Source of the DNA: a virus
Lineage: Duplodnaviria > Heunggongvirae > Uroviricota > Caudoviricetes
Virus record (IMG/VR): IMGVR_UViG_3300027734_000050
Span: 1 to 64,000 of that record
Length of the DNA: 64,000 bases
Reading direction: 5' to 3' (one strand)
Shown here: positions 1 through 64,000 of the stretch, one piece after another
Layout of the letters: each line of letters begins with the position of its first letter
How positions within the stretch are numbered: the stretch's first letter is position 1
Notes under the pieces: generated by a model
The model's input: the letters and a program-made list of their open reading frames with translations, nothing else
The model's database searches: none
What the model was told of the DNA's origin: nothing
Made by a program: the position numbers and the translations under genes

Positions 1-81
1 TGCACATCGGTTGGAACGCGAACTGATTGCTCAGTATGCACCTGCACTGAACACAGATGTTCGCGTGAAGCAAAACGGTTG
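1..81 (+). CDS. 3' end of an upstream gene (partial, C-terminus only)
   Basis: Frame 3 is open from the window edge to TGA at 79-81 and is followed immediately by a consensus promoter. Confidence 0.3.
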
Positions 82-107
82 ACCAGAAATCACCGTTTTG
101 CTATAAT
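79..107 (+). promoter_or_regulatory. sigma70-type promoter: TTGACC, 17-nt spacer, TATAAT (extended tgcTATAATacaca motif)
   Basis: TTGACC at 79-84 and TATAAT at 102-107 with a 17-nt spacer. The same tgcTATAATacac motif recurs near 1450, 2479, 28336, 28872 and 31423. Confidence 0.6.
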
Positions 108-133
108 ACACATATCGCAACAAGGAGATCCGT

Positions 134-328
134 ATGATGACTTCAATTTTTATCGTTCGTGCAGAGACCCGGGGATGCCCTGAGAGTTATATTTCTGGTG
201 TTTATCCCACAGCAGAATTAGCACAGGCTCGTGTCGATTTCATGCTAACTGATGGGATGGACTTGGCATGGTATGACGAAGTAAAAGTTGGCCCCGATGG
301 TGCTGACTGTATGCTTTGCAATCGCTAA
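134..328 (+). CDS. hypothetical small protein (64 aa)
   Basis: ORF preceded by AAGGAG 7 nt upstream of the ATG. It lies downstream of the promoter. Confidence 0.5.
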   Translation: MMTSIFIVRAETRGCPESYISGVYPTAELAQARVDFMLTDGMDLAWYDEVKVGPDGADCMLCNR

Positions 329-341
329 CAAGGAGCACAAG

Positions 342-539
342 ATGACTATGGTAGCAAAGATGACAGACGGCCGCATGGTCGAAGTCGTGCGGGTTGCTGA
401 CACCGTGGGCTTCAGTTCTGACCGTGGGTGGGTTATGGTCTGCTTTGACTTTGAGAAGGCTGATCGCAAGCGCGAACACTTCAAGTGGGTTCCTGCTGAG
501 ACCCGATTTGATTGGGTTAGAGAATTTGTTTTTGTTTAA
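342..539 (+). CDS. hypothetical small protein (65 aa)
   Basis: ATG at 342 is preceded by the RBS AAGGAGCACAAG. It is in frame with the 288-539 ORF. Confidence 0.5.
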   Translation: MTMVAKMTDGRMVEVVRVADTVGFSSDRGWVMVCFDFEKADRKREHFKWVPAETRFDWVREFVFV

Positions 540-551
540 CGCAAGGAGCGT

Positions 552-803
552 ATGATGGCAATCGTTTGGAATGTTCAAGTATATCGGGTCAATCCCGAGA
601 CTGCCCGCCCCGACTTCTACAAGGTCCTAAGCGAGCGAGAGTTCGCGGTCGAAGGTGAGGCATATACAGGAGCGGCCGAAGAAGAGGCATATGGATATGC
701 GGCAGTTTACAACCGTGAGCACTTCTACAATCACCCAGATACTCCTACAGGCTTTGCCTTTGTGACTGGACGGATTGACACTGAGACCGGAGAGAACCTG
801 TGA
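552..803 (+). CDS. hypothetical protein (83 aa)
   Basis: RBS GCAAGGAGCG precedes the ATG at 552. Confidence 0.5.
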   Translation: MMAIVWNVQVYRVNPETARPDFYKVLSEREFAVEGEAYTGAAEEEAYGYAAVYNREHFYNHPDTPTGFAFVTGRIDTETGENL

Positions 804-1006
804 ACGAACGAATTGATCAACTGTGGGGCCAAGCCTTGGATGCAGCAGTGCCTGAAACATACAGCCGACTGAGTTACAGCCAAGTGCTCAAAATCAAACA
901 GGTGTTCGCCGAGTTGATTGTGAGAGAATGTGCCCTAGTTGTTCACAAAAAGACTGGTCCTAAATCGGCATTGAATGTATTAGACCATTTTGGAGTTGAA
1001 GAATGA
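800..1006 (+). CDS. hypothetical protein (68 aa), tandem paralog of 1003-1239
   Basis: GTG start overlaps the upstream stop. Begins MNERI and ends FGVEE like the next gene. Confidence 0.45.
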   Translation: MNERIDQLWGQALDAAVPETYSRLSYSQVLKIKQVFAELIVRECALVVHKKTGPKSALNVLDHFGVEE

Positions 1007-1239
1007 ACGAACGAATAGAAAAACTTATCTCTGAGGCTATCGAGGCGATTCCTGACCATGTGGAATTTAATTTGCCTAAAGAGTTTACAGAAAAGTTCGC
1101 CGAACTGATTGTGCGGGACTGTTTGAATATTGCTAAAAATTGGGATGATCAACTGGTAAATGCCAATCTTGTTAAAGAATCAAATGCGGTAGGCATTGTG
1201 ACATATAGAATCGCACGACAATTTGGAGTTGAAGAATGA
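1003..1239 (+). CDS. hypothetical protein (78 aa), tandem paralog of 800-1006
   Basis: Begins MNERIEKL, contains FAELIVR(D/E)C and ends FGVEE, as in the preceding ORF. ATGA overlap. Confidence 0.5.
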   Translation: MNERIEKLISEAIEAIPDHVEFNLPKEFTEKFAELIVRDCLNIAKNWDDQLVNANLVKESNAVGIVTYRIARQFGVEE

Positions 1240-1454
1240 CTAAATCTATGATAACACGCACCCAGGAACAACGACAAGAGATCGATGCCAAATACAACGA
1301 ACTCTGCTCTGCGCTGACTGAGTTTGATTTCCAACTGCGGGAATTCACTCGACTATTTGATCCATGCATAGATGACATCTACCAAAGGACCCAGGGTGTG
1401 CATGATCTCTTGATGGAAATAGATGAGGAATTGATTGACGAGTTTGGCGAGTGA
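1236..1454 (+). CDS. hypothetical protein (72 aa)
   Basis: ORF with ATGA stop/start overlap to the upstream gene. Confidence 0.45.
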   Translation: MTKSMITRTQEQRQEIDAKYNELCSALTEFDFQLREFTRLFDPCIDDIYQRTQGVHDLLMEIDEELIDEFGE

Positions 1455-1481
1455 TGCTATAATACACCCAAGAGGTAAATC

Positions 1482-1856
1482 ATGAGCAAAGAAATCACTG
1501 TGGCAATGCTGGACCGCACAATTCAATTGTGCAGGCAAAATGCATTTTGGGGCAAACCTTCTGCTGTGCCGCGGGTGCTGGATTTCTACTTTGAAAAGAC
1601 TCGAACCAGTGTGAAAGAAGATTGGCCCGACTCATTCTCATTTCAGGACCTGGCTCGGGCTCTGGGCGAGGACCCAGTGCGGTATAGGATTTACTACAGC
1701 CGAGATAATCTTACTCTACGGCTGTTTGTATTCCGTCCTCGATGCACCTGGGACGAACGGAAAATCATGTTGGACTTGGGGTTTGTTGTTGCTAATGATG
1801 GCGATACAGAAAACATCCCGGACCAACCTCAAGCGGAAGAAAATGAAACTATCTGA
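1482..1856 (+). CDS. hypothetical protein (124 aa)
   Basis: ORF with RBS AGAGGTAAATC upstream. A tgcTATAATacac promoter motif lies at 1447-1460. Confidence 0.5.
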   Translation: MSKEITVAMLDRTIQLCRQNAFWGKPSAVPRVLDFYFEKTRTSVKEDWPDSFSFQDLARALGEDPVRYRIYYSRDNLTLRLFVFRPRCTWDERKIMLDLGFVVANDGDTENIPDQPQAEENETI

Positions 1857-2247
1857 ACACAGTCGAAACCGTCTGCTGCATTCTTTCTCACTGTGGGATG
1901 TGCCGCAGGAATACAGCCAGCATGTGTATGACTATCTAGTAAATGGCTGGCCGCCGGGCAGTTTCTACACCGCGGTGTTTGCCAATGATTTTGTGAGTGC
2001 CATGGTGAGTAGCCATCCTGGCAATAGAATAGACCCACTGAAAAATCTCGCAGGCTGGATGCTCAATCACATGCCCGTGCAAGCCCGCGGCAGTTATGAT
2101 CGTGTAAGCAAATGGATTGGCATGAGCGATGACCATCGTAGAACTGTACTGGAACAGGCCAAGTTGATCTACGATACCAAAACAGAAGTGTGGTTGATCT
2201 TGAAAAACGAACACACCAGCGATCCATATGATCGGGCAGTAGCATGA
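1843..2247 (+). CDS. hypothetical protein (~134 aa)
   Basis: Internal ATG (MKLSEHS...) of the 1726-2247 ORF. Chosen to avoid overlap with 1482-1856. Confidence 0.4.
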   Translation: MKLSEHSRNRLLHSFSLWDVPQEYSQHVYDYLVNGWPPGSFYTAVFANDFVSAMVSSHPGNRIDPLKNLAGWMLNHMPVQARGSYDRVSKWIGMSDDHRRTVLEQAKLIYDTKTEVWLILKNEHTSDPYDRAVA

Positions 2248-2459
2248 AACCCGTATCAGCCCGCGGTGCGACAGGACACTTGATCTCGGTCATGGGCAAG
2301 ACCATGTTCCGTGTGTATGATCAGGATCACAACTTCACGGACTATGACATCCATCACGCAGATCTCGAAGTCACTATCACTGACCCGGATGCGTTCTTCT
2401 ACCGTGATGAATTCACGGATCGGCTGGATCACGGCCCTGACACATTAGGACTGGATTGA
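2244..2459 (+). CDS. hypothetical protein (71 aa)
   Basis: ORF with ATGA overlap to the upstream gene. Confidence 0.4.
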   Translation: MKPVSARGATGHLISVMGKTMFRVYDQDHNFTDYDIHHADLEVTITDPDAFFYRDEFTDRLDHGPDTLGLD

Positions 2460-2484
2460 CCGGTATCTCCAATACTGCTATAAT
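2456..2484 (+). promoter_or_regulatory. sigma70-type promoter: TTGACC, 17-nt spacer, TATAAT
   Basis: TTGACC at 2456-2461 and TATAAT at 2479-2484, with the same extended motif tgcTATAATacacac. Confidence 0.6.
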
Positions 2485-2592
2485 ACACACATGAAACGAT
2501 ACTTAATCGAATTTGCCCAATCCGCAGTGATCGCCGCTGTGATTGGATTTCCATTTGCGTTGTATTTTTACAACATGAAACCCTAAGGAATT

Positions 2593-2928
2593 GTGATGAA
2601 TAAGATTCTTGCTGCAACTTTGATCCTGGCCGTGAGCACTGCTCATGCACAATGGGACTTTGATAATTCAGGAGGTCGTATTTTTGATATGAAGAAAAAT
2701 ATGACTGCTAAAACTACCGTAGAGATAAGGTATGTCAAAGCATCTGAGGTAACAGCGGCTTGCGATGCTCAAAGTCGTAAACTTGGATTTAATGGATTTC
2801 CTAGTGGTGCATTGGCCTGTAGTTGGAATTGGCAAGATAAGTGTCTGATCATCTTTCCAGAAAAAGTAGATATGCGTACAGTAGGACATGAAATGATGCA
2901 TTGCTTACAAGGTTCGTGGCACGAATGA
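2593..2928 (+). CDS. small secreted protein with HExxH zinc-metallopeptidase motif
   Basis: N-terminal signal peptide MMNKILAATLILAVSTAHA. The motif HEMMHC lies near the C-terminus. RBS GGAATTG present. Confidence 0.5.
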   Translation: MMNKILAATLILAVSTAHAQWDFDNSGGRIFDMKKNMTAKTTVEIRYVKASEVTAACDAQSRKLGFNGFPSGALACSWNWQDKCLIIFPEKVDMRTVGHEMMHCLQGSWHE

Positions 2929-3381
2929 TTCACCCGCTGCTTCGCCGACGATTTGAAACTGCCCGAGCCGATGGTGCAGGTACCCGAGCACGAGCACGAT
3001 TGCGATTGATAACCTGGGCCGGGTGGTTATGGGGTTTTATCCGAGGATGATAACATGAACATTGAAGAATACGCTGACCAACTAGAAGAACAGGTTCCTA
3101 GTTGGGTAGTCAGCACCTTTGGATCTTGGCCCGTGGAAACACGACTGTACATGTATCTGCATCACTTGCAGTTGGCCCGCATGGATGAATTTGTTCAACT
3201 GTTGAAGGAGCGATAGCATGTGGGCATTGTTAGTGATTACAATCATAAACGGTGGAGAGGCGCCATCTAAGTTCGAGACTGTGAACTATCCCACCTTGCA
3301 GGCTTGTATGCAAGCCAGGGCAGAGGCAGAACGCAAGCCTGCTGCACATGGCTATTGCAGTTTTGAACCAAGGAAATCTTT

Positions 3382-3795
3382 ATGAGCAAACCTGCACATC
3401 CCGGCAGCATCACAACATGGGCCAAGCGACCCAAGTGTCAGATTGATGGCTGTGAGAATGATGCTAAGTTTGAATACCAGTACGATGATGGCACATGGAA
3501 ATGGCGTGTGAGGCACGGTAAAATTATCTGTACTGCTCATCAAAAGTCCAGCTGGCATCCGTATCTTCGGCATCGTAAAGATTACTGCGAAAATGTTTCT
3601 GGTTTTTTAGGATTTAAATGTACAACTAATATATACTGGAATGGTATGTTAGATGTAGATCATAAAAATGGCAATCCCGGCGATAATAGAAAACGGAATT
3701 TGCAGACATTGTGTAAATGCTGCCATGCATACAAAACAAACAAGAACAAAGATGGACAAACTCCAGGTAGACTAGCATTAGGGATAAAATCATGA
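3382..3795 (+). CDS. HNH endonuclease
   Basis: Motif DVDHKNGNPGDNRKRNLQTLCKCCH, which is an HNH core flanked by Cys zinc ligands. Confidence 0.7.
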   Translation: MSKPAHPGSITTWAKRPKCQIDGCENDAKFEYQYDDGTWKWRVRHGKIICTAHQKSSWHPYLRHRKDYCENVSGFLGFKCTTNIYWNGMLDVDHKNGNPGDNRKRNLQTLCKCCHAYKTNKNKDGQTPGRLALGIKS

Positions 3796-3923
3796 TCAAA
3801 TACATCACCAACCGTTATGAAAGTGTAGTGCTGCCTTGGGAGCCGGGCTTGATTGAATGGCTACATGAACACTATCCCAGGAGTAAATACCGCATAGTAG
3901 AAGTATCCGCTGAATAAGAATTT

Positions 3924-3998
3924 GGGCCAATAGCTTAATGGTAAAGCAACCGACTCATAATCGGTCGAGTCTTGGTTCAATTCCAAGTTGGCCCACCA
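3924..3998 (+). tRNA. tRNA-Met/Ile2 (anticodon CAT)
   Basis: Acceptor stem GGGCCAA/TTGGCCC, T-loop GGTTCAATTCC and anticodon loop CTCATAA. The 3' CCA is encoded. Confidence 0.8.
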
Positions 3999-4004
3999 TT
4001 TACA

Positions 4005-4415
4005 ATGAAGAGAACCGTTGACTACAATCTAGAAAAGGACATCCGGTCATGTGAGTGGATGCTGAAAAAGGTCATGGACAGTGAGACCTACGCACAGAAT
4101 CTCTATGCAGCCATGTGCAACAATGTGTTCCAACCCAACCAAGTATGGCCTCGACTCAAAGATGAATACTGGTCATGCTCATGGCGAGCAGCCGGCGGTA
4201 TCATTGCCGACTTGAGAGGTCAAGACGAAGCCGATGGTATCGTTGCCGAATTGAGAGGGCAAGGCGATTACATGGACTGGTATTGCTCGGGCATCTTTGG
4301 AGCAGGCGAGGCAGATAGTTATCAAGGCTATGTGAGTGAGGGCACTGTGACAGATGAGATCCGTCAAGACCTTTTTGCCATAGGGTGGACGGTAGAACCC
4401 TATCCAAAGGATTAA
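4005..4415 (+). CDS. hypothetical protein (~136 aa)
   Basis: ORF begins MKRTVDYN just after the tRNA. Confidence 0.45.
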   Translation: MKRTVDYNLEKDIRSCEWMLKKVMDSETYAQNLYAAMCNNVFQPNQVWPRLKDEYWSCSWRAAGGIIADLRGQDEADGIVAELRGQGDYMDWYCSGIFGAGEADSYQGYVSEGTVTDEIRQDLFAIGWTVEPYPKD

Positions 4416-4501
4416 AAAATTCAATAGCCTAATGCTATTAAAAAGCATTGACACATAGGTGTTGCATGCTATATACTTGCGTTGACAACCAAGGAGAACG
4501 C

Positions 4502-4951
4502 ATGTCACTCACAATCAAAAACTTAGAAAGTGCCCTGGCTGGAGAAAGCCAGGCACACATCAAATATCGTTATTTTGCAAGACTTGCTCGAGCAGAAGGC
4601 TACGAGGAAGTAGCCCGCCATTTCGAGCATACAGCAGATCAAGAACTGTTACATGCATGGAGCCACCTAGAATTGCTGATCGGAAAACCCTCAACACGGG
4701 AGTGCCTGATCCGGGCAATCGAAGGGGAAACTTACGAGTTTGAGACCATGTATCCCGAATTCCGCAGGGCTGCTGAACACGAAGGCGATGCCCGTGCTGT
4801 AGCAGAAGCCAACACTCAGATTTCTGAATCAAAAGAGCATGCAGAGCAATTTGCTGCGGTGTTGGCCCGGGCAGAGAAGAAGTTTGCTGCTCTAGCAAAG
4901 ATCGAAGCCCGCCATGCAGCGGCTTATAAAGAAAAATTGGAGTCACTATAA
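4502..4951 (+). CDS. rubrerythrin/ferritin-like di-iron protein
   Basis: The motif E..AH.KYRYFA..A matches a rubrerythrin-type ferritin-like domain, and the protein has paired EX2H-like helices. RBS AAGGAGAACG. Start at M MSLTIKN. Confidence 0.65.
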   Translation: MSLTIKNLESALAGESQAHIKYRYFARLARAEGYEEVARHFEHTADQELLHAWSHLELLIGKPSTRECLIRAIEGETYEFETMYPEFRRAAEHEGDARAVAEANTQISESKEHAEQFAAVLARAEKKFAALAKIEARHAAAYKEKLESL

Positions 4952-5085
4952 TGGAACATGTTTGTGTAGTATGTGGACACATCCACGATGAAGAAACCGA
5001 AGGCACCTGGGATTCATTGCCCGATGATTTTGTTTGCCCAGAATGCGGCTGCGGTCGAGAAGAATATCAAGACCTGGTGGTGTAG
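4951..5085 (+). CDS. rubredoxin (44 aa)
   Basis: CVVCGH...CPECG, i.e. two CxxCG knuckles. The start overlaps the rubrerythrin stop as TAATG. Confidence 0.75.
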   Translation: MEHVCVVCGHIHDEETEGTWDSLPDDFVCPECGCGREEYQDLVV

Positions 5086-5094
5086 TGTGTAAAT

Positions 5095-5772
5095 ATGGGT
5101 ATAATGCCCGACACGAGCACCCCAAAACCCCTGATCGCCCTGTTCTCTCACCATCCTGAATGCAGCAATCAATGCTGTGAGGGGATCGAAAGAGCATTAG
5201 GCAGTCACTATGATATACAAAGATTTGACGAAAAAACCCTAGATGCTGATCTCCTAGCATCTGCTGCTGTAGTGGCATTTCCTGGCGGTATTGGGGATGC
5301 TGATAGTTACTACGACTTCTTCCTACGCAAAAAAGCCAACATGGTAGCAGACTATGTGGCACAGGGTGGTAGGTATCTGGGCATCTGCATGGGAGCATAC
5401 TGGGCAGGACATTGGTTCTTTGACATCTTGCAGGATGTAAAATGCGAACAATACATCAAAAGACCCGGTGCAGATGTGCGTAAGAGTTATGGCACAGTCA
5501 CACCAGTGGACTGGCAAGGGCAACGGCACAACATGTTCTTTTGGGATGGATGTGCATTAGTCGGGGATGAAAGCAAGTTTGATGTAGTCGCTCGCTACCA
5601 AAACGGAGACCCGATGGCTATTGTGCAAGGACGGATCGGGCTGATAGGGTGCCATCCAGAGAGCACAGAAATCTGGTTCGAAAAGCCCAGGCAATACATA
5701 TCGCAGCACTGGCATCAGGGGCGGCATCATGAACTATTGTTGCGATTTGTCGACGATCTAATGAAAAAGTAG
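5095..5772 (+). CDS. class I glutamine amidotransferase-like / BPL_N-like protein
   Basis: GGIGDADSYYDF...GGRYLGICMGAY...GCHPE suggests a Cys-His-Glu triad arrangement. Confidence 0.45.
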   Translation: MGIMPDTSTPKPLIALFSHHPECSNQCCEGIERALGSHYDIQRFDEKTLDADLLASAAVVAFPGGIGDADSYYDFFLRKKANMVADYVAQGGRYLGICMGAYWAGHWFFDILQDVKCEQYIKRPGADVRKSYGTVTPVDWQGQRHNMFFWDGCALVGDESKFDVVARYQNGDPMAIVQGRIGLIGCHPESTEIWFEKPRQYISQHWHQGRHHELLLRFVDDLMKK

Positions 5773-5773
5773 G

Positions 5774-5803
5774 TTGACTCGAAACGGCTCTATGCTATAT
5801 AAT
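5774..5803 (+). promoter_or_regulatory. sigma70-type promoter (TTGACT ... TATAAT)
   Basis: TTGACTcgaaacggctctatgcTATATAAT ends about 7 nt before the ATG at 5810, so the mRNA may be leaderless. Confidence 0.45.
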
Positions 5804-5809
5804 AGGGCT

Positions 5810-6058
5810 ATGTTTAAAATCTACTACACAGATCCGGTGAGCGATGCGAGTCACTCACACAATGTTCTTACCCTGACCGAAGCCCTGCAATACACAGAAG
5901 GATGGCGGCGGATGGGCATGACTTTCGTGACCATGGTCAGTGAAAACCCCGATTCCGTGGGCCGCCCTGGTGTAGACTCAGTGGTGGATGGCAAGACTCC
6001 TGATGGAGTAGCCTACACCTGGAACAAGGCAAGTCGAATTGGAAAGACAAGGAAATAG
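5810..6058 (+). CDS. hypothetical protein (~82 aa)
   Basis: ATG at 5810 is the first start downstream of the promoter's -10 element. In frame with ORF 5774-6058. Confidence 0.4.
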   Translation: MFKIYYTDPVSDASHSHNVLTLTEALQYTEGWRRMGMTFVTMVSENPDSVGRPGVDSVVDGKTPDGVAYTWNKASRIGKTRK

Positions 6059-6059
6059 C

Positions 6060-6527
6060 ATGCCAAAGTGTTATCAGTTAGTAGGTGTGCCCGGTTCGGG
6101 TAAAAGCACCTGGCATTCGGAACAGGACTGGTTGCAGACGGCTGCCTACATCAGCACGGATCGTTATGTAGAAGAATTCGCTAAGAATATGGGCAAGACC
6201 TACAGCGAAGTGTTCAAAGAAGTCATGCCTGAATGTGTGAAATACATGACCGGTGATGCAGTCCATGCCCGTGAAGCGGGTCAAGACATTGTGTGGGATC
6301 AAACTAGCACCACAGTTGCAAGCCGTTCTCGTAAGTTTGCTATGTTGCCTGACTATGAGCATATCGCTGTGGTGTTTGCTACACCTGAACCTGCTGAACT
6401 AGTAATGAGATTAGACAGTCGTTACGATTCAGGAAAAATTATTCCAGATCAAGTAGTACAAGATATGATCAACAATTGGGAAGAACCTACCCTAGAAGAA
6501 GGTTTTAAAGAAATTTGGAGAGCATAA
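6060..6527 (+). CDS. P-loop kinase (polynucleotide-kinase/zeta-toxin-like AAA_33 fold)
   Basis: Walker A GVPGSGKST at the N-terminus. Small (~155 aa) kinase fold. Confidence 0.6.
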   Translation: MPKCYQLVGVPGSGKSTWHSEQDWLQTAAYISTDRYVEEFAKNMGKTYSEVFKEVMPECVKYMTGDAVHAREAGQDIVWDQTSTTVASRSRKFAMLPDYEHIAVVFATPEPAELVMRLDSRYDSGKIIPDQVVQDMINNWEEPTLEEGFKEIWRA

Positions 6528-7117
6528 TGCCAGCAGTATTTTTGGTATCAGACACACATTTTGGCCACAAAGGTATGTGTACTTTCACGCGATCAGACGG
6601 CGTGACCAAGTTGCGTCCATGGGACACACCCGAAGAAATGGACGAAGCCATGGTCAAGGCCTGGAACGAGCGTGTGGGTCCCAAGGACAAGGTATATCAC
6701 TTGGGCGATGTGGTGATCAACCGCAAAAGTTTAGCCACCATGAGCCGCTTGAACGGCGACAAGGTGTTGATCCGTGGTAACCACGACATCTTCCCTGACG
6801 ACGAATATCGCAAGTATTTCCGCGAGTTGCGGGCATACCATGTGATGAACGGCATGATCTTGAGCCACATCCCTATCCATGAAGAATCATTGGGCAGGTT
6901 TGGTGTGAACATCCACGGTCACTTACATGCTGCTCGTGTGATGAAGCGTGGGCCAGCCTCGGGCGAATTTGTGAGTGCTGTGGTTGATCCACGGTATCAT
7001 TGTGTGTGCGTGGAGCATACAGACTTTGCTCCTATCTTGTTTGAGGATGTGATGAAGAGGATCACTGCCGAAGGTGGGACCATTGGATTCCGCAACGGCA
7101 ACGGTCCAACTATGTAA
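6527..7117 (+). CDS. calcineurin-like metallophosphoesterase
   Basis: Motifs DTHFGH, GDVV, GNHD and GHLH are the canonical metallophosphoesterase signatures. The start overlaps the kinase stop. Confidence 0.7.
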   Translation: MPAVFLVSDTHFGHKGMCTFTRSDGVTKLRPWDTPEEMDEAMVKAWNERVGPKDKVYHLGDVVINRKSLATMSRLNGDKVLIRGNHDIFPDDEYRKYFRELRAYHVMNGMILSHIPIHEESLGRFGVNIHGHLHAARVMKRGPASGEFVSAVVDPRYHCVCVEHTDFAPILFEDVMKRITAEGGTIGFRNGNGPTM

Positions 7118-7253
7118 GGTGGTCTTCTCGCCTGCTCCCTTTCACCCACACCGAGTGATACAGCAAAGGAGAAGGGTGAAAGGGGATTGAGCCGCAGGGA
7201 CCAAATGCCTGCGTGGGATTCGGTAACCCACATTTATTAGACAGTAAAACAAC

Positions 7254-8483
7254 ATGACCAACTTCTATCTAAGACAGTGGGATTATTTACATCACACCGT
7301 CCAACCATTTTATTGGACGGTGTTCAATCATGAGACTGATCAATCAACACGATTCAACTTCAAACATGACGCTATAGTTTACAGAAAAACTTTACCACAT
7401 GCAACATTGTATTTTCATTGGTACGAAGAACAGTTTTCTAAGCTAAATGTATCAATGGAACCTCCTGAGTCATTGGCTGAGTTATACAGACAGCGAGCAC
7501 AAGAATTACGAGATGCCTACAAATATCTTAGATTAAGTTTCAGTGGTGGTGCAGATAGCTTAACCGCGTTACACAGTTTTGTAGATAATAATATACATCT
7601 TGATGAGATTGTGGTTGTGGACTACTTTGATGGATCCAACTATGACGATCCAATGAAATCGTCTGGACGAGAAATTAAGTTACATGCACTGCCATATCTA
7701 AAACAAATCGCACATCTCATACCAAATACCAAGCTCACTGTGGTCAACACCACTGCCAAAGATGACAATGATATGTTTAATGATTTTTCGGATGACCCCG
7801 AGAAGCATCCAACTTTTGATACCTTGGAAGGGCAACTGCATTTTGGGGTAGAAACTTGGTCACTGGGCAAGTTCATGATGCAGACCCCTCGCGAAAGTTG
7901 TTGCGATATCCACGGTGGTAGCAAAGTCAAACTGTTCAAGAACCGAGATAAGTGGTATTTTTATTGGGTAGATGGTGCTATGTCTGATCTAAACATGTGT
8001 GCTGCCTATCCTGAAGATTTCTTCATCAGCCGAACCATACCCAACTTGTATCTCAAAACAGTTTACTTGTTGAAAAATTTTTACATATCTCAGAAGTTTG
8101 ATGATGTCACCATCAATGAGTTTCCAGATCATCCCAAGAATCACCCGGCCTTCAATGTAGGGCTAGGCAGGAATTTGGCACCTGCACTTGCCACATACAA
8201 GACGTATTTTTCATCGCACAACCCATTGGACTGGAAGAATCATTTTATATCAGGGTGGCATTCGACCTTGTTCTTCAAGAACGTCGTAAACACCCCCGAA
8301 GGAGACAAGTGGATAAAAAACTACAAGCAAAACATAACGTCTATCATCGCAACAGCCGGTGACGAGTGGAATGTGGATAAACTAGGCAACCCGGTACCGG
8401 CATTCGGGCGCAAAGGACACTTGAGCAAGTTCTATTGTCTCAATGATGGGCGAGCCTATGACTCAGTGGATGCTAAAAAATAA
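7254..8483 (+). CDS. PP-loop superfamily ATP pyrophosphatase (409 aa)
   Basis: LRLSFSGGADSLTALH is a SGGxDS PP-loop motif, as found in TilS, MnmA, QueC and NAD-synthetase. Confidence 0.55.
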   Translation: MTNFYLRQWDYLHHTVQPFYWTVFNHETDQSTRFNFKHDAIVYRKTLPHATLYFHWYEEQFSKLNVSMEPPESLAELYRQRAQELRDAYKYLRLSFSGGADSLTALHSFVDNNIHLDEIVVVDYFDGSNYDDPMKSSGREIKLHALPYLKQIAHLIPNTKLTVVNTTAKDDNDMFNDFSDDPEKHPTFDTLEGQLHFGVETWSLGKFMMQTPRESCCDIHGGSKVKLFKNRDKWYFYWVDGAMSDLNMCAAYPEDFFISRTIPNLYLKTVYLLKNFYISQKFDDVTINEFPDHPKNHPAFNVGLGRNLAPALATYKTYFSSHNPLDWKNHFISGWHSTLFFKNVVNTPEGDKWIKNYKQNITSIIATAGDEWNVDKLGNPVPAFGRKGHLSKFYCLNDGRAYDSVDAKK

Positions 8484-8956
8484 TTTGCCTTTTTGGCAAA
8501 AAATCGCAGAAAAAGTTGCGATCAATGGTTGACAAGAGATAAATAATCCTATACAATACATGCTATGAACCAGTCGATACATCATTTATCCCTCAAACCG
8601 CTGACACAGAGTCAGGGCGTCTGCCCCACCTTGTGGTTTGCGATTGAGATGAATTATGATCGTGCGACAGGGTCAGGGGTCCGAGGAGACCTAGTATAAC
8701 ATAGCGTATACTTAACTTCCAAAGGACCCCAGGACTAAACACCCTGGGGTTCGTCTTTTATAGTGTGGAGCAACGAGGGCTCACCCCGCACTTAAAACAT
8801 GGGGAAACGGGCGGCCTGTGGGATGAAACTCCTTTTGTGGAGTGAAAAATCACAGCGTATTAAAGCATATCGGTGGCGTCACAGATCCGGGTCGGGGTGG
8901 CAGCTAACACTCAATATGCTTTAATACACGCATTCCAAAGAGTGCGTAAATAATCA
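8484..8956 (+). other. 470-nt non-coding, highly structured region (candidate ncRNA / processing region)
   Basis: No ORF of 60 aa or more. Promoter TTGACA-17-TACAAT at 8528-8556. GC-rich hairpins include ccccagg...cctgggg at 8727-8749. Confidence 0.35.
8867..8927. repeat. 14-bp perfect inverted repeat (gtattaaagcatat / atatgctttaatac) around a 33-nt GC-rich loop
   Basis: Arms at 8867-8880 and 8914-8927. The aagcatat...atatgctt core also occurs in the tmRNA intervening-segment stem at 21403/21468. Confidence 0.6.
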
Positions 8957-9733
8957 ATGCCTGTATTCTTAGACTCAGTGATAGAGTTCTACATCACCAA
9001 TCAATGCAACCTGGCCTGCACCAACTGCAATAGGTTCAATGACCATGACTTTCGTGGACATTACTCATGGGAAGACTCAGCAGAGGCTGTTGAAGCATGG
9101 AGTAAACGCATCGATGCACCCATGCTCACCATCATTGGTGGAGAACCTAGCCTACATCCTGGATTGGAAACCTGGGTCTCAAATCTTCGTAGATTATGGC
9201 CCGACACTGAGATCATGATACAAAGCAACGGAACCAATCCAAAATTGGCTCGTGAACTTGATTTATGGACAAGATACCGCACAGGATGGGGTATAAGTGT
9301 ACACCAACCACAGATGAGGCACACATTGGAAAAACAATGGGATCAGATCACCCGAGGGTTTTTTGACAACATTGAATTCACTCCGGCTGCTGTGATTCCG
9401 CAAGGTGACGGGTTCACTGTACATCATAGTAATCCTGTAACAGCATTCAAGGCATGTACCATGCGGCACAGCCATACCATATTCCAAGGACGCTTGTATA
9501 AGTGTCCAGTGATGGCTGTATTGCCCGAGTTCCGCACTCAACATTCAGTTGAGATGGACTCAAGACAACAACAGTTGTTATCGCAGTATCAGCCTTTGAG
9601 TGCGGATTGTTTGGAACAACAGTTGATAGACTTTGTTGATACAAGACATCAACCGATCGATCAATGTGAATTTTGCCCTGGCGAATTTGATTTCCAGCCA
9701 GTGGTATTCCATAAAAGAAAAAAACTGCTCTGA
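8957..9733 (+). CDS. radical SAM protein (QueE/NrdG-like small rSAM)
   Basis: CNLACTNC is a CxxxCxxC motif at residues 17-24. IIGGEP motif also present. Confidence 0.65.
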   Translation: MPVFLDSVIEFYITNQCNLACTNCNRFNDHDFRGHYSWEDSAEAVEAWSKRIDAPMLTIIGGEPSLHPGLETWVSNLRRLWPDTEIMIQSNGTNPKLARELDLWTRYRTGWGISVHQPQMRHTLEKQWDQITRGFFDNIEFTPAAVIPQGDGFTVHHSNPVTAFKACTMRHSHTIFQGRLYKCPVMAVLPEFRTQHSVEMDSRQQQLLSQYQPLSADCLEQQLIDFVDTRHQPIDQCEFCPGEFDFQPVVFHKRKKLL

Positions 9734-9803
9734 TGGCGCAATTGGTAGACGCACTATCTTGAGGTGGTAGAAAGTGTGAGTTCGACTCTCACTCAGAGCA
9801 CCA
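9726..9803 (+). tRNA. tRNA, anticodon GAG (Leu-type anticodon but class I shape with a short variable loop)
   Basis: Acceptor GCTCTGA/TCAGAGC, discriminator A with CCA, T-loop GAGTTCGACTCTC and anticodon loop TTGAGGT. Confidence 0.6.
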
Positions 9804-9814
9804 AGAAATTATCG

Positions 9815-9893
9815 GCCCCGGTGGACAAATCTGGCAAAGTCGCTTCTCTCAAAAGGAAGAGTTCTGCGAGTTCAACTCTCGCCCGGGGTACCA
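9815..9893 (+). tRNA. tRNA, anticodon CAA (Leu-type anticodon, 3-bp D-stem, short variable loop)
   Basis: Acceptor GCCCCGG/CCGGGGT with ACCA end. T-arm GCGAGTTCAACTCTCGC. Anticodon stem CTTCT/GGAAG with loop CTCAAAA. Confidence 0.55.
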
Positions 9894-9900
9894 AATTATT

Positions 9901-9976
9901 GCAACTTTAGCTGATGTGGTCATAGCGCCGGTCTGAAGAGCCGGTGAACCAGGTTCGATCCCTGGAGGTTGCACCA
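9901..9976 (+). tRNA. tRNA-Phe (GAA)
   Basis: Acceptor GCAACTT/AGGTTGC. Anticodon loop CTGAAGA. T-loop GGTTCGATCC. CCA end. Confidence 0.75.
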
Positions 9977-9986
9977 TAAAACATGT

Positions 9987-10062
9987 TGGGGTGTCGCCTA
10001 GAGGCCTAAGGCACTGGTCTTTGAAATCAGTATCATGAGTTCGAATCTCATCTCCCCTGCCA
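9987..10062 (+). tRNA. tRNA-Gln (TTG)
   Basis: Gln-like TGGGGTG start. Anticodon stem CTGGT/ATCAG with loop CTTTGAA. T-arm ATGAGTTCGAATCTCAT. Ends GCCA. Two acceptor-stem mismatches. Confidence 0.55.
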
Positions 10063-10107
10063 TCTAACAAAGACCCGTCAACATGGCGGGTTATTAAAAA
10101 AGCAGTT

Positions 10108-10136
10108 GACCAGTATCGTGGTTGATGCTACAATAG
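10108..10136 (+). promoter_or_regulatory. sigma70-type promoter TTGACC-17-TACAAT
   Basis: ttgaccagtatcgtggttgatgctacaat lies upstream of tRNA-Glu. Confidence 0.5.
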
Positions 10137-10207
10137 AGACTAGTTAGAAAGAAGCACGGTGCATCGACGCTGTGCTGCAAGTTCGTTAAAAATTTCAGCA
10201 AGTATTT

Positions 10208-10282
10208 GCTCGGTTCGTCTATCGGTTAGGACGCTGCCCTTTCAAGGCGGAAAGACGAGTTCGATTCTCGTACCGAGTACCA
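10208..10282 (+). tRNA. tRNA-Glu (TTC)
   Basis: Acceptor GCTCGGT/ACCGAGT. Glu-like D-arm TCTATCGGTTAGGAC. Anticodon stem CTGCC/GGCGG with loop CTTTCAA. T-arm ACGAGTTCGATTCTCGT. CCA end. Confidence 0.8.
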
Positions 10283-10357
10283 TATTGAAGCACATTAAAA
10301 CACGCCCCTAGTAGCAGTAGCGAATCAAGGGTGGAAGGTTGAGTGTGCTTCAATATG
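10281..10357. repeat. 14-bp inverted repeat (catattgaagcaca / tgtgcttcaatatg) anchored on the CCA of tRNA-Glu, with a 49-nt loop
   Basis: Arms at 10281-10294 and 10344-10357. It joins the tRNA-Glu 3' end to the 5' end of the next tRNA-like element. Confidence 0.6.
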
Positions 10358-10422
10358 GTGATAGCTTAGTGGGAGAGTGCAGTCGTTGGCTGTGGGCACA
10401 GGTTCAAATCCTGTTCACTATT
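10355..10422 (+). pseudogene. degenerate tRNA-like element (acceptor and T-arm intact, no valid anticodon arm, no CCA)
   Basis: Acceptor ATGGTGA/TCACTAT. D-arm TAGCTTAGTGGGAGAGT. T-arm ACAGGTTCAAATCCTGT. Only 19 nt lie between the D-arm and T-arm, and these form a competing hairpin CTGTG/CACAG. Confidence 0.3.
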
Positions 10423-10434
10423 TCGTATTTTGCA

Positions 10435-10800
10435 AAAAGAAAACACTGTCATCTAGGACTTGTCGGGTGAATAAAACAGTTGGGTAAAAGTCCTTACGGC
10501 GAGTCGCTATATAAGAACACATTTCAGCGGGATAGACCGTGTTGGATAGTTTCTGTTTGGTACAGTATCCGAAGTGTGTTCCTATTTAGTAAAGAATCAA
10601 GTGGAAAGCAAGAGCCACAAAGTAAGCATCGCCGGGTCAGGAAATGTGTCCGGGACGTGTAGGCCGCGCAACCTATACAAACAACGATGGGGTAAGAGCC
10701 CTCATAACATTTTCGCCAAATTTAGGTCTCAAAGTGTTCATGGACGCACACAAGCCTGTCACGCTTGAAGAAGGGGATCGTTACCCCTTGGGACCGCCAA
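10435..10800 (+). other. ~365-nt non-coding spacer inside the tRNA array (possible ncRNA)
   Basis: Only short overlapping ORFs of 60-64 aa without RBS. Flanked by tRNA-like elements. Confidence 0.25.
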
Positions 10801-10806
10801 GTTTTT

Positions 10807-10944
10807 GCGCTGGATTGATATTGCGGTTGGAGTTGATCGCCCAATGGCAGACAGGTTTAATTCCTGTTAGGTGCACCAAGTTATGCAGTGATTGGAGAAG
10901 GCAGATGCCCCGTGCATCGCATACTAGTTGCCACAGAGGTTCGA
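10807..10944 (+). pseudogene. two degenerate tRNA-like elements, each ending ...GCACCAAGTT
   Basis: The elements at 10807-10878 and 10881-10944 each have a canonical T-arm (ACAGGTTTAATTCCTGT and AGAGGTTCGATTCCTTT) and a GCACCA 3' end. No convincing anticodon arm was found. Confidence 0.3.
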
Positions 10945-10969
10945 TTCCTTTGGCTGCACCAAGTTTTAT

Positions 10970-11048
10970 CTGTGTGTGAGAAAGTCCGGTCTAATCTACT
11001 CGCCTTGGAAGTGAGAAATCGTAGGTTCAAATCCTACCGCACAGACCA
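10970..11048 (+). tRNA. tRNA-like, anticodon TGG (Pro), non-canonical D-arm; possibly a pseudogene
   Basis: Acceptor CTGTGTG/CGCACAG. Anticodon stem CTCGC/GTGAG with loop CTTGGAA. T-arm GTAGGTTCAAATCCTAC. ACCA end. The 20-nt D region does not fold into a D-stem. Confidence 0.4.
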
Positions 11049-11259
11049 ATTTTTGAGAGTGTCAGCAAGAGAAAGTCACGCTGAAAAGCTTCTTCGAAGA
11101 GCTTGACAGTGTAACGCAACGGGGGGCGCGAATCCCCAGCAGCAATATAAGTGGACGTTGTGACAAGTATCCCAAGTGGCGTACCGAGACCTTGCCGGCC
11201 TTGTATAATAAGGTGAATGGTTCCGATAATATGGGCGGAACTACTCTCAAATTCAATCT

Positions 11260-11346
11260 GGAGACGTGTGCCGAGTGGCGAAGGCAGCTGACTGTAAATC
11301 AGTGACATAAGAAACACCGTAGGTTCGATCCCTACCGGCTCCACCA
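11260..11346 (+). tRNA. tRNA-Tyr (GTA), type II with long variable arm
   Basis: Acceptor GGAGACG/CGGCTCC. Anticodon stem GCTGA/TCAGT with loop CTGTAAA. Variable arm GACATAAGAAACACC. T-arm GTAGGTTCGATCCCTAC. CCA end. Confidence 0.75.
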
Positions 11347-11352
11347 TATTTC

Positions 11353-11427
11353 GGGGGATTAGTGATAATGGTAGCACATGTGCTTTGCAAGCATGAAGCA
11401 GGAGTTCGATTCTCCTATCCTCCACCA
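11353..11427 (+). tRNA. tRNA-Ala (TGC)
   Basis: Acceptor GGGGGAT/ATCCTCC has a G3:U70 pair. Anticodon loop TTTGCAA. T-arm AGGAGTTCGATTCTCCT. ACCA end. Confidence 0.75.
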
Positions 11428-12162
11428 TTACCGAAATGCACGTTGTCTGAATGCTTCACTGAATACGCCATCCACTCTCAACGAGTAGCAGGCTTGCGGT
11501 GCAGGATCTGACCCGTGATGATTATTGGTGTTGAACCAATTACAATTTCCTGATGAATAGATTTTTTGATCAGTTTCAACATCTAATAGATAAAATTTCT
11601 TCCGATCAGGAGCAAAGTCAATCCAGATGAATTCATCCGAAGCGGGGCGGCTATCATCTGCATAGTCGGTATGTATTGGACTATACCCGCCGGGATAGTT
11701 AATGAATAAAGTCGTGCGACCGTAGTCGCTAAAAATCTCTTGGCGATCAAGCCACTCATAGAAGAAGGCAAGTTGTATATCTTCTGGTAGCGCCACGCAT
11801 TCAGTGGCATGATGCTTGGTAGCGTAGTCTAATGCGTATCGACTGGTTATGGTAAATGTACATGCAGTAACATCTTTTTCAAATACAATGTAATTGGCAA
11901 ATTGATCGCATCTGATTAGATCAGCAACAACTTCTCGTAGGCTAGAGTCAGCGACCATGTCAGGGTTGTCTTCAAACTCATCTTGATAATCATGGGTGCC
12001 AAGACTACCATCTTTAAAAAGCGAACCGTAGAATTTGGTTGGCTTGAGCAGGTGATGATTTTTGGCAATAAATGCCGAGACATAAGGTTTGATTGCAAGG
12101 AGGCCGTTGAGGTCTATTAGATGGTCAAAATTTAAAAACGGTTGATTGTGTGCTAAGAACAT
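11428..12162 (-). CDS. cupin / 2OG-Fe(II)-oxygenase-like protein (aspartyl beta-hydroxylase-like)
   Basis: HTDYADD ... NWFNTNNHHG gives a possible His-x-Asp...His facial triad. It is the only minus-strand gene in the first half of the window. Confidence 0.35.
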   Translation of the reverse strand: MFLAHNQPFLNFDHLIDLNGLLAIKPYVSAFIAKNHHLLKPTKFYGSLFKDGSLGTHDYQDEFEDNPDMVADSSLREVVADLIRCDQFANYIVFEKDVTACTFTITSRYALDYATKHHATECVALPEDIQLAFFYEWLDRQEIFSDYGRTTLFINYPGGYSPIHTDYADDSRPASDEFIWIDFAPDRKKFYLLDVETDQKIYSSGNCNWFNTNNHHGSDPAPQACYSLRVDGVFSEAFRQRAFR

Positions 12163-12213
12163 AAAATATTTATTGCATGGTACTTTTTACTAAGTATTTT
12201 TAAGAGTTTATAT

Positions 12214-12292
12214 TCCGAGAAACCCGAGCTAGGTGCATGGGCGTGACTGTTAATCACTGGTTAGGTGGGTTCGAACCCCACACTCGGAGCCA
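12214..12292 (+). tRNA. tRNA-like, anticodon GTT (Asn), atypical D-arm
   Basis: Acceptor TCCGAGA/ACTCGGA with GCCA end. Anticodon stem GTGA/TCAC with loop CTGTTAA. T-arm GTGGGTTCGAACCCCAC. Confidence 0.5.
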
Positions 12293-12299
12293 AATTTTA

Positions 12300-12373
12300 G
12301 CCCTACTAGTACAATGGCAGTACACTGGTTTTGTAATCCTGTGATGGCAGTTCGATTCTGTCGTGGGGCACCA
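12300..12373 (+). tRNA. tRNA-Thr (TGT), weak anticodon stem
   Basis: Acceptor GCCCTAC/GTGGGGC. D-arm GTACAATGGCAGTAC. Anticodon loop TTTGTAA. T-arm GGCAGTTCGATTCTGTC. ACCA end. Confidence 0.6.
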
Positions 12374-12378
12374 CATAT

Positions 12379-13035
12379 ATGAAAAAAGCCGTGATCCTAG
12401 GCTGTAGCCATTCAGTTGGAGCAGAGATGCATCAAGAACCAGGATTGGTTTTTGACAGCTTCAATCAAGCCAACGACTATGAACAGACTCATTCTTATCC
12501 TGCTCAGATTGCACAGGTATTAGGATATGATCCAATCAATCTCAGCATATCAGGCGGCAGCAATGACGCCATGTTCAGACGGTTCACAGAACAAACTTTA
12601 ACACCCAACGACATAGTGATTGCTTGTTGGACAGGTGTGAATAGAAGTGAAATCTATGATAGCCAATGGATTGCAATGGCTCCGGGCGCAGTGCCAGATC
12701 AAGTCAATGCAGACTACTTTAAACAGTGGTTGTTGTATTCTGCCAACACTGAAGTAGGTATGTTGAATAAAACAAAAAACATCCTTGCACTCAATGCTCT
12801 GGCTCATGCACAAGGCATCCAAGTGATCAACATAGACAGTTTTTGGCCAGTGCCAGATGTTGCCTGGCCCAACTCAGTAGAGTGGGCTGTGAACATAGAT
12901 TTTATGGCATGGTGCCAACAACACAACTTTCCCCACACAGAGAAAGTTCATTTTTTCAAACCAGCACATGACTCGTTTGCCCAGCATGTGCTACAGAATA
13001 TTGCGGGTAGGGTGGCCACCACACCGGTCTCATAA
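12379..13035 (+). CDS. SGNH/GDSL-like hydrolase
   Basis: The N-terminal VILGCSHSVG is a GDS(L) block with a Ser nucleophile. ISGGSND is a block II-like motif. Confidence 0.45.
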   Translation: MKKAVILGCSHSVGAEMHQEPGLVFDSFNQANDYEQTHSYPAQIAQVLGYDPINLSISGGSNDAMFRRFTEQTLTPNDIVIACWTGVNRSEIYDSQWIAMAPGAVPDQVNADYFKQWLLYSANTEVGMLNKTKNILALNALAHAQGIQVINIDSFWPVPDVAWPNSVEWAVNIDFMAWCQQHNFPHTEKVHFFKPAHDSFAQHVLQNIAGRVATTPVS

Positions 13036-13075
13036 GCCAGGTGCATCGGCAGTTCGAATCTGTCACCCGCATCCA
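13002..13075 (+). tRNA. tRNA-like, anticodon CAT (Met/Ile2), small D-arm; overlaps the 3' end of the preceding CDS
   Basis: Acceptor TGCGGGT/ACCCGCA. Anticodon loop CTCATAA. T-arm GGCAGTTCGAATCTGTC. TCCA end. Confidence 0.4.
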
Positions 13076-13195
13076 AGTCAAGTCCATGCGTCACTCAAAC
13101 TGAATGAGTGTTTACCCGTCAGGGAGTCTCTGGACAGTTTTTCAAGTCCATACAGCCTCGATCTGATGGGGCCTCGTCACTGGACTGATTTCTTT

Positions 13196-13272
13196 ACCGC
13201 CTTGGCTCAACTGGATAGAGCACTGGATTACGAATCCGGGGGTTGGGAGTTCGAATCTCTCAGGTGGTACCA
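13196..13272 (+). tRNA. tRNA-Arg (ACG)
   Basis: Acceptor ACCGCCT/AGGTGGT. D-arm GCTCAACTGGATAGAGC. Anticodon stem CTGGA/TCCGG with loop TTACGAA. T-arm GGGAGTTCGAATCTCTC. ACCA end. Confidence 0.8.
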
Positions 13273-13277
13273 TTCAT

Positions 13278-13351
13278 GGCCCTTTAGTTAAAAGGTATAA
13301 CAGACGCTTGATAAGCGTCAGTCGGAGGATCGTTACCTCCCGGGGCTACCA
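13278..13351 (+). tRNA. tRNA-Ile (GAT) with non-canonical T-loop ATCGTTA
   Basis: Acceptor GGCCCTT/CGGGGCT. D-stem GTTA/TAAC. Anticodon stem GACGC/GCGTC with loop TTGATAA. T-stem GGAGG/CCTCC. ACCA end. Confidence 0.55.
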
Positions 13352-13356
13352 AACAG

Positions 13357-13385
13357 TTGACAACATTGTCAAAATGTTGTATAAT
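13357..13385 (+). promoter_or_regulatory. perfect-consensus sigma70 promoter TTGACA-17-TATAAT
   Basis: ttgacaacattgtcaaaatgttgtataat. Confidence 0.55.
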
Positions 13386-13490
13386 AGATTTTTTACACAG
13401 GAGCACAGCATGAAACATGCTAAACCATAGTGTCAATCCAGATCCCATGTAGGTCCGGGTTGGCACGTGAAAGACAATTTTACATACCAA

Positions 13491-13565
13491 CCCTCTAAGA
13501 TGTTAAGGCAGCATGCCGGACTCTTAATCCGTGACGTCCGAGTTCAAATCTCGGTGGAGGGACCA
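13491..13565 (+). tRNA. tRNA-Lys (CTT)
   Basis: Acceptor CCCTCTA/TGGAGGG. Anticodon loop CTCTTAA. T-arm CCGAGTTCAAATCTCGG. ACCA end. Confidence 0.65.
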
Positions 13566-13569
13566 ATAT

Positions 13570-13645
13570 GGGGCTATAGTTAAGCGGTTATAACATCACC
13601 CTTTTAAGGTGTAAGACCTCGGTTCGAATCCGAGTGGCCCTACCA
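13570..13645 (+). tRNA. tRNA-Lys (TTT)
   Basis: Acceptor GGGGCTA/TGGCCCT. D-stem GTTA/TAAC. Anticodon loop CTTTTAA. T-arm CTCGGTTCGAATCCGAG. ACCA end. Confidence 0.7.
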
Positions 13646-13796
13646 TTTAGTGAAACACTTTGCCCAAGCGAGAAACACATCTGTGGAGTCGCTCTCTGCA
13701 CGAGGATGTGAAAAGTCGGAATTATCCTTGCCCCCGCTCTTGGGGATGCGAATTAGGAAAAGGCAAAGGGAAGAGACAGAGTGTTTCACTAAATGG
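13643..13796. repeat. 17-bp inverted repeat (ccatttagtgaaacact / agtgtttcactaaatgg) anchored on the CCA of tRNA-Lys, with a ~120-nt GC-rich loop
   Basis: Arms at 13643-13659 and 13780-13796. A third copy of agtgaaaca lies at 13913. Confidence 0.6.
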
Positions 13797-14016
13797 TAAA
13801 ATTGAAGTTGACCTAGATCTATCCTGTGATGGATATGAGCAAGCGTGAAATATACGACATGTTGCCGGTGAGTCTGCGAGACTTGTTCTGGTCATGCCGA
13901 GTGCCTCAATATAGTGAAACAACAATCTCATCATGTGGAAGATGTAATACTTGCGTGACCTTGAAAGAACAAGGCATTCGCAAATAGAAAGCAAGGCATA
14001 ATTCGTACTATATAGT

Positions 14017-15549
14017 ATGATGTATGACGCTATTATTTTTACAGATTGTTGGGATATGATCGGCAATATCCCGGCGATTGGTGCATACAAATGTGCCCAT
14101 TCTCTAAGAAAAAATGGATACACTTGCTTGGTAGTAAATCATGTTGGAGAGTTTGAGTTTGAGGAACTGGTTGATCTATTGGACCAGGCCATTGGAAATA
14201 ATACTCGTCTGATTGGGTTTAGCACTACTTTCATATCCAACAAACTTGAATTAGAATCCAGCCTCTTCCCAGATGGGTTCTCCAGCCGTAATGAAATTTT
14301 GTTACCTCAAGGTGTAGAATTTGAGAGAAAAATAATAAAGTACATCCGAGATAAAAACAATCTTGTTAAAACTGTAGTGGGTGGCACAAAAGCCACGGTG
14401 AATTATTCAAATCGAGACATAGATTATGTATGTATCGGATACAGCGAAGTTAGTATTGTAAATCTCATGGATCACTTGATTAAAGAGATTGATCTTCAGA
14501 ACAGTCATCGAAACATTTTTGGTCGTGTTATCTTAGATGATAGATATGCACCATCATACGAATTCTCCAAGGAAGATATGATATGGATTGACACTGATGT
14601 GGTGAACCATAAATGTTTGCCTATCGAGATCGGTCGTGGATGTATTTTTCAATGCAAATTTTGTTCCTATCCATTGATCGGGAAGAAGAATCTAGACTAT
14701 GTAAAATCCTACGATTGTTTACAACATGAATTACAAAGAAACTATGAGCAGTTTGGTGTAAAAAATTATCTCATCATGGACGACACGTTTAATGACAATG
14801 TTGAAAAACTAAACCGCATTGAGTCTGTAGTGTCAAAATTAGATTTCCAACCGGAATTTTGGGCATACATCAGACTAGATCTACTTTGCACCAGACCCGA
14901 AACTTTGGATATGTTGTATCGCATTGGTGTTAGATCCATGACGTTTGGTATAGAAACGATGAATCCCAGTGCTGCCAAAAGCATCGGCAAAGGGTTTGAT
15001 CGAAATAAACTCGTTGCCAAACTAGATGAAATTGCGGAAAAATATCCCGACATGTACACAGGAAGTGGCTTTATAGTGGGACTTCCTGGCGAGACACCAG
15101 ATGATTTAAGAAAAACTTCTGATCGATTGATTTCTAGAGAAATTAAGTTACATAATTGGCAATGGGCACCATTGTTTATTGAACGTACAGGAACAGTGAC
15201 TTATACCAGTGAATTCGGACGTGACTTTGAAAAATATGGTTATGTGGATCAGACTCCATTGGATTCGTCTCGGATTGTCAACTGGAAATCTAATGTCATG
15301 ACTCGTGATGAATCTACAGAATTAGCAAATGAACTTAACTCCGTAGCCCAAGATCATGCAGGATTATATCCAGGTAGCATGACAGAAATTAGCACATATG
15401 GAAAATTTCAATGGAAAGATATCATGAAAAACTATCGAAAATTTTCTAAGTTGAATGTCCATAACAACCTACTCGTAGAACATCTTAGACCGAAGTTTAT
15501 GCAAGAATACAAGAAAAAGTTGTTTGATCTGGTTGCAGAGAAATCTTAA
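14017..15549 (+). CDS. B12-binding-domain radical SAM protein (class B rSAM-like)
   Basis: The N-terminal part is a Rossmann-like B12-binding region. GRGCIFQCKFCS is a CxxxCxxC motif at about residue 208. 510 aa. Confidence 0.6.
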   Translation: MMYDAIIFTDCWDMIGNIPAIGAYKCAHSLRKNGYTCLVVNHVGEFEFEELVDLLDQAIGNNTRLIGFSTTFISNKLELESSLFPDGFSSRNEILLPQGVEFERKIIKYIRDKNNLVKTVVGGTKATVNYSNRDIDYVCIGYSEVSIVNLMDHLIKEIDLQNSHRNIFGRVILDDRYAPSYEFSKEDMIWIDTDVVNHKCLPIEIGRGCIFQCKFCSYPLIGKKNLDYVKSYDCLQHELQRNYEQFGVKNYLIMDDTFNDNVEKLNRIESVVSKLDFQPEFWAYIRLDLLCTRPETLDMLYRIGVRSMTFGIETMNPSAAKSIGKGFDRNKLVAKLDEIAEKYPDMYTGSGFIVGLPGETPDDLRKTSDRLISREIKLHNWQWAPLFIERTGTVTYTSEFGRDFEKYGYVDQTPLDSSRIVNWKSNVMTRDESTELANELNSVAQDHAGLYPGSMTEISTYGKFQWKDIMKNYRKFSKLNVHNNLLVEHLRPKFMQEYKKKLFDLVAEKS

Positions 15550-15569
15550 AAGTGTTATAATAGTTCTAT

Positions 15570-15645
15570 GGTGTCATTAGTGTAGTGGCCTGCACCCTGC
15601 TCTGTGAAAGCGGTAGTACCGGATCGATACCGGTATGGCACCCCA
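15570..15645 (+). tRNA. tRNA-His (GTG) with encoded G-1
   Basis: Extra 5' G precedes the acceptor GTGTCAT/ATGGCAC. Discriminator is C. Anticodon stem CTGCT/AGCGG with loop CTGTGAA. T-arm ACCGGATCGATACCGGT. CCA end. Confidence 0.8.
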
Positions 15646-15652
15646 AATTTTC

Positions 15653-15727
15653 AGTTGTGTGACGTAGATGGATGCGTACCGCCCTCATAAGGCGAGGAGG
15701 TTGGATCGATACCAACCACAACTACCA
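15653..15727 (+). tRNA. tRNA-Met/Ile2 (CAT)
   Basis: Perfect acceptor AGTTGTG/CACAACT. Anticodon loop CTCATAA. T-arm GTTGGATCGATACCAAC. ACCA end. Confidence 0.8.
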
Positions 15728-15730
15728 CAT

Positions 15731-15813
15731 GCCCTGGTGACTTATGCAAATTGGCACAGCTACTGGTCTTAGAAGCCAGGTTTTTGCGGGTTCGAGTCCC
15801 GCCTAGGGCACCA
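15731..15813 (+). tRNA. tRNA, 83 nt, anticodon TAG (Leu) with oversized D region; atypical
   Basis: Acceptor GCCCTGG/CTAGGGC. Anticodon stem CTGGT/GCCAG with loop CTTAGAA. T-arm GCGGGTTCGAGTCCCGC. ACCA end. Confidence 0.5.
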
Positions 15814-15870
15814 AGATGACTCGCCTTGATTGATGGCGTATAATAGGAAAAGTAGTCAATCACAAATCTC

Positions 15871-15945
15871 GGGGGATTGGTATAGTTGGTAACATACCGC
15901 CATGGCATGGCGGAGTCAGCGGCTCGAATCCGCTATCCTCCACCA
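15871..15945 (+). tRNA. tRNA-Ala (GGC)
   Basis: Acceptor GGGGGAT/ATCCTCC, identical to the other Ala tRNA including G3:U70. Anticodon stem CCGCC/GGCGG with loop ATGGCAT. T-arm AGCGGCTCGAATCCGCT. ACCA end. Confidence 0.75.
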
Positions 15946-15952
15946 ACAACAT

Positions 15953-16042
15953 AGAGGATGCAGTAGGATGGTTCCTACACCTGTTTGGAAAACAGGCGAC
16001 TGGCGTGAGCTGGTCGGGGTTCAATTCCTCCTTCCTCTGCCA
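15953..16042 (+). tRNA. tRNA-Ser (GGA), type II
   Basis: Acceptor AGAGGAT/TTCCTCT. Discriminator G. Anticodon stem CCTGT/ACAGG with loop TTGGAAA. Long variable arm. T-loop GGGGTTCAATTCC. CCA end. Confidence 0.7.
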
Positions 16043-16064
16043 CAACAATAGAAAGGAACAAGTC

Positions 16065-16493
16065 ATGAATGAATTTGATGTATTAGTGGGCAAGCGTATA
16101 AATGGCTTGTTTATAGCCAACGACAAGTGGACACTGGTATTCCGTGATGTGTCCGGGCGCCGTTATCGTTTTGACACCGAAAATGATTGCTGCAACTCTG
16201 TGTGGTTTAACCATGTGACAGGTGCAAACATCCTGGGTGAAGGCAATACCTTCGATCTGCTACGCGGTGCAGAAGTGTTATCAGTAGAAGCCAAGGGCTG
16301 GGATGAAAACCGCAGCGACGAAGATGGATACGAAGTGGTTCAAGATGCGTTCTGGACCATACGCACCAACCGTGGCTACATAGACCTTGAAGTGCGTAAC
16401 AGCCACAATGGTTACTATGGTGGCAGCGTGAGCTATAGCGGCACCAATGTGGGTGAGTTGGCCGACATGGTACAGATCACCGAAGACTTCTAA
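16065..16493 (+). CDS. hypothetical protein (~142 aa)
   Basis: Start at MNEFDV after the RBS AAAGGAACAAG. The upstream part of the 16005 ORF overlaps tRNA-Ser and was trimmed. Confidence 0.5.
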   Translation: MNEFDVLVGKRINGLFIANDKWTLVFRDVSGRRYRFDTENDCCNSVWFNHVTGANILGEGNTFDLLRGAEVLSVEAKGWDENRSDEDGYEVVQDAFWTIRTNRGYIDLEVRNSHNGYYGGSVSYSGTNVGELADMVQITEDF

Positions 16494-16570
16494 CTCTGTA
16501 TGGCGCAGCCCGGTAGCGCACTTGCATGGGGTGCAAGGGGTCGCAAGTTCGAATCTTGCTACAGAGACCA
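16494..16570 (+). tRNA. tRNA-Pro (GGG)
   Basis: Perfect acceptor CTCTGTA/TACAGAG. Anticodon stem CTTGC/GCAAG with loop ATGGGGT. T-arm GCAAGTTCGAATCTTGC. ACCA end. Confidence 0.75.
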
Positions 16571-16571
16571 C

Positions 16572-16645
16572 AGACTCTTAGTTCAATGGAAGAACGATAC
16601 CCTGACATGGTATAGAAACAAGTTCAATTCTTGTAGAGTCTACCA
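16572..16645 (+). tRNA. tRNA-Val (GAC)
   Basis: Perfect acceptor AGACTCT/AGAGTCT. Anticodon stem ATACC/GGTAT with loop CTGACAT. T-arm ACAAGTTCAATTCTTGT. ACCA end. Confidence 0.8.
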
Positions 16646-16730
16646 CTTGACAGGTATTGCGAATCCTGCTATAATTGTGGCATAGATAGAAAACATCTAT
16701 CCGTGCTCTTTAAAAATTTCGTAAGTTTTT

Positions 16731-16804
16731 GCCTCGTTAGTTTAATGGTAGAACTCCGTCTTTACACGGCGGTTGCGGCAGTTCAATTCTGTCACGAGGT
16801 ACCA
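16731..16804 (+). tRNA. tRNA-Val (TAC)
   Basis: Acceptor GCCTCGT/ACGAGGT. D-arm GTTTAATGGTAGAAC. Anticodon stem CCGTC/GGCGG with loop TTTACAC. T-arm GGCAGTTCAATTCTGTC. ACCA end. Confidence 0.8.
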
Positions 16805-16807
16805 AAT

Positions 16808-16885
16808 GTAGCGGTGGCGGAGAGGTCCAACGCAAGAGTCTGCAAAACTCTAACACCGTGAGTTCAAATCTCACCCGCTACTCCA
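16808..16885 (+). tRNA. tRNA-Cys (GCA)
   Basis: Perfect acceptor GTAGCGG/CCGCTAC. Discriminator U. Anticodon stem AGAGT/ACTCT with loop CTGCAAA. T-arm GTGAGTTCAAATCTCAC. CCA end. Confidence 0.7.
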
Positions 16886-17011
16886 TATATGAACACATTC
16901 ACGGTGGGGATACCAGCAACTGGACGCAGGGGCTATCCGAAAGAGCAGGCATGCTTACCGAAAGCTGGAGACGAGTGTGTTCTTATATGGACAGTTGGTC
17001 CAACAAAATAA

Positions 17012-17085
17012 CTCGGTATAGTGAAATGGTATCACCCGTGCTTTGGGAGCATGAAGCGGAAGTTCGATTCTTCCTACCGAGACCA
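17012..17085 (+). tRNA. tRNA-Pro (TGG)
   Basis: Perfect acceptor CTCGGTA/TACCGAG. D-stem GTGA/TCAC. Anticodon stem CGTGC/GCATG with loop TTTGGGA. T-arm GGAAGTTCGATTCTTCC. ACCA end. Confidence 0.75.
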
Positions 17086-17091
17086 AACAAC

Positions 17092-17178
17092 GCGACTGTG
17101 GCGAAATAGGTAGACGCCTCAGACTTAAAATCTGATGTCCGTAAGGGCGTACCGGTTCGATTCCGGTCAGTCGTACCA
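17092..17178 (+). tRNA. tRNA-Leu (TAA), type II
   Basis: Acceptor GCGACTG/CAGTCGT. D-arm GCGAAATAGGTAGACGC. Anticodon stem TCAGA/TCTGA with loop CTTAAAA. Long variable arm TGTCCGTAAGGGCGT. T-arm ACCGGTTCGATTCCGGT. ACCA end. Confidence 0.8.
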
Positions 17179-17180
17179 GA

Positions 17181-17255
17181 CTGGCGTTAGTATAATGGAT
17201 AATACAGCGGTCTTCTACACCGTGAATATGGGTTCGATTCCTGTACGCCGGACCA
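17181..17255 (+). tRNA. tRNA-Arg (TCT)
   Basis: Acceptor CTGGCGT/ACGCCGG. Anticodon stem GCGGT/ACCGT with loop CTTCTAC. T-loop GGGTTCGATTCC. ACCA end. Confidence 0.7.
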
Positions 17256-17263
17256 GAATATTG

Positions 17264-17354
17264 CCAGCGAGACTGGGTAGTCAGAGAGGTCTTATAAGCC
17301 TTTTAGCGCCAGATTAGCGTTCTTGAGAGAGTTCGAGTCTCTCCGCTGGTACCA
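17264..17354 (+). tRNA. tRNA, 91 nt type II-like, anticodon loop CTTATAA (TAT, Ile-AUA?) - identity uncertain
   Basis: Acceptor GCCAGCG/CGCTGGT. T-arm GAGAGTTCGAGTCTCTC. ACCA end. Candidate anticodon stem GAGGT/GCCTT. The long extra arm is poorly paired. Confidence 0.5.
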
Positions 17355-17365
17355 AACTGTAATGT

Positions 17366-17388
17366 GTAAGTGAGTAAGTAAGTAAAAT
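17366..17388. repeat. simple (GTAA)n-like repeat between tRNAs
   Basis: gtaagtgagtaagtaagtaaaat. Confidence 0.5.
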
Positions 17389-17462
17389 GTATCCATAGTG
17401 TAATGGCAGCATCGCGGTCTCCAAAACCGTCAGTCTAGGTTCGAGTCCTAGTGGGTACGCCA
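17389..17462 (+). tRNA. tRNA-Trp (CCA)
   Basis: Acceptor GTATCCA/TGGGTAC. Anticodon stem GCGGT/ACCGT with loop CTCCAAA. T-arm CTAGGTTCGAGTCCTAG. GCCA end. Confidence 0.75.
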
Positions 17463-17478
17463 ACAAAGAAAGTAAATC

Positions 17479-17961
17479 ATGAAAAAAATGGACCTAGAAA
17501 AAGTCAAAGCATTTATCCATGCACAAAGTCCTGAAACTTCTGTTTACCTGGGCTGCGATAGTGAAAGAGTTAAAGTAGATGGCGTATGGCATGCAGACTA
17601 TGCTCTAGCAGTGGTGGTGCATATCGATAGTTGCCATGGTTGCAAGATCTTTGGTGAAGTACACCGTGAACGCGACTGGGATCAACGCAGTGATAAACCT
17701 AGCATGCGACTGATGAACGAAGTTTACAAGGTGAGTGAACTGTTCCAAAAGATGGCAGATGTGTTAGAAGATCGACTGGTTGAAGTCCACTTGGACATTA
17801 ACCCTGATCAGATGCACAAGAGTTCTGTTGTGGTTAACCAAGCAATTGGATATATAAAGGGAACTTGTAATGTGATTCCAATGGTCAAGCCAAGAGCGTT
17901 TGCTGCTAGTTATGCAGCAGACAGACTAGATTGGGTGCTGAGCAATCGCAAAGCAGCCTAA
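17479..17961 (+). CDS. hypothetical protein (160 aa) embedded in the tRNA array
   Basis: ORF with RBS AAAGAAAGTAAATC upstream. No recognisable motif. Confidence 0.5.
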   Translation: MKKMDLEKVKAFIHAQSPETSVYLGCDSERVKVDGVWHADYALAVVVHIDSCHGCKIFGEVHRERDWDQRSDKPSMRLMNEVYKVSELFQKMADVLEDRLVEVHLDINPDQMHKSSVVVNQAIGYIKGTCNVIPMVKPRAFAASYAADRLDWVLSNRKAA

Positions 17962-18033
17962 CCCGGGCGGCGTGAAAGAGAGCCGTCAACAGCCCGTTTA
18001 GGGACGATTGGGTGAGAAGCCCATCCCAATACC

Positions 18034-18107
18034 GCGGGGTTCGTAAAATGGTATTACCTCATCCTTCCAAGTTGATGTCAGGAGTTCGATTCTCCTACCC
18101 CGCTCCA
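18034..18107 (+). tRNA. tRNA-Gly (TCC)
   Basis: Perfect acceptor GCGGGGT/ACCCCGC. Discriminator U. D-stem GTAA/TTAC. Anticodon loop CTTCCAA. T-arm AGGAGTTCGATTCTCCT. CCA end. Confidence 0.75.
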
Positions 18108-18367
18108 AGTCTATTTAGAATGTTAGAGGCACGAGTCCTGAGTCGTTGTGTGAATTCACTTTCGGTAAGAACGCCCTTGGCAAGATTGCACTTGCGGCAT
18201 GTGACTTGCAGATTGTTGTAAGTGGTTTCTCCACCCTGTGATTCAGGTATCACATGATCCATGTGGATTTCGGCACTGCTGAGATCTTCGTCACAATATA
18301 CACACCGAGGCCCATCTCGTTCAATGATTCGTTGGCGTAGGTTGCGTGGTATGTGTTGCTTCAACAT
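18095..18367 (-). CDS. HNH endonuclease (90 aa) inside the tRNA array
   Basis: CVYCDEDL...HMDHVIPESQGGETTYNNLQVTCRKCNLAKG is a canonical HNH with CxxC pairs. Its 3' end overlaps tRNA-Gly by about 13 nt. Confidence 0.7.
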   Translation of the reverse strand: MLKQHIPRNLRQRIIERDGPRCVYCDEDLSSAEIHMDHVIPESQGGETTYNNLQVTCRKCNLAKGVLTESEFTQRLRTRASNILNRLGAG

Positions 18368-18565
18368 CAGGAATATTTAAGATCAATCGGATCGGGCGAG
18401 TTAAAAACTCATTGACGATGGGCCCAACTGCAAGGGACCAAAAATTGAAACCAGTGCCTCTGACCCAACGAGGGAGATGATTAGTCATCATCATTACATG
18501 TGACTGGTGGGCTCCGGGTGTTGAACCTGACTGCCCTTAAACTCAAATGCAGTGCCCGATTTTGA

Positions 18566-18594
18566 TTGACTTGTATCGAGTTTAAATATATAAT
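18566..18594 (+). promoter_or_regulatory. consensus sigma70 promoter TTGACT-17-TATAAT upstream of tRNA-Ser(GCT)
   Basis: ttgacttgtatcgagtttaaatatataat. An almost identical module is found at 20427-20455. Confidence 0.6.
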
Positions 18595-18603
18595 AACAAC
18601 ATA

Positions 18604-18694
18604 GTGAGTTGGATGAGTGGCTTAAATCAACACCCTGCTAAGGTGTCGTCTCCAGTAATGGGGGCCGTGGGTTCAAATCCCACACTCACTGCCA
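18604..18694 (+). tRNA. tRNA-Ser (GCT), type II
   Basis: Perfect acceptor AGTGAGT/ACTCACT. Discriminator G. Anticodon stem ACACC/GGTGT with loop CTGCTAA. Long variable arm. T-arm GTGGGTTCAAATCCCAC. CCA end. Confidence 0.8.
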
Positions 18695-18710
18695 AACAAA
18701 TAGCACAAAA

Positions 18711-19403
18711 ATGAAATTAGTTTTTTGTTTTCCTGGCCAATCATTCAGCAAGAACTGGATGGCAGCGTGGAATGACACCATACGCTGGCTTTATCGAAAC
18801 AACATAGAATATGTGACAATAAATGCATATTCGCCAGTGATCTACAACTGTAGAAACATGCTGTTGGGGGCTACCGGTAATCCACCTAGAACTTTCCGAC
18901 CATTCAACGGCGTGCTAGATTACGATTGGATCATCTGGATTGACAACGATAACATCTGGACACCCGAGGATCTTGAACGACTGATCAGTGTTCCTGAACA
19001 CCAGATCGTCACTGGATTCTATATACAGCATGACAACCGAACTTATGCACAGGCTGTGTTCCACAGTGATAGTAAAACCGATTTGCTGTGGTTACCACGA
19101 GAGATGGTGCATGTAAATGGATATAGATTCCAGTTGGCTGCCTCAGGAATGGGATTCATGGCTGTGCAAAAAGGTGTGTTTGAATCCATGGAATGTCCGT
19201 TCTTCCGACCCGTTGAATACGAAATCAAAGATGATACAACTGCATTCTTATCAGAGGACACAGGCTTCTGCCACAGGGCAATAAACGCAGGATACCAAGT
19301 ATGGGCAGATCCCGGCATACAGGTCAAACATGAGAAGGCCTGGTTGTTAAGCGGTGACAGCGATCACGGCATCAAGCCCGAGAATGTTGTGTTAAATAGA
19401 TAA
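18711..19403 (+). CDS. putative GT-A-fold glycosyltransferase (DxD-type)
   Basis: WIDNDNIW has a DxD-like motif after a beta-strand. SEDTGFC is also present. 230 aa. The functional call is weak. Confidence 0.3.
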   Translation: MKLVFCFPGQSFSKNWMAAWNDTIRWLYRNNIEYVTINAYSPVIYNCRNMLLGATGNPPRTFRPFNGVLDYDWIIWIDNDNIWTPEDLERLISVPEHQIVTGFYIQHDNRTYAQAVFHSDSKTDLLWLPREMVHVNGYRFQLAASGMGFMAVQKGVFESMECPFFRPVEYEIKDDTTAFLSEDTGFCHRAINAGYQVWADPGIQVKHEKAWLLSGDSDHGIKPENVVLNR

Positions 19404-20446
19404 TGCAACCGCCCAAGTTCCTGTTCTTAGATATCAACCTACAATGCAATCTCAAATGCAAGACCTGCATGTATTGGACACGAGAAGAAGTTGTATTACC
19501 CACACACATATCTATCGAACAACGCAGTGATATCATTGCAGAGTTTGCTACACTGAATCCCCAAGGGGCTGTGGTGATCTGTGGTGGCGAAGCACTGATG
19601 AATCCTGAAAGGTATTGGCCTATAACAAGACAATGCCGTTCATTAGGACTAAGATGTTTGAGCGTGATGAATGGCACTATGGTCACAGATCTGTCGTTCG
19701 CTAAGAAATTGATAACGGAAGGCCCAAGCGAAATAACAATATCCTTGAACAGTTATATCCCAGAGGTGCATGATTCCACCCGTGGAGTCGCAGGATCATT
19801 TGACATGGCAGTGAATGCCATCCGGTTGTTGTTGCAGGCAAGAAAAGAATTAAACAGCAACACACCCATCTACGCCATGTCAGTGATGTGCGAACAGAAC
19901 TATCGAGACCTAGATCAGTTCTACGACTTTGTGTTGAATGATCTAAAGGCAGACAAGTTAAAGTTAAACTGGTTACAGCCCACATTTGGCACATTGCTGG
20001 ATCGTAATGGTGATCCACGGCCAGACAAGTTCTACGACAACAATGTGATCCGTGATCATGAAGCATTGTTTGAGATCTTGAATCACTGCACAGAGAAATA
20101 CCAGTTGAATCTGGATCCCGAATACATAGAAACAGTTCGCAAGTATCATCGCAGTGTGTTCAAGAATGCGGATGCAGTCACAGGCTGGGATGGTGACGGC
20201 ACAGAAGATGCCATATGCAACAGTTTCGATCGCAACATCATGGTCAATATGGACGGTGTTGCCCGACTGTGTTTTTCAGATCAGTTCCCTAGTTTCAAGA
20301 TTAGCAGGCCCGGTGATCTCGCACATTTGTGGCACAGTGCCGAACCAGTGAGAAATCTCATGAGACCGTGCAGACAGTATTGCGGAATCAGTCACAGCGT
20401 AAGGCGAGTCAATGCTACTAAGAAGATTGACATCTATCAAGTTTGA
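19403..20446 (+). CDS. radical SAM protein (SPASM/twitch-like, AnSME/PqqE-like)
   Basis: CNLKCKTC is a CxxxCxxC motif at residues 15-22. VICGGEALMNP is present. There are C-terminal Cys residues. Confidence 0.6.
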   Translation: MQPPKFLFLDINLQCNLKCKTCMYWTREEVVLPTHISIEQRSDIIAEFATLNPQGAVVICGGEALMNPERYWPITRQCRSLGLRCLSVMNGTMVTDLSFAKKLITEGPSEITISLNSYIPEVHDSTRGVAGSFDMAVNAIRLLLQARKELNSNTPIYAMSVMCEQNYRDLDQFYDFVLNDLKADKLKLNWLQPTFGTLLDRNGDPRPDKFYDNNVIRDHEALFEILNHCTEKYQLNLDPEYIETVRKYHRSVFKNADAVTGWDGDGTEDAICNSFDRNIMVNMDGVARLCFSDQFPSFKISRPGDLAHLWHSAEPVRNLMRPCRQYCGISHSVRRVNATKKIDIYQV

Positions 20447-20455
20447 ATATATAAT
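20427..20455 (+). promoter_or_regulatory. perfect-consensus sigma70 promoter TTGACA-17-TATAAT upstream of tRNA-Gly(GCC)
   Basis: ttgacatctatcaagtttgaatatataat followed by aacaacata, as at 18566. Confidence 0.6.
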
Positions 20456-20465
20456 AACAACATAA

Positions 20466-20540
20466 GCGGGCATGGTGCTAGTGGTAACACATAACTTTGC
20501 CAAAGTTAAGTTACGAGTTCGATTCTCGTTGCCCGCTCCA
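20466..20540 (+). tRNA. tRNA-Gly (GCC)
   Basis: Perfect acceptor GCGGGCA/TGCCCGC. Discriminator U. Anticodon stem TAACT/AGTTA with loop TTGCCAA. T-arm ACGAGTTCGATTCTCGT. CCA end. Confidence 0.8.
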
Positions 20541-20689
20541 TCAACAGCGGATAAGTTACATTATCCAGTATGAGTCACTAAGGTAGGTACCTAATCCTTA
20601 GGGCAAGTAACAGTATCAAAATGCGATGTAACAGGTGAGTAGTGATCTACTTCATAGGGGATACCTCAAAAATGTTCTCCACCAATTCT

Positions 20690-20777
20690 GGAAGTGTGGT
20701 AGAGAGGTCTATTACAGCAGTCTTGAAAACTGCCGGGTCGAAAGGCTCCGTGAGTTCGAATCTCACCGCTTCCGCCA
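20690..20777 (+). tRNA. tRNA-Ser (TGA), type II
   Basis: Acceptor GGAAGTG/CGCTTCC, close to E. coli tRNA-Ser. Discriminator G. Anticodon stem GCAGT/ACTGC with loop CTTGAAA. Long variable arm. T-arm GTGAGTTCGAATCTCAC. CCA end. Confidence 0.8.
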
Positions 20778-20832
20778 ACAACACGGCTCTGCCCTGTGCT
20801 CTTTGTCAAATCACAGCAGGGTTCTTTTACAT

Positions 20833-20907
20833 CGGCCTTTGGTGAAATGGATATCATACTGGGCTTCGAACCCAGTGGTGGGAGTTCGATCCTCTCAGGG
20901 CCGGCCA
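20833..20907 (+). tRNA. tRNA-Arg (TCG)
   Basis: Acceptor CGGCCTT/AGGGCCG. Anticodon stem CTGGG/CCCAG with loop CTTCGAA. T-arm GGGAGTTCGATCCTCTC. GCCA end. Confidence 0.7.
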
Positions 20908-20912
20908 AACTG

Positions 20913-20987
20913 CTCCGTGTAGTTCAAAGGATAGAACGAGGTCCTCCTAAGACTTAAATATCAGTTCAATTCTGGTCGCGGAGACCA
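20913..20987 (+). tRNA. tRNA-Arg (CCT)
   Basis: Acceptor CTCCGTG/CGCGGAG. D-stem GTTC/GAAC. Anticodon stem AGGTC/GACTT with loop CTCCTAA. T-arm ATCAGTTCAATTCTGGT. ACCA end. Confidence 0.7.
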
Positions 20988-20991
20988 ACAT

Positions 20992-21065
20992 GCTCCTATA
21001 GTTAAATGGCAGAACACATCCTTGGTAAGGATGAGATACAAGTTCGATTCTTGTTAGGAGCACCA
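20992..21065 (+). tRNA. tRNA-Thr (GGT)
   Basis: Perfect acceptor GCTCCTA/TAGGAGC. Anticodon stem CATCC/GGATG with loop TTGGTAA. T-arm ACAAGTTCGATTCTTGT. ACCA end. Confidence 0.8.
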
Positions 21066-21299
21066 ACAATAAGGAGACCATATGTTCGTAGGATTGATGG
21101 GGGTTGACAATGATGGTAAAACCATGTACACTCCCAGTGGTAACAAGATATTTTTCACACTGCCCTGGGGACTAGCGTGGCGTGTGCAAGAGATACAACA
21201 TTGGATCGCTCGGAAGACTTGGCGATAAATAAGAGTTAGCACTATAGAAGATTAGATAATATCAAATCTCAGGGCTGGTACACCACATGCAACCTCTCC

Positions 21300-21401
21300 G
21301 AGAAGTGGCATGGTTAGACCGTATAGTGTTGAAAGTTATTGCTGTATGAAGCAAAGAGAAAAGTGTTCTGGACGCGGGTTCGACTCCCGCCAGGTCCACC
21401 A
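21300..21401 (+). ncRNA. ssrA: tmRNA acceptor piece (T-arm, 3' acceptor strand and CCA) of a circularly permuted two-piece ssrA gene; 5' boundary uncertain
   Basis: ggacgcgggttcgactcccgccaggtccacca is almost identical to the 3' end of E. coli tmRNA (GGACGCGGGTTCAACTCCCGCCAGCTCCACCA). It lies upstream of the matching 5' acceptor strand, not downstream. Confidence 0.7.
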
Positions 21402-21486
21402 CAAGCATATTGCGGTGTGTATTCGAAAGACCGATCACCTTGGCGTTTCGATGTTTTCGCAAGTGATTTTACAATATGCTTTTGAT
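21402..21486 (+). other. tmRNA intervening segment closed by the inverted repeat aagcatattg / caatatgctt
   Basis: Arms at 21403-21412 and about 21468-21477 bring the CCA end and the GGGCCTG 5' end together. This arrangement is typical of permuted ssrA precursors. Confidence 0.55.
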
Positions 21487-21694
21487 GGGCCTGACATTGG
21501 TTTCGACAGGGCAAAGAGTAACAGAGTGGACAGCTCGGGAAAGCAGAACCCGTAGGGTTGGGGAGACTCGGCCGTAGAAGCAAAAAACGTAAATGCAAAC
21601 GACGAACAGTTCGCTTTAGCAGCCTAAACACTGCTTAGGGTAGGAAATACCTCGTAACAGAAATCACCAAACCCGCTTCGGCGGGTTTTTTTTT
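21487..21694 (+). ncRNA. ssrA: tmRNA coding piece: 5' acceptor strand GGGCCTG, tag ORF gca aac gac gaa cag ttc gct tta gca gcc taa (ANDEQFALAA), terminator
   Basis: gggcctgacattggtttcgacaggg parallels E. coli GGGGCTGATTCTGGATTCGACGGG. Acceptor pairing 1-7/66-72 retains G3:U70 and has a compensatory C4:G69. The tag reading frame is at 21595-21627. A rho-independent terminator lies at 21669-21694. Confidence 0.7.
21669..21694 (+). terminator. rho-independent terminator (aaacccgc-ttcg-gcgggttt followed by a T9 run)
   Basis: Perfect 8-bp GC-rich stem, tetraloop and T-run. It is followed immediately by promoter TTGACA-17-TATACT at 21697-21725. Confidence 0.8.
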
Positions 21695-21748
21695 GATTGA
21701 CACACCCGGGCTTTTCGTGTATACTGACATTTTTAACCAAGGAGTCTT

Positions 21749-22606
21749 ATGTTTCTCATTATCGTAGGTTTTGTTATTGGTCTGATCATCGCGGGTGCTA
21801 TCGCATTCATTTCTGATTTCAAACAAATTGGTGCAGCAATCGCAGCAGGTATGGCTACTGTTTTGTTGTTCGTTGGTGTAGCCAGTTTCACCGTGATATC
21901 AGCAGGTCATACTGGTGTGCAGGTCACATTCGGTGAGGTCAATCCGCAACCTTTAACTGAAGGTGTGCATATGGTCAATCCTATCAGCAGCATTGCTGAT
22001 GTGGATGTTCGACTACAGAAAGCTGAACTCAAAGGTGCCAACGCAGGAACCAAAGACCTGCAGGTTGTGCATACTGACATCGTAGTAAACTATCGTCTGG
22101 ACCCACTCAAGGTTCCACACATCTTCAAAGAGTATGGACTCAATGTTGACGAAAAGGTTCTTGGCCCTGGTATCAACGAAGCGTTCAAATCAGTAACTGG
22201 CCACTATACCAGTGAAGAATTGGTTACCAAGCGTGATTTGGTCAGTCAAGAGATCCTGCAACACTTGGTCACTAAGATGGCTCCGTTCAATATTACTGTG
22301 AGCAACATCAGCCTGGTGAATTTTGGATTCAGTCAAGCATATCAACAAGCCATTGAAGACAAGGTGATCTCTGCACAGAAAACTGCCAAGGCACAACAAG
22401 ACCTTGAGCGTATCAAAGTTGAGGCTGCAAGTCGTATTGCTCAAGCCGAAGGTGAAGCCAAGGCCATTGCTATCCAAGCCAGTGCTATCCAAAGCAACGG
22501 TGGTGCAAACTATGTGCAACTGCAATGGATCGAAAAATGGGATGGTAAGTTGCCTGCTACTGTGGTAGGTGCTGATAGCAAGACATTGATGAATATCAGC
22601 AAGTAA
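21749..22606 (+). CDS. SPFH/band-7 (prohibitin/HflK/C-like) membrane protein
   Basis: N-terminal TM helix, then an SPFH core, then an Ala/Gln/Glu-rich coiled coil (AQQDLERIKVEAASRIAQAEGEAKAIA). RBS AAGGAG present. Confidence 0.7.
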   Translation: MFLIIVGFVIGLIIAGAIAFISDFKQIGAAIAAGMATVLLFVGVASFTVISAGHTGVQVTFGEVNPQPLTEGVHMVNPISSIADVDVRLQKAELKGANAGTKDLQVVHTDIVVNYRLDPLKVPHIFKEYGLNVDEKVLGPGINEAFKSVTGHYTSEELVTKRDLVSQEILQHLVTKMAPFNITVSNISLVNFGFSQAYQQAIEDKVISAQKTAKAQQDLERIKVEAASRIAQAEGEAKAIAIQASAIQSNGGANYVQLQWIEKWDGKLPATVVGADSKTLMNISK

Positions 22607-22621
22607 CATTCTTGCTGGTCA

Positions 22622-22645
22622 GGGCCCTTCGGGGCCCTTTTTCTT
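22622..22645 (+). terminator. rho-independent terminator (gggccc-ttcg-gggccc followed by T-run)
   Basis: Perfect hairpin followed by tttttcttt. Confidence 0.75.
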
Positions 22646-22657
22646 TAAATATATTAT

Positions 22658-23650
22658 ATGATAAACTGGCCCATTGAAATAACAGAAAACAAATACAGTC
22701 GTTGGTATGAGCAACTGATCAACAAATCTCGCGACAGAGAACCTATCATTGGTTATACAGAAAAGCATCATGTGATTCCCCGCAGTCTCGGTGGAGACAA
22801 CACTAAACAAAATCTAGTCAATCTCACTGCCAGGGAACACTATGTGGCGCATGCACTTCTATGGAAGATGAAACTTCCAGGGGTTGCTGGAAGTAAGATG
22901 GCATTTGCTTTTAACACTTTTATAAGTAGGATGCATGTGAATGATGAGCATTCTTACACCATAAGCAGTAGAATATACGAATCGTTTAGAATTCACTATG
23001 CCAATATTTTAAGATCAACAATGACGGGGTCGGGCAATCACTTCTATGGAAAAAAACACTCAGAAGAGACTAGGCGAATCATTGGAGAAAAAAGCAAACT
23101 CAAAGAGTTTAAACGCGGACCGGATAATCCTAACTGGGGCAAGAAGCAGAATGTTAGCCTAGAGGGCAAGGCCAGAAAACTTGCCGCTCATAAAAAACAC
23201 TGGGCCGATCCCAGTTGGAAAGAGCAGGTATTAGCCAAAAGAGAAAAAGTTAGTAAACAACCCGAAGTGGTTGCCAAAAGAAAAGCAGCCGCAGATGCAA
23301 AAAGGGGTGTAAAACGAGACCCTGCTCACACAGAAAAAATGAGAGCGGCGGCATCGGCACGAAAAGGTAAAAGTTGGAAAGAAATATATACTCCTGAGCA
23401 AATTATACGACTGCAAGAAGGAAGGAAGAATAGAGTTCTAACACCTGAAGCAAAAGCGAAGATGTGGTTTAAAGGAAAAGGCAAAGGAATCCCTAAAGTA
23501 AAACATCCATGTCCGCATTGTGGAAAACTATGTGCAGGGAATATGCTAGCCAAGTGGCACGGTGATAATTGTAAATCACTCAGTAGTAACACTGACTCAC
23601 AATCCAGATTGTCTTTAGGAATCTTGTGTTACAATCGTGATACATACTAG
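22658..23650 (+). CDS. HNH homing endonuclease with NUMOD3-like DNA-binding repeats (I-HmuI-like)
   Basis: HHVIPRSLGGDNTKQNLVNLTAREH is an HNH core. It is followed by repeated GKKHSEETRR / GKSWKE NUMOD-like segments and a C-terminal CPHCGKLC zinc finger. Confidence 0.7.
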   Translation: MINWPIEITENKYSRWYEQLINKSRDREPIIGYTEKHHVIPRSLGGDNTKQNLVNLTAREHYVAHALLWKMKLPGVAGSKMAFAFNTFISRMHVNDEHSYTISSRIYESFRIHYANILRSTMTGSGNHFYGKKHSEETRRIIGEKSKLKEFKRGPDNPNWGKKQNVSLEGKARKLAAHKKHWADPSWKEQVLAKREKVSKQPEVVAKRKAAADAKRGVKRDPAHTEKMRAAASARKGKSWKEIYTPEQIIRLQEGRKNRVLTPEAKAKMWFKGKGKGIPKVKHPCPHCGKLCAGNMLAKWHGDNCKSLSSNTDSQSRLSLGILCYNRDTY

Positions 23651-23762
23651 GACAGTATGTCATTCTAACCAAGGAGAAAATTATGAAATGGACTGCACCA
23701 CAAGCAAGCGATATGCGTTTTGGATTTGAAATCACTATGTACATCGCCAATCGCTAATCCAA

Positions 23763-23824
23763 ACAAGCCCACTTTGGTGGGCTTTCTCTTGACTATTTTT
23801 TCTATTGGTGTATAATTGTGACAT
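23763..23824 (+). promoter_or_regulatory. terminator-promoter module: aagcccactttggtgggctttctcTTGACT-16-TATAAT
   Basis: Hairpin agcccac/gtgggct at 23766-23783 runs into the -35 TTGACT. The same module recurs at 25046-25099. Confidence 0.55.
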
Positions 23825-23978
23825 AAATAATTTTAGCAACGCCGGCAGGGGCCGACGTCGGACTCAACTTGACGCCTGGGGTAGAGAAACCCTTTTACCA
23901 TAGTGATACTCATGGAACGCCATCCGTAATGCGGAACTCTTCCGCAGCTAAAATTTTTATACTTTTAGGAAAATTTTA

Positions 23979-25040
23979 ATGAAATCAATCACAATCATTG
24001 CGGCCGCCGCATTGGCGATTTTGCCCGCAGTAAGTTTTGCTCAGCAAAGCCTCACAATAGCAGGACCTGGTGGTAGTTATACCGCAGGGCAAACACAATC
24101 TCAGTTCAAACCCTTTGAATCCAAGACTGGAATCAAAGTTACCACTGAAGATTTTGATGGATCTTTGGGAGCCATGGCTGCACAGGTCAAGGCAGGTAAT
24201 GTCAAATGGGACATTGCTGTGATCGACAAACCAGAAGCAATCAAAGGTTGCGAAGAAGGTGTATTTGAAAAAATTGACGCAACCAAGTTGCCATCTGGCG
24301 ATGATGGTACTGCTGCTGCAAAAGACTTCTTCCCAGGTGCTGTGTTACCATGTGCTGTGGGCAACAGTACCTATACCAACGCGATAGCATATGATGCTAC
24401 TAAGTTCGGAGCCAATGGTCCTAAAACACTGGACGACTTTTTTGACACCAAGAAGTTTCCGGGCAAGCGTGGTCTCCGTAAAGATCCAGTAGCGGCTCTG
24501 GAATGGGCATTGATCGCTGATGGTGTGCCAATGACTGATGTTTACAAAGTGTTGGCAACACCGGCTGGTGTGGATCGCGCTTTCAAGAAGTTGGACACCA
24601 TCAAGAAAGATATTGTGTGGTGGGAAGCAGGCGCAGTAATGGTACAACGCCTGGCTGCTGGTGAAGTGGTTATGACCCATGCTTGGCATGGTCGTATCGT
24701 CAGTGCTAATCTCAAAGAGAACAAGAACTTTGCGATCGTGTGGGACGCACAACTGATGGCAACTGATTATTTTGTAGTGCTTCAGGGCAGTAAAAACTCT
24801 GCTGCGGCCAATGAACTCATACGATTTGCTACCAGCACCAAGCCCTTGGTCGATCTGACAAATCATATTCCTTATTCACCAAGCCGTAAATCCGCTCTCG
24901 CCCGGGTGCCAGATAGTAATCCTAACAAGGCCTATCTGCCGGCTGCTCATCTAGGACGAGCAATGACTGTGGATGCAGTTTTCTGGATGGAACATGGTGA
25001 TGATCTGTCTAAACGATTCCAGAATTGGTTAGCCAAGTAA
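23979..25040 (+). CDS. periplasmic ABC-transporter substrate-binding protein (PotD/PotF polyamine-binding-like, SBP family 1)
   Basis: Signal peptide MKSITIIAAAALAILPAVSFA. The pattern GPGGSYTAGQTQSQFKPFESKTGIKV resembles PotD. 353 aa. Confidence 0.6.
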   Translation: MKSITIIAAAALAILPAVSFAQQSLTIAGPGGSYTAGQTQSQFKPFESKTGIKVTTEDFDGSLGAMAAQVKAGNVKWDIAVIDKPEAIKGCEEGVFEKIDATKLPSGDDGTAAAKDFFPGAVLPCAVGNSTYTNAIAYDATKFGANGPKTLDDFFDTKKFPGKRGLRKDPVAALEWALIADGVPMTDVYKVLATPAGVDRAFKKLDTIKKDIVWWEAGAVMVQRLAAGEVVMTHAWHGRIVSANLKENKNFAIVWDAQLMATDYFVVLQGSKNSAAANELIRFATSTKPLVDLTNHIPYSPSRKSALARVPDSNPNKAYLPAAHLGRAMTVDAVFWMEHGDDLSKRFQNWLAK

Positions 25041-25045
25041 TCATA

Positions 25046-25099
25046 TCAAGCCCACTTCGGTGGGCTTTCTCTTGACTTTTTGTTTGATATATACTACAA
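25046..25099 (+). promoter_or_regulatory. terminator-promoter module: aagcccacttcggtgggctttctcTTGACT-17-TACAAT
   Basis: Second copy of the hairpin and -35 fusion seen at 23763. Confidence 0.55.
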
Positions 25100-25106
25100 T
25101 ACACCT

Positions 25107-25352
25107 ATGGGAACACAATCAGATTACTTCAACGAAAAGGGTTACAAGCCAAAATACTGGATCGGTGACCGTGTATTTGGCCATTGGAACAAGATTCCTT
25201 TTGTTGGCACCGTGGGCAATGACACAGTGATTAACGAAGCCATGGGTCCACAGATATCCATTCATCTCGACCTACCTATCCGGTTCCGAGACAAGACCCA
25301 CAACATCATCATAGTCAAGCATAAAGATATCAAAAAATTGGTTGAGTTTTAA
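25107..25352 (+). CDS. hypothetical protein (~81 aa)
   Basis: ATG at 25107 (MGTQSDY) is the first start downstream of the promoter's -10 element. Confidence 0.4.
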   Translation: MGTQSDYFNEKGYKPKYWIGDRVFGHWNKIPFVGTVGNDTVINEAMGPQISIHLDLPIRFRDKTHNIIIVKHKDIKKLVEF

Positions 25353-25354
25353 CT

Positions 25355-25384
25355 TGACTTGTACAGCGTTTTGCTGTATACTGT
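25355..25384 (+). promoter_or_regulatory. sigma70 promoter TTGACT-17-TATACT
   Basis: ttgacttgtacagcgttttgctgtatact is followed by the RBS AGGAGAAAAC and the ATG of the RpoZ-like gene. Confidence 0.5.
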
Positions 25385-25411
25385 AACTATCAACAACCCC
25401 TAGGAGAAAAC

Positions 25412-25645
25412 ATGGCACGAATCACTAGCCAAGCAGCAGTATCAATGATCGGAAACCGTTACGAAATGGTGCTGATCGCAGCCCGGCGTGCCCGAGAACT
25501 AGCCCGCGGTGACATGCCCAAAGTTACTAAAGTTTCCAGCCATGCTGTGACTGCTTTGCGTGAAATTGAGCAGGGTTTTGTGGATCGCAGTTGGCTTTAC
25601 AAGCCACAAGATGTGGTTTCTCGCAGCCATCACAGGAAATACTGA
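25412..25645 (+). CDS. rpoZ: RNA polymerase omega subunit (RpoZ) homolog
   Basis: MARITSQAAVSMIGNRYEMVLIAARRARELA...ALREIEQG aligns residue by residue with bacterial RpoZ ([29 protein letters not shown]...ALREIEEG). 77 aa. Confidence 0.75.
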   Translation: MARITSQAAVSMIGNRYEMVLIAARRARELARGDMPKVTKVSSHAVTALREIEQGFVDRSWLYKPQDVVSRSHHRKY

Positions 25646-25681
25646 AGATCACTGTGCTTGTGAAAAAAGATAAATATCTTC

Positions 25682-28087
25682 ATGAGCACAGACATCTTTC
25701 GAAGATACCTCGATCTTTTAAACGAGGCCCGCGGACCGGCACCTACTGAATTCACGCCTACACATTTCCACAAGAACTTTCTTGGTGCTAAAATTCCGTT
25801 GATGCAAACACCAGATGGTAGTTTCTGGTGGATGACTACTGACCCGGACAGCCCACGTGCTGGTAGAACTATACAACCTTGGATCGGTAATACCAAAGAT
25901 CGATCTAGCATGGCCAGTGTAGATGGTGTTATTGTTGATAAAAAACCTGTGGAATTTCCCGATGGAACCAACTGGGAAGAAAATTCCAGCGTCAGTCAAA
26001 GCGCCACACCCGGGTTTGACTTAGTAGCCCCAAACACCAAATTGGCGCCTGAAGATCCCCCTGGTTACCGATTCAGCAATGATGATGCTCTTGCTGCATT
26101 GGCTAAAAAACTATCCGGTGGTGATAAACAAACATCCGGTGGTGATAAACAAACATCCGGTGGTGATAAACAAACATCCGGTGGTGATAAACAAACATCC
26201 GGTGGACCGGAGGATGGTCCAGGGCTTGCGGGCGGCGCACGTTGTGCAATATGTGGCACGATAAAGATGGAGCACAGCGGCCTTAATCATATATTTACAC
26301 CTGGCGGCAATACTAGGCCTGCACCGGTACCACAAGATGTACCACAAACTGGTCCACAAGATGTACCATCCGGTGGCGGTAATGTTTCTCGAATCAAACA
26401 ACTACAAAAAGAATTACTAGCAGCAGGTGCTAACCTAGGAACCACTGGTGCTAACCACGACGGCATAGACGGTGACATAGGTCCATTGACCCGTGCTGCT
26501 ATGGCCAAATATCCTGACATTGCAGCCAAGTATAAGGATCTTGGTGCAGGGCAAGGTGCCACACCTCCGGGTAAATCTGGTATTGAAAAATTAAATGGTG
26601 CATTGACTGCCATTGAAGGCATACTAACCAAATACAAAGTCAAACTAAACGAAGATCAAGACCCACTGACTCCTGCAGATCAGATGAAGCAGTGGCGGTC
26701 GTTGATGGAATTGACACAGGCCGATATGGATGCTGCTGCGGCTAAACGTACTGCGAGCCAGGCGGGCAATCAATCAAAGATAGATGCACGATATGCAGCA
26801 GATGCACAGGCTAAAAAAATTGGCCCGTATTACAGTGATACACCAGCTAAGGCAATGCCATATTCACAGGCAGCACAACGACCATGGGCAGGTGCAGCCG
26901 GTGCCGCTGAACAAGGTGCTGCTGCTGCTGCCGAAACAGGTGCAGTAAAAAGTGCCGCTGGTGCAGCAAGTAAAACATTAGGCCGAGTAGCACCCGGAGT
27001 CGGGTTGGCGTTAGGTGCGTATGATGCCTACAATCGTGCTAAACAAGGCGACTATACAGGTGCAGGTATTTCAGGATTGGCAGGTATAGCGGCATTGTTT
27101 CCAGGTCCTGGTACATGGATCTCCGGAGGCCTGCTCGCATTAGGTTTAGCTCGTGATCTGGCCAAGGAGCCAACAGTAGCCATTTCTGCCGAAGATGCTA
27201 AAACTATTGCAGAAAATATCAAGATCATACAAGACTGGCAAAAGGATCCTGCTAATCGAGATGCCTTGACTCCTGAATTAAAAACTCGCATAGCAAATGT
27301 CCTTAAAGGTGTTGCCACTCTGGGTGTTCCTGCTGAATCGGCTACCCCGGCAGGTACCCCGGCTACCACACCTGCTGCAAATTCAAAATTAAATCAAATA
27401 AATCAGACTTTGGATTCCATGGATAAACTGCTTAAGAAGAATAATTTTGAAAGTAGTAGTAGTAATAAAAAATCACCACCATTGACTGAAGCAGAACACA
27501 TGGCTCGCTTGCGTAGTATTGTTAACGAAGATGTGTCTGACTACATCCCAAGTTGGGAGACAATAGGCAAAGGTGCTGCTCTTGTTGGTGCTACAAAAGC
27601 ATATAACCATTTGTTCATGCCGCAAAAAACACCACCGGGCACACCACCGGGCACACCACCGGGCACACCACCGGGCACACCACCGGGCACACCACCGGCG
27701 TCGCCCACTGCCTCCAGGGCGTCTATCTACTTAAGATCTTTACTAACTAAAGCCGGCCCAATGTTAAGCAGAGTCGGTAGTATTATAAAGATAGGTGGCA
27801 TTGGAACACTGATCTACTTTGGTTACAAAATGGTCACTGGACTATACGATGCTGTGATGGAAGATCCTGCTACTGCTGCGGCAGCCGGTATCAATCCTAA
27901 AGAAGTACAAGAACTCAAACAATTAACTGAACAATTGACCCAACTGGTAGGCGATGGCAAAGATCTACCACCAGAAGTGCAAGAAAAATATACAGCAATA
28001 CAAGCACGTATCGTTAAATTAGGAGAACGATTTACATTGGAACAGCAGGCTAGAGAACAAAATAGAAAAGCAAGAGAGAAAAACTAA
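25682..28087 (+). CDS. 801-aa repeat-rich protein with peptidoglycan-binding domain and hydrophobic Gly/Ala segments (internal virion / ejection / tape-measure-like protein)
   Basis: LLAAGANLGTTGANHDGIDGDIGPLTRAAMAKY is a PG_binding_1-like motif. TM-like stretches are present. A C-terminal coiled coil is present. Tandem peptide repeats are SGGDKQT x4 and TPPG x6. Confidence 0.55.
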   Translation: MSTDIFRRYLDLLNEARGPAPTEFTPTHFHKNFLGAKIPLMQTPDGSFWWMTTDPDSPRAGRTIQPWIGNTKDRSSMASVDGVIVDKKPVEFPDGTNWEENSSVSQSATPGFDLVAPNTKLAPEDPPGYRFSNDDALAALAKKLSGGDKQTSGGDKQTSGGDKQTSGGDKQTSGGPEDGPGLAGGARCAICGTIKMEHSGLNHIFTPGGNTRPAPVPQDVPQTGPQDVPSGGGNVSRIKQLQKELLAAGANLGTTGANHDGIDGDIGPLTRAAMAKYPDIAAKYKDLGAGQGATPPGKSGIEKLNGALTAIEGILTKYKVKLNEDQDPLTPADQMKQWRSLMELTQADMDAAAAKRTASQAGNQSKIDARYAADAQAKKIGPYYSDTPAKAMPYSQAAQRPWAGAAGAAEQGAAAAAETGAVKSAAGAASKTLGRVAPGVGLALGAYDAYNRAKQGDYTGAGISGLAGIAALFPGPGTWISGGLLALGLARDLAKEPTVAISAEDAKTIAENIKIIQDWQKDPANRDALTPELKTRIANVLKGVATLGVPAESATPAGTPATTPAANSKLNQINQTLDSMDKLLKKNNFESSSSNKKSPPLTEAEHMARLRSIVNEDVSDYIPSWETIGKGAALVGATKAYNHLFMPQKTPPGTPPGTPPGTPPGTPPGTPPASPTASRASIYLRSLLTKAGPMLSRVGSIIKIGGIGTLIYFGYKMVTGLYDAVMEDPATAAAAGINPKEVQELKQLTEQLTQLVGDGKDLPPEVQEKYTAIQARIVKLGERFTLEQQAREQNRKAREKN
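26114..26204 (+). repeat. 21-nt tandem repeat x4.3 (tccggtggtgataaacaaaca), coding for (SGGDKQT)n
   Basis: Perfect head-to-tail copies inside the 801-aa CDS. Confidence 0.85.
27629..27698 (+). repeat. 12-nt tandem repeat x~6 (acaccaccgggc), coding for (TPPG)n
   Basis: Perfect copies inside the 801-aa CDS. Confidence 0.85.
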
Positions 28088-28348
28088 TGATCAAACCAGG
28101 TGCAAATTATCGAATGCCTCAGCATATCAAACGTAGATTGTCTACTATACGCGATAATCATCTCCGCGGAGAAATCCGCAGACTTATGATACAGGCAAAT
28201 CTTGCTAGCCGTGTTTCTGCTCCACGCACTAAAAACGAAAATTAAACTGTATCTGTTGTAAAAAAACAACAACTGGAGTTGTGAAAAATCGCAACTTTCT
28301 GTTGAAAAAACGGTAGACCACTATCTCCCGAACTGCTATAATATACGC

Positions 28349-28651
28349 ATGTTCAGCAAAAAGGAGTCAGCAGTGTCTACAGCAACTTACCAAGCACTCA
28401 CCGAGCAACAAAAACGCGAAGTCCGCATGTATGGCGTGACTGAAGCAGGCATGCGTGAATCGGTGGAATCCTCAATCACTTTCCGCTTTAGTGGTCCTGC
28501 TATGATGGCTGCAAGCCTGATGAGCGACGCCCAGGAAATGATCAACACCGAATACGGCGAAGTTGATAGCATGCGAGCAGAGGATGCTCGTCAATGTCTG
28601 AATCGTGCCAAGTGGATCCTGTTCGAATATGTGATGAAGGACGGAGAATAA
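28349..28651 (+). CDS. hypothetical protein (100 aa)
   Basis: ORF directly after the tgcTATAATatacgc promoter motif. Possibly leaderless. Confidence 0.4.
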   Translation: MFSKKESAVSTATYQALTEQQKREVRMYGVTEAGMRESVESSITFRFSGPAMMAASLMSDAQEMINTEYGEVDSMRAEDARQCLNRAKWILFEYVMKDGE

Positions 28652-28653
28652 TC

Positions 28654-28863
28654 ATGAACTATGGCATGTATACTGACGCCGGCAACTCGGCCATCCAAGG
28701 CATTGTGATGGTTGCCAAAGTGCATCAACTGTCATGGCCCACAGTGGTAGGCATGCTGGAGGCTATCTCTTTGGAAGAAGCCTACGAAGAAGCCAGGGAC
28801 ACCGCTGTGCTAGAAGCGGTTTATCAAACTTTGGTTGGCAAGCGTAATACGGTTGACCAGTAA
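28654..28863 (+). CDS. hypothetical protein (~69 aa)
   Basis: Internal ATG (MNYGMYTD) of the 28594 ORF, placed after the stop of the upstream gene. Confidence 0.4.
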   Translation: MNYGMYTDAGNSAIQGIVMVAKVHQLSWPTVVGMLEAISLEEAYEEARDTAVLEAVYQTLVGKRNTVDQ

Positions 28864-28913
28864 TCCGCGAACTGCTATAATACACACATCACTAAACAAC
28901 TCTGGAGTCAGAT

Positions 28914-29384
28914 ATGGGAACTCGTAGCCGCATTGGCGTCATGCATGGAGACAAGTGCAAAAGTGTTTACTGTCATTGGGACGGCTATCTGTCGCACAAT
29001 GGCAAGATCCTGCAAGAGCACTATGACAGTTCCAAAGCCAATCACCTGGTAGCATTGGGCGACATGAGCAGCCTGGATGAGCAGATTGGCGAGAAGCATC
29101 CTTTCGACGGCTACTCGGGCGAGGAAGCCAAAGTCTTGTATGACCGCGCTCGCGAGAACAAGTGGACTACCTTCTACGGTCGCGATCGCGAAGAGAAAGA
29201 TGTGGACTTCCAAGTAAGCCAAAGCTTCAACGAGTTCTTGGAACTGGTAGAAGGCACTGGTGCTGAATACTTTTACATCATGCGAGATGGTGTCTGGTAT
29301 TGCGGTAGCCGGTATGCTGTGGAAGGCATGATCCCCGACACCCTGTATGTCCTAAGCGAGCAGTTGGCGAAAGAAACTGTTTGA
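28914..29384 (+). CDS. hypothetical protein (156 aa)
   Basis: ORF preceded by promoter TTGACC-17-TATAAT at 28852-28880 and the RBS CTGGAGTCAG. Confidence 0.5.
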   Translation: MGTRSRIGVMHGDKCKSVYCHWDGYLSHNGKILQEHYDSSKANHLVALGDMSSLDEQIGEKHPFDGYSGEEAKVLYDRARENKWTTFYGRDREEKDVDFQVSQSFNEFLELVEGTGAEYFYIMRDGVWYCGSRYAVEGMIPDTLYVLSEQLAKETV

Positions 29385-29439
29385 CAAGAAATTCAAGATC
29401 ACTTACAATACACTCATCAACAACAGAAAGGTCTCCGAT

Positions 29440-30525
29440 ATGAGCGATTCACGCACCGTCACTTCGCGCCAAGCGCACAAGAGTCTGCTTAAAGCATTCA
29501 AAGCCCAACGCCCGCTGTTCCTGTGGGGCCCTCCTGGAATTGGCAAGAGTGAATTGGTAGAAGGCATTACCAAAGAACTCAACGGTTACATGATCGACCT
29601 GCGTTTGGGCCAGATGGAACCCACTGACATCCGTGGTATTCCGTTCTACAACAAAGAGATTGGCAAGATGGATTGGGCACCTCCTGTGGAATTGCCTGAC
29701 GACGAACTGGCCAGCCAGTATCCTATCGTTGTGCTGTTCTTGGACGAACTGAACAGTGCCGCAGCCAGTGTTCAAGCCGCTGCTTATCAGTTGATCTTGA
29801 ACCGTCGCATTGGCAAGTATGTGCTGCCTAAGAATGTTGTGATGGTTGCCGCAGGTAACCGTGAAAGCGACAAGGGTGTGACTTATCGTATGCCTACTCC
29901 GTTGGCAAATCGTTTCATCCACCAAGAGATGAAGGTGGACTTTGCCAGTTGGTTGGAATGGGCTGTGCTCAACAACATCCACAAAGATGTGGTAGGTTAC
30001 TTGAGCTTTGCCAAGCAAGACCTCTACGACTTTGACGCTAAAACCGCAAGCCGTGCGTTCGCTACTCCGCGTTCTTGGACATTCGTTAGCCAACTGCTGG
30101 ACGACGAAGACAGCGACACTGACACCACTACCAACTTGGTAGCGGGCACTGTGGGTGAAGGCCTGGCAGTGAAGTTCATGGCACACCGCAAGGTTGCTGG
30201 ACGCATGCCCAAGCCCGAAGACATCTTGAGTGGCAAGGTCAAGGACTTGAATGTGAAAGAAGTCAGTGCTATGTACAGCCTGGTTATTTCCATGTGCTAC
30301 GAACTCAAGGCGGCTGTTGAGAACAAAACAGACGAGAAGAAGTTCCACGAAATGGCTGATAACTTCCTCAGTTACATGATGCGGAACTTTGAGACTGAGT
30401 TGACTGTGATGGGTTCGCGTATTGCATTGACCACATACGACTTGCCATTCAAGCCTACCAAGCTCAAGCACTTCGATGAGTTTCACAGCAAGTTTGGAAA
30501 GTATGTGCTGCAAGCACAAAGCTAA
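29440..30525 (+). CDS. MoxR-family AAA+ ATPase (AAA_5 / CbbQ-NirQ-GvpN-like)
   Basis: Walker A LWGPPGIGKSEL. Walker B VVLFLDELN. The sensor region AAGNRES resembles MoxR proteins. Promoter TTGACA-17-TACAAT at 29381-29409. Confidence 0.7.
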   Translation: MSDSRTVTSRQAHKSLLKAFKAQRPLFLWGPPGIGKSELVEGITKELNGYMIDLRLGQMEPTDIRGIPFYNKEIGKMDWAPPVELPDDELASQYPIVVLFLDELNSAAASVQAAAYQLILNRRIGKYVLPKNVVMVAAGNRESDKGVTYRMPTPLANRFIHQEMKVDFASWLEWAVLNNIHKDVVGYLSFAKQDLYDFDAKTASRAFATPRSWTFVSQLLDDEDSDTDTTTNLVAGTVGEGLAVKFMAHRKVAGRMPKPEDILSGKVKDLNVKEVSAMYSLVISMCYELKAAVENKTDEKKFHEMADNFLSYMMRNFETELTVMGSRIALTTYDLPFKPTKLKHFDEFHSKFGKYVLQAQS

Positions 30526-30531
30526 AACGGA

Positions 30532-30557
30532 ACGGGGGCCACGGTCCCCGTTTTTTA
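30532..30557 (+). terminator. rho-independent terminator (acgggg-gccacggt-ccccgt followed by T6)
   Basis: GC-rich hairpin and T-run after the MoxR gene. Confidence 0.6.
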
Positions 30558-30558
30558 T

Positions 30559-30900
30559 ATGCATTATCAAGTCACCCGTTTAGATCGTAGGCACTCACAT
30601 CATGAGCGGTTCTCTCACATGATTGAATTCTCCAAGCGGCGACTAGGAACTCTGGGTATACCCACTTACAACACCGGCGCTTTGGATTTTGATCGTGCTC
30701 GGCGTTGGTTCAACGACACCTATGGATGGAGTCAAGAAGCAGACCTCCAGACCAAGATAGACAAAGACGCTCGACATCTCATGCAGCCAGCAGAGTCAAA
30801 CACACATTGGGCATATCACACAGAATACCGAGACTTCCGTATCTATGCCAATGAGCCTGAGGTTGCCTGGTTCCAGTTGAAATTCACCAATGAATCATGA
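30559..30900 (+). CDS. hypothetical protein (113 aa)
   Basis: ORF. Start uncertain; an alternative start is M at 30619. Confidence 0.4.
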   Translation: MHYQVTRLDRRHSHHERFSHMIEFSKRRLGTLGIPTYNTGALDFDRARRWFNDTYGWSQEADLQTKIDKDARHLMQPAESNTHWAYHTEYRDFRIYANEPEVAWFQLKFTNES

Positions 30901-31184
30901 CCACGGGCATCACAGTAAAAACTGATCTTATCATCTTTGACAGTGAAGAGTTGTGGGATCCCATCCGACAAAAGATCGTGGCAGAGTATGGCGCCAGTCA
31001 CTTGTTTAGATGGGTCAGCAGACGCGAACTGGGATTCACTGTGCGGTTTCATCAGAACTGGATCACCATCAACAAGAACTCCTATGGTGATGATATCACC
31101 CCCCGCAGGTGGTGCCAAAATCAAGTGCATCTGGACTTTTTTAACGACTCGGCACTCACATGGTTTCAACTTAAATACCTTTAA
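30897..31184 (+). CDS. hypothetical protein (95 aa)
   Basis: ORF with ATGA overlap to the upstream gene. Confidence 0.45.
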   Translation: MTTGITVKTDLIIFDSEELWDPIRQKIVAEYGASHLFRWVSRRELGFTVRFHQNWITINKNSYGDDITPRRWCQNQVHLDFFNDSALTWFQLKYL

Positions 31185-31198
31185 CATCAGGAGTCATC

Positions 31199-31372
31199 AT
31201 GGCAGGCAAAGCAAAATCCGTATACCTCACAGTCACACCCATCAACCAGCATAACACCGTTTTCAAGAAGATGTTTTTCAATGCCAAGGAGTTCAATGAC
31301 TATGTGAAAACAGATGAATTCAAAGCATTGTATCCGGACACAGAGTACAAAATAATCAAAGAAATCTACTGA
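31199..31372 (+). CDS. hypothetical small protein (57 aa)
   Basis: RBS AGGAGTCATC precedes the ATG at 31199. Confidence 0.4.
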   Translation: MAGKAKSVYLTVTPINQHNTVFKKMFFNAKEFNDYVKTDEFKALYPDTEYKIIKEIY

Positions 31373-31462
31373 AAATCGCAACTGCGGTTGGCAAATTCGG
31401 TAGACTGGTATTGCTCGAAATGCTATAATACATGCATAGACAGCAACAAACAGGAGAAGAAA

Positions 31463-31672
31463 ATGTCAGCAATCACAGTTAAAGAAATGATAGAGGCCTT
31501 GAGCAAGTTGCCTCAGGATGCAGAGTTGGTAATAACCGAAAGCGGTTATTACTCCTACAACGAGTTCGCAGACATCATGCTGCCCGAAGCATACACCGTA
31601 GAAGGTATGGATTGTGATGCAGACAAGGGCAAGGTAGTTTATCGCATCGGTCACTCACACCAATCTTACTAA
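31463..31672 (+). CDS. hypothetical protein (~69 aa)
   Basis: RBS ACAGGAGAAGAAA. Promoter motif atgcTATAATacatg lies at 31419-31433. Confidence 0.45.
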   Translation: MSAITVKEMIEALSKLPQDAELVITESGYYSYNEFADIMLPEAYTVEGMDCDADKGKVVYRIGHSHQSY

Positions 31673-31682
31673 GGAGAAACAC

Positions 31683-31916
31683 ATGATCGCAGAACGCCCT
31701 CGCACCGCACTTTATGACGCACGCCACGGTGGTCCATATGACCGTGGTAGTGCCGACAGTTACTACAGCCGTGGATTCAACCCGCACTACTTTGAAGGTG
31801 CTACCTCTATCACTCCTCGTGTGGAGATGGCAGACATGACTGCCGCTGAGATCACAGCCTACACCGCAGGCTTCAACGACAACGAACAGTTTGGTGATAA
31901 GAAAGATTGGGGTTGA
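31683..31916 (+). CDS. hypothetical protein (77 aa)
   Basis: RBS AAGGAGAAACAC precedes the ATG. Confidence 0.5.
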   Translation: MIAERPRTALYDARHGGPYDRGSADSYYSRGFNPHYFEGATSITPRVEMADMTAAEITAYTAGFNDNEQFGDKKDWG

Positions 31917-31917
31917 T

Positions 31918-32094
31918 ATGAGCATGCTCGCAGAAAAAATGAACGACGACATCCAGCGTATCATCGATCGCCTGGAGCATATCAAGCAGGAACGGAACCG
32001 CTGGGAGAAGATCCGCTTGGTGAAACAGGTCACCCATTCAGTAGAAGACTATGAGTCCTACTGGCAAGAGAAACTGGCTGACTTGGCGGGTTGA
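31918..32094 (+). CDS. hypothetical small protein (58 aa)
   Basis: ATG at 31918 directly follows the upstream TGA. Coiled-coil-like. Confidence 0.35.
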   Translation: MSMLAEKMNDDIQRIIDRLEHIKQERNRWEKIRLVKQVTHSVEDYESYWQEKLADLAG

Positions 32095-32143
32095 CTAGAA
32101 ATGCAATCTCAGTTATACTGCATTATTCTAACAAAGGACACAT

Positions 32144-33454
32144 ATGGCAATTAAAGGTCACACGGCAGACACCAAAGACAACAAGTTCAAAGATCTTGTG
32201 GGTCCCAAGGACATGAAACTGGACGGCATTGTGCGTGAGAAACTGATCACTGCCCGTGTGGGGCTGTTGCTCAAGGCCAGTTTCTTTGGCAATCTTGCTA
32301 CTCGCTTGAAACTGATCAATGCGGACGAATGGTGTGCTACTGCCGCAACAGACGGTAGAAACTTCTATTACAACACCCGCTTCATCCAACTGCTCAAGCC
32401 CAAGGAGATTGAATTCCTGTTTGGTCACGAAGTGTTGCATTGTGTTTATGACCACTTTGGTCGTCGAGGCGAACGCGAACCGCAGATCTGGAACGTCGCT
32501 AACGACTTCTGCGTGAACGCAGACTTGAAGGAACACGGCGTAGGCGAGTTCATCACTTCAGTGCCGTGCCTGTATGATCGCAAGTATAACGGTTGGAGTT
32601 CAGAAAAGGTCTACGATGACTTGATGAAGAATGCCAAGAAGATCAATCTGAGCGACTTGTTGGACCAGATGATCGACGAGCACTTGGATGGTGAAGGTGA
32701 CGACGAGAGCGAAGGTGGTGGTAAAGATGATGGTGAAGAAGTTGACGGCAGTGGCAAGAGCAAAGGCAAAGGTCGTCCCAAGATTTCCGATGAAGAACGC
32801 AGAGCCATCCGCGACGAGATCAAGGAAGCCATGCTGGCAGCAGCCGCCACAGTAGATGGTGCTGGCAACATTCCACTAGGTGTTCAGCGTCTTATCAAAG
32901 AGATGACTGAACCCAAGATGAACTGGCGCGAACTGTTGCGTATGAACTTGGAGAGCACTATCAAGAGTGACTACACTTGGATGCGAGCCAGTCGACGCGG
33001 TTGGCACATGGATGCGGTCATGCCTGGCATGAAGCCCGATGAGATGATTGATATCGCTCTTGCGATTGACGCTTCGGGCAGTATGGACGAAGGTATGCTC
33101 AAGGATATCTTGAGCGAAGTTCAAGGTATCATGGATTCGTTTCCTGTATACAAAATCCATGTGGTTTCGTTTGATACCCAAACATACAATCCGCAACAAT
33201 ACGATTCGGACAACTTGGACAGTATTGTTGATTACGAAGTGCAAGGCGGTGGTGGTACTAGCTTTGAATGCTTTTACGAGTATTTCAAAGAAAACGACAT
33301 CACTCCGCATCGCTTGGTAGTGTTCACAGACGGTTACCCTGGTGGTTCATGGGGTGATGAGAACTTCTGTGAAGTCACTTGGATCTTGCATGGCACTACT
33401 ACGATTGAGCCACCGTTTGGTACTTGGGCTTACTACGAAGAAGCAGACAAATAA
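32144..33454 (+). CDS. vWA-domain protein with N-terminal HExxH metallopeptidase-like domain (MoxR partner)
   Basis: HEVLHCVYDH at about residue 105. An acidic linker follows. vWA MIDAS motif DASGSM at about residue 290. Confidence 0.65.
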   Translation: MAIKGHTADTKDNKFKDLVGPKDMKLDGIVREKLITARVGLLLKASFFGNLATRLKLINADEWCATAATDGRNFYYNTRFIQLLKPKEIEFLFGHEVLHCVYDHFGRRGEREPQIWNVANDFCVNADLKEHGVGEFITSVPCLYDRKYNGWSSEKVYDDLMKNAKKINLSDLLDQMIDEHLDGEGDDESEGGGKDDGEEVDGSGKSKGKGRPKISDEERRAIRDEIKEAMLAAAATVDGAGNIPLGVQRLIKEMTEPKMNWRELLRMNLESTIKSDYTWMRASRRGWHMDAVMPGMKPDEMIDIALAIDASGSMDEGMLKDILSEVQGIMDSFPVYKIHVVSFDTQTYNPQQYDSDNLDSIVDYEVQGGGGTSFECFYEYFKENDITPHRLVVFTDGYPGGSWGDENFCEVTWILHGTTTIEPPFGTWAYYEEADK

Positions 33455-33474
33455 ACTCAACGAGTTTGTCCAAA

Positions 33475-33510
33475 ACACCCTGAGAAATTTATCTCAGGGT
33501 GTTTTCTTTT
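33475..33510 (+). terminator. rho-independent terminator (acaccctgaga-aattta-tctcagggtgt followed by T-run)
   Basis: 11-bp perfect stem followed by tttcttttg. Confidence 0.75.
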
Positions 33511-33756
33511 GTAAATATCTGTATGGAAAATAACGACACTCAACTCACAATCAACGACATCGCCATGACCCGCGATGTGATCGACCTTGCTTGCAAGCGC
33601 GGTGCCTTCAGTGGTGCCGAGGCCAAACAGGTTGGAACCTTATTTGAAAAACTGGATCAGTTTATCAAGGCTGCATTAGCACAGGCTGAAGCAGAAAAGC
33701 AGGCCGATGCTGGGGTGCCAGAATCAGCCACCGCGCCAGAAACTCAAGGAGAATAA
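33499..33756 (+). CDS. hypothetical protein (85 aa)
   Basis: ORF after the terminator. Acidic C-terminus. Confidence 0.4.
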   Translation: MFSFVNICMENNDTQLTINDIAMTRDVIDLACKRGAFSGAEAKQVGTLFEKLDQFIKAALAQAEAEKQADAGVPESATAPETQGE

Positions 33757-33757
33757 C

Positions 33758-34516
33758 ATGGCATTTTTAAAACACATTGGTAAGCATGCTGACCGTAAAG
33801 TGGCAGTGATCTTTAGACAGATTCCCGGAGACGATCACATGTGTCTGTGTATCTATCCAGACCTGTTACCTATCAACTTACACGATCCGTTAATGAAGGT
33901 ATTAGAAAGCCCAGTAGGCCAAAATGCCGAAGAGTTTGCTGATGCATTGAATCGTAACATCTTCCCAGATGGTCGTAACATGTTGCAGACCTTGCACACA
34001 GAGCGATTGATGAAGCGTGTGCAGACTGAACAGATCTTGATGACACCAACATTGCAAAGCAATGTTCGTCTCAGCGAACTCAACAAGATTCTTAACGAGA
34101 TGAAGAAGGGCGAAGATGCTGTTCGCAAGATGGCCGAATTGGATGGTGCTCGCGGCATGGTTGATCCTAAGACCAAGCGAGCCGCTGAAGCCGCTTACAA
34201 AGCCGGACAACAATCCCCTCGTAGTACAGTAGAAGCAGGATATACTTCAGCACCCACAGATGGTGCCTTAGATGATCGTGCTATTGCTGCCAACATGCTC
34301 ACACAGGCTGTGAAGATGCACAACGAAGCCACTTCACTGATCAATGAAGCAGCAAGAATGAAGAAAGAAGCAGAGAGAATGTTCCCGGGTGTGAAGATGA
34401 TGGACCTGCCTAAGATGGCACCAATCCCACAGGTGGAAACAGAAGCACCAGCCGCTCCAGTAGTGAAACGAGGCCGCCCGGCCAAGGCTAAGGCTGCTGC
34501 TCATGCCACTGAGTGA
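33758..34516 (+). CDS. hypothetical coiled-coil protein with C-terminal AT-hook-like KRGRPAKAK
   Basis: RBS AAGGAGAATAAC precedes the ATG at 33758. Confidence 0.5.
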   Translation: MAFLKHIGKHADRKVAVIFRQIPGDDHMCLCIYPDLLPINLHDPLMKVLESPVGQNAEEFADALNRNIFPDGRNMLQTLHTERLMKRVQTEQILMTPTLQSNVRLSELNKILNEMKKGEDAVRKMAELDGARGMVDPKTKRAAEAAYKAGQQSPRSTVEAGYTSAPTDGALDDRAIAANMLTQAVKMHNEATSLINEAARMKKEAERMFPGVKMMDLPKMAPIPQVETEAPAAPVVKRGRPAKAKAAAHATE

Positions 34517-34805
34517 AGAGTTTCTTGCCAAGTGGGATCACATAATCTCTGAGGTCGAGAAGACTCAGGTTCCGTTGAAATGTATCAACAAGATGGTCAT
34601 CCGCATTGTCGGGGGCAAACAGAAGACCATCAATCTCTCTAGACTAAGACGAGACGGACTTGATGACGACGAGATTGAAGAGATCATGAATAGAAATCTC
34701 CATATCCTTGGTGAATCAGTGAACAACATTGATTTCATATTAGACGTTAACACTGTGGCTGGAATCATACAACCGGCCACAGACAAATTATTGAAAAGTT
34801 TATGA
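34503..34805 (+). CDS. hypothetical protein (100 aa)
   Basis: ORF overlapping the upstream stop. Confidence 0.45.
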   Translation: MPLSEEFLAKWDHIISEVEKTQVPLKCINKMVIRIVGGKQKTINLSRLRRDGLDDDEIEEIMNRNLHILGESVNNIDFILDVNTVAGIIQPATDKLLKSL

Positions 34806-35470
34806 ATGTTAAATTACTCAGTCACAGCCAACCAACTCCAGAATTTGCAGAACTGGGCATCCATGATGCACAAGAACTCATCGCGTATTGCGCCCGTGTC
34901 AGCAATCCCAGCAATCAACTCAACACAGAAACATCAGAACGACTCATCCGATACCTGGTCAAACACCAACACTGGAGCCCACTGGAAATGGTCTCTGCCT
35001 GCTTGGAAATCACAACCACTAGAGACATTGCCCGACAAATCTTACGGCACAGAAGTTTCTCATTCCAGGAGTTCAGCCAACGCTACGCTGACCCAACGCA
35101 GGATCTCAGTTTCGTACGGCGGGCTGCTAGACTCCAAGACACCAAGAATAGACAAAACAGCATAGAGACCAGCAACGAAGATCTCGCACTATGGTGGGAT
35201 AGTGCCCAACAAGAGATTATCGATCTAGCACGGAAGCATTATGCCCGTGCCATTGAACTGGGTATTGCTAAAGAACAAGCTAGGGCTATCTTGCCCGAAG
35301 GTAATACGGTCAGCAAACTATACATGAATGGTACCCTGAGATCATGGATCCACTTCCTCGAACTACGAAGTGCCAATGGTACACAAAAAGAGCATCAAGA
35401 AGTTGCTGTGGCCTGTGCTCAAGTTATCGCACAAATTTTCCCGATGGCAGCAGACTTGGTTGCAAAGTAG
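34802..35470 (+). CDS. thyX: flavin-dependent thymidylate synthase ThyX
   Basis: The ThyX signature RHRSFSFQEFSQRY (RHRx7S) is present. Length 222 aa is typical for ThyX. Confidence 0.8.
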   Translation: MNVKLLSHSQPTPEFAELGIHDAQELIAYCARVSNPSNQLNTETSERLIRYLVKHQHWSPLEMVSACLEITTTRDIARQILRHRSFSFQEFSQRYADPTQDLSFVRRAARLQDTKNRQNSIETSNEDLALWWDSAQQEIIDLARKHYARAIELGIAKEQARAILPEGNTVSKLYMNGTLRSWIHFLELRSANGTQKEHQEVAVACAQVIAQIFPMAADLVAK

Positions 35471-35493
35471 AAGTCGATCTGCTATACTAGTGT

Positions 35494-35841
35494 ATGGCTA
35501 AACTAATGAGAGATCTCGATCGAGAACGAGATCACAACCAACACGCCAGAGGTCCGGAATGCATGATCATCAATGATCAGGTAGTAAAAGTTTCGGACAT
35601 GGTGGTGCATAGATTCCGCATGGGAGATGTTGAAGATCCTGTGCTGTATGCTGCTCAACCTATACATGCGTGGCAACAGACTGAAGCAGGTAAATTCGTG
35701 ATGGAATGTGCTTTAGAATCCCCTTGGTGGGTGCGGCACATGGATCCGATGGACTACGGATATCAGTTTGCCATCGTGGCCCGCATGAAAGAATCCGATC
35801 AAACTTTTTACACACTAAAATATGTTGGCACCACGAATTGA
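35494..35841 (+). CDS. hypothetical protein (115 aa)
   Basis: ORF after promoter TTGCAA-17-TATACT. Confidence 0.45.
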   Translation: MAKLMRDLDRERDHNQHARGPECMIINDQVVKVSDMVVHRFRMGDVEDPVLYAAQPIHAWQQTEAGKFVMECALESPWWVRHMDPMDYGYQFAIVARMKESDQTFYTLKYVGTTN

Positions 35842-36094
35842 ATTCTTAGACGCAGTAGAAGTCCCATACCGCACTGTAAGAAAACTGGTATGGAACGGCA
35901 CAGAATTTGTGCCTATACTGGTGTATAGGATACAAGGACATCTCAAGGACGAAGTGCATCAGTGGTTACGAAACACTTACGGACCGCGAGGGCAATATCT
36001 AAATGGTCGTCATTGGGATCATTACGAGGGGAAATTTACTGTGATGGACGAACAGGTGTATATGTTCTACAAATTGAAATGGGAGAGAGGATGA
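35822..36094 (+). CDS. hypothetical protein (90 aa)
   Basis: ORF. Its stop overlaps the next start as ATGA. Confidence 0.4.
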   Translation: MLAPRIEFLDAVEVPYRTVRKLVWNGTEFVPILVYRIQGHLKDEVHQWLRNTYGPRGQYLNGRHWDHYEGKFTVMDEQVYMFYKLKWERG

Positions 36095-37056
36095 AAATAT
36101 TAGTCACAGGCGGGCTTGGCTTAATCGGACACAATGTAGTCAAACGCCTACAAGAACAAGGCCACACCGCATCCATCATCGATAATCGTACCACATACGG
36201 AATAATTCCACAGGCAGAACTTGACTACTTGATGACCGAGAGATTGAAAAAGATTAAGTTATCACCATCGCACTTGTATAATCGAGACATCTGTGATAGA
36301 GAATCCATTGACGACATATTTGAGATTGAGCAGCCCGATGTAGTGATACACATGGCGTCATTTCCACGACAAAAAGTCGTGAATGCCGACCCTGCATGGG
36401 GGTCTCGTGTGATGATGGAAGGGTTGATCAATGTGCTCGAAAGTGCCAAAAAACACAAAGTAAACCGAGTTGTGTATATTTCCAGCTCAATGGTGTATGG
36501 TGACTTCACAGATGATGTCACTGAAGACGCTGTATGTAGGCCGCAAGGCCAATACGGTATTATGAAACTTGCAGGAGAAAACCTTGTTAAAGACTATGCT
36601 CGCCGTGGTTGTTTTGATCACGTTATTATCCGTCCCAGTGCTGTTTATGGGCCGCTCGATGTGGAAGACCGAGTTGTCTCCAAATTCATGCTCACAGCAA
36701 TGCGCGGCGGCGTGCTCCGGGTCAACGGATCTAGTGAAACACTAGACTTCACTTATGTGGATGACGCTGCTGATGGTATCGTGGCTGCTGCTACGAGGTT
36801 TGTGGGTGCTTGCCAAACATTTAACATCACAAAAAGTCACAGCGTGAGTCTGCTACAGGCCGCTGGCATGATCATTGAGATTGTTGGTAAAGGATCAATT
36901 GAACTGCGCGACAAGGATGCAGACTTTCCAAGTCGTGGTGCGTTGAATATAGATCTTGCTAGAGCCGTGTTGAAATATGATCCCAAGGTGGATGTTGCAG
37001 AAGGATTTGAGAATTACTATAACTGGTTCACCAACAGTTCGTATTGGAAAACATGA
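36091..37056 (+). CDS. NAD-dependent sugar epimerase/dehydratase (SDR family)
   Basis: N-terminal VTGGLGLIGHNVV is a GxxGxxG Rossmann motif. YxxxK context present. Start at MKILVTGG, RBS GGGAGAGAGG. Confidence 0.7.
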   Translation: MKILVTGGLGLIGHNVVKRLQEQGHTASIIDNRTTYGIIPQAELDYLMTERLKKIKLSPSHLYNRDICDRESIDDIFEIEQPDVVIHMASFPRQKVVNADPAWGSRVMMEGLINVLESAKKHKVNRVVYISSSMVYGDFTDDVTEDAVCRPQGQYGIMKLAGENLVKDYARRGCFDHVIIRPSAVYGPLDVEDRVVSKFMLTAMRGGVLRVNGSSETLDFTYVDDAADGIVAAATRFVGACQTFNITKSHSVSLLQAAGMIIEIVGKGSIELRDKDADFPSRGALNIDLARAVLKYDPKVDVAEGFENYYNWFTNSSYWKT

Positions 37057-38138
37057 ATATACCATTTACAAATTTACACCAGCAATATCTTGATTGCAAA
37101 ACAGAGGTAGATCAGGCCATAGCAAACACTATCGCTAGTAGCAGTTACATCACAGGACCTGATGTTACTGTGTTTGAAGCAGCCATGGCTGAATATGTTG
37201 GTGCTGAAGATTGTGCCAGCACTGGGTCGGGCACCATGGCCCTGATCTGTGCATTACGAGCCGCTGGTGTCGGCCCTGGACATGAAGTGTTAACTACTCC
37301 ACACACTTTTGTAGCCACTACAGAAGCCATTGTCATGGTAGGTGCCCGACCTGTGTTTGTGGACATTGATCCTGCCACACACCTAATGGATTTACACTTG
37401 ATGCTGGCAAGGATCACCTCTAGAACACGAGCAGTGCTTTGGGTAGATATGTATGGACAATGTCCAGATTTGGATCGCATGAAAAAGATCTGTAAATTAA
37501 ACGATCTTGTGATGATTGAGGATGCTGCTCACAGTCTAGGAACACAATGGAAAGGTCAACAAATTGGCAGCATAGCCGATCTCACTTGCTTTAGTTTCAA
37601 TCCGGTGAAGAATCTTGGCGCCATGGGCGATGCTGGTTGTGTGACTGGCAGTCAAGAACTCATGGATCGTGTGCGTATGTATCGAGATCACGGCCGCACA
37701 GGACGCTATGACATAGTAGAACTGGGATACAATGCTAGAATTGACAACATGCAGAGCAACATTGTGCTGGCCAAGTTACCCAAACTGGTGCATTGGATCA
37801 ATCGCAAACGTGCAATCTGCTCTTGGTATGATGAACAGTTGAGTGATATTGTCAAAACCATACATCGAGATCCGCGTGTAGGGCAAGGTCATTATGTGTA
37901 TGTGATACAGACACCACAGCGAGATGCATTGAAACAGTTTTTAGCAGATCGTGGTATCCAGACCAATGTGCATTATGCTACTACCACACATCAACAACCG
38001 GCATATCAAGCATGGTATTCTCCATGTCCTGTAGCAGAGATCACAGTGAAAGAGATTTTAAGCCTGCCTTGTTGGTATAGCATGACTCAAGATCAACTGG
38101 ATCATGTTGTGACCAGCGTCAAGGAGTTTTTTGTATGA
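37044..38138 (+). CDS. DegT/DnrJ/EryC1/StrS-family PLP-dependent sugar aminotransferase
   Basis: The family signature SFNPVKNLGAMGDAG carries the PLP lysine. GYNARID is present. Confidence 0.75.
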   Translation: MENMNIPFTNLHQQYLDCKTEVDQAIANTIASSSYITGPDVTVFEAAMAEYVGAEDCASTGSGTMALICALRAAGVGPGHEVLTTPHTFVATTEAIVMVGARPVFVDIDPATHLMDLHLMLARITSRTRAVLWVDMYGQCPDLDRMKKICKLNDLVMIEDAAHSLGTQWKGQQIGSIADLTCFSFNPVKNLGAMGDAGCVTGSQELMDRVRMYRDHGRTGRYDIVELGYNARIDNMQSNIVLAKLPKLVHWINRKRAICSWYDEQLSDIVKTIHRDPRVGQGHYVYVIQTPQRDALKQFLADRGIQTNVHYATTTHQQPAYQAWYSPCPVAEITVKEILSLPCWYSMTQDQLDHVVTSVKEFFV

Positions 38139-39007
38139 ATATGTGGTTGGTTGGTGCAGGATATTGGGGATCTAAGTTGTTGGAGACCTTGAAGAAGTTT
38201 GATGTGACTGCACAGGTCATCGACATACGCAATGGGCAGACCATTGATGATATCATTTCAAAGGATCCAGTTATGTTGGCCACACCACTGTGGCAGCATC
38301 ACGAGCAGACTGTAAAATTACTACAGCGTGGGCACGATGTGTATGTAGAAAAGCCCATGGCCGAAACCGTGGAAGAAATCGCCGATATACAGAAATATTT
38401 ACAATCTGGACAGTTGCTCATGGTGGGTCATTTGTTTGTGCATCATCCACAGATGCATGAGATCCGTTCTATAATCAATCAAGGTGCGATAGGAAAATTA
38501 CAGCATGTAACCAGTCGTAGATTGAATTGGGGGATCTATCAAACCAAAACAGATCCACTGCTGAGCTTGGCTGTGCATGATATCAGCATACTGTTACAGG
38601 TATGTTCAAATCTTAAAATCACCCAATCTCGGGCATGGAACTATGCCCAAGGACCACAATGCGACCGAGTATCATTCAGCGGGCATGCAGATGGTGTGAC
38701 CTTTGATGTTGATGTGAGTTGGCATTGGCCTGTTCGCACTAGGCAAACTGTGTTCATTGGCACACAGGGACAGATTGTTTGGGATCAAGATGTGAATGCC
38801 GTGACTGTGAAGAAGAATCTGATCATCAACAATCGTGCTGTGGCGGATGAGAATCCAATTGAGATATATCTCAACGGTATCACACCATTAGAAGCCGAGC
38901 TAGAGCATTGGATCGATTGTATACATTCTCGGCAAACACCCAGCAGTGATATCAAGCAGGCTGCCCAGGTGGCTAACATAGTTCAGCAAGTAAAAGACTT
39001 ACTGTAA
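38135..39007 (+). CDS. Gfo/Idh/MocA-family NAD(P)-dependent sugar oxidoreductase
   Basis: N-terminal WLVGAGYWGSKL is a GxGxxG motif. EKPMA motif is typical of this family. Confidence 0.65.
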   Translation: MNMWLVGAGYWGSKLLETLKKFDVTAQVIDIRNGQTIDDIISKDPVMLATPLWQHHEQTVKLLQRGHDVYVEKPMAETVEEIADIQKYLQSGQLLMVGHLFVHHPQMHEIRSIINQGAIGKLQHVTSRRLNWGIYQTKTDPLLSLAVHDISILLQVCSNLKITQSRAWNYAQGPQCDRVSFSGHADGVTFDVDVSWHWPVRTRQTVFIGTQGQIVWDQDVNAVTVKKNLIINNRAVADENPIEIYLNGITPLEAELEHWIDCIHSRQTPSSDIKQAAQVANIVQQVKDLL

Positions 39008-40627
39008 GTCTCCGTAGCGTGACACAAAATACTCACGCAACCATTCCCATCTAAATGACTGTTTAAGAGTTGACAATGCTTGATCACTGGCTTTGAAGAA
39101 CTCTACTCCATCACGAGCACCTTTCAAGCACCATTCAGCATGATTGCCTTGGGCACGAGATAGCCAGGTATTCAATCTGTATTCGCCATCTACAGTGGGT
39201 GATTGCGATTCAAAGTAGGCCAACTTAGCACATTCTCTAAATGCTGTACGCCAGGTGTGGTAAGGAGTTTGATTGAAGTCACCATAACAACTGACCATGG
39301 GCACACTTTCATGAGCAAAACTCAAGGTGTAATCCAATCCAAAGTTCTTTGCCTGATTGAGTTCACGAATACCTTGGCAGTTGTACATCACCACACCCAT
39401 GTGTCCGTATTGTAACCCATTCACTGTGTTGATACAATCGAAGATGTAGTTCTTGGGTTGTTGCATGCGATCGGGCACATAGGAAAAATCAAATTGTTCA
39501 TGCAATCGGGTCTTGGCAAATACTGCGTAATACCAAGGAGTTGAACTGAGATCTGCTGCTGCCTCAAGAGCAGTTTCCATACCTGCCACACCATGCACAC
39601 GCTTGGATCTGGCACATCGTTGTGCTAGTATGTTCCAATTTTGTTCTGCATCAGGTTCATCATAGGATATGAATACCACATCCATCAAGGCATCAACACG
39701 ATCATTACAGTGTGTTTTATCTATGTAGGGATAATCGTATAACTGGGTTTTTATGTAAGGAATCGCTGCCTTGGGCACAATAACACCACCAGCACCCGGA
39801 CTTAATGGAACTATGGTCTTGGTTTTCTCTCTCCATAACGAAACAGCCGGAGGTCTTAGGCCTTGACTGACAGTGTGTCCGGTCGAAAAGATAGCCAACG
39901 GCCCTGCAAAGTCTTGAGTCTGCACAGCATTGACATGGCTATCCAAGTTGTGTTTTATTACGGGCATAGGCCTTCGTGGCACTGATAGGTATTGATCAAC
40001 AAAGTTACAATCATACCAGTCCAACAACTCCACAGTTTCTGCCTTTGCAGCAAAACTAGGCACATGCATGAAGAATGTGTCTCCAAACTTTTGTTCATCG
40101 CTGGCAAACACATGCAGCAGATTGTATTGCCAATGACTAGGGTGCCACGAGAAATCAAAATCAGTGTAATCGCAGATACTAGAGCACACCCAAACAAATT
40201 CATGTTCAGTGGCAATGCTCTTGGCCAATCGGATCAATGTATCTCTGTAGTTGTCGAAGTATCTTACACGGCGAGCAACATTGGGTATCTGTCCTGCTGC
40301 ACCATCCATGTGATCGATCTCGTAGATAGCAGTGGCTAGAGTTCTTGGCAATACCGGAGCAGCATGATAGTTTGTGTCTGTGTAGCCCGCAGTAGGAACA
40401 AGATATGTGCCCGAATCCTGTTGATGTTGGCTGGGCCATGCATGTCGTTGATGTGCTTGCCAAGGTGGAGGTTCATAAAGGAAATCAAAGCCTGTGTAAT
40501 CCACTAAGTATGATACCATCCAGAAGAATCGTGTACGCGATTGCTGTTGTGCTTGCTCAATAGATTCAACCTGTTGCTCATGTGGAAACAGGTTAGGTTT
40601 GGTTCCAATATAAAATATATCAAACAT
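38999..40627 (-). CDS. 542-aa protein of the glycosyltransferase-like paralog family (internally duplicated DYTDFDFSWHPSHWQ module)
   Basis: Duplicated DYT(D/G)FDF...W segments. Shares the VVFISYDEPDAEQNW block with 59956-60906. Convergent 9-nt overlap with 38135-39007. Confidence 0.5.
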   Translation of the reverse strand: MFDIFYIGTKPNLFPHEQQVESIEQAQQQSRTRFFWMVSYLVDYTGFDFLYEPPPWQAHQRHAWPSQHQQDSGTYLVPTAGYTDTNYHAAPVLPRTLATAIYEIDHMDGAAGQIPNVARRVRYFDNYRDTLIRLAKSIATEHEFVWVCSSICDYTDFDFSWHPSHWQYNLLHVFASDEQKFGDTFFMHVPSFAAKAETVELLDWYDCNFVDQYLSVPRRPMPVIKHNLDSHVNAVQTQDFAGPLAIFSTGHTVSQGLRPPAVSLWREKTKTIVPLSPGAGGVIVPKAAIPYIKTQLYDYPYIDKTHCNDRVDALMDVVFISYDEPDAEQNWNILAQRCARSKRVHGVAGMETALEAAADLSSTPWYYAVFAKTRLHEQFDFSYVPDRMQQPKNYIFDCINTVNGLQYGHMGVVMYNCQGIRELNQAKNFGLDYTLSFAHESVPMVSCYGDFNQTPYHTWRTAFRECAKLAYFESQSPTVDGEYRLNTWLSRAQGNHAEWCLKGARDGVEFFKASDQALSTLKQSFRWEWLREYFVSRYGDLQ

Positions 40628-41747
40628 GATTAGGATAGATGAGATTTACGAAAATACATTCTTGCCCTGGGTGAGAAAAAACTTACCTACCACCACTCTT
40701 TACTATCATGATCCTTTTGGGCATAGCGATCCTTCCAGTTTACATTGTAGAAGTTTAAATAATTTGCCACTCGACGATACCAGTTTCATATACTTCTTTG
40801 ATCAAGAACCTTTGATCTTAGATCTACATCAAACAACATTCGACCGTGTGGACCAAAACAACATAGCAAAATTTAAACCTTGTAATAGAAAAACAGGAGC
40901 CATAGTAGTTAGCGAAACTGCCAGTGACAACATAGATTATATATGTAAACAACGAAACTTGCAACCTTTTTATTATTTTTTTCATGGGTGGGCAGCACTA
41001 GACTGGTATCGCGGGTATGATCGAACTTTCCTAATCACTCCATGGACCAAAAGAACAATTCGAAAAACATTCTTCAGTGCCAATCGCATCATTGGTGGGC
41101 TACGACAACATCGTGTGTTAATGTTGTATCACTTTGCCCAGTTAGGATTATTGGATAATTGGATCAGCGCCAGTGCTGTGTGTCCAGTAGAGAATATGCC
41201 CATTGGTGAAATCGCTAAACATTATCAGGAACGATATCCCGACATCGTTGATGTAGTCAATAACATAGAGTTACCTAGACTGTTTCCCGATGAAGATACT
41301 CCTAGAATGAGCAGTTGTTGGTTAGATCAATTTGATCCATGTGCCGAAAGTTTAGTGTATCATGTCACAGAAACTGTGTATACTGGACGTAGATTACAAC
41401 TTACCGAAAAATCATTCAAACCTATTGCCTTGGGTATGCCATTTGTACTGTCAGCCACCGCGGGAAGCCTGGCATATCTAAGAAGTTATGGATTCCAAAC
41501 CTTTTCAGAGGTCTGGGACGAGAGTTACGATCTCGAATCTGACGACTTCTTACGAGCCGAGAAAGTTGCTGCCTTACTAAAACAATTAGATGATCTTTCT
41601 GAACAACAGAAACATGAACTGTTCCAAGCCTGTTGGCCTGTGATTGAACATAACTGGAACTGGTTCTATCGCGGTGAGTTTGAATCAGTACTGTGGACCG
41701 AACTCACCAACATGTTAGATTCAATCAAGGCACATTTAACAGTATGA
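40626..41747 (+). CDS. glycosyltransferase-like paralog family member (373 aa)
   Basis: C-terminal block TEKSFKPIALGMPFV...YLRSYGFQTFSEVWDESYD, shared with 41744, 53211 and 55683. The start codon overlaps the divergent minus-strand start by 2 nt. Confidence 0.5.
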   Translation: MIRIDEIYENTFLPWVRKNLPTTTLYYHDPFGHSDPSSLHCRSLNNLPLDDTSFIYFFDQEPLILDLHQTTFDRVDQNNIAKFKPCNRKTGAIVVSETASDNIDYICKQRNLQPFYYFFHGWAALDWYRGYDRTFLITPWTKRTIRKTFFSANRIIGGLRQHRVLMLYHFAQLGLLDNWISASAVCPVENMPIGEIAKHYQERYPDIVDVVNNIELPRLFPDEDTPRMSSCWLDQFDPCAESLVYHVTETVYTGRRLQLTEKSFKPIALGMPFVLSATAGSLAYLRSYGFQTFSEVWDESYDLESDDFLRAEKVAALLKQLDDLSEQQKHELFQACWPVIEHNWNWFYRGEFESVLWTELTNMLDSIKAHLTV

Positions 41748-42931
41748 TTTATATCTCAATAGATCACTTGCATCCTGTTACCCGTAGACCTATGCCTAAT
41801 GGTATACCTGTACATCAGCATGATCAGATTGATCAATTAGGCAACGATAGATTGGATTTTCCTCGCATAATTTACTATCTACGTGATTGTAAAATCTCCT
41901 ATCAAATAGTAAACCCTGCCCACGCACCTGTTGGATCATGGTATCCGATGGTGCTAAGTTGGTTTGATTTCAGCCGAGACTATATGTCATTGATAAGCCC
42001 AGCAGCATTGAGTCGTATCAAAGCAAAAGAAATGCTAGTGGTGTTCACTTACCACGAAGGAGATCATCCTGGACGTATCCGTGATAGATTGGACACACTT
42101 TGTTCCGATCACGGGATAGATCCTGCTATGACATGGTTGATATCAGGCAATACAACTGCCGATCAATATCCAAACTCCGTGTATTGGCCTGAATTGGAAT
42201 TCATGTATTGGCGGACCGTGGATAGAAACTCAGGTGCTCAGTATCACCTCAATCCTAGGTCACAAGCATATACTGGATTATGCCGTATAGATAAACTATG
42301 GCGCAAGGTATTCATGAGTGATCTGTGGAGTCATGGATTGCACAAACAAGGTTACTTCAGTTACACTCAACATCTACTAGGAGGCGAGGACAACTACTAC
42401 GAATGTGCATTAAGAAATAGTTATCTTGCTGAATGTCAACTCAGGGTAGATCAGTTCATTGCTGCCGGACCATTTCTTGTGGATGATCTAGATACTCGGG
42501 CTCACAATACCTATGATCAGAACATGACTGACTTGTACACAGACAGTTACTTCAACATTGTGTTAGAGACCATGATCGATATTGATGATTCTGGTGGACA
42601 GTTTATCACAGAAAAAACTTTTAAACCCATATTCAACAATCAATTCTTTGTGGCTGTGAGTTCCGCAGATCATCTCCGACATCTACGTGATCTAGGATAT
42701 CAGACCTTTGGAAGATGCATAGATGAGAGTTACGATTCAAACACCAACAATCAAGATCGATTCGAATCTGTGTTGGATCTTACCAAGTCATTGATACAAT
42801 CAGGGCAGGATAATTTGCATCGTCTGTACGAGGATCTTGCACCTGAGATACAACACAATGCTCGAGTGTTCCAGTCAGGAATGGCTCACCGATTGAAAGT
42901 GGTCGTGGATCGCATCAACTGCAAACTTTGA
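41744..42931 (+). CDS. glycosyltransferase-like paralog family member (~395 aa)
   Basis: C-terminal block TEKTFKPIFNNQFFV...LRDLGYQTFGRCIDESYD. Start at MIYISIDH. Confidence 0.5.
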   Translation: MIYISIDHLHPVTRRPMPNGIPVHQHDQIDQLGNDRLDFPRIIYYLRDCKISYQIVNPAHAPVGSWYPMVLSWFDFSRDYMSLISPAALSRIKAKEMLVVFTYHEGDHPGRIRDRLDTLCSDHGIDPAMTWLISGNTTADQYPNSVYWPELEFMYWRTVDRNSGAQYHLNPRSQAYTGLCRIDKLWRKVFMSDLWSHGLHKQGYFSYTQHLLGGEDNYYECALRNSYLAECQLRVDQFIAAGPFLVDDLDTRAHNTYDQNMTDLYTDSYFNIVLETMIDIDDSGGQFITEKTFKPIFNNQFFVAVSSADHLRHLRDLGYQTFGRCIDESYDSNTNNQDRFESVLDLTKSLIQSGQDNLHRLYEDLAPEIQHNARVFQSGMAHRLKVVVDRINCKL

Positions 42932-44390
42932 TTCCATAACACCGTTGGAATCGATCGGCATCTCTGGGATCGTTGACCATGGGCTCACCACGTATGTTGA
43001 GGCTGGTGTTTAACAGCATAGGGCATCCGGTCATCACATACCACTTTTCTAGTAGTTGTCGGATGCCTGATCCATCTCTAGGTACAGTTTGTACCCTGCT
43101 GGTGCCATCTACATGCACAATAGCAGGAAACTGACCTGGATCACGACATTCTGCTGTGACCTGCATGTATGGGCTGGTATCGAAGTTAGGCGGCATATAA
43201 AAGTATTCTGCTGCGTATTCTTCTAGGATCACAGGTGCAAATGGTCGGAACTTTTGTCTGCGTTTGATCTCATTCACCCGGTTCTTGATTGAATGTCCTC
43301 TTGGGTCTGCTAGTAGACTGCGATTGCCCAGCGCCCGCGGTCCGAACTCTGCACGGCCTGATGCCACACCCACTATCTTGTCCGTGACTAGATGATCCAA
43401 GATTTCATTTACCGGGTAAGCACCGGGTATATTATGTCCCAGAAAAGTGTCTCGCCAATTAACACGGCCACCATGAGCCAAACAACTAGCACCGAGACTA
43501 TTGCCAGCATCGCCCGGATTAGGCATAATCCAAATTTTTTCATAGTATTGTCCTAAGAATCTATTTGCCAGGCAGTTCAATGCTACACCACCACCGTATA
43601 CTAGATTACGGCTGCGGCCATGCTCTCTGGCTTTTTGTAGAACATCTCGTATCATGCTTTCCACTAGAAATTGTGCTGTGCTGGCAATGTTTGCAGGATC
43701 AGCATGAGGCAGAAAGTCATCGCCTACTCCAATGTGTAGATTCTGTTTAAAGCGGAGTCCAGGTATGGTATCTACTAACTGTTTTCTCATCTCGTCGAGA
43801 TACAGTGGCTCACCATATGCTGCCATGCCCATGAGTATGTATTCTTCATCCATGGGCTTTAACCCTACACGAGCAGTCATAGCCGAATAGAACAATCCAA
43901 TACTATCAGGATATCGCAGACTCCACACTTTCTTGTATCGTGCTCGACCGTTTTCATACCAAGCATCCCAGATGGTCACAGTGTCAAACTCGCCAATGGC
44001 ATCTATCACCACAACTGTGGCATCTTCAAATGGGCTGGTCTGGAATCCCCCTGCTGCATGACACAAGTGATGCCCATGTGTGTGTATTTTAGGACGCCCT
44101 ATGATTCTGTATGAAGGTCCTAGTAATCGATCCCAACTGGGCCATTGAAATCCTTCACCGCTGCGTAGGTGTCGCATGGCTTTGATCCAAGGGCGTTCAT
44201 AGTAGTGATACTCTAGTTTATCGGAATCTGTATGCGCTAATGCGTCCAATACAAGATGATCATTGAGATCCTTATCGTGCTTTTTCTTGCTGTAGCGTTC
44301 GCTGTGAGCAGCAAACAAGATATCGCCAGCCTGATTGACCACACTCACTGCGGCATCATGGAAGCCGGCTGAGATGCCTATGTAATTCAT
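42915..44390 (-). CDS. NodU/CmcH-family carbamoyltransferase
   Basis: N-terminal MNYIGISAGFHDAAVSVV is the hallmark of the Kae1/YgjD-like carbamoyltransferase N-domain. 491 aa. Confidence 0.7.
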   Translation of the reverse strand: MNYIGISAGFHDAAVSVVNQAGDILFAAHSERYSKKKHDKDLNDHLVLDALAHTDSDKLEYHYYERPWIKAMRHLRSGEGFQWPSWDRLLGPSYRIIGRPKIHTHGHHLCHAAGGFQTSPFEDATVVVIDAIGEFDTVTIWDAWYENGRARYKKVWSLRYPDSIGLFYSAMTARVGLKPMDEEYILMGMAAYGEPLYLDEMRKQLVDTIPGLRFKQNLHIGVGDDFLPHADPANIASTAQFLVESMIRDVLQKAREHGRSRNLVYGGGVALNCLANRFLGQYYEKIWIMPNPGDAGNSLGASCLAHGGRVNWRDTFLGHNIPGAYPVNEILDHLVTDKIVGVASGRAEFGPRALGNRSLLADPRGHSIKNRVNEIKRRQKFRPFAPVILEEYAAEYFYMPPNFDTSPYMQVTAECRDPGQFPAIVHVDGTSRVQTVPRDGSGIRQLLEKWYVMTGCPMLLNTSLNIRGEPMVNDPRDADRFQRCYGIKVCS

Positions 44391-44484
44391 TTGTAGATAA
44401 AGGGATCGCGTTTGCGAAGTTCTCGCAGTTTTTTACGATAGCGTATCTCTAGTGTGATCTTTGCCCATAGTCTTTTAATCCAAT

Positions 44485-45561
44485 TCATCGCATGCTCCTT
44501 ATTTGTTGCAACTCATAATCGGCATCGCTCCACCGATACTCATATGTAGCCTGAGCACGATTGGTACGTATTTTATATACATCTAGATGAGTTTCCATCT
44601 GTCTCCATATTTCATCATGGTTGGTAGTACCGAAACTGCGAATTAAATCCACTTGGGCTACTTTTGGGTGGCCAATGGTCAGTGACTTGTCATCCGGATC
44701 AAACCCGTTTTGTGCGAGCCATGTTCTAAACTCAGCCAGTGCCCGGATCTGCCACTCATAAGACGCAGGATCTTTTGCCCATTCGATATCAAAGTCACCG
44801 GCTGCTTCTGTCTGTGAACGTAATGCACCGGTGACCAATTCGCCTATCCGACTGTCACGCCCTTCGTCATTGAACACTTCCCAATGATGTTTGCCTACCG
44901 CTTTATTTACACCCACATACACCCCGCCTAGGCTTCGATTGATTGTTTCTATACCAAACAATTCGTAATCTTCTGCGTCTAGCACAAATCTTGGTGCTTT
45001 CAACCAACACATCAACTGTGATGGTCTGCGCCATTCAGGTGATTCAATCAGTCTGCGAATACTTAGAACCAGACTTTCATGTTCGTGACACAACAAGTTC
45101 AACTGCCGTATATGCCATCGTGTTACATCATCTGCGGCAGTATAGTAAGGGCTCATGGCACCCGAGGTACCTTGGAGATCCTCAAAATATCTGTGCAATC
45201 GATTCATTAGATCTCGATTGACTCCGTCCCACCCCTTGGATTCTGTGTTTGATCCGGCAATCAACCAATCCGCGGACACAGTATTTTCCGGAGTGAATGA
45301 ATCTGTGATCGTGTATCCTAACCCGGCTGAATTGATTGCTGTGATGCTGCGATTGATCTGTTCGCAAATATATGCAATTGAGCGATCACTGTTGGCCCAT
45401 CCTAGCCAGCAGTAGTTTTTTTCTAGATGATAATTGTTTTGTACTAGATGATCAAGTGCAGCCAACCATTTGCGTGAAAGACTATTATCTTCCACATCAA
45501 TGTATACTGTTAGCACATGATCGTTTTTGTCACGTAAATCTATTTCAATTGTATCAAGCAA
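44485..45561 (-). CDS. hypothetical protein (358 aa) in the modification locus
   Basis: Long ORF, translationally coupled (overlap) with the downstream radical SAM gene. Confidence 0.5.
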   Translation of the reverse strand: MLDTIEIDLRDKNDHVLTVYIDVEDNSLSRKWLAALDHLVQNNYHLEKNYCWLGWANSDRSIAYICEQINRSITAINSAGLGYTITDSFTPENTVSADWLIAGSNTESKGWDGVNRDLMNRLHRYFEDLQGTSGAMSPYYTAADDVTRWHIRQLNLLCHEHESLVLSIRRLIESPEWRRPSQLMCWLKAPRFVLDAEDYELFGIETINRSLGGVYVGVNKAVGKHHWEVFNDEGRDSRIGELVTGALRSQTEAAGDFDIEWAKDPASYEWQIRALAEFRTWLAQNGFDPDDKSLTIGHPKVAQVDLIRSFGTTNHDEIWRQMETHLDVYKIRTNRAQATYEYRWSDADYELQQIRSMR

Positions 45562-46843
45562 TGTTCATCCACCATTTCAGTACATCGGGCCTTACCGACA
45601 GGATATCGGTCATAGTCACGGGTTGTGTTCTTATCTGTTCTAATTGTAACACACGAGTACGGCCTTGAGCAAGAGCAGATTGGTATTGATCAGGCCATTG
45701 TTCTTCAAATGTAGGACGATTCTTCAACTGTGTCAATACATCTCGCATGGCGCCCGATGTATCTGCTATCAATTCATCTAGCCATGGTTCTAACAAGTGT
45801 CTAGGCAGAGCCAATGGGCTCATGATGATGTCCGGAGAGAATGAAAAGATGACTTTGGCTAGAACATCTACACCGAATTGTCTAGCGAGTTCTGTAATTT
45901 TGCCAACTTCGAACATTCCGGGCAGAGTGAGCGTAAAGTCAATTCTGACTTGACGAGGGTGACGCTGGATCGCAACTGCGTTACCGAAGTTTTCAAGCCA
46001 TTGATCATAATCAAGACCTGTTCTAATGTATTCACCAATTGTGCCTGTACCGTCGAGACTTGCACATATCTGCCAATCGCGTAGCCCAGGAAGAACGTCG
46101 CGATAGAGATTGATGCCACGATACTCCACCCTGGATAAGTTTGTATTATATCTAGCATATACTTTCGGCCCATCCCCTAGTTCTATTATGCGTTGCATGT
46201 AGCGCCAATGCTGTTCATACATCAATGGTTCGCCGCCCACCCAATATACTTCTTCTACTCTGTGCTGTTCTACAGCATCACTGAACTCACGTTCAATTTG
46301 ACTATCCTGGAACTTGGAGATCTGCTCACGTACCTCGGGCTGCATCCAGTTATTTTTAGGATTGCTCCAATTGACCATGTGATGTGTCTTTTGTTCCGAC
46401 TCCCAACTACTACTCAGCATGTCTCCGCAGGTTCTACATTTGAAGTTGCACAGGTTGCTGAATCTATAATCCCAACTCACTGGTTGCATGGTAGTGCGAC
46501 CGGTAGCATCTGTTTGTTCTAAAATTGCGGAGTATTTATGTTGAAACAAATGGCTAAAGTATGTGCGATAAACATCAGTATTCAAAAGTTGATCATTGCA
46601 GACCTCGCATTCAGGCAATCGTTCACCGGCCATCATGCGGCGCCGAACTGATCGCATGTGATCACCGTTCCAATGTTCCTCAAGGGTGATAGGAATATAG
46701 GTGCCGGTACCTGATTTAGTATCTATATATTGCTGGAAGTTTTGTGCTGGCTCGCGGCTAGCACAGCACATGCGCCTTTCAGTCTGTGGAGAGAGATAAG
46801 TGTGTACCCAAGGCGCTAAACATAGAGAATTAGGTTTTTGCAT
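45554..46843 (-). CDS. radical SAM protein, paralog A (N-terminal Cys-rich domain plus CxxxCxxC)
   Basis: N-terminal CLAPW...CC...PECEVC, then CNFKCRTC. Shares FS(N/S)xW and GGEP blocks with the other paralogs. Confidence 0.65.
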   Translation of the reverse strand: MQKPNSLCLAPWVHTYLSPQTERRMCCASREPAQNFQQYIDTKSGTGTYIPITLEEHWNGDHMRSVRRRMMAGERLPECEVCNDQLLNTDVYRTYFSHLFQHKYSAILEQTDATGRTTMQPVSWDYRFSNLCNFKCRTCGDMLSSSWESEQKTHHMVNWSNPKNNWMQPEVREQISKFQDSQIEREFSDAVEQHRVEEVYWVGGEPLMYEQHWRYMQRIIELGDGPKVYARYNTNLSRVEYRGINLYRDVLPGLRDWQICASLDGTGTIGEYIRTGLDYDQWLENFGNAVAIQRHPRQVRIDFTLTLPGMFEVGKITELARQFGVDVLAKVIFSFSPDIIMSPLALPRHLLEPWLDELIADTSGAMRDVLTQLKNRPTFEEQWPDQYQSALAQGRTRVLQLEQIRTQPVTMTDILSVRPDVLKWWMNIA

Positions 46844-48041
46844 AGTTTAAAATATGTGCCAATTCCAGGGCTACCTTTTTTAGATCCTGTTGTCTGCGTT
46901 GATCTAATCGGCGTATCTGTTGTCGTGTTTCTTCACCGTCGGTCGATTCCCCGCGAATCATAAAGTCGATGATACGGCCAAACTCTGCACGAAATTGCTC
47001 AGGTGCCTCGCAAGTGCTGAGATAATCAGCAATGTGTTGTTTGGCATCAGATGGCAATCTTGAGATTGAAAAATACCATGCATCGTGCATCATGTTCCAA
47101 TATACAAAATCAAAATCTTGTAATGCTATCCACAATGCCACTTCGTCAAGATATCGCACATTGAATACATTCACTGTGGTGCAGCATTGTAACTGCAAGT
47201 TAGGCATACCTTCTCTCATGAATCTAAAACGATCGATGTTCTCTTTTACTGTTCCCCAGGATGCATTTGAGCGTTGATATTCAAAACGTGGCCCAATGTC
47301 ATCAACACTAAACGCAATCTCTACAGTCTTAAAATGTTTCCATATTTCCGGGCCTCTCAACGGAAACAGCGTTCCATTGGTGTTGTAATGTATCTCAACC
47401 TGGCCAGCAATCCCACGATCCACTATTCCTTGTAACATATCAAAGTGCTGTTCGATCATGAATGGTTCGCCGCCAGTGAATTCAATGTATCGTATATCGT
47501 CAAGCACACTATCAATCTGAGACCAGAAATGATCGTTATCTTTGGGCCATGCACCTGCTCGCAACATTTTGTAAGCATGGCTAGATTTTTGTTCGTTGCG
47601 CGGCATGAAAGAAATTTCTTCTCCGGCGAACTGTGAACTGGACCAGGAACCGCAGATCCTACATTTGAGATTGCAGATGTTCCCCAGTTTGAGATCTAAG
47701 AACATCAATGGTTTGGCATCCTGTGTCCAATGGTCATGCTTGAGCGTGTGTTTTAGACGATCTAGGGTGTGCATACGTTTTGATGTACGTCCTGCATCTT
47801 CTTCGTTCCAACATTTCCTACAAGTTTCTGGCTTTTGCCCTGCAAGGAATCCTGTGCGTAATTCGCGCATGTGATTGCTATTTTGTATGTCAGCAAAGTC
47901 AGCCGTGGTTAATTCAAACTTGTTTCCATCGTTGTCTAGGATCTCATCGTCGGCCAAACAACAAGGTCTTACTGTGCCAATGGGGCTGGCCTCTAGACTG
48001 ATCCAAGGTAATACACAGAATTGATCGTGCGGCAAGTTCAA
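46830..48041 (-). CDS. radical SAM protein, paralog B
   Basis: CVLPW...PCC...TCRKCW, then CNLKCRICGSWSS. Confidence 0.65.
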   Translation of the reverse strand: MNLPHDQFCVLPWISLEASPIGTVRPCCLADDEILDNDGNKFELTTADFADIQNSNHMRELRTGFLAGQKPETCRKCWNEEDAGRTSKRMHTLDRLKHTLKHDHWTQDAKPLMFLDLKLGNICNLKCRICGSWSSSQFAGEEISFMPRNEQKSSHAYKMLRAGAWPKDNDHFWSQIDSVLDDIRYIEFTGGEPFMIEQHFDMLQGIVDRGIAGQVEIHYNTNGTLFPLRGPEIWKHFKTVEIAFSVDDIGPRFEYQRSNASWGTVKENIDRFRFMREGMPNLQLQCCTTVNVFNVRYLDEVALWIALQDFDFVYWNMMHDAWYFSISRLPSDAKQHIADYLSTCEAPEQFRAEFGRIIDFMIRGESTDGEETRQQIRRLDQRRQQDLKKVALELAHILNYAKT

Positions 48042-49294
48042 AATAAAATCTTTCTATCTGCTTGTTTGAAAATCTCAACCAACTCATTGTATTGTGGATG
48101 ATCAGGATTGTATATATTTTTCTGCTCGAATACCTCAGTTGACCAAGTGCCCCAGTTCCACATTTTCTGAAAATTAACATTGGTGATACCCAACTGATCA
48201 CAGAGTTTGACGAAAGCCGGAATTTCTTTATAGTTATCTAGTTGTACAACAAAGTCCGCAGTGATTTGAAGAGGGTGTTGGTTTTTTTTAATGATGTGTT
48301 GTACCCAACGAACATTATCTAACAATTGATTCCACTGTCCGTTGACTCTGATTTTTTTATAAGTTTCTTCTGTGGCAGCATCAAAACTTATTCTCAATTC
48401 TTGTAATGTAGGAAGTAGTTTTTCTAACATGTCTGATTTAGATCGTAGATAACTCCCATTGGTTTGTATAATGTGTTTGATGTTTTGTTTGCCAGTGGCC
48501 AGTATGTATTCCAACAATTCAATGTAAACATCACTGATAAACGGCTCGCCGCCGGCCCATCTGATTTCTATGGGTTGTGATTGTATCTGATCAATTACAA
48601 GATGTTTGATTTTAGTTACTATTTGATCATTGATTGAACGGATGACATGATGATTGTTGTTGTTTATCAATTCAGTCCTGCAACTAGGGCATCGAAAATT
48701 ACAAGTATAGTCAAAATCAAATATAAGATTTTTAGGAATTTCAGATACCAATAACTGGTCGTGACTCACAAATTCCAATGGCACGTGGTTTGATTGAGGA
48801 TCACTGTGATATCTCTCTGGACTTACTTGTCCAAAAAATCCGCAGATCTGATTATTACAATAGAAATATCTTCCAGCAACAATTTCTTGACGTATGCGTT
48901 GAGCAGATTCTGAATTCAAAACATCATATACATTGTCAACATGTAATATATTACCCACAAATTTTGGAACCCAACTTGGACTACTACACACAAAAACTTC
49001 TCCGTTGTTGTTCACACCCATGGTACTCCATGGTACCTGGCATATCGGTTGCTCGTGATAATTTTTATCAAAAAATATCTGTTTCTGTCGTTGTTGATTA
49101 TTTTCGGCAAGTATGCTGCCATCTATAGTTATATCTGAGTATGTTTGCTGCATCATGCTAACAAACTCATCAACTTCTCGTTGTATATCTGGATGGTCTG
49201 CAGGAATACCAGATATGATATCGTCTAGGCTTGGCCAAGAAGGTCCGGCAAATGTCTTATAGTCTAACTGACCGATGATTTTTTTTAAGTTCAT
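48038..49294 (-). CDS. radical SAM protein, paralog D (longer N-terminal extension)
   Basis: CQVPW...VCSSP...CNNQICG, then CNFRCPSC. Confidence 0.6.
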   Translation of the reverse strand: MNLKKIIGQLDYKTFAGPSWPSLDDIISGIPADHPDIQREVDEFVSMMQQTYSDITIDGSILAENNQQRQKQIFFDKNYHEQPICQVPWSTMGVNNNGEVFVCSSPSWVPKFVGNILHVDNVYDVLNSESAQRIRQEIVAGRYFYCNNQICGFFGQVSPERYHSDPQSNHVPLEFVSHDQLLVSEIPKNLIFDFDYTCNFRCPSCRTELINNNNHHVIRSINDQIVTKIKHLVIDQIQSQPIEIRWAGGEPFISDVYIELLEYILATGKQNIKHIIQTNGSYLRSKSDMLEKLLPTLQELRISFDAATEETYKKIRVNGQWNQLLDNVRWVQHIIKKNQHPLQITADFVVQLDNYKEIPAFVKLCDQLGITNVNFQKMWNWGTWSTEVFEQKNIYNPDHPQYNELVEIFKQADRKILF

Positions 49295-50550
49295 GTCAAT
49301 GCCTGCAATTCAGGTATTACATCAAGCAAACGTTCTGCACGTATATCGTCTAGTTCATGTGTTTTACGCCAGAAGGTATCAATGAGATGTGTGTTGTCAG
49401 TGGCCATCATGAATTTAATAGCCGACTCAAACCCAACACTGGCACGTTGCAATGGATCATTGTCTCGCAACCAGTTAATGTGTTCTTGGTACTTCATCCG
49501 TAGACGTTGTTTGTATTTTATTGTAGCAATGTCGATTCTTAAATGTGCAGGATCTTGTAAGATGTTTACATTAAGGTCCTGCGGGCGTATCAACCCACGT
49601 TCAACCCAATCTCGATGAAAATCAGGTAAATGCCAAGCATTCATGATGCTTAGAGTAGGGCTGATGTAAAAATCTACATCAGGACATATTTTCAACATCT
49701 CTATCCTGTTTTGTTCAACACGATTCCAATCTGTACCTTTGCGTATATATTCAGCATACTTTGTTGATCCGTCAAGGCTGGCCCCCACTGCTACGCTGTC
49801 AAACTGTTTCCAATATTCAAAAACACTCTGCCCTTTTAGATCTGTATGTGTGAAGTTTGTATTGTAGATCAATCTCACATCAAATCGTCCTCGACGAACA
49901 AGTTCATCTAAAATCCGATAATGTTCTTCCATCAGCAAAGGCTCACCACCGGCAAAGTATATCTGCTCTACATAATCGATGTGAGGTAACAACTGTTCCC
50001 ACATGTCAGTTTCTGTACGACCTGCGTAGTTTAATACCCGATTGCGATCTTTCCAGTCACCCCCGGCCAACTTGACCTGATCCTGATACCATTGGCTTGA
50101 GAAGATATGCCCACAACTGCGACATTTGAGATTACAGAGATTTGAAAAACGTATGTCCCAATAGGTCATTTCAAAAGGATTCTTGTCTAACTTTTTGATG
50201 TGATGACCATGATGTTTGTTTGCACTTTTGCGACCTGAAAAGAATCCCGATTGTTCTTGCTCGTAACAACGACCACAAGCAGCATTGGGTGTTTCATTCA
50301 ACATATCTGCCCGTAACTGTTGCATGGGTTGATCTTTCCATATCTCTTCAAGTGTGCTGGATCTACAATTGCCCACTGGATATTTCATCTCTGAGTGACA
50401 ACAAGGATATGCTTCCCCGGTAGGGTAGGCATGTAGATGTATCCAAGGGTAAATGCAGAATGTTTTCGAATCTGTTAATAAGAATTCTTCACGTTCTGTG
50501 AGATCCACAGGCCTCACTAGATTTGTACTATTATATTTGTAATCACTCAT
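49291..50550 (-). CDS. radical SAM protein, paralog C
   Basis: CIYPW...PCC...ACGRCY, then CNLKCRSCGHIFSSQW. Confidence 0.65.
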   Translation of the reverse strand: MSDYKYNSTNLVRPVDLTEREEFLLTDSKTFCIYPWIHLHAYPTGEAYPCCHSEMKYPVGNCRSSTLEEIWKDQPMQQLRADMLNETPNAACGRCYEQEQSGFFSGRKSANKHHGHHIKKLDKNPFEMTYWDIRFSNLCNLKCRSCGHIFSSQWYQDQVKLAGGDWKDRNRVLNYAGRTETDMWEQLLPHIDYVEQIYFAGGEPLLMEEHYRILDELVRRGRFDVRLIYNTNFTHTDLKGQSVFEYWKQFDSVAVGASLDGSTKYAEYIRKGTDWNRVEQNRIEMLKICPDVDFYISPTLSIMNAWHLPDFHRDWVERGLIRPQDLNVNILQDPAHLRIDIATIKYKQRLRMKYQEHINWLRDNDPLQRASVGFESAIKFMMATDNTHLIDTFWRKTHELDDIRAERLLDVIPELQALT

Positions 50551-51289
50551 ACAGATGTTGCCAATGTTGTAAAATTGTTTTTTCCAGATTTAAATTTAAA
50601 TTTCCAACAAATGTACTTGGGGTCAGCAATACAAATTCTGAAAATTGTACGAGAAATTTTGTAATGTCAGAATGCAGTCGATCTTCTTCATGCGAGTCGG
50701 CCCTGAACAGCACAAATTTGGTTTTTGAATTTCGACATTTTAAAACTATTTCATTCACATACTTTGTAAAATCATAAAAACTGTTATCGCAGACTCTACT
50801 TAGTTGTAGCACTACATTTCTGTCAGTCAAGTCTGTTATCATTACTTGTTTCCATAACTCTTGATTGTTTTTGACTTTTATAATCTGGCAGTTACTAGAT
50901 GATGGGTTAAAATACGTGACTATATAACACCATGGAATCTGTGATTGTATGATCACATCCTGCCATTTTTTTAGATAGATACAGGTAGTCAAAGTTATAT
51001 TAAAAATTGAGAGATCGTTATAGCTAAGTAGGTCTTGATCTAACATTATTAACAAATCAAATTTTTTACACATCAATCTCAAATAATCCACAGTTATGGT
51101 TCCAATATCTGTGTAATAACACCCAGGTAAGATGTCCAGTACAGATTCGATTAATAACCCGTTTAAGGGTATAGCATATTGTATTGATATCATCTTGGAC
51201 TTGAGTGCGGTGTCCTCTGAACTATTACCTAGGCATAGTATTTTCATTGTTGCCAGGCCCGAGAACTTTCTTGAAACCAATTTTTCCAT
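50543..51289 (-). CDS. hypothetical protein (248 aa) in the modification locus
   Basis: ORF translationally coupled to its neighbours. AT-rich. Confidence 0.45.
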   Translation of the reverse strand: MEKLVSRKFSGLATMKILCLGNSSEDTALKSKMISIQYAIPLNGLLIESVLDILPGCYYTDIGTITVDYLRLMCKKFDLLIMLDQDLLSYNDLSIFNITLTTCIYLKKWQDVIIQSQIPWCYIVTYFNPSSSNCQIIKVKNNQELWKQVMITDLTDRNVVLQLSRVCDNSFYDFTKYVNEIVLKCRNSKTKFVLFRADSHEEDRLHSDITKFLVQFSEFVLLTPSTFVGNLNLNLEKTILQHWQHLYE

Positions 51290-51876
51290 AGCTTTGCAAC
51301 CAGGCCAACATCTAGTTCTAAATTTAATTTTTTATCTAATAGAATAATCTGATCTAAATATGTATCCTCATTAAAAAAACTATCAAACGGAATCGGGAGT
51401 AATCGATCTTGAAACATATTTTGTAATTTCAGTTGATGCTGATACTCATCATCAAAATCAAGATAATACTGTTTGGCTTTTTGATTGTTTATTAAAAAAT
51501 CTTTATGGCTTGGAGTGACTTGAACTGAGATAACTTTTTCGTAGAAATTATCGCCCCACAATATATTTTTTGTATATTGATTGTAAAAATCGACAGGATG
51601 CCATTGATCAATTAACCATAGTTTGGATTGTTCATAATGATAAAAATCAACTAGCCCACGTTTAAAATTTAAACAATCTTTGGTTTCTTCTTTTTTCCAG
51701 TTTTGGCTGTCCCATATTGAGTATCGATTGAATTTTTCTTCCGCAGTTAGTGTTTTTTCATATTCCCTGAGATCTCGTCCAGATGTTCCGGTGATTGTTT
51801 TCTCACTGAGAGTCAATGTTTTATACAACATATTTCCAGCAGACCCTGGCAAATAAATGATTGTTGCTTTTAACAT
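51244..51876 (-). CDS. hypothetical protein (210 aa), possibly P-loop/sulfotransferase-like
   Basis: N-terminal IIYLPGSAGN is a Gly-rich loop. Weak. Confidence 0.35.
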   Translation of the reverse strand: MLKATIIYLPGSAGNMLYKTLTLSEKTITGTSGRDLREYEKTLTAEEKFNRYSIWDSQNWKKEETKDCLNFKRGLVDFYHYEQSKLWLIDQWHPVDFYNQYTKNILWGDNFYEKVISVQVTPSHKDFLINNQKAKQYYLDFDDEYQHQLKLQNMFQDRLLPIPFDSFFNEDTYLDQIILLDKKLNLELDVGLVAKLWKNWFQESSRAWQQ

Positions 51877-51882
51877 AGTCGA

Positions 51883-53214
51883 TCAGAGAGTATGATACCA
51901 AGGTTTTAGTGCAGGAAATGCTAGATCAAAGCATTTGCCTCGACGCTGATCATATTGTGCGTAGAACTGCTTAAAGTCATTCAGCAACTTGGGCCGATCA
52001 AATGCTTCTGAGTGCGGAGTTTTGACTATGTCAAGATAATCAATCAAGCGTTGAACATGATTGACTTCGTGCTCATGCAAGAATTCACTATTCCACCAAG
52101 AGTCAAGCCAGACTTCTAACCGTTGTCGAAATACCGTGCGTAGTTCGTCGGGCAACACCAAAGGTGATTGGAAACTAGGAAATCGCAGGATGTTCAAGGT
52201 AAAACTCACAGCATCACGGCCGTATTCTATTTTCCAGTTCATTATGCATTCCAAGAACTGATCCAGTGAGCACAGACACAATGCATTGATTGTGTTCATG
52301 ATGTGTATGCCACGGAACTTACCTGAATCAAGAAGTCGTTCCACATTGTTGGCCCAGTCATCCCATACTAACCCGTCTCTGATATATTCGGCTTGCAGAC
52401 CTACACTTTCGTTGGATGTATATAAGTCAACTTCTAATCCATCAATGCTTGCTAACAATCGATCTAGATCCACCGCAGTGCCTAGATTTGAATTGATTGC
52501 CAAGCGTGTTTGGCTACGCCCTGGATTGTTCTTAAACCAGTCAATCAGTTTCCATGTCTCGCCCGACATCAGTGGCTCGCCACCGGTTATGCGGAGTTCT
52601 TGGAGGGTTCGATGTAGGTCCGACTCCCACCACGCAAAGAACGCCTCCACATAAGGATTGGTCTCACCGAAACTATAAAGCTGACTACTGCCATGATCGT
52701 GAGTAAAGTGATTCCTACCATCAGACACAAGACCTTGATAGGGTCCATTTTTACGAATGTCTCGAACCCAAGTGCTGCTGAATGCAGGATTACAATAACT
52801 GCAAGCAAATTGGCAAGTGCGGTCAAAAGCAATCTCCAAGGTACGGAGGTTGAAGTCTTGATCTGGTGAATTGGTATGTGCTTCATTTAACAACTCAATG
52901 GGGTAAATCTTACTCTTATACACACGGTCACTGATGGCATCACTGCCCATGTCTTCTATCTTCCAGCAATACTCACAACCAGCAGGGCGCTCGCCCTCAA
53001 TCATCTTGCGACGATCCTCTTTCTTTTGATCAGTATTGTGCAGCAGCCTAGGGTTGGCCCGAACTTTATCAATGTCCACCAAATGGGCCGGCGGGTGATG
53101 GCAACTTGTAGTCATGCCACTTCCTAACCAGATGGTAGCATTGTACCATTTTGCTGCACAAAAACTTGCACTCTTGGTGTCTAGCACCTGTCGCTTGAAT
53201 TCTAAATCGGTCAT
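51883..53214 (-). CDS. radical SAM protein, paralog E
   Basis: CAAKW...SCHHPP...GCEYCW, then CQFACSYCNPAFSSTW. GGEP motif present. Confidence 0.65.
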   Translation of the reverse strand: MTDLEFKRQVLDTKSASFCAAKWYNATIWLGSGMTTSCHHPPAHLVDIDKVRANPRLLHNTDQKKEDRRKMIEGERPAGCEYCWKIEDMGSDAISDRVYKSKIYPIELLNEAHTNSPDQDFNLRTLEIAFDRTCQFACSYCNPAFSSTWVRDIRKNGPYQGLVSDGRNHFTHDHGSSQLYSFGETNPYVEAFFAWWESDLHRTLQELRITGGEPLMSGETWKLIDWFKNNPGRSQTRLAINSNLGTAVDLDRLLASIDGLEVDLYTSNESVGLQAEYIRDGLVWDDWANNVERLLDSGKFRGIHIMNTINALCLCSLDQFLECIMNWKIEYGRDAVSFTLNILRFPSFQSPLVLPDELRTVFRQRLEVWLDSWWNSEFLHEHEVNHVQRLIDYLDIVKTPHSEAFDRPKLLNDFKQFYAQYDQRRGKCFDLAFPALKPWYHTL

Positions 53215-54323
53215 TGTTGTTGTAGGAATTGTAGAAATCGGTCAGGAAACTCCTGCCGGATCTTGGAACCCAGTTCCTTCATATGTTGTTGATTATACTT
53301 ACTTATTGCTTGGGCCGCAACCAGAAATTCATCTAAATCACCGGCACACAGATCTTGAACTATAGTGGCTATCCTATCCAATCGGTCTTGATTGTTATCG
53401 ATCAGATCAAACGATTCATCTATTAGAGTGTGATATGTTTGGAATCCTGCATGATGCAGATCTCTGTAAAAGCCACGATTGGCCACAACCACAAAAGGAT
53501 GACCCATGGCCATGGGTTTGTAGATCTTTTCACTGCGTAGACTGTATGGATAATCACATACTGTTTCGGTGACTAAACTAAAATAGGTATCAATGTATGG
53601 CTCCGCACGGATGTATACGTCACCCCATTGGTTATTGAACAGTTCGTGTTTGATAAAAGCGTGTTCAAATTGATTTTGAGTGTTGTTATGATATCTCTCT
53701 ACTTCATAATTGCTCGGCAACAAATGTATAGCAGATTGTCGACTCAATAAATCGGTCTGGTATGTATGATGATATACCAGTGTAGTGTCAAGATTGGTCC
53801 AAAGTGCATGTTCCAACAATTCGGCATCACGCATCTTTTCTATCATGTATTTTCTATGCGGGCGAGTACGGCCATTCAAGAACAAGAATTTGTAGGGCTT
53901 GTTTGTTTTGCTGTATATCTCATCCACTCGGCTGGATTGTTCCACATTTTGTTCATACCCAATCACCCGATTGAGATAACAATCATACACTAGACAATTG
54001 AGTTCAGGTTCCATTTCGCCACACCCGACCAGCAAAAGTTTCTTTTGGGTTACTAGATCCAGCAGCCCTAGCCCCTGGCATTGTAGTTTCAGAGTGCTTG
54101 ATCCTTCACTAGGGTTGGCCAATACAGGTAAGAAGAATCCTTCTGTGGCCAATTCTTTTATCCTTGATGAGTACTGGTTTACTGTTTGTCGAGCAAATAT
54201 TGTGATTGAATTGGCCACAGGTTCATGCTGATCGAAATCCCAAAATGTATCATCTACTAGATGTTTGATTTCAGGATAGATCTCACATTGAGTGTCACAG
54301 ATGATAGTTCGGTTACCTAGCAT
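53211..54323 (-). CDS. glycosyltransferase-like paralog family member (370 aa)
   Basis: C-terminal block SEKIYKPMAMGHPFVVV...LHHAGFQTYHTLIDESFD. Confidence 0.5.
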   Translation of the reverse strand: MLGNRTIICDTQCEIYPEIKHLVDDTFWDFDQHEPVANSITIFARQTVNQYSSRIKELATEGFFLPVLANPSEGSSTLKLQCQGLGLLDLVTQKKLLLVGCGEMEPELNCLVYDCYLNRVIGYEQNVEQSSRVDEIYSKTNKPYKFLFLNGRTRPHRKYMIEKMRDAELLEHALWTNLDTTLVYHHTYQTDLLSRQSAIHLLPSNYEVERYHNNTQNQFEHAFIKHELFNNQWGDVYIRAEPYIDTYFSLVTETVCDYPYSLRSEKIYKPMAMGHPFVVVANRGFYRDLHHAGFQTYHTLIDESFDLIDNNQDRLDRIATIVQDLCAGDLDEFLVAAQAISKYNQQHMKELGSKIRQEFPDRFLQFLQQQ

Positions 54324-55686
54324 GTAGACTGCATTGTTTCCACCAAGAGATCATTTCAGGAAATGTTTTTTCAAAGTCTGTGCCTCTGCGGCGATCATGT
54401 TCGCTGAAAAATCTGTAAAAATCTGCTAGGTGTTGAGGGCTAGTTGTATTCAACGCTGATCGCATCCATGCTATATCACGCTCGAGCCGTTGCACTTCAT
54501 AGTCCTTGAAACCATGAAACGGATCGGCCGCAGTTTCTAGGTTGGCCAACATAAAGTCTCGTGCTTGTTCTAGTTTTGCAGCATAACTTTCAGGCAAGGT
54601 CTGAAGGCTTTGCCATGCCGGTTGTCGCAGCACAGGTGTGTCAAACCACACACGCTGATATGTCTTGCTGTATTGGCGGCGTAGATCTAGTATCCATTGC
54701 ATCAATGGCAGGAAGCCTGTTACACTTAAATTGTTCATTGTGATGATAAAGGTCAGACTATTACGATATGGAATGTCCGTGAGATATGTTTCCACATTGT
54801 TTTTCAATCTGTCAAAATCCAAGCCATGGCGTATGTATTCTGCTTGTGGGCCTATGCCCGAATCAAGGCTCACATACTGCATGAAGTGTTCAATGTCAGT
54901 GCTGCATAGTCGTTGAACATAGTCAAAGTATTTTGTTGATAGTTCGGGCTCTACACTGAAGTTTGATGTCACGGCCAAATGTAGATCGCTTTTTGGATTC
55001 TCCAACACATAGTCAAACACTCTGTAGGTGTTTCGATCCATCAGTGGTTCGCCACCGGTCATGCGGAAGTGTTTGAGTTCAGGATACAGACTAGGCCACC
55101 AAGCCCAGAATGCTTCTACATAAGGGTTGTGATCACGGGCAGGGATAGGCCTGCGGCTGCCGCTAAAATGCTCAGCAGCGTTATGAGGAACCAAAGTAGG
55201 AAATGCCCCGTGGCGTTCAACTTCTTGCTGCCAACTAGAGCTGAACTGCGGGCTGCAATAGCTGCATTTAAGGTTGCAGGCATTGTTAAAATTGACTTCC
55301 ACATATGACGGTACGACATCTTCATCTCCAGTTGAGTTTTTTATCCGTTCAAAATCCACGGCTGCCCAGGGCTCACCAGATCTATAATGTCGATCGCTGA
55401 GTTGTCCTAGATCTTCCATGTTCCAACAGTAACTGCATTCAGTGGGTCTCTGTTGTTGTAGCATTATCTTGCGTTGTTCTTTTTTATGCTGGGTATTATG
55501 CAAAGCAGCAGGATTGACAGCAATCGCAGCAGAATCTGTTGCATGCAAGGGCGGATGATAACAACTGTTATTTAATCCTGTAGTAAGATGCAAGCTGACC
55601 TGTTTCCATTTGGCCAGACACAATGCTGGCCCTAGATCTGTCTTCATCTGTTGAGCAGATACTATGAATTTACTTTGATCTGTCAT
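54313..55686 (-). CDS. radical SAM protein, paralog F
   Basis: CLAKW...SCYHPP...ECSYCW, then CNLKCSYCSPQFSSSW. Closest paralog to E. Confidence 0.65.
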   Translation of the reverse strand: MTDQSKFIVSAQQMKTDLGPALCLAKWKQVSLHLTTGLNNSCYHPPLHATDSAAIAVNPAALHNTQHKKEQRKIMLQQQRPTECSYCWNMEDLGQLSDRHYRSGEPWAAVDFERIKNSTGDEDVVPSYVEVNFNNACNLKCSYCSPQFSSSWQQEVERHGAFPTLVPHNAAEHFSGSRRPIPARDHNPYVEAFWAWWPSLYPELKHFRMTGGEPLMDRNTYRVFDYVLENPKSDLHLAVTSNFSVEPELSTKYFDYVQRLCSTDIEHFMQYVSLDSGIGPQAEYIRHGLDFDRLKNNVETYLTDIPYRNSLTFIITMNNLSVTGFLPLMQWILDLRRQYSKTYQRVWFDTPVLRQPAWQSLQTLPESYAAKLEQARDFMLANLETAADPFHGFKDYEVQRLERDIAWMRSALNTTSPQHLADFYRFFSEHDRRRGTDFEKTFPEMISWWKQCSLHAR

Positions 55687-56672
55687 ACTCCAAATATCTT
55701 TGTAAAATCTTCTTCTGTTAATTCTAATAATCTATAGAGATTGTGATCCAAGATTGGAGTCATATCTTTGAACATAGATTCTAAATCTCTAATAGAGAGG
55801 CAGCTCAACTGTTGAATATTATCAATCATAGCCGGTACGTGGCACCCATCAGGGTCCTCACTATAGCCTTCGTCCCACCACTTATTGAAAGTTTGAAACC
55901 CCAACCGTTTTAGATTGGGAATCAGATCAGCCGGTCCTTGAACCATAAACGGTGTACGCATCAATATTGGCCTCCATATTTTTTCATCTATATAAAAAGT
56001 ATTGCCCTTGTTAAAAGTCAAGCTGACCAGCTCTAAGAAAAATCCAGGATAGTGATCTGTGATGTTGTATGTTAAATCCGGTCCAATGTAATCAACATCG
56101 ATTGGATCTATTTTTATCGGTCCATGAGTTATCAGATCAAATGCCCAGGTCAAATTCTCTTTTGGTATGTTTATGTCACACATCATATCCTCGATGCCAA
56201 TAAATGATCGATGGAATGATTTTGAAACATCGCAATGATACGATTGCAAGGTCTGCGAACGATGATTGGCCCTTAGATAACTTGCTAGATATAACCTCTC
56301 TTTGTTGCTGTGTCCGATAAAATGGCCAAAATGTCGTAAATCCTGATCAAACTTTTTAACGCTATCTACACCAGTGATATATTTTTTTTGTGCATTTTTT
56401 AGCTCGTAATTTTGGTGATGTTTTACTATGACGTAATCATGATGCCGTTCAATGAAATTAGCTGTGTGTATTTCTATCTGTTGTTTTGGGTAATTAAACA
56501 CGCCACATATGTTATCAAGCAAGTCATATATGCCATTGCTTTGGCAGCAAGGACCTTCCCCATTAAGATCAATCCGGACCACCGTTGGGTTGCTCTGTAC
56601 TGCCTGTATTATCTCGATGATCACCCGATCACGATCTACAATCCTTCCTTCTGTGGTGACTAGTTTTATCAT
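55683..56672 (-). CDS. glycosyltransferase-like paralog family member (329 aa)
   Basis: C-terminal block DEKIWRPILMRTPFMV...LKRLGFQTFNKWWDEGY. Confidence 0.45.
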   Translation of the reverse strand: MIKLVTTEGRIVDRDRVIIEIIQAVQSNPTVVRIDLNGEGPCCQSNGIYDLLDNICGVFNYPKQQIEIHTANFIERHHDYVIVKHHQNYELKNAQKKYITGVDSVKKFDQDLRHFGHFIGHSNKERLYLASYLRANHRSQTLQSYHCDVSKSFHRSFIGIEDMMCDINIPKENLTWAFDLITHGPIKIDPIDVDYIGPDLTYNITDHYPGFFLELVSLTFNKGNTFYIDEKIWRPILMRTPFMVQGPADLIPNLKRLGFQTFNKWWDEGYSEDPDGCHVPAMIDNIQQLSCLSIRDLESMFKDMTPILDHNLYRLLELTEEDFTKIFGV

Positions 56673-56703
56673 AGTAGGAAGTATTTAACAGTTAAATAGA
56701 TGC

Positions 56704-57294
56704 ATGTTTGAAATAATCTCAGAATTTGAAAATCGCATTGCACAATTTTACGGCAGTTCTTACGCTGTGTCAACTGATAGTTGTACGCATGCCATTGAAT
56801 TGTGCCTACGTCATCAGAAATCCAACGATGTAAGCTGTCCTACGCAGACCTACGTTAGCATTCCGATGACATTTGAAAAACTTGGGTTGCGCTGGTCCTG
56901 GAACGATCAATCCTGGCAAGACTACTACTACATCGGTGGAACAAATGTCATTGATGCTGCTGTGTATTGGCAAAGAGATGGATACATCAACGGTACCTTG
57001 ATGTGCCTTAGCTTTCAGTTCCAAAAACATCTAAGCCTTGTACGAGGTGGTGCTATATTAACCAATGATCATGACGAATACGTGGCACTTAAAAAACTAA
57101 GTTTTGATGGCAGGTATGGTAATTCTCCCTGGAGGGATCAAGACATCACCAGTCTAGGATATCATTACTACATGCCTATAGAAACTGCTAAATTAGGATT
57201 GGAAAAAATTGATGCTGCTATTTCTTCTATTCCAAGAAAATGGAGCCATCTGGATTACCCTTACCTCCCGGATTTTTCAGTATTTCAGAAGTGA
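56704..57294 (+). CDS. short DegT-like PLP aminotransferase-fold protein (196 aa)
   Basis: FENRIAQFYGSSYAVSTDSCTHAIEL resembles the DegT N-terminus. SFQFQKHLS is a candidate PLP-lysine site. GGAILTND is present. Confidence 0.45.
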   Translation: MFEIISEFENRIAQFYGSSYAVSTDSCTHAIELCLRHQKSNDVSCPTQTYVSIPMTFEKLGLRWSWNDQSWQDYYYIGGTNVIDAAVYWQRDGYINGTLMCLSFQFQKHLSLVRGGAILTNDHDEYVALKKLSFDGRYGNSPWRDQDITSLGYHYYMPIETAKLGLEKIDAAISSIPRKWSHLDYPYLPDFSVFQK

Positions 57295-57979
57295 TCCGTT
57301 GATGCAATAATTTTGCATAGTATCTGTGGCCGTCGGCAGTTGGATGTTTTCCATCTTCGGCAATCCAATTATTTCTTTGTGCAATGTCCTCAAGGCAATC
57401 TTCCTGATACACGTTATTCCAGTCTATTAGATTGTACAGGTGTTCAAACCTTGAGAACTTTCTAATAGGTCTCCAATGCATGAACAAGTATGGTATGTTG
57501 TTTTCTTTAAGTACCGATTGCAAACTGATCATTCGAATGTATTCAGATTTGAGTATTTCTTTGTACCCAGTAACCGCATGGCATGATTGAAATACCTCAC
57601 TCACACTATCTTTGGTTCCTCTTAGATATCCTAAGCTGAATATCCAATTTTTTTCTACATGATCTTGATCATCAATGGGATATACTATTTTACTGGGCCA
57701 GTCATTCTGTGCGCTCTGATAGATTGAAGTATTAAGACTGTCAGAAAATTTAGAGATGTCATCCACACGGAAATCCATTCGACCACATTCTGCCCACATC
57801 ACCAATACCAGATCATATTTCCTTTGTGAGATTTCGCCTATGGTGGTTTCGTGTATGTAGGTATTGCCACATCCTGCCATGGCTAGATTTACTAGTTCGC
57901 ATCCCAGTAGTTCTTTAAGAAAATAAGGCCAAGAATCTGGACCTCTACTGACACTAGCACCATTGACAAGTATATTCAT
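57227..57979 (-). CDS. SGNH/GDSL-like hydrolase (250 aa)
   Basis: N-terminal ILVNGASVSRG is a block I motif with a Ser. The 3' end overlaps 56704-57294 convergently. Confidence 0.4.
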   Translation of the reverse strand: MNILVNGASVSRGPDSWPYFLKELLGCELVNLAMAGCGNTYIHETTIGEISQRKYDLVLVMWAECGRMDFRVDDISKFSDSLNTSIYQSAQNDWPSKIVYPIDDQDHVEKNWIFSLGYLRGTKDSVSEVFQSCHAVTGYKEILKSEYIRMISLQSVLKENNIPYLFMHWRPIRKFSRFEHLYNLIDWNNVYQEDCLEDIAQRNNWIAEDGKHPTADGHRYYAKLLHQRITSEILKNPGGKGNPDGSIFLE

Positions 57980-59058
57980 TGATATTGTTTCTCAAGTTGA
58001 GCACGTGATACTTTGCCGCTTGTGCCGGTCGAGATAGTGTCTAGTTGTTTTATCATGGTCGGGCGGCAATGCTGATTAATATCTGTCAGAACTTTTTGTA
58101 CCTGAGCCGGCGTGCAATTTCCAGTGTACAAACATTTTACACTATCACTGCCAAATATAACACAGGTTTCGATCAATGGCAACAAACGCATCAACTGATT
58201 TTCTATACTTAGTGGATTGAGTTTGTACCCGTTGACATTGATTTGATCACGATGGCGACCTATGATGCGATAATACCCATCTGAATCCTGCTGTGCTAGA
58301 TCGCCGGTATCATACCAATCTTTAGTAAAGAGACATTCTCCTTTGATCCAAAGATGTTGATCTCTTATTTCTGCTTGTATTCCCGAAGGCAATCCAACAG
58401 TTCCTATTCGTTGTTCGCCATTTAATGGATTTGTAAAACAATGGCTCAAAGATTCAGTCATGCCAAATGCTTCAATCACAGGCACATTGAATTTGGCACA
58501 GAGATGTTGATACAAGGTGTCAGGCAATGCTGCACTAGCACTACGAATAAATCTCAATGTTGTTAAATCTAGATTACCGACGATCTTGAGAATACCCGGG
58601 ATCGCTGTTATAAAAGTGGGAGAGAGTTTTGGAAGATTACGTATTTCATTCAATGACAAGAACTTCATTTCACATCCTGATGATTTTGCAGCCCAATAAA
58701 ATCCTTGCCCATGTGCATGGCTCAGGCTCATCACACTAACATACCGATCGTTGGCAGTGATGTTGTATGCATTACATATAGTTTTTGCAAGAATATCAAT
58801 TTGATCTTGTGTAAAACTACAAAATTTACTGTCACCGGTAGTACCGGATGTATACCATAGCAATTTCTCTCCAGGATAGTCTCTTCCGGATCTACTAGAT
58901 TCTCCTTGATTAGTAATTAACAAACTCCAATCGGCTTGATCTAATAGATATGATTGTCGTTGAACTGTTGCTTTAGGATCTATTATCATAAGACTATAGT
59001 CCGTCAACTCGTCGATATAATCTTGCGGATTATCTACACAAAGTACAGCCCGTTTCAT
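57976..59058 (-). CDS. AMP-dependent synthetase/ligase (stand-alone adenylation enzyme, 360 aa)
   Basis: YTSGTTGDSK is the AMP-binding core motif. WYDTGDLA...GRHRDQINVNGYK is an A8-like motif. Confidence 0.7.
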   Translation of the reverse strand: MKRAVLCVDNPQDYIDELTDYSLMIIDPKATVQRQSYLLDQADWSLLITNQGESSRSGRDYPGEKLLWYTSGTTGDSKFCSFTQDQIDILAKTICNAYNITANDRYVSVMSLSHAHGQGFYWAAKSSGCEMKFLSLNEIRNLPKLSPTFITAIPGILKIVGNLDLTTLRFIRSASAALPDTLYQHLCAKFNVPVIEAFGMTESLSHCFTNPLNGEQRIGTVGLPSGIQAEIRDQHLWIKGECLFTKDWYDTGDLAQQDSDGYYRIIGRHRDQINVNGYKLNPLSIENQLMRLLPLIETCVIFGSDSVKCLYTGNCTPAQVQKVLTDINQHCRPTMIKQLDTISTGTSGKVSRAQLEKQYQ

Positions 59059-59936
59059 TTGTTGTTTATTTTATCTTTGTATTTTGTTTGCAAGAGTCTG
59101 ATCTGCCTGACGGATTTTATATAAAAATCTTCGACGGTGATTCCATCAAACTGTGGAGGCCGCATGGCAGACAAATTAAAAATTTCTCTCTCTCCTATAT
59201 TTTGTGTAGCTGTGTTTAAAATCGTTGCTATCTCTTTTTGTTTGCGGACCGGCATGGATTTCAATGCAATAGTGATATTAAAAATATATGGAGCATCTAT
59301 TCCTAGCTCTTTTAGTGTTTTTATTTTAGGTTCCTGAGGCAAGCGACCGGGGCAACTGGCAGCGATCATTTGCATCTTAGGGTTCTTTGTTTTTAACGAG
59401 GTATAACTTTCATACTTGTCAATAACAAATTCAATTCCATTGTCCCCGGCCATGTTGATTAACGCATCGTTGTTGCTTTTAAACACAATGTATAGAACAT
59501 CAAATTTATACTTCTCACCAAGAGCAAGTGCAGTCAAATGCGAAGCATTTCCAGCCCCAACTCCGCCTACTACAAATTCTGACTGCCCGGATAAAGTTTT
59601 ATTTGTTATCACTGCCCAACATGCATCACCAAATGCATAAATCGGCACATAATCAGTCTCAATGAGTTTTCCTGATTCAATATTTTCTACATATGTTGGG
59701 GCGATAATTGCCAAGCTGTTTTCATCCAAGTTCTTGACAGCAATAATTTGATTACCACCAGGTTTGAATTCTACCACAAATTTATAGGTAGATTGTATGA
59801 AATTTGCTTCGTCGACTACACGGAACAACGCCGGGGTGGCACTGTGTGCCGGGCTGTATGGGCTATAGATCTTGATTGTTTCACCGGCAAATGTGCTGCT
59901 GTACAAAACTAGTAATACTAATTTTAACCATTTCAT
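59055..59936 (-). CDS. secreted TctC/Bug-family-like substrate-binding protein
   Basis: Signal peptide MKWLKLVLLVLYSSTFA. GGVGAGNASHL resembles the tripartite tricarboxylate receptor fold. Confidence 0.4.
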   Translation of the reverse strand: MKWLKLVLLVLYSSTFAGETIKIYSPYSPAHSATPALFRVVDEANFIQSTYKFVVEFKPGGNQIIAVKNLDENSLAIIAPTYVENIESGKLIETDYVPIYAFGDACWAVITNKTLSGQSEFVVGGVGAGNASHLTALALGEKYKFDVLYIVFKSNNDALINMAGDNGIEFVIDKYESYTSLKTKNPKMQMIAASCPGRLPQEPKIKTLKELGIDAPYIFNITIALKSMPVRKQKEIATILNTATQNIGEREIFNLSAMRPPQFDGITVEDFYIKSVRQIRLLQTKYKDKINNK

Positions 59937-59955
59937 ATTTTTAAAATTAAAATTA

Positions 59956-60906
59956 TTAAATGGTATCTATCTCTCGAACCATGGCACCACGGTTGCGCCA
60001 ATTGCTACGATAATGGCGTTTGAAAAACTCACTGGCTTCCACTGTGAGCATATGCATGGGTAGATCTAATTGTGTATGCAATTCCGTAGCGATGTTGTTG
60101 CTCACATGCTCGGGCTGTTCCTTTTCTACAGTTCGCCATATCTCAGACAATGCATCAAAGTTTTGTACCTGCAAATAGTCCCAGTTGGTGAGCATGGTCA
60201 TATATGTACCTTGTCGGGCTCCGGCCATGGCCCAGTATCCATAGTCTACATCTGCACCCACATTGTGCCAGATGGTAAGATGGTCAAGATTGCGTTGATG
60301 CACACGTTGTTGAAATTCAGGCAATGTGGGCCGTCGGCCACGATCCAAACACATCTTTACACCTTCGCGGAAGCCAGCACGCCAAGCATGGAATGCTGAC
60401 CCATTGGGATATGTGGTTGAATAACAGTCATGCATGGCCCAATACAATGGATCGAAACAAAACTCCACTTGGGTTTCTGTACGGCCGTCTGTAGCTTCAT
60501 GAGTACGCATGGCATTCACAAACGTGCGTGTCCAACTACTGATGCCACCATTACCATACATAAGACCATTCACATGGTTACGAGCACGCCATCGGAACAC
60601 CGCTTGCTCATGTTGTTCAGTGGGGAATAGCAGTGTCTGGTTGAAAAACTCCGGATCAGGAAGGTTGTCACCATCAATCAATACAAAACGCTCAGTGGTG
60701 CTGGCTTCTGCTGCTGCTTTGTGTGCTGCGTCTGATCCTTTGACTCCGTCTATTCTAGTGGCCCACGGAACCATGTTCCGTATCTTGACCCAGTGTTCTT
60801 CTTTCTGGGGCTCATCATAACTGAGATAGATGCAGTCTAGATCAGCGACATCAATTTGTTTCGACGACATTTTCTTTTTTCTTCCAATATTGTCCTGGTT
60901 GATCAT
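59956..60906 (-). CDS. hypothetical protein (316 aa) sharing an N-terminal block with the 542-aa paralog
   Basis: CIYLSYDEPQKEEHW here matches VVFISYDEPDAEQNW in 38999-40627. Confidence 0.45.
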   Translation of the reverse strand: MINQDNIGRKKKMSSKQIDVADLDCIYLSYDEPQKEEHWVKIRNMVPWATRIDGVKGSDAAHKAAAEASTTERFVLIDGDNLPDPEFFNQTLLFPTEQHEQAVFRWRARNHVNGLMYGNGGISSWTRTFVNAMRTHEATDGRTETQVEFCFDPLYWAMHDCYSTTYPNGSAFHAWRAGFREGVKMCLDRGRRPTLPEFQQRVHQRNLDHLTIWHNVGADVDYGYWAMAGARQGTYMTMLTNWDYLQVQNFDALSEIWRTVEKEQPEHVSNNIATELHTQLDLPMHMLTVEASEFFKRHYRSNWRNRGAMVREIDTI

Positions 60907-61195
60907 TTACCACAACAGTCACATCATTGATATGGCAAAGTGTTCCTGAATCTGCAGGTACGAGTTTGGTCATCCTGGCAGTTCTACGTCTAACAATTTT
61001 TCCATCAACAACGTTCACTGCCCGGTCCTGCAATGCAAATTGCTCGGGTGTGACATCAACATACTTACCGGGCAACTCTTCATGACTGTAAAATAATGGT
61101 AGTCCTGCATCATCATAGTAGAGCCTATAGTATACCGGCTTGGCATCAGTCCATTTGTAGTTGTGCCAAAACTCTAAAAATTCTTGTTCAGACAT
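60851..61195 (-). CDS. hypothetical protein (114 aa)
   Basis: ORF overlapping its neighbours. Confidence 0.4.
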   Translation of the reverse strand: MSEQEFLEFWHNYKWTDAKPVYYRLYYDDAGLPLFYSHEELPGKYVDVTPEQFALQDRAVNVVDGKIVRRRTARMTKLVPADSGTLCHINDVTVVVNDQPGQYWKKKENVVETN

Positions 61196-61964
61196 GTCGC
61201 CAATCTTTCACATGATAATGAACTGCACCCCACTGTGCCACAGTATTGATCCTTAACGGATTGAGTTCCCATGTGAGTTCTTTAGTCCAATCAGATGTGT
61301 GTATAGGAATCATATGTCGTTTCATATGCACGATTTGTGGATATATTGCAAATGGCATAGTAACCAATTCAGGTCCAATGATCTGTGCTGCCATGGCATA
61401 CACTAAATCCGTAGATGGTACTTCGTCTGGAAACTTTAGCAAGGTCTTGTAATCACTCCAGTGTTCGAATATCCTGCGTACTAGACCAAAGAACTCCTGT
61501 GCAGTCGGGCTCAATCTCCAGTAAGTGATGGCATTGTATACATCGGGCAGGTTGTTTGTGTCAAATACTTTTCTGTAGAATCTACTAGTGGCTGGTTGAT
61601 CGTAGAAGTCTCTGGCACCAGTGGATATCACAACATCTCTATGCTCAAACATGGTCCACCAGTGATCTATCTCGCTGGCAATGACCATGTCTGCTTCCAA
61701 TTTGATAGTCTGCCTAAATGGGCTTGCACCAAACACTTGCCAGTCGTTGGCATAGAGATTATCACTGAGTGGTAACTCGAATGTTTTGTAGTAGTCTATC
61801 AGGGCAGACCAATTGGCATTAGGTTGGTCGGTCAACAAACAGACTTTGGCATCAGGATGAAACTGCTTGATTGTTTTGATCAAGTTATATGCACAGTCTA
61901 CATAGTTGACCGTGGGAGTGTTTATGGCTGTGATCAAATAGCCGCGTTCACTTTGCACTGGCAA
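61188..61964 (-). CDS. hypothetical protein (258 aa)
   Basis: ORF translationally coupled to its neighbours. Confidence 0.45.
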   Translation of the reverse strand: MPVQSERGYLITAINTPTVNYVDCAYNLIKTIKQFHPDAKVCLLTDQPNANWSALIDYYKTFELPLSDNLYANDWQVFGASPFRQTIKLEADMVIASEIDHWWTMFEHRDVVISTGARDFYDQPATSRFYRKVFDTNNLPDVYNAITYWRLSPTAQEFFGLVRRIFEHWSDYKTLLKFPDEVPSTDLVYAMAAQIIGPELVTMPFAIYPQIVHMKRHMIPIHTSDWTKELTWELNPLRINTVAQWGAVHYHVKDWRHV

Positions 61965-62748
61965 TGATATCTCCTAGATGTTTTTTGCCCATGGCATGAA
62001 AATTCATGCCCCATGCCATTCTTTTCAGTCGGCCTTGATCTTGATACTTGACTTCAAAGCGATCGTCGTCGATCTGTGTAATTTCATGTTCGGGTAATAC
62101 ACTGGCCAGCATCCAAGGTATGTTGTCTACTTTTAATGTGTGTCCGCTTACTATACCCAGGGCGATGCTGAGTGCGTAGTCATTGCGATATTGACTGCCG
62201 GTGATATGGTATAGATCTTTGTAGTGCTTCCAGTTGTTTTTTACCATGGTCATTGAATCAAAGATATATTGTGCTGTGTTACTACGACGGAACATCATCA
62301 CTGTGGCCCACCACATGGGCATCTTATGCTGCCCAAAATAATTAAGTCCTGAAAAATCCGTGATACCTGTTATGTCCCAAGCCGTTTGATGGCACATAAA
62401 TTCCTGTGGCGCGGCAAGAACCATTTTTAATTCGCTGCCGCAAACAACATAGTCAGCATCCAATAGCAGAGTCTGATCCCAAGGAGTTAAACTGTATGCG
62501 TCAGTTCGAGTGGCATTATACCAGGTTACAGTTTCTTTGTAATCATCAAAGTATCGGGTTCCTCCACTCGTAGGATCGGCTTGAATAACACGATCAAACT
62601 TGTCGAGCCGTGACTGATCAGTGCAATCTGTGATCACTGCTACTGGGATGTCAAGATGACGACGGATACGATCAGCACTCCATGCGGCCATAGCAATGTA
62701 ATCAGTGTGTTCATTGTTGAACGCAAATATCAATGCACCAGTGGTCAT
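61948..62748 (-). CDS. hypothetical protein (266 aa)
   Basis: ORF translationally coupled to its neighbours. Confidence 0.45.
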   Translation of the reverse strand: MTTGALIFAFNNEHTDYIAMAAWSADRIRRHLDIPVAVITDCTDQSRLDKFDRVIQADPTSGGTRYFDDYKETVTWYNATRTDAYSLTPWDQTLLLDADYVVCGSELKMVLAAPQEFMCHQTAWDITGITDFSGLNYFGQHKMPMWWATVMMFRRSNTAQYIFDSMTMVKNNWKHYKDLYHITGSQYRNDYALSIALGIVSGHTLKVDNIPWMLASVLPEHEITQIDDDRFEVKYQDQGRLKRMAWGMNFHAMGKKHLGDIIASAK

Positions 62749-63149
62749 CGTTGTTTGTTCAGTTGTTCGTGCTCTACATACCAGGCATTCATCTGTTCTT
62801 GCCAGTGCATCATGGCCATGCCGCGTAGTTGTTCGGGATTGACCTGCACTGGGATTTCATACAAATCCAAGATCACTGCATCGCATGGCGGCACTGTGGC
62901 CAACAATACCAAGAGTTCCGGGCCAGCACGCCACATACCTCCGGCGTGGGCAAATAGCATCTTGGCCTCGTATTTTTCTTTGAGTACACGGCGTGCAGCC
63001 ACATGGTCAAACCGTGCTCGTGCATGAGCGATCAAATTGTCAGTATTCATTTGAGTATTATAAATGAAAAAAGGGCAAAAGTCTACCTTTTGCCCTTGTG
63101 GAGTTTTGCCTATTAAGCCACCGAAGCAGCGATTGAGGGCGTGCCCCAA
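62745..63149 (-). CDS. hypothetical protein (134 aa)
   Basis: ORF downstream of the structural gene. Confidence 0.4.
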   Translation of the reverse strand: MGHALNRCFGGLIGKTPQGQKVDFCPFFIYNTQMNTDNLIAHARARFDHVAARRVLKEKYEAKMLFAHAGGMWRAGPELLVLLATVPPCDAVILDLYEIPVQVNPEQLRGMAMMHWQEQMNAWYVEHEQLNKQR

Positions 63150-64000
63150 CTATCGCTTAATCCTTGTGCCGTGGATGGTGGAAGATAGGTGACCAATGTG
63201 GTCGGTGCAGTAGCACCACCAATTGAGGTAGCAGGGCTTGATACTGCTGTTCCGCCCGAAATGTCGGCTGTGGTACCTGCACCTGAACTACCATCGCTGA
63301 CCCAGGTTGTGACCAATGTCAGCACTGTGGCCGAAGAGGCCGCAGTTGTACGGATATATTCTCCAGAATATGGAGCAGTAGCGTTGTTTAGTTGGAATAA
63401 AGTTGCAGGGGTTCCTGTTAATTGATACCACCCAGTAGTTGTGGCCAATGTGGTCTGTGTTCCACCGCCACCACCAATACGAGTGGTTCCGGTATAACTG
63501 ACGCCGGCAATGGTCTGTGCCGCGCTGTTGACTCGACCACTTATGTAAATCGATCCACATTGGCCTGCAAGAGTATTCCAATCTGGATCGGTGTCGGTTC
63601 CTGTGCTAGATTTACCATATTGCAATCTCACTAGGCCTCCGGCATTCCAAAAGTATCTGGCTTGATCGGCACTAGGGAAGGTCACAGTATGAGTGAATGT
63701 GATAGTCCATGCTGATTGCCCCGATCCGGTAGCAGTTGTTTTGCTTGTGGTACCTGAGAATGTGCCGTATTGTGTACCTGAACTTGTTGCATTACCACGA
63801 TTGACGGTGACACTGGTAATGTCGGTAGCCACATTGGCTAAGATAGCAACAACATTACCAGTGACTGGGGCGGTTCTTGCGGTTATAGTCGTGGTAGTTT
63901 GAGCTCCTGCTGTGGCAAGATTATTAACCAAGGTAGCCCAACTAGTGGCGGTCACTATTCCACCGGTGCTCACTGCACTGATTGCTGTTTGTCCCCACCC
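63113..64000 (-). CDS. Ser/Thr/Gly-rich virion structural (fiber/decoration-like) protein, N-terminus probably beyond window edge
   Basis: Composition is more than 45% T, S, G and A, with repetitive TTT/GGT runs. The ORF is open to the window end. Confidence 0.5.
   Translation of the reverse strand, partial: GWGQTAISAVSTGGIVTATSWATLVNNLATAGAQTTTTITARTAPVTGNVVAILANVATDITSVTVNRGNATSSGTQYGTFSGTTSKTTATGSGQSAWTITFTHTVTFPSADQARYFWNAGGLVRLQYGKSSTGTDTDPDWNTLAGQCGSIYISGRVNSAAQTIAGVSYTGTTRIGGGGGTQTTLATTTGWYQLTGTPATLFQLNNATAPYSGEYIRTTAASSATVLTLVTTWVSDGSSGAGTTADISGGTAVSSPATSIGGATAPTTLVTYLPPSTAQGLSDSWGTPSIAASVA

Follow-up and report, generated by a model that had tools for sequence, protein, structure and literature searches.

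Among cultured phages, leucine tRNAs without a long variable arm are present in STG2, a Salmonella phage of the Demerecviridae, and in a phage of Acinetobacter; according to ARAGORN, two Synechococcus phages have them as well. E. coli tRNA-Leu variants deprived of the long arm are still active provided that A73 and the D-loop/T-loop contacts are kept (PMC9976931). A tRNA(UAU) that carries a long variable arm likewise has homologues in three cultured phages, Phosso and S-SRM01 among them. The locus described here, in a 64-kb window (the whole stretch of DNA analyzed) from a large freshwater phage known only from an 80.7-kb metagenome contig, is an element of a known kind, a phage translation module, holding undescribed tRNA architectures. 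Since no capsid, tail, or terminase gene lies within the 64-kb window, its viral origin rests on its relatives, which are IMG/VR contigs, and on the ORFs embedded in the array, which match phage-only PHROG families.

Forty tRNA-like elements occupy the plus strand between 9727 and 21065, with an extra tRNA upstream and a two-piece tmRNA downstream (Table 1). ARAGORN reports 36 tRNAs in this interval, all on the plus strand, besides the upstream tRNA and the tmRNA; 33 of the 36, together with the upstream tRNA, pass the gathering score of the Rfam tRNA model (E-values 1e-6 to 1e-15), and nearly all tRNA genes of the array encode their own CCA end. About 38 of the elements are credible decoders, and their 35 distinct anticodons, including UAG (15731) and GUU (12214), conform to a scheme of G34 plus U34 by which, under standard wobble rules, all 61 sense codons can be read. 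The array that the original prediction described as near-complete, with structurally atypical members, is real and in fact complete. As to its inventory, two of the three proposed CAT copies lie in the array and the third outside it, at 3924, and three serine tRNAs (GGA, GCU, UGA) were found instead of four.

Table 1. Positions and main traits of the tRNA genes, tRNA-like elements, and associated signals.
Feature	Position	Strand	Traits	Support
tRNA(CAU)	3924-3998	+	canonical, 75 nt; outlier 5.7 kb upstream of main array	ARAGORN 121; Rfam tRNA 75.5 bits
tRNA-Leu(GAG)	9727-9803	+	class-I shaped, 77 nt; variable loop of 5 nt	ARAGORN; Rfam 55 bits
tRNA-Leu(CAA)	9815-9893	+	79 nt, class-I shape, A73	ARAGORN, Rfam
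tRNA-Phe(GAA)	9901-9976	+		ARAGORN, Rfam
tRNA-Gln(UUG)	9987-10062	+		ARAGORN, Rfam
sigma-70-like promoter	10106-10134	+	TTGACC-17-TACAAT, TG extension, ahead of Glu sub-cluster	10/12 matches
tRNA-Glu(UUC)	10208-10282	+		ARAGORN, Rfam
degenerate tRNA-like element	10355-10422	+	68 nt, called Asn(GTT)	ARAGORN 103.9; Rfam 46.9 bits
tRNA-Asp(GUC)	10725-10799	+	75 nt, G73, loop CUGUCAC, T-loop AUCGUUA	ARAGORN 105; Rfam 37.1 bits (cut-off 29)
tRNA-like element A	10807-10878	+	T-arm, ACCA end, weak acceptor pairing	sequence and fold reading
tRNA-like element B	10884-10960	+	8-nt anticodon-like loop, mismatched stems	relaxed ARAGORN threshold only, 92.9
tRNA-Pro(UGG)	10970-11048	+	79 nt, C1-G72, A73, long D-loop	ARAGORN 110.8; Rfam 55.8 bits
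tRNA-Tyr(GUA)	11260-11346	+	87 nt, long variable region	ARAGORN, Rfam
tRNA-Ala(UGC)	11353-11427	+	G3-U70	ARAGORN, Rfam
tRNA-Asn(GUU)	12214-12292	+	non-canonical, 79 nt, U1-A72, G73, loop CUGUUAA	relaxed ARAGORN only
tRNA-Thr(UGU)	12300-12373	+		ARAGORN, Rfam
tRNA(CAU)	13002-13075	+	non-canonical, tiny D-arm, 7-bp anticodon stem with one bulge	ARAGORN 104.7
tRNA-Arg(ACG)	13196-13272	+		ARAGORN, Rfam
tRNA-Ile(GAU)	13278-13351	+	T-loop AUCGUUA	ARAGORN, Rfam
consensus promoter	13357-13385	+	TTGACA-17-TATAAT	12/12
tRNA-Lys(CUU)	13491-13565	+		ARAGORN, Rfam
tRNA-Lys(UUU)	13570-13645	+		ARAGORN, Rfam
tRNA-His(GUG)	15570-15645	+	encoded G-1 opposite C73, T-loop AUCGAUA	ARAGORN, Rfam
tRNA(CAU)	15653-15727	+	T-loop AUCGAUA	ARAGORN, Rfam
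tRNA-Leu(UAG)	15731-15813	+	83 nt, A73; D-arm enlarged and irregular, variable loop short	Rfam 23.9 bits; ARAGORN -mt
promoter-like site	15816-15844	+	ATGACT-17-TATAAT	10/12
tRNA-Ala(GGC)	15871-15945	+		ARAGORN, Rfam
tRNA-Ser(GGA)	15953-16042	+	90 nt	ARAGORN 104.7; Rfam tRNA 33.2 bits
tRNA-Pro(GGG)	16494-16570	+		ARAGORN, Rfam
tRNA-Val(GAC)	16572-16645	+		ARAGORN, Rfam
consensus promoter	16647-16675	+	TTGACA-17-TATAAT, TG extension	12/12
tRNA-Val(UAC)	16731-16804	+		ARAGORN, Rfam
tRNA-Cys(GCA)	16808-16885	+		ARAGORN, Rfam
tRNA-Pro(UGG)	17012-17085	+	second copy	ARAGORN, Rfam
tRNA-Leu(UAA)	17092-17178	+	87 nt; sole Leu tRNA of array with normal class-II shape	ARAGORN, Rfam
tRNA-Arg(UCU)	17181-17255	+		ARAGORN, Rfam
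tRNA(UAU)	17263-17354	+	92 nt, long variable arm, anticodon loop CTTATAA	ARAGORN 104
tRNA-Trp(CCA)	17389-17462	+		ARAGORN, Rfam
tRNA-Gly(UCC)	18034-18107	+		ARAGORN, Rfam
promoter	18566-18594	+	TTGACT-17-TATAAT	11/12
tRNA-Ser(GCU)	18603-18694	+	92 nt	ARAGORN, Rfam
consensus promoter	20427-20455	+	TTGACA-17-TATAAT	12/12
tRNA-Gly(GCC)	20466-20540	+		ARAGORN, Rfam
tRNA-Ser(UGA)	20690-20777	+		ARAGORN, Rfam
tRNA-Arg(UCG)	20833-20907	+		ARAGORN, Rfam
tRNA-Arg(CCU)	20913-20987	+		ARAGORN, Rfam
tRNA-Thr(GGU)	20992-21065	+		ARAGORN, Rfam
two-piece (permuted) tmRNA	21285-21718	+	tag ANDEQFALAA	ARAGORN; Rfam
intrinsic terminator	21669-21696		follows tmRNA	

The irregular shapes could reflect decay, as had been proposed for a group of elements between 10355 and 11048 said to lack a foldable D-arm; however, two of these, tRNA-Asp(GUC), which had been reported as absent, and the first tRNA-Pro(UGG), form cloverleaves and are normal. 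For most of the odd elements the decay reading is rejected, since tRNA-Asp, tRNA-Leu(GAG), tRNA-Leu(CAA), tRNA-Leu(UAG), tRNA-Asn, tRNA(UAU), and the odd tRNA(CAU) at 13002 have homologues in other viral contigs, with stems kept by compensatory double substitutions (in tRNA-Asp, in the acceptor and anticodon stems across eleven variants). When the pairs with double-sided changes among homologues were compared with 500 shuffles, a statistic inflated because the sequences compared are phylogenetically linked, the value was reached by 1 shuffle for tRNA-Leu(GAG) (five homologues, 100% of cells paired, six such pairs), none for tRNA-Leu(CAA) (nine variants, 100%, ten pairs), none for tRNA(UAU) (99.6%, 13 pairs), 5 for tRNA-Asn (ten variants, 98%, eight pairs), and 17 for the tRNA(CAU) at 13002 (nine variants, 96%, six pairs). 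Moreover, in a set that is otherwise complete, tRNA-Leu(UAG), tRNA-Asn, tRNA-Asp, and tRNA(UAU) are each the only credible gene for their anticodon. Decay is plausible for three elements only. The first, at 10355, has C33, a weak D-arm, and, as originally noted, no CCA end, and in the related contig L001 its anticodon changes from GTT to GCT and its U55 to G; it is likely to be either a pseudogene or an element that does not decode. Element A, in which reading of sequence and fold revealed no anticodon arm, is called by neither ARAGORN nor Rfam and is identical in L001, and element B has no homologue in the 127 related viral loci, L001 having a different sequence at that position.

The folds bear out the class-I shape of tRNA-Leu(GAG) and tRNA-Leu(CAA); the former, found in four other viral contigs, retains a Leu-type D-arm, GCG-CAAUUGGUAGA-CGC, and A73. 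The predicted 83-nt TAG tRNA, missed by ARAGORN in default mode, is recovered in the relaxed and mitochondrial modes, the latter giving exact bounds; it shows a compensatory change from U5-A68 to C5-G68 in L001 and has counterparts in Synechococcus phage BUCT-ZZ01 (94% identity) and Rhizobium phage RHph_I1_18 (81%). Such forms are widespread, 71 of the 148 distinct leucine tRNAs in the 127 related viral loci measuring 81 nt or less, so that about half lack the long variable arm. All three short leucine tRNAs keep A73, A14, A15:U48, G18G19, and A20a, the elements used by bacterial LeuRS, and their charging with leucine is plausible because the armless E. coli variants stay active (PMC9976931).

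The opposite situation is found in tRNA(UAU), the type-II-like tRNA of the original prediction, whose variable arm has a 5-bp stem and a CAGAUUA loop, on a body with a 7/5 acceptor/T arrangement, a 4-bp D-stem with a 4-nt D-loop, a 6-bp anticodon stem, and A73. Homologues occur in more than 119 viral contigs (116 copies, 46 variants), with the tertiary pair G19:C56 switching to A:U, and among 185,579 reference genomes in only two MAG contigs, both dense tRNA arrays. This tRNA is most likely a decoder of AUA as isoleucine. A recoding of AUA to another meaning is argued against by the abundance of these codons, at 18.4 per 1000, and by their evolving as isoleucine codons do: in 1929 orthologous ORF pairs, not independent of one another, ATA exchanges with ATT (1381) and ATC (894), followed by GTT and GTA, and rarely with the leucine codons TTA (125) and TTG (90). 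Ambiguous decoding of AUA may occur at a low level.

Two further tRNAs have unusual D- and anticodon arms that are supported by covariation. In tRNA-Asn(GUU), an addition to the original list that default ARAGORN misses, the D-helix, CCCGAGC[UAGGU]GCAUGGG, is long and irregular, the anticodon stem has 4 bp, and the mismatch at 7:66 is conserved; the tRNA(CAU) at 13002, without a match to Rfam, has a mismatched 1:72 pair in eight of nine homologues and overlaps the final 34 nt of an ORF (12379-13035). In tRNA-Ser(GGA), which scores 41.8 bits with the Rfam tRNA-Sec model, under the cut-off of 47, the acceptor and T-stems possibly adopt an 8/4 arrangement, with G8 paired and a conserved U7xU66 mismatch, and compensatory 1:72 and 4:69 changes appear in the homologue from contig L124. 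The T-loop AUCGUUA previously singled out in tRNA-Ile(GAU) is shared by tRNA-Asp and reads AGCGUUA in some tRNA-Ile homologues, while tRNA-His, whose G-1 is conserved among homologues, and one tRNA(CAU) have AUCGAUA.

Regarding transcription, the promoter scan gave three 12/12 and two 11/12 sites, and all of the former and one of the latter lie just upstream of tRNA sub-clusters; the total of promoter-like sites (28 versus 23.3 by shuffle) is not in excess, the perfect matches and where they lie being all that stands out. The tmRNA scores 120.2 bits with both RF01850 (cut-off 84) and RF04321 (cut-off 47).

Taken together, the gene content, folds, and conservation make it highly probable that the array serves a large freshwater phage as its translation-supply module and that most of its oddly shaped members are functional, conserved designs. 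The approximately 38 tRNA genes and the two-piece tmRNA, head to tail on one strand, would form several short transcription units, each preceded by a near-consensus sigma-70 promoter, so that their transcription would fall to the RNA polymerase of the host, release of the tRNAs to its RNase P and 3' processing enzymes, and charging to its aminoacyl-tRNA synthetases. Because the anticodons cover the 61 sense codons, the phage could translate its own codon mix, in which AUA is very common, with little reliance on the tRNA pool of the host. In this module, the long variable arm has been lost from three tRNA-Leu, which retain the LeuRS elements, and one has been gained by tRNA(UAU); in tRNA-Asn and one tRNA(CAU) the D- and anticodon arms have been rebuilt, and just three short elements appear to be remnants. 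The benefit that we infer for the phage would be codon supply and resistance to the loss or cleavage of host tRNAs, and the odd tRNA shapes would mostly represent conserved designs common to many phages rather than decaying pseudogenes.

ARAGORN places 37 tRNA genes on the plus strand of the window, together with one tmRNA, and calls none on the minus strand; 36 of the 37 are packed into the 11.3 kb of the array, the remaining one lies upstream of it, and 34 (33 in the array, together with the outlying gene) pass the curated cut-off of the Rfam tRNA model. A density of this order in the array cannot be a matter of chance. Two further genes, Leu(UAG) with 83 nt and tRNA-Asn(GUU) with 79 nt, are missed by the default settings and recovered by both the relaxed and the mitochondrial modes, the former being the 83-nt TAG tRNA already recognized in the original prediction; the intron mode adds no tRNA. 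In all, the array holds 40 tRNA-like elements, among which 37 are credible decoders, or 38 when the outlying gene is counted. tRNA-Asp, whose absence had been predicted, is present as a clean cloverleaf with the anticodon loop CUGUCAC and G73, and is seen by Rfam (37.1 bits) with laxer filters. The earlier impression of an incomplete set reflects the omission of Asn and Leu(UAG) by default tRNA finders and of Asp by default Rfam searches. Pro(UGG), formerly listed as degenerate, is a normal tRNA (Rfam, 55.8 bits), the Ser tRNAs number three instead of four, ARAGORN finding no fourth at any threshold, and the array holds two CAT tRNAs and not three.

The 35 distinct anticodons comprise a G34/U34 pairing per four-codon box, with ACG, C34 extras and UAU in addition, and under standard wobble rules all 61 sense codons are readable. 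The anticodons UAG, GUU, GUC, and UAU are each provided by a single credible gene, so the odd members are precisely those that complete the set; for annotation, this means that default finders can miss tRNAs that are sole credible decoders, such as Asn and Leu(UAG). The array is a phage translation-supply module, which is a known kind of element, and it is complete and without general erosion; what it adds to knowledge is a group of conserved tRNA architectures without prior description, for which we infer function, charging, and the reason for the shapes.

In jumbo and huge phages, as in the tRNA region of T5, arrays of dozens of co-oriented tRNA genes are broken up by small ORFs and homing endonucleases and in some cases include a tmRNA; they are considered to supply codons and to replace lost or cleaved host tRNAs. 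The present array differs from them in that its set reads all 61 codons almost without redundancy, in that its tmRNA is of the permuted two-piece type, and in the unusually high share of structurally non-canonical tRNAs.

Relatives of the atypical tRNAs were drawn from IMG/VR by four routes: an embedded radical SAM protein, leading to the related contig L001; a 27-mer of Leu(GAG), leading to four contigs (L002-L005); a 28-mer of the long-armed tRNA with anticodon UAU, hereafter tRNA(UAU), leading to more than 119 contigs; and the Asn tRNA, leading to contig L124. Alignments of distinct variants were scored on the proposed cloverleaves, and the resulting counts are collected in the table with the positions of the features. 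Sliding the partners by 1-3 columns lowers pairing to 60% or less, mostly to 30-50%, in all five alignments, and neither the observed pairing percentage nor the covariation score is matched by any shuffle in any of the five. The sequences are mutually related, and the shuffle counts thereby overstate significance; the many independent double substitutions are unaffected by this kinship.

Features of the window and, for the five aligned tRNAs, covariation on the proposed cloverleaves
Feature	Position	Sequences	Cells paired (%)	Pairs changed on both sides	Shuffles (of 500) reaching this number
HNH-type endonuclease ORF, first	3382-3795				
Outlying CAT tRNA	3924-3998				
P-loop kinase and phosphoesterase ORFs	6039-7117				
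SGGxDS ORF	7254-8483				
tRNA array	9727-21065				
Leu(GAG)	9727-9803	5	100	6	1
Leu(CAA)	9815-9893	9	100	10	0
Near-perfect promoters	10106, 15816, 18566				
Structured element 1	10284-10354				
First remnant	10355-10422				
Structured element 2	~10510-10590				
Asp(GUC)	10725-10799				
Element A	10807-10878				
Element B	10884-10960				
Pro(UGG)	10970-11048				
Minus-strand ORF	11428-12162				
Asn(GUU)	12214-12292	10	98	8	5
DUF6071 ORF	12379-13035				
Non-canonical CAT tRNA	13002-13075	9	96	6	17
Perfect promoters	13357, 16647, 20427				
Leu(UAG)	15731-15813				
Ser(GGA)	15953				
Structured element 3	16886-16990				
Leu(UAA)	17092-17178				
tRNA(UAU)	17263-17354	47	99.6	13	0
tmRNA	21285-21718				
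Further promoter	21697				
HNH-type endonuclease ORF, second	22658-23650				
ORFs without ATA	28914-34516				
Sugar-nucleotide enzyme ORFs	35962-39007				
Radical SAM run (minus strand)	45554-55686				

Two further members show the same kind of change: in the L001 homologue of Leu(UAG) the pair U5-A68 has become C5-G68, a compensatory change, and Leu(UAG) is 94% identical to an unannotated gene in Synechococcus phage BUCT-ZZ01, and Asp, with 11 variants in related contigs, shows compensatory changes in the acceptor and anticodon stems. Taken together, the comparisons indicate that the atypical members are conserved and widespread designs and not products of decay. The opposite view, that of an incomplete and eroding array that lacks tRNA-Asp and whose odd elements are pseudogenes losing their arms, is improbable: three elements (the first remnant and elements A and B) do appear degenerate, but Asp is present and conserved, Pro is normal, the stems of Leu(GAG), Leu(CAA), Leu(UAG), Asn, tRNA(UAU), and the non-canonical CAT tRNA are compensated across many contigs, and several of the atypical tRNAs are the sole decoders of their codons. 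For Asp, Pro, and the conserved atypical tRNAs, erosion is refuted by presence, normal fold, and compensatory changes.

Among the elements between 10355 and 11048 that had been read as decaying, the description fits the first remnant and elements A and B, and fails for Asp and Pro. The first remnant scores as a tRNA, but it has C33 and lacks CCA, and in its L001 counterpart the anticodon changes from GTT to GCT and U55 to G. Element A retains only a T-arm, a CCA end, and weak acceptor pairing, and is called by no tool; element B appears at the relaxed threshold only (score 92.9), with an 8-nt loop, and has no homologue in the 127 related loci, the L001 sequence being different at that place. 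Loss of invariant positions together with an unconserved anticodon, the mark of a pseudogene, is found in the first remnant and more weakly in elements A and B, and is not found in Asp, Pro, Asn, Leu(UAG), tRNA(UAU), or the non-canonical CAT tRNA. Alternatively, the three remnants could be processing signals for the adjoining structured RNAs. Rfam at a permissive threshold returned nothing for elements A and B, the non-canonical CAT tRNA, or the conserved hairpin RNAs.

Three conserved structured non-coding elements without an Rfam family lie between the tRNAs. Element 3, of about 100 nt, has the closing helix UAUAUGAACACAUUC / GAGUGUGUUCUUAUAU, the pairing of which is preserved by compensatory changes in L001 and in a further related contig (L080), and element 2 has a similar closing helix, GAACACA/UGUGUUC. 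The order of the tRNA genes varies between related contigs, which suggests frequent shuffling at tRNA boundaries. Contig L001 also carries a second tRNA-Glu(UUC) with the T-loop AUCGUAA (3601-3675) and a tRNA-like element with a 2-nt anticodon call (3187-3256), and L124 an 81-nt tRNA called Tyr(AUA) (6951-7031).

The leucine tRNAs illustrate one of these architectures. In Leu(GAG), Leu(CAA), and Leu(UAG), the variable loop has only 5-6 nt, short of the stem-loop of at least 10 nt that defines the long arm of class II, and Leu(UAA) is the only Leu tRNA of the array with such an arm. Nevertheless, the LeuRS identity elements A73, A14, A15:U48, G18G19, and A20a can be read in the short Leu tRNAs, with an uncertain D-arm numbering in the case of Leu(UAG); the D-arm of Leu(GAG) is of the typical bacterial Leu type (G10-C11-G12, A14, A15, G18, G19, and A20a), and in all three tRNAs the variable loop ends in U and A73 is kept. 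E. coli LeuRS uses those elements, and tRNA-Leu variants without the long arm are still active (PMC9976931), so that the short phage tRNAs would be charged by a bacterial LeuRS. Animal mitochondrial class-I tRNA-Leu, recognized mainly via A73 and A14 (PMC9976931), likewise lacks the long variable arm, whereas the phage tRNAs differ in retaining a full bacterial-type D-arm and T-loop. Of the 148 distinct Leu tRNAs found across 127 related viral loci, 71 have 81 nt or less, among them 39 of the 41 Leu(CAA) tRNAs. Salmonella phage STG2 (Demerecviridae) and an Acinetobacter phage likewise have annotated short Leu tRNAs, of 77 nt and 80 nt respectively, and ARAGORN detects such tRNAs in two freshwater Synechococcus phages, so the design is a recurrent one among phages. 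No description of phage tRNA-Leu without the long arm was found in the open-access literature.

The converse situation is presented by tRNA(UAU), a gene of 92 nt with a 7-bp acceptor stem, a D-stem of 4 bp closing a 4-nt loop, an anticodon stem of 6 bp, a T-stem of 5 bp, A73, and a variable arm made of a 5-bp stem and the loop CAGAUUA. Long variable arms, compact Sec-like D-arms, and UAU as one of the predominant anticodons are characteristic of allo-tRNAs (PMC5389517), and irregular tRNAs have been noted within phage clusters (PMC5389517, Mukai et al. 2017; PMC7609411). tRNA(UAU) shares with allo-tRNAs the long arm and the non-Ser anticodon UAU; by contrast, it carries C2-G71 and A73 instead of Ser features, and its 7-bp acceptor and 5-bp T-stem make it a 7/5 tRNA and not an 8/4 one. 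Allo-tRNAs divide a 12-bp acceptor branch as 8/4 or 9/3. For tRNA(UAU), an 8/4 fold was rejected, since the five T-stem pairs are intact, four of them including the first covary, the acceptor has seven pairs, and A8 has no partner. Variants with the D-loop UGAC or UGAU carry the T-loop UUUGAUU, a switch of the tertiary pair G19:C56 to A19:U56 that argues for a genuine L-shape.

Outside IMG/VR, Sinorhizobium phage Phosso has a 93-nt tRNA-Ile(tat), 82% identical to tRNA(UAU), whose variable loop is the same and whose variable stem carries a compensatory change. In the cultured Synechococcus phage S-SRM01, a 90-nt tRNA(UAU) with a long arm lies at 32943-33032 of its record, and in BUCT-ZZ01, also cultured, the 83-nt Leu(UAG) lies at 122321-122403, both in places where the deposited records have no annotated tRNA. 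In the distant homologues of Phosso and S-SRM01, the stem of the arm is altered by compensation and the loop is constant, CAGAUUA being common to three distant lineages. Among 185,579 reference genomes, the motif occurs in two MAG contigs only, both of them short and dense tRNA arrays, and the family is therefore essentially phage-restricted. A phage-specific tRNA-Ile(UAU) has been reported in phage AP-J-162 (PMC11242549); in these Sinorhizobium jumbo phages, both that paper and the Phosso record take it as an ordinary codon-compensating tRNA, and the open-access literature searched yielded no treatment of the long arm of phage tRNA-Ile(UAU) or of its spread.

The nematode nev-tRNA-Ile(UAU), which has a long variable arm, accepts no amino acid but leucine (PMC3333845), and serine is inserted by allo-tRNAs (PMC7609411); these two cases made it necessary to test a recoding of AUA. 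Charging of tRNA(UAU) by an anticodon-blind LeuRS or SerRS, so that AUA would mean Leu or Ser or host proteins would be mistranslated, agrees with its class II shape, with A73 as in tRNA-Leu, with the leucine-only precedent and the prevalence of UAU among allo-tRNAs (PMC5389517), and with the variable loop kept across distant lineages, but is highly improbable on several grounds. AUA is a very frequent codon here, with 291 of 15,823 codons and 31% of Ile codons; the 4-nt D-loop lacks A14, A15, and A20a, which are needed for leucylation, and 41 of the 47 variants carry C2-G71, which acts as an antideterminant for E. coli SerRS (PMC9976931). Moreover, across 1929 orthologous ORF pairs among phages carrying tRNA(UAU), ATA exchanges mostly with ATT (1381) and ATC (894), next with GTT (427) and GTA (372), and rarely with TTA (125) or TTG (90); ATT and ATC behave in the same way, and Leu codons exchange among themselves and with ATG. 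A Leu or Ser reading of AUA was rejected on these patterns. The combination of anticodon UAU with A37, A38, and A73, looked for in an AUA-reading tRNA-Ile, is present, U34, A35, U36, A37, and A73 being invariant and A38 occurring in 46 of the 47 variants, in agreement with Ile identity. AUA is concluded to be decoded as Ile, most likely by tRNA(UAU). The likeness to nev-tRNA-Ile(UAU) is confined to the long arm and the anticodon, as nev-tRNAs derive from tRNA-Leu and are Leu-charged, whereas tRNA(UAU) has none of the Leu D-loop elements and AUA behaves as an Ile codon in the phage genes. Elsewhere in the window, four ORFs in a row, among them those for a MoxR-type AAA ATPase and a DUF2201/VWA protein, contain no ATA in 1222 codons, with about 22 expected at the window average, which suggests a recent gain from an AUA-avoiding genome, possibly that of the host.

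Other members depart from the canonical cloverleaf in the D-arm, the anticodon arm, or the T-loop. In tRNA-Asn the D-helix is long and irregular, the anticodon stem has 4 bp, and a mismatch at 7:66 is conserved. The non-canonical CAT tRNA, whose 5' part overlaps the end of the DUF6071 ORF, combines a minimal D-arm with a bulged anticodon stem of 7 bp; an initiator function has in its favor the 1:72 mismatch of 8 of the 9 homologues and against it an anticodon stem without the three G-C pairs expected of initiators. The TAA stop of the overlapping ORF falls inside the anticodon loop (CTCATAA) of this tRNA. Ser(GGA) may be an 8/4 tRNA, given that this arrangement fits slightly better than 7/5, and 8/4 forms of tRNA-Ser and of tRNA-His have been reported from phage clusters (PMC5389517). 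The T-loop is AUCGUUA in Asp and Ile(GAU) and AUCGAUA in His and one CAT tRNA; A54 loops occur in 56 of 1338 distinct tRNAs of the related loci, and G55 in a few.

Perfect TTGACA-17-TATAAT promoters, of which about 0.005 would be expected in the region by our own estimate, stand directly upstream of three tRNA sub-clusters, near-perfect ones stand immediately ahead of three more, and a further promoter is found just beyond the strong intrinsic terminator that follows the tmRNA. The tmRNA, of the permuted two-piece type with the tag ANDEQFALAA, matches the betaproteobacterial model and the general permuted one with equal scores (RF01850, 120.2 bits, cut-off 84; RF04321, 120.2 bits, cut-off 47), and has a homologue of about 80% identity in L001; this tmRNA may point to a host among the betaproteobacteria. 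Within the array, the embedded ORFs encode radical SAM enzymes and phage-only families of unknown function, and since the former match no specific NCBIfam family above its cut-off, no tRNA-modifying role is claimed for them. The sole minus-strand ORF inside the array has no family match, and on either side of the array lies an HNH-type endonuclease ORF, the downstream one with a NUMOD3 motif. Farther downstream, at least seven paralogous radical SAM ORFs form a run, with SPASM domains in three, and a carbamoyltransferase and sugar-nucleotide enzymes (epimerase, DegT aminotransferase, and oxidoreductase) are encoded in its vicinity.

The window derives from an 80.7-kb contig of a freshwater-lake metagenome, and megablast found no close relative of the whole array among 50,697 phage records, with single-tRNA matches only. 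The notion of a bacterial chromosomal tRNA island instead of a phage region could draw on the absence of virion genes from the window, on the bacterial-type genes (a solute-binding protein, the sugar-nucleotide enzymes, the MoxR/VWA pair, and many radical SAM enzymes), and on the two MAG bins with tRNA(UAU). It is hardly credible, since every relative found is a viral contig from IMG/VR, with lengths of up to 480 kb, cultured phages carry homologous tRNAs, the embedded ORFs match PHROG families, HNH endonucleases are present, and the two MAG occurrences are short array-only contigs.

These shapes (armless Leu, armed Ile, A54/G55 T-loops, and rebuilt D-arms) may also let the phage tRNAs escape host defences that cleave or modify tRNAs, a reading that extends the main translation-supply explanation without replacing it, and which is conceivable if rather doubtful. 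Phage tRNAs evade anticodon nucleases through altered sequences, and one phage tRNA by itself can overcome PARIS and retron defences (PMC10264068, PMC11464382, PMC11555353); in addition, the same designs recur in phages of unrelated hosts. Adjoining ORFs upstream of the array encode an AAA_33 P-loop kinase, with PHROG matches to polynucleotide kinase/ATPase, and a calcineurin-like phosphoesterase (phrog_547), with homologues in 18 and 36, respectively, of the related tRNA-array loci; the two resemble an RNA end-healing pair and travel with such arrays. Next to this pair lies an ORF for a protein of 409 aa with an invariant SGGxDS motif and 106 metagenomic homologues, but with no Pfam, PHROG, or PDB sequence match; its confident structural model (pLDDT 92.9) gives as best fold matches PP-loop enzymes (LarE, asparagine synthetase, GMP synthase, and TrmU), all of them weak (E ~1e-3, TM 0.2-0.35). 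The three proteins hint at tRNA repair or modification without proving it. Against defence escape, the analysis identified no nuclease that reads the variable arm, the T-loop, or the D-arm of bacterial tRNAs and, beside the kinase/phosphoesterase pair, no RNA ligase, a paper on bacterial Schlafen nucleases gives no evidence of class-II-specific cleavage in bacteria, and drift or relaxed constraint within a pool of tRNA genes shared by phages would explain the shapes equally well.

A bolder version, and an unlikely one, holds that the structural classes have been swapped "on purpose", with Leu armless and tRNA(UAU) armed, yielding a semi-orthogonal decoding set born of host-phage conflict. The CAGAUUA loop, unchanging in phages that infect cyanobacteria, rhizobia, and unnamed freshwater hosts, would then belong to an arm serving as a handle for a dedicated partner, be it a U34 modification enzyme, a synthetase contact that offsets the poor UAU anticodon, or protection from a host nuclease, and the armless Leu tRNAs would escape a host factor recognizing class-II tRNAs; if this were true, the array tRNAs would be more than plain codon supplements.

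As a translation-supply module, the array itself is ordinary; its rule-breaking members, as conserved and widespread designs, are not. About half of the Leu tRNAs across the related phage group have no long arm, and a long-armed UAU tRNA is present in more than 100 viral contigs, apparently reading AUA normally as Ile. These natural variants offer test cases for recognition by LeuRS and IleRS, for the reading of AUA without lysidine, and for the shaping of phage tRNAs by tRNA-targeting immunity.

Follow-up and report, generated by a model that had tools for sequence, protein, structure and literature searches.

Three radical SAM genes within a phage tRNA array

The genes described here lie on a 64,000-nucleotide stretch of DNA (the window) from an uncultured freshwater virus, the host of which is probably a betaproteobacterium. 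Three genes, designated rSAM1, rSAM2 and rSAM3, are located within a tRNA array upstream of a tmRNA gene, and the coordinates predicted for the three ORFs were exact. The features of the region are as follows.

8529..8557, plus strand: near-consensus sigma-70 promoter-like site (TTGACA-N17-TACAAT, 11/12), about 400 nt upstream of rSAM1; putative function
8957..9733, plus strand: rSAM1, 258 aa, CNLACTNC at residue 17; compact twitch-domain radical SAM protein, SpeY/BtrN-like
9727..21065, plus strand: tRNA array with 36 tRNA genes, every one on the plus strand (37 tRNA genes plus the tmRNA gene in the overall count; ARAGORN, Rfam), housing the three radical SAM genes and other cargo ORFs
13357..13385, plus strand: perfect sigma-70 consensus promoter (TTGACA-N17-TATAAT, 12/12), upstream of two tRNA-Lys genes and rSAM2
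14017..15549, plus strand: rSAM2, 510 aa, CIFQCKFC at residue 209; class-B architecture
16647..16675, plus strand: perfect sigma-70 consensus promoter within the array
18566..18594, plus strand: near-consensus promoter-like site (11/12), upstream of tRNA-Ser, the glycosyltransferase-like gene and rSAM3
18711..19403, plus strand: candidate GT-A-like glycosyltransferase (phrog_1574), ending in a stop codon that overlaps the start of rSAM3
19403..20446, plus strand: rSAM3, 347 aa, CNLKCKTC at residue 15; twitch-domain radical SAM protein coupled to a glycosyltransferase
20427..20455, plus strand: perfect sigma-70 consensus promoter, overlapping the rSAM3 3' end and reading into tRNA-Gly
21309-21718: tmRNA gene, downstream of the array
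45554..55686, minus strand: six other radical SAM ORFs, paralogues of a single family that has a SPASM/twitch domain at the N-terminus, separate from rSAM1-3

The three proteins belong to unrelated radical SAM subfamilies

All three proteins exceeded the gathering score of the Pfam Radical_SAM profile (PF04055; 29.5 bits, 166 positions), with 41.5 bits for rSAM1 (profile positions 2-112), 58.2 bits for rSAM2 (1-165) and 52.6 bits for rSAM3 (7-166). The cluster cysteines of each protein were invariant when 29-34 homologues per protein were aligned, as was the GGE AdoMet motif (G61-G62-E63) of rSAM1 and rSAM3; at the corresponding position rSAM2 carries an invariant DDTFND that aligns with the QDT segment of RimO. 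There are hundreds to thousands of full-length homologues. BLASTP detected no similarity of the three proteins to each other or to the six-member paralogous family, and none of the three attained a cut-off of any curated NCBIfam subfamily. These results indicated that the three ORFs are, as originally predicted, real radical SAM enzymes, and that they come from three unrelated subfamilies. All functional statements on them draw on gene neighbourhood and on homology to characterised enzymes at 13-21% identity.

When every window ORF of at least 80 aa was scanned for the motif, ten CxxxCxxC matches were returned. Nine were in large ORFs, namely rSAM1-3 and the six minus-strand ORFs, in agreement with the nine radical SAM genes first counted. 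All six matched Pfam Radical_SAM at E 6e-5 or better, and two of the six reached the gathering score. The density had been called exceptional for a phage, and this holds relative to cultured phages: a tblastn search of 50,697 phage records gave no match for two of rSAM1-3. Among uncultured aquatic phages, however, it is a recurrent trait. As a precedent, hypervariable regions of pelagimyophages carry radical SAM cassettes alongside glycosyltransferase and LPS-sugar genes (PMC7029224).

rSAM1 resembles sugar dehydrogenases

rSAM1 had been described as a small QueE/NrdG-like protein. It scored 19.5 bits against QueE (cut-off 260) and 32.7 bits against NrdG2 (cut-off 131), and it contains a C-terminal twitch domain that is absent from both families. 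The sugar/twitch dehydrogenase SpeY was instead its closest solved relative, both by profile search of the PDB (7wzv, E 2.4e-13) and by Foldseek comparison of a structure model with pLDDT 86 (TM 0.73 over the full length, E 8e-12), followed by BtrN. The QueE/NrdG assignment was thus abandoned. Invariant residues of rSAM1 include C17/C21/C24, G61-G62-E63-P64, C167-x10-G-x4-C183, C218 and C237xxC240; C167 and C183, which belong to the auxiliary cluster, are matched by cysteines in the alignment with SpeY.

Phage IscU and IscA genes lie downstream of rSAM1 homologues in other phages, which is consistent with a genuine Fe-S enzyme. The window also encodes a sugar epimerase/dehydratase, a DegT aminotransferase, a GFO/IDH/MocA oxidoreductase and a carbamoyltransferase. 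The syntenic multi-radical-SAM locus of two relatives (L169 and L186) includes an rSAM1-family gene; the link of rSAM1 to this locus draws on that paralogue, which is 35% identical. Sequence and model comparisons together suggest that rSAM1 likely acts in sugar chemistry.

rSAM2 has a class-B architecture

rSAM2 consists of an N-terminal B12-type Rossmann domain, a radical SAM barrel and a helical C-terminal domain. Foldseek matches of its model (pLDDT 87) were TsrM (E 1.6e-16), OxsB, CysS, MgmA, AprD4 and TokK, and the invariant residues C209/C213/C216, S69 and G122-G123 include SxL-like and GG motifs. Architecture and fold matches therefore upheld the class-B part of the original prediction, whereas the B12-binding domain scored 24.5 bits in Pfam, below the gathering score of 32.1. 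AprD4, which is among the matches, possesses the same B12-like domain yet is not known to bind cobalamin, so rSAM2 may or may not depend on the cofactor.

The tRNA methylthiotransferases MiaB and MtaB were also among the fold matches. However, rSAM2 has no counterpart of the N-terminal three-Cys cluster of methylthiotransferases, and its C-terminus is helical where those enzymes have a TRAM domain. rSAM2 is therefore not a methylthiotransferase. It belongs to a large, unnamed family for which only phage-like contexts were seen among the loci examined. The neighbours of family members differ (Asp/Arg hydroxylase, 2OG oxygenase, ClpP, ACP with ketoacyl synthase, or another radical SAM gene), and no conserved functional partner emerged among these neighbourhoods.

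rSAM3 is coupled to a glycosyltransferase

The closest solved relative of rSAM3 was BlsE, a nucleoside-sugar decarboxylase (PDB profile search, E 1e-7). Its invariant residues are C15/C19/C22, G61-G62-E63, C229, C272-x12-G-x4-C290 and C323x3C327. A search with PF13186 (SPASM) gave no match to rSAM3, and because the protein has four to five extra conserved cysteines rather than seven, its C-terminal cysteine domain is of the twitch type; only the twitch half of the earlier 'SPASM/twitch-like' label was retained. The public gene call places the rSAM3 start at Met23 (window position 19469), and the called protein consequently lacks the cluster motif. The correct start is at 19403, overlapping the upstream stop codon (ATGA).

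The gene directly upstream was, as predicted, GT-A-like. Its product matched phrog_1574 (E 6e-37) and a glycosyltransferase PHROG (E 8e-8); the Pfam GT2 score was 19.4 bits, below the gathering score. Invariant residues D78xD80, E182-D183 and H207 were identified, and a weak PDB profile match (E 0.1) to the viral GT-A enzyme STIV A197 aligned the DxD motif.

Comparison of related phages showed that this pairing is conserved. All 15 related IMG/VR loci pair rSAM3 with a GT-A glycosyltransferase: the GT-like gene lies upstream in 13 (GT-like 59-93% and rSAM3 74-95% identical), and in the remaining two (L100 and L102) the start of rSAM3 is overlapped by a GT-A gene of another family, GT7, with a GT2 gene downstream. 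The L100 locus has no tRNAs. Bacterial orthologues of rSAM3 are 42-68% identical. Nine of their 20 scanned neighbours were glycosyltransferases (GT2 in six cases, GT25 in two, GT1/4 in one), where the neighbours picked were ORFs tightly linked to the orthologue and running in its direction, in high-GC genomes with noisy ORF calls, some loci coming from related species; in a tenth case of a glycosyltransferase neighbour the orthologue lies inside a glycan cluster. Other neighbours include a polysaccharide deacetylase, a GFO/IDH/MocA oxidoreductase and a PAP2 protein. From homology and gene neighbourhood, rSAM3 likely functions in sugar chemistry.

The radical SAM genes as cargo of the tRNA array

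Perfect sigma-70 sites occur three times in the window, against 0.01 expected, and all three are inside the array. Related phage contigs share the array architecture and carry different cargo. The rSAM2 counterpart in one phage shares only 46% identity, against 80-91% for the genes flanking it, and the GC content of rSAM2 in the window is 37% compared to 44.6% for the window as a whole. Only in this phage lineage do the rSAM1 and rSAM2 families adjoin tRNAs: rSAM1-family genes abut an array in 6 of 80 loci and rSAM2-family genes lie beside tRNAs in 16 of 79, in both cases closest relatives only. The best reading of these data is that rSAM1-3 are exchangeable accessory cargo.

Position in the array could alternatively mirror function, for example shielding from host anticodon nucleases, with at least one of the three enzymes modifying phage or host tRNA (cobalamin-dependent C-methylation by rSAM2, or a sugar placed on a nucleoside by the glycosyltransferase and rSAM3). 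All three genes sit inside the array with strong promoters common to both, rSAM1 abuts the first tRNA here and in relatives at 77-80% identity, tRNA arrays repeatedly contain rSAM2-family genes, at identities from 31% to 82%, and the array contains an RNaseH-like gene. Immediately ahead of rSAM1 lie genes for an AAA_33 kinase and a metallophosphoesterase and an ORF that has a PP-loop-like motif; their products could be RNA-repair or RNA-modification enzymes, which keeps this reading alive. We nevertheless regard it as unlikely. Outside this lineage, no tRNA was found within 5 kb in 63 of 79 rSAM2-family loci or in 62 of 68 rSAM1-family loci (those whose downstream sequence extends for 1 kb or more), and the partner that rSAM3 keeps in L100, in L102 and in bacteria is a glycosyltransferase, not tRNAs; on these grounds the suggestion that the class-B enzyme could methylate RNA gained no support. 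The MiaB and MtaB fold matches are offset by the rSAM2 features given above, no curated family of tRNA-modifying radical SAM enzymes was approached in score (MiaB, MtaB and QueE 19-30 bits against cut-offs of 251-357), and the array cargo is mixed and exchanged between relatives.

Alternative substrates

Phage glycosyltransferases that glucosylate DNA and radical SAM enzymes of thymidine hypermodification pathways are established, and by these precedents the glycosyltransferase and rSAM3, perhaps with rSAM1 and rSAM2, might hypermodify phage DNA, for instance by assembling and tailoring a sugar on a hydroxymethyl-pyrimidine as protection from restriction. This would be the preferred explanation with its acceptor named. 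Downstream of the pair lie ThyX in L100 and a methyltransferase and dCMP deaminase in another relative (L095), and the ThyX gene of the window adjoins nucleotide-sugar genes; such nucleotide-metabolism neighbours may, however, be merely syntenic core genes. The envelope-glycan settings of the bacterial rSAM3 orthologues (GT25, PMT_2, polysaccharide deacetylase, PAP2) argue against DNA, and the window yielded no hydroxymethylase, DNA kinase or base-exchange enzyme, so we consider DNA hypermodification improbable.

Similarly doubtful is a role for the three enzymes in maturing peptides or proteins, be it in the manner of RiPPs or on a protein of the virion. Radical SAM enzymes of the twitch/SPASM type often crosslink peptides through thioether or carbon-carbon bonds or epimerise them, and class-B enzymes methylate peptides. 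For rSAM3, NCBIfam matches include the sactipeptide/SPASM maturases StsB, ScmE/F and AlbA, and PDB profile matches include SkfB and CteB; for rSAM2, RiPP C-methyltransferases are among the NCBIfam matches and MgmA among the fold matches, and relatives adjoin Asp/Arg beta-hydroxylase, ClpS and ClpP genes. The only phage relative of rSAM1 in GenBank bears the annotation 'radical SAM superfamily maturase'. The maturase scores, however, were far below family cut-offs and reflected mainly the common radical SAM core. Small-molecule sugar enzymes were the best full-length relatives of rSAM1, the steady partner of rSAM3 in phages and bacteria is a glycosyltransferase, and neither a precursor-peptide gene nor a leader peptidase nor a RiPP recognition element turned up beside any of the genes, small ORFs being surveyed non-systematically.

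Coincidental CxxxCxxC motifs, which the original prediction had named as its refutation, or decaying, functionless pseudogenes are scarcely credible, because all three proteins pass the PF04055 threshold with invariant cluster and AdoMet-binding residues among their many full-length homologues, and rSAM1 and rSAM2 gave confident fold models.

Proposed roles of the three enzymes

The explanation that we favour, with a probability of about 0.5, is that the array carries early-expressed accessory radical SAM genes, with rSAM1 and rSAM3 acting in sugar chemistry and rSAM2 being of class-B type. The three genes would be swappable cargo that probably shares its transcripts with the tRNAs, driven by consensus promoters of the host type, and we infer early expression from this arrangement. 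rSAM1 may carry out a SpeY/BtrN-type oxidation or epimerisation at a secondary alcohol carbon of a sugar or cyclitol, and may supply the large sugar and multi-radical-SAM locus of the phage at 36-64 kb. rSAM2 would most likely methylate an unactivated carbon or perform other cobalamin-assisted radical chemistry.

In rSAM3, AdoMet would be reductively cleaved at the CxxxCxxC cluster to yield a 5'-deoxyadenosyl radical, which would take a hydrogen from a sugar carbon, while the auxiliary cluster in the twitch domain, ligated entirely by Cys, would deal with the electron. The sugar would thereby be oxidised, epimerised, dehydrated or decarboxylated, most likely while still a nucleotide-sugar donor. 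The upstream glycosyltransferase would then move the altered sugar to an acceptor, which may be a host envelope glycan, a virion protein or DNA.

Three radical SAM genes in the tRNA array

The genes predicted to encode radical SAM (rSAM) enzymes in the tRNA array, together with a candidate glycosyltransferase gene, are arranged as follows.

8957-9733, plus strand: rSAM1 (258 aa)
14017-15549, plus strand: rSAM2 (510 aa)
18711-19403, plus strand: GT-like gene, candidate GT-A glycosyltransferase directly upstream of rSAM3
19403-20446, plus strand: rSAM3 (347 aa)

All three rSAM ORFs were found exactly where they had been predicted, and each contains a CxxxCxxC motif. Scores against PF04055 were 41.5, 58.2 and 52.6 bits for rSAM1, rSAM2 and rSAM3, respectively, compared to a gathering score of 29.5. 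A motif scan of the window identified nine large ORFs with CxxxCxxC, in agreement with the predicted count of nine rSAM genes; the remaining six form the multi-rSAM locus (45554-55686, minus strand), which consists of paralogues of one family with an N-terminal SPASM/twitch domain. Coincidental motifs that lack an AdoMet motif do not account for these observations. CxxxCxxC was invariant in the alignments of all three families, and the AdoMet motif G61-G62-E63 was invariant in those of rSAM1 and rSAM3. At the position of this motif, rSAM2 has an invariant, non-canonical DDTFND that aligned with the QDT of RimO. The TIM-barrel folds of the rSAM1 and rSAM2 models matched solved rSAM barrels.

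None of the three proteins reached the cut-off of any curated NCBIfam subfamily, and BLASTP detected no similarity among them or to the six-member multi-rSAM family. This lack of BLASTP similarity indicates that rSAM1, rSAM2 and rSAM3 are separate, independent acquisitions. Megablast of the 14-kb region against GenBank phages returned tRNA-sized matches only, and tblastn against GenBank phages returned none for rSAM2 or rSAM3. The three proteins are new, uncharacterised members of enzyme kinds that are already known.

rSAM3 is paired with a glycosyltransferase-like gene

Of all functional clues, the strongest is that rSAM3 occurs as a pair with the GT-like gene. A GT-A-like gene had been predicted beside rSAM3, and the ORF in question was found to overlap the rSAM3 start and to encode an invariant DxD motif (D78xD80) as well as an invariant H207. 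The GT-like protein matched phrog_1574, a family annotated as of unknown function (E 6e-37), and, as a weak link, a glycosyltransferase PHROG (E 8e-8); it scored under threshold with Pfam GT2 (19.4 compared to 23.3 bits), and its profile match to the STIV GT-A enzyme A197 was weak (E 0.1). The pair was retained in 13 of 15 related phage loci. In the other two (L100 and L102, neither with nearby tRNAs), the position overlapping the rSAM3 start is taken by a gene for a bona fide GT-A enzyme of another family, GT7 (E 1e-19 and 2e-20), and downstream there is a GT2 gene. The GT-like protein was unrelated to the GT7 protein of L100, and its similarity to the GT2 protein beside the rSAM3 orthologue of L011 was not significant (E 0.19), though the DxD motifs align. 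The public JGI gene call starts rSAM3 at Met23 (19469), which cuts off CxxxCxxC; the ATG at 19403, which shares bases with the stop codon of the upstream GT-like gene, restores the motif.

Full-length bacterial orthologues of rSAM3 (42-68% identity) were identified in Xanthobacter, Variovorax, Rhodoplanes, Ancylobacter, Holophaga and Planctomycetota. Glycosyltransferases of three families made up 9 of the 20 tightly linked co-directional neighbors scanned, and a tenth glycosyltransferase case was located in a glycan cluster; the remaining neighbors included a polysaccharide deacetylase, a sugar oxidoreductase and a PAP2 protein. Clustering, with spurious antisense ORFs of high-GC DNA filtered out, did not support a single conserved bacterial neighbor, as none was present in more than 16 of 55 loci. 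The signal lies at the level of enzyme class (glycosyltransferases) and not of orthology. A partner conserved only as some glycosyltransferase suggests that rSAM3 has the sugar as its substrate, in the simplest case a nucleotide-sugar donor.

Invariant residues in the rSAM3 family comprised the cluster cysteines, GGE, C229, C272-x12-G-x4-C290 and C323x3C327. The earlier description of rSAM3 as SPASM/twitch-like was upheld for the twitch cysteines and not for SPASM: PF13186 did not match the protein, which has four to five extra conserved cysteines compared to seven for SPASM. rSAM3 is thus predicted to be twitch-like rather than a full SPASM protein. The top match of its profile in the PDB was BlsE (E 1e-7), covering residues 5-152 only. 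This cytosylglucuronate decarboxylase (PDB 7VOB), a nucleoside-sugar enzyme, is the closest solved protein to rSAM3, and BlsE, SkfB, CteB and MoaA all share with it a GGE-containing rSAM core and a C-terminal cysteine domain (CX12GX4C...CX3C in rSAM3). The substrate of BlsE is made by a glycosyltransferase-like enzyme; rSAM3, too, has a glycosyltransferase-like partner. Unlike BlsE, rSAM3 has its orthologues in diverse bacterial glycan loci and not in antibiotic clusters. A literature search on twitch rSAM proteins with glycosyltransferases, or on phage cobalamin-dependent rSAM enzymes, found nothing relevant.

rSAM1 resembles the twitch dehydrogenases SpeY and BtrN in fold

Among 29 rSAM1 homologues, the cluster cysteines, GGEP, C167-x10-G-x4-C183, C218 and C237xxC240 were invariant. 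The conserved C-terminal cysteine pattern constitutes a twitch signature, and with no match to PF13186 and four to five extra conserved cysteines, not seven, rSAM1 is likewise best described as twitch-like, not SPASM. The best PDB match of the family profile was entry 7wzv (E 2.4e-13), and MoaA and BtrN scored much lower. Foldseek of the AlphaFold model (pLDDT 86) aligned rSAM1 over its full length (~270 columns) with SpeY (TM 0.73, E 8e-12), followed by BtrN; 7wzv was named from its entry title in the Foldseek description, 'Twitch Radical SAM Dehydrogenase SpeY', as the literature search yielded no paper on 7WZV, 7WZX or 7X0B. rSAM1 therefore matches SpeY/BtrN-type twitch dehydrogenases at full length in both sequence and fold. 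SpeY (spectinomycin dehydrogenase; PDB 7WZV, 7WZX, 7X0B) and BtrN (2-deoxy-scyllo-inosamine dehydrogenase; PDB 4M7T), which are its closest known counterparts, share with rSAM1 a compact single-chain rSAM core and C-terminal twitch domain. C167 and C183 align with SpeY cysteines, and we take the spacing of the four cysteines to resemble that of the auxiliary-cluster ligands of BtrN. However, identity to SpeY and BtrN is only ~20%, rSAM1 has the extra invariant C218, and its family was found solely in phage and metagenome sequence and in no aminoglycoside cluster, unlike SpeY and BtrN.

The original prediction likened rSAM1 to QueE and NrdG, with which it shares small size and an N-terminal CxxxCxxC. 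This assignment was abandoned. rSAM1 scored 19.5 bits with the QueE model TIGR03963 (cut-off 260) and matched a QueE-like PHROG at E 4e-4 only, and it has a twitch domain; with the NrdG model TIGR02495 it scored 32.7 bits (cut-off 131), and its closest structures were SpeY and BtrN.

Relatives of rSAM1 were present at more than 527 loci in IMG/VR, and GenBank phages yielded two weak matches (24-27% identical), the 27% one from a cyanophage. In the window and in relatives of 77-80% identity, rSAM1 is followed immediately by the array's first tRNA. Distant loci (31-52% identity) lacked a tRNA within 5 kb in 62 of the 68 cases with at least 1 kb downstream. They carry a conserved block instead, with a 127-aa ORF upstream of the rSAM1 homologue and phage IscU and IscA downstream, near ribonucleotide reductase. 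In L124, L128, L133, L140, L157 and about 40 other loci, IscU/NifU and IscA/HesB genes directly follow the homologue near a class I ribonucleotide reductase.

The rSAM1 stop codon (9731-9733) falls inside tRNA-Leu(gag), whose start at 9727 was called by both ARAGORN and Rfam; in relatives of the window the ORF and the tRNA abut without overlap. If RNase P processed an rSAM1/tRNA-Leu co-transcript, the mRNA would lose its stop codon and become a non-stop message; the phage has a tmRNA of its own (21309-21718).

Sugar genes and the multi-rSAM locus

Additional genes with possible roles in sugar metabolism are located downstream of the array.

34802-39007, plus strand: ThyX, then NAD-dependent sugar epimerase/dehydratase, DegT/DnrJ/EryC1 aminotransferase and GFO/IDH/MocA oxidoreductase (the latter three at 35962-39007)
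42915-44390, minus strand: NodU/CmcH-type carbamoyltransferase, beside the multi-rSAM locus

The sugar genes and the carbamoyltransferase look like an amino-sugar pathway. Two related contigs, L169 and L186, are syntenic with window positions 44488-64000 at 45-76% identity, and both carry within the multi-rSAM locus an rSAM1-family gene of 287 aa (L169 10001-10864; L186 9974-10837) and an ORF of 232-234 aa, flanked by orthologues of window genes 55683-56672 and 54313-55686. The presence of an rSAM1-family gene inside this locus links enzymes of the rSAM1 type with the sugar and multi-rSAM pathway, if by way of a paralogue only 35% identical in sequence. The AMP-binding and TctC-like genes of the window (57976-59936) had no counterpart in the examined parts of L169 and L186.

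rSAM2 has a predicted class B architecture

rSAM2 had been proposed to be a class B-like rSAM protein with a B12-binding domain. The class B architecture was recovered by fold, and the domain check itself fell short: Pfam identified the rSAM core and a B12-binding match of 24.5 bits, under the PF02310 gathering score of 32.1. The best PDB matches of the rSAM2 model (pLDDT 87, pTM 0.87) in Foldseek were TsrM (E 1.6e-16), OxsB, CysS, MgmA and TokK. These five enzymes consist, as does rSAM2, of an N-terminal Rossmann domain of B12 type, an rSAM barrel and a C-terminal domain, with an identity of only 13-15% between rSAM2 and the class B enzymes. E values for the class B set, AprD4 included, were 1e-16 to 1e-12 with TM scores of 0.5-0.62; cobalamin enzymes ranked first, followed by AprD4 and then by the methylthiotransferases MtaB, RimO and MiaB. 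The fold matches and the domain layout indicate that rSAM2, as modeled, has a class B architecture.

A search of the PDB with the rSAM2 profile (E<0.1) returned no class B methylase except MgmA (9ccb), together with AprD4 and RimO, all via the rSAM core, and the best scores with curated class B NCBIfam models (PhpK, HpnR, BchE, MJ_0865 and others) were 77.6 bits (cut-off 600) and 70.1 bits (cut-off 360). S69 (in GFSTTF) and G122-G123 are invariant in rSAM2 and presumably correspond to the SxL and GG motifs found in domains that bind B12. The protein is without the DxHxxG histidine, as are other class B enzymes. AprD4, which ranks among the matches, is a B12-domain look-alike and shows that a class B fold alone is not proof of cobalamin binding. 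We infer from the model that rSAM2 uses cobalamin, and it is probably a cobalamin-dependent methylase. Identity as a methylthiotransferase of the MiaB/RimO/MtaB kind was excluded, since residues 1-170 contain no conserved Cys triad and the C-terminus (430-509) is helical with no TRAM domain; scores with methylthiotransferase families were 19-30 bits, compared to cut-offs of 251-357.

The rSAM2 family comprises 819 clusters at 50% identity (E <=1e-30) and at least 253 IMG/VR loci, and includes proteins labeled 'uncultured Caudovirales phage'; no PHROG family and no GenBank phage match was found. A tRNA was present within 5 kb at only 16 of 79 loci. A single conserved partner gene was not supported, as neighbors differ lineage by lineage. 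Immediately upstream of the homologue, 15 of 63 loci have a gene for an Asp/Arg hydroxylase, as does L006, and this gene provides a lead to a possible partner. The homologue adjoins an Asp/Arg beta-hydroxylase-family gene (PF05118) in L006-L008, L275 and 15 IMG/VR loci (e.g. L082). In jumbo-phage contigs, homologues were observed near genes for ClpP, ClpS, acyl carrier protein and ketoacyl synthase.

rSAM2 behaves as mobile cargo. A relative with flanks 80-91% identical to those of the window has an rSAM2 only 46% identical in the same slot, followed by a second paralogue, and other relatives lack rSAM2 altogether. Its GC content is 37.2% (GC3 34.6%), lower than that of the window (44.6%) and of rSAM1 and rSAM3 (45%), as would fit an origin by recent transfer from a phage of lower GC.

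The tRNA array as a site of variable cargo

The window contains 37 tRNA genes and one tmRNA gene, all on the plus strand and confirmed by Rfam, and 36 of the tRNAs are in the array (9727-21065). The following elements lie in or beside it.

13357-13385, plus strand: perfect sigma-70 consensus promoter, TTGACA-N17-TATAAT
16647-16675, plus strand: perfect sigma-70 consensus promoter, TTGACA-N17-TATAAT
20427-20455, plus strand: perfect sigma-70 consensus promoter, TTGACA-N17-TATAAT
18095-18367, minus strand: HNH/NUMOD3 homing-endonuclease-like gene
22658-23650, plus strand: HNH/NUMOD3 homing-endonuclease-like gene
32144-33454, plus strand: HNH/NUMOD3 homing-endonuclease-like gene

All three perfect promoters of the window are inside the array, with 0.01 expected by chance, and near-perfect sites precede rSAM1 and the GT-like/rSAM3 pair. 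Relatives share the tRNA backbone with different cargo, including extra rSAM1- and rSAM2-family paralogues and other ORFs, some with CxxxCxxC. The homing-endonuclease-like genes may contribute to this turnover. The call for tRNA-Ile(tat) (17263-17354) is 92 nt, unusually long for tRNA-Ile, and calls of 92 nt occur at the corresponding place in L015, L092, L093, L115 and L119; an intron or extra arm could account for the length, as could a wrong call.

Pelagimyophages carry variable rSAM cassettes with glycosyltransferase and LPS-sugar genes in a hypervariable 'host recognition cluster' (PMC7029224). Like the window, these are aquatic, myophage-type islands whose accessory content varies between close relatives (PMC7029224). 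The pelagimyophage island is a tail-fibre region (PMC7029224), whereas that of the window is a tRNA array with consensus promoters, and the two are likened here by gene context.

The tmRNA (21285-21718) belongs to the Betaproteobacteria family RF01850 (120 bits) with the tag ANDEQFALAA, which hints at a betaproteobacterial host; together with a GC content of about 45%, this makes Polynucleobacter- or Limnohabitans-type bacteria candidates. The window corresponds to an 80.7-kb JGI contig (3300027733) from a freshwater-lake metagenome, and an identical gene was present on contigs as long as 104 kb. Other genes of the window specify a protein whose domain resembles the N-terminus of biotin-protein ligase (5095-5772) and a periplasmic solute-binding protein (SBP_bac_8; 23979-25040).

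Function of the array rSAM genes

The most economical reading is that rSAM1 and rSAM3 carry out sugar-directed radical chemistry and that all three proteins, rSAM2 included, are early-expressed accessory enzymes, which lie among tRNAs because the array is a hot spot for insertion that is rich in promoters. A role directed at tRNA, or at DNA, is the alternative, in which rSAM2 would methylate a tRNA or DNA base, for example, or the GT-like/rSAM3 pair would place a sugar on tRNA or DNA. Location in the array speaks for such a role, as do the nucleotide-metabolism neighbors in relatives and the genes upstream of rSAM1.

6039-6527, plus strand: AAA_33 kinase
6515-7117, plus strand: calcineurin-like phosphoesterase
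7254-8483, plus strand: 409-aa ORF with a PP-loop-like 'SFSGGADS' motif

The kinase/phosphoesterase pair is similar to polynucleotide kinase-phosphatase, so that 6039-8483 may represent a module for RNA repair or RNA modification next to the array. The 409-aa ORF had no match in Pfam, NCBIfam, PHROG or the PDB; L015 has a 409-aa ORF, probably a homologue, at another place. Action of the rSAM cargo on nucleic acid is improbable, whether tRNA or DNA is the target. If it were true, rSAM2, for example, would be the first cobalamin-dependent rSAM enzyme of viral origin with base methylation in tRNA or DNA as its activity, or a sugar tailored by radical chemistry on either nucleic acid would let the phage resist host anticodon nucleases or restriction; embedding in tRNA units with perfect promoters would then be functional, not incidental.

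Under the preferred reading, of sugar-directed and accessory enzymes, a phage tRNA array can offer metabolic cargo an insertion site with strong promoters, and RNA-related function should not be read from position alone. Two of the three families, those of rSAM1 and rSAM2, are large and go almost unseen in cultured phages and in curated databases, and their members are unstudied; the GT-like/rSAM3 module and the phage class B family are the best experimental targets. A phage enzyme of class B architecture implies viral dependence on host cobalamin and Fe-S supply, and in some relatives the phage supplies IscU and IscA itself, from genes next to the rSAM1 homologue. The link between glycosyltransferase and rSAM3 outlasts a swap of glycosyltransferase family and recurs in many bacteria, and it probably represents a new radical sugar-tailoring step in glycan biosynthesis.
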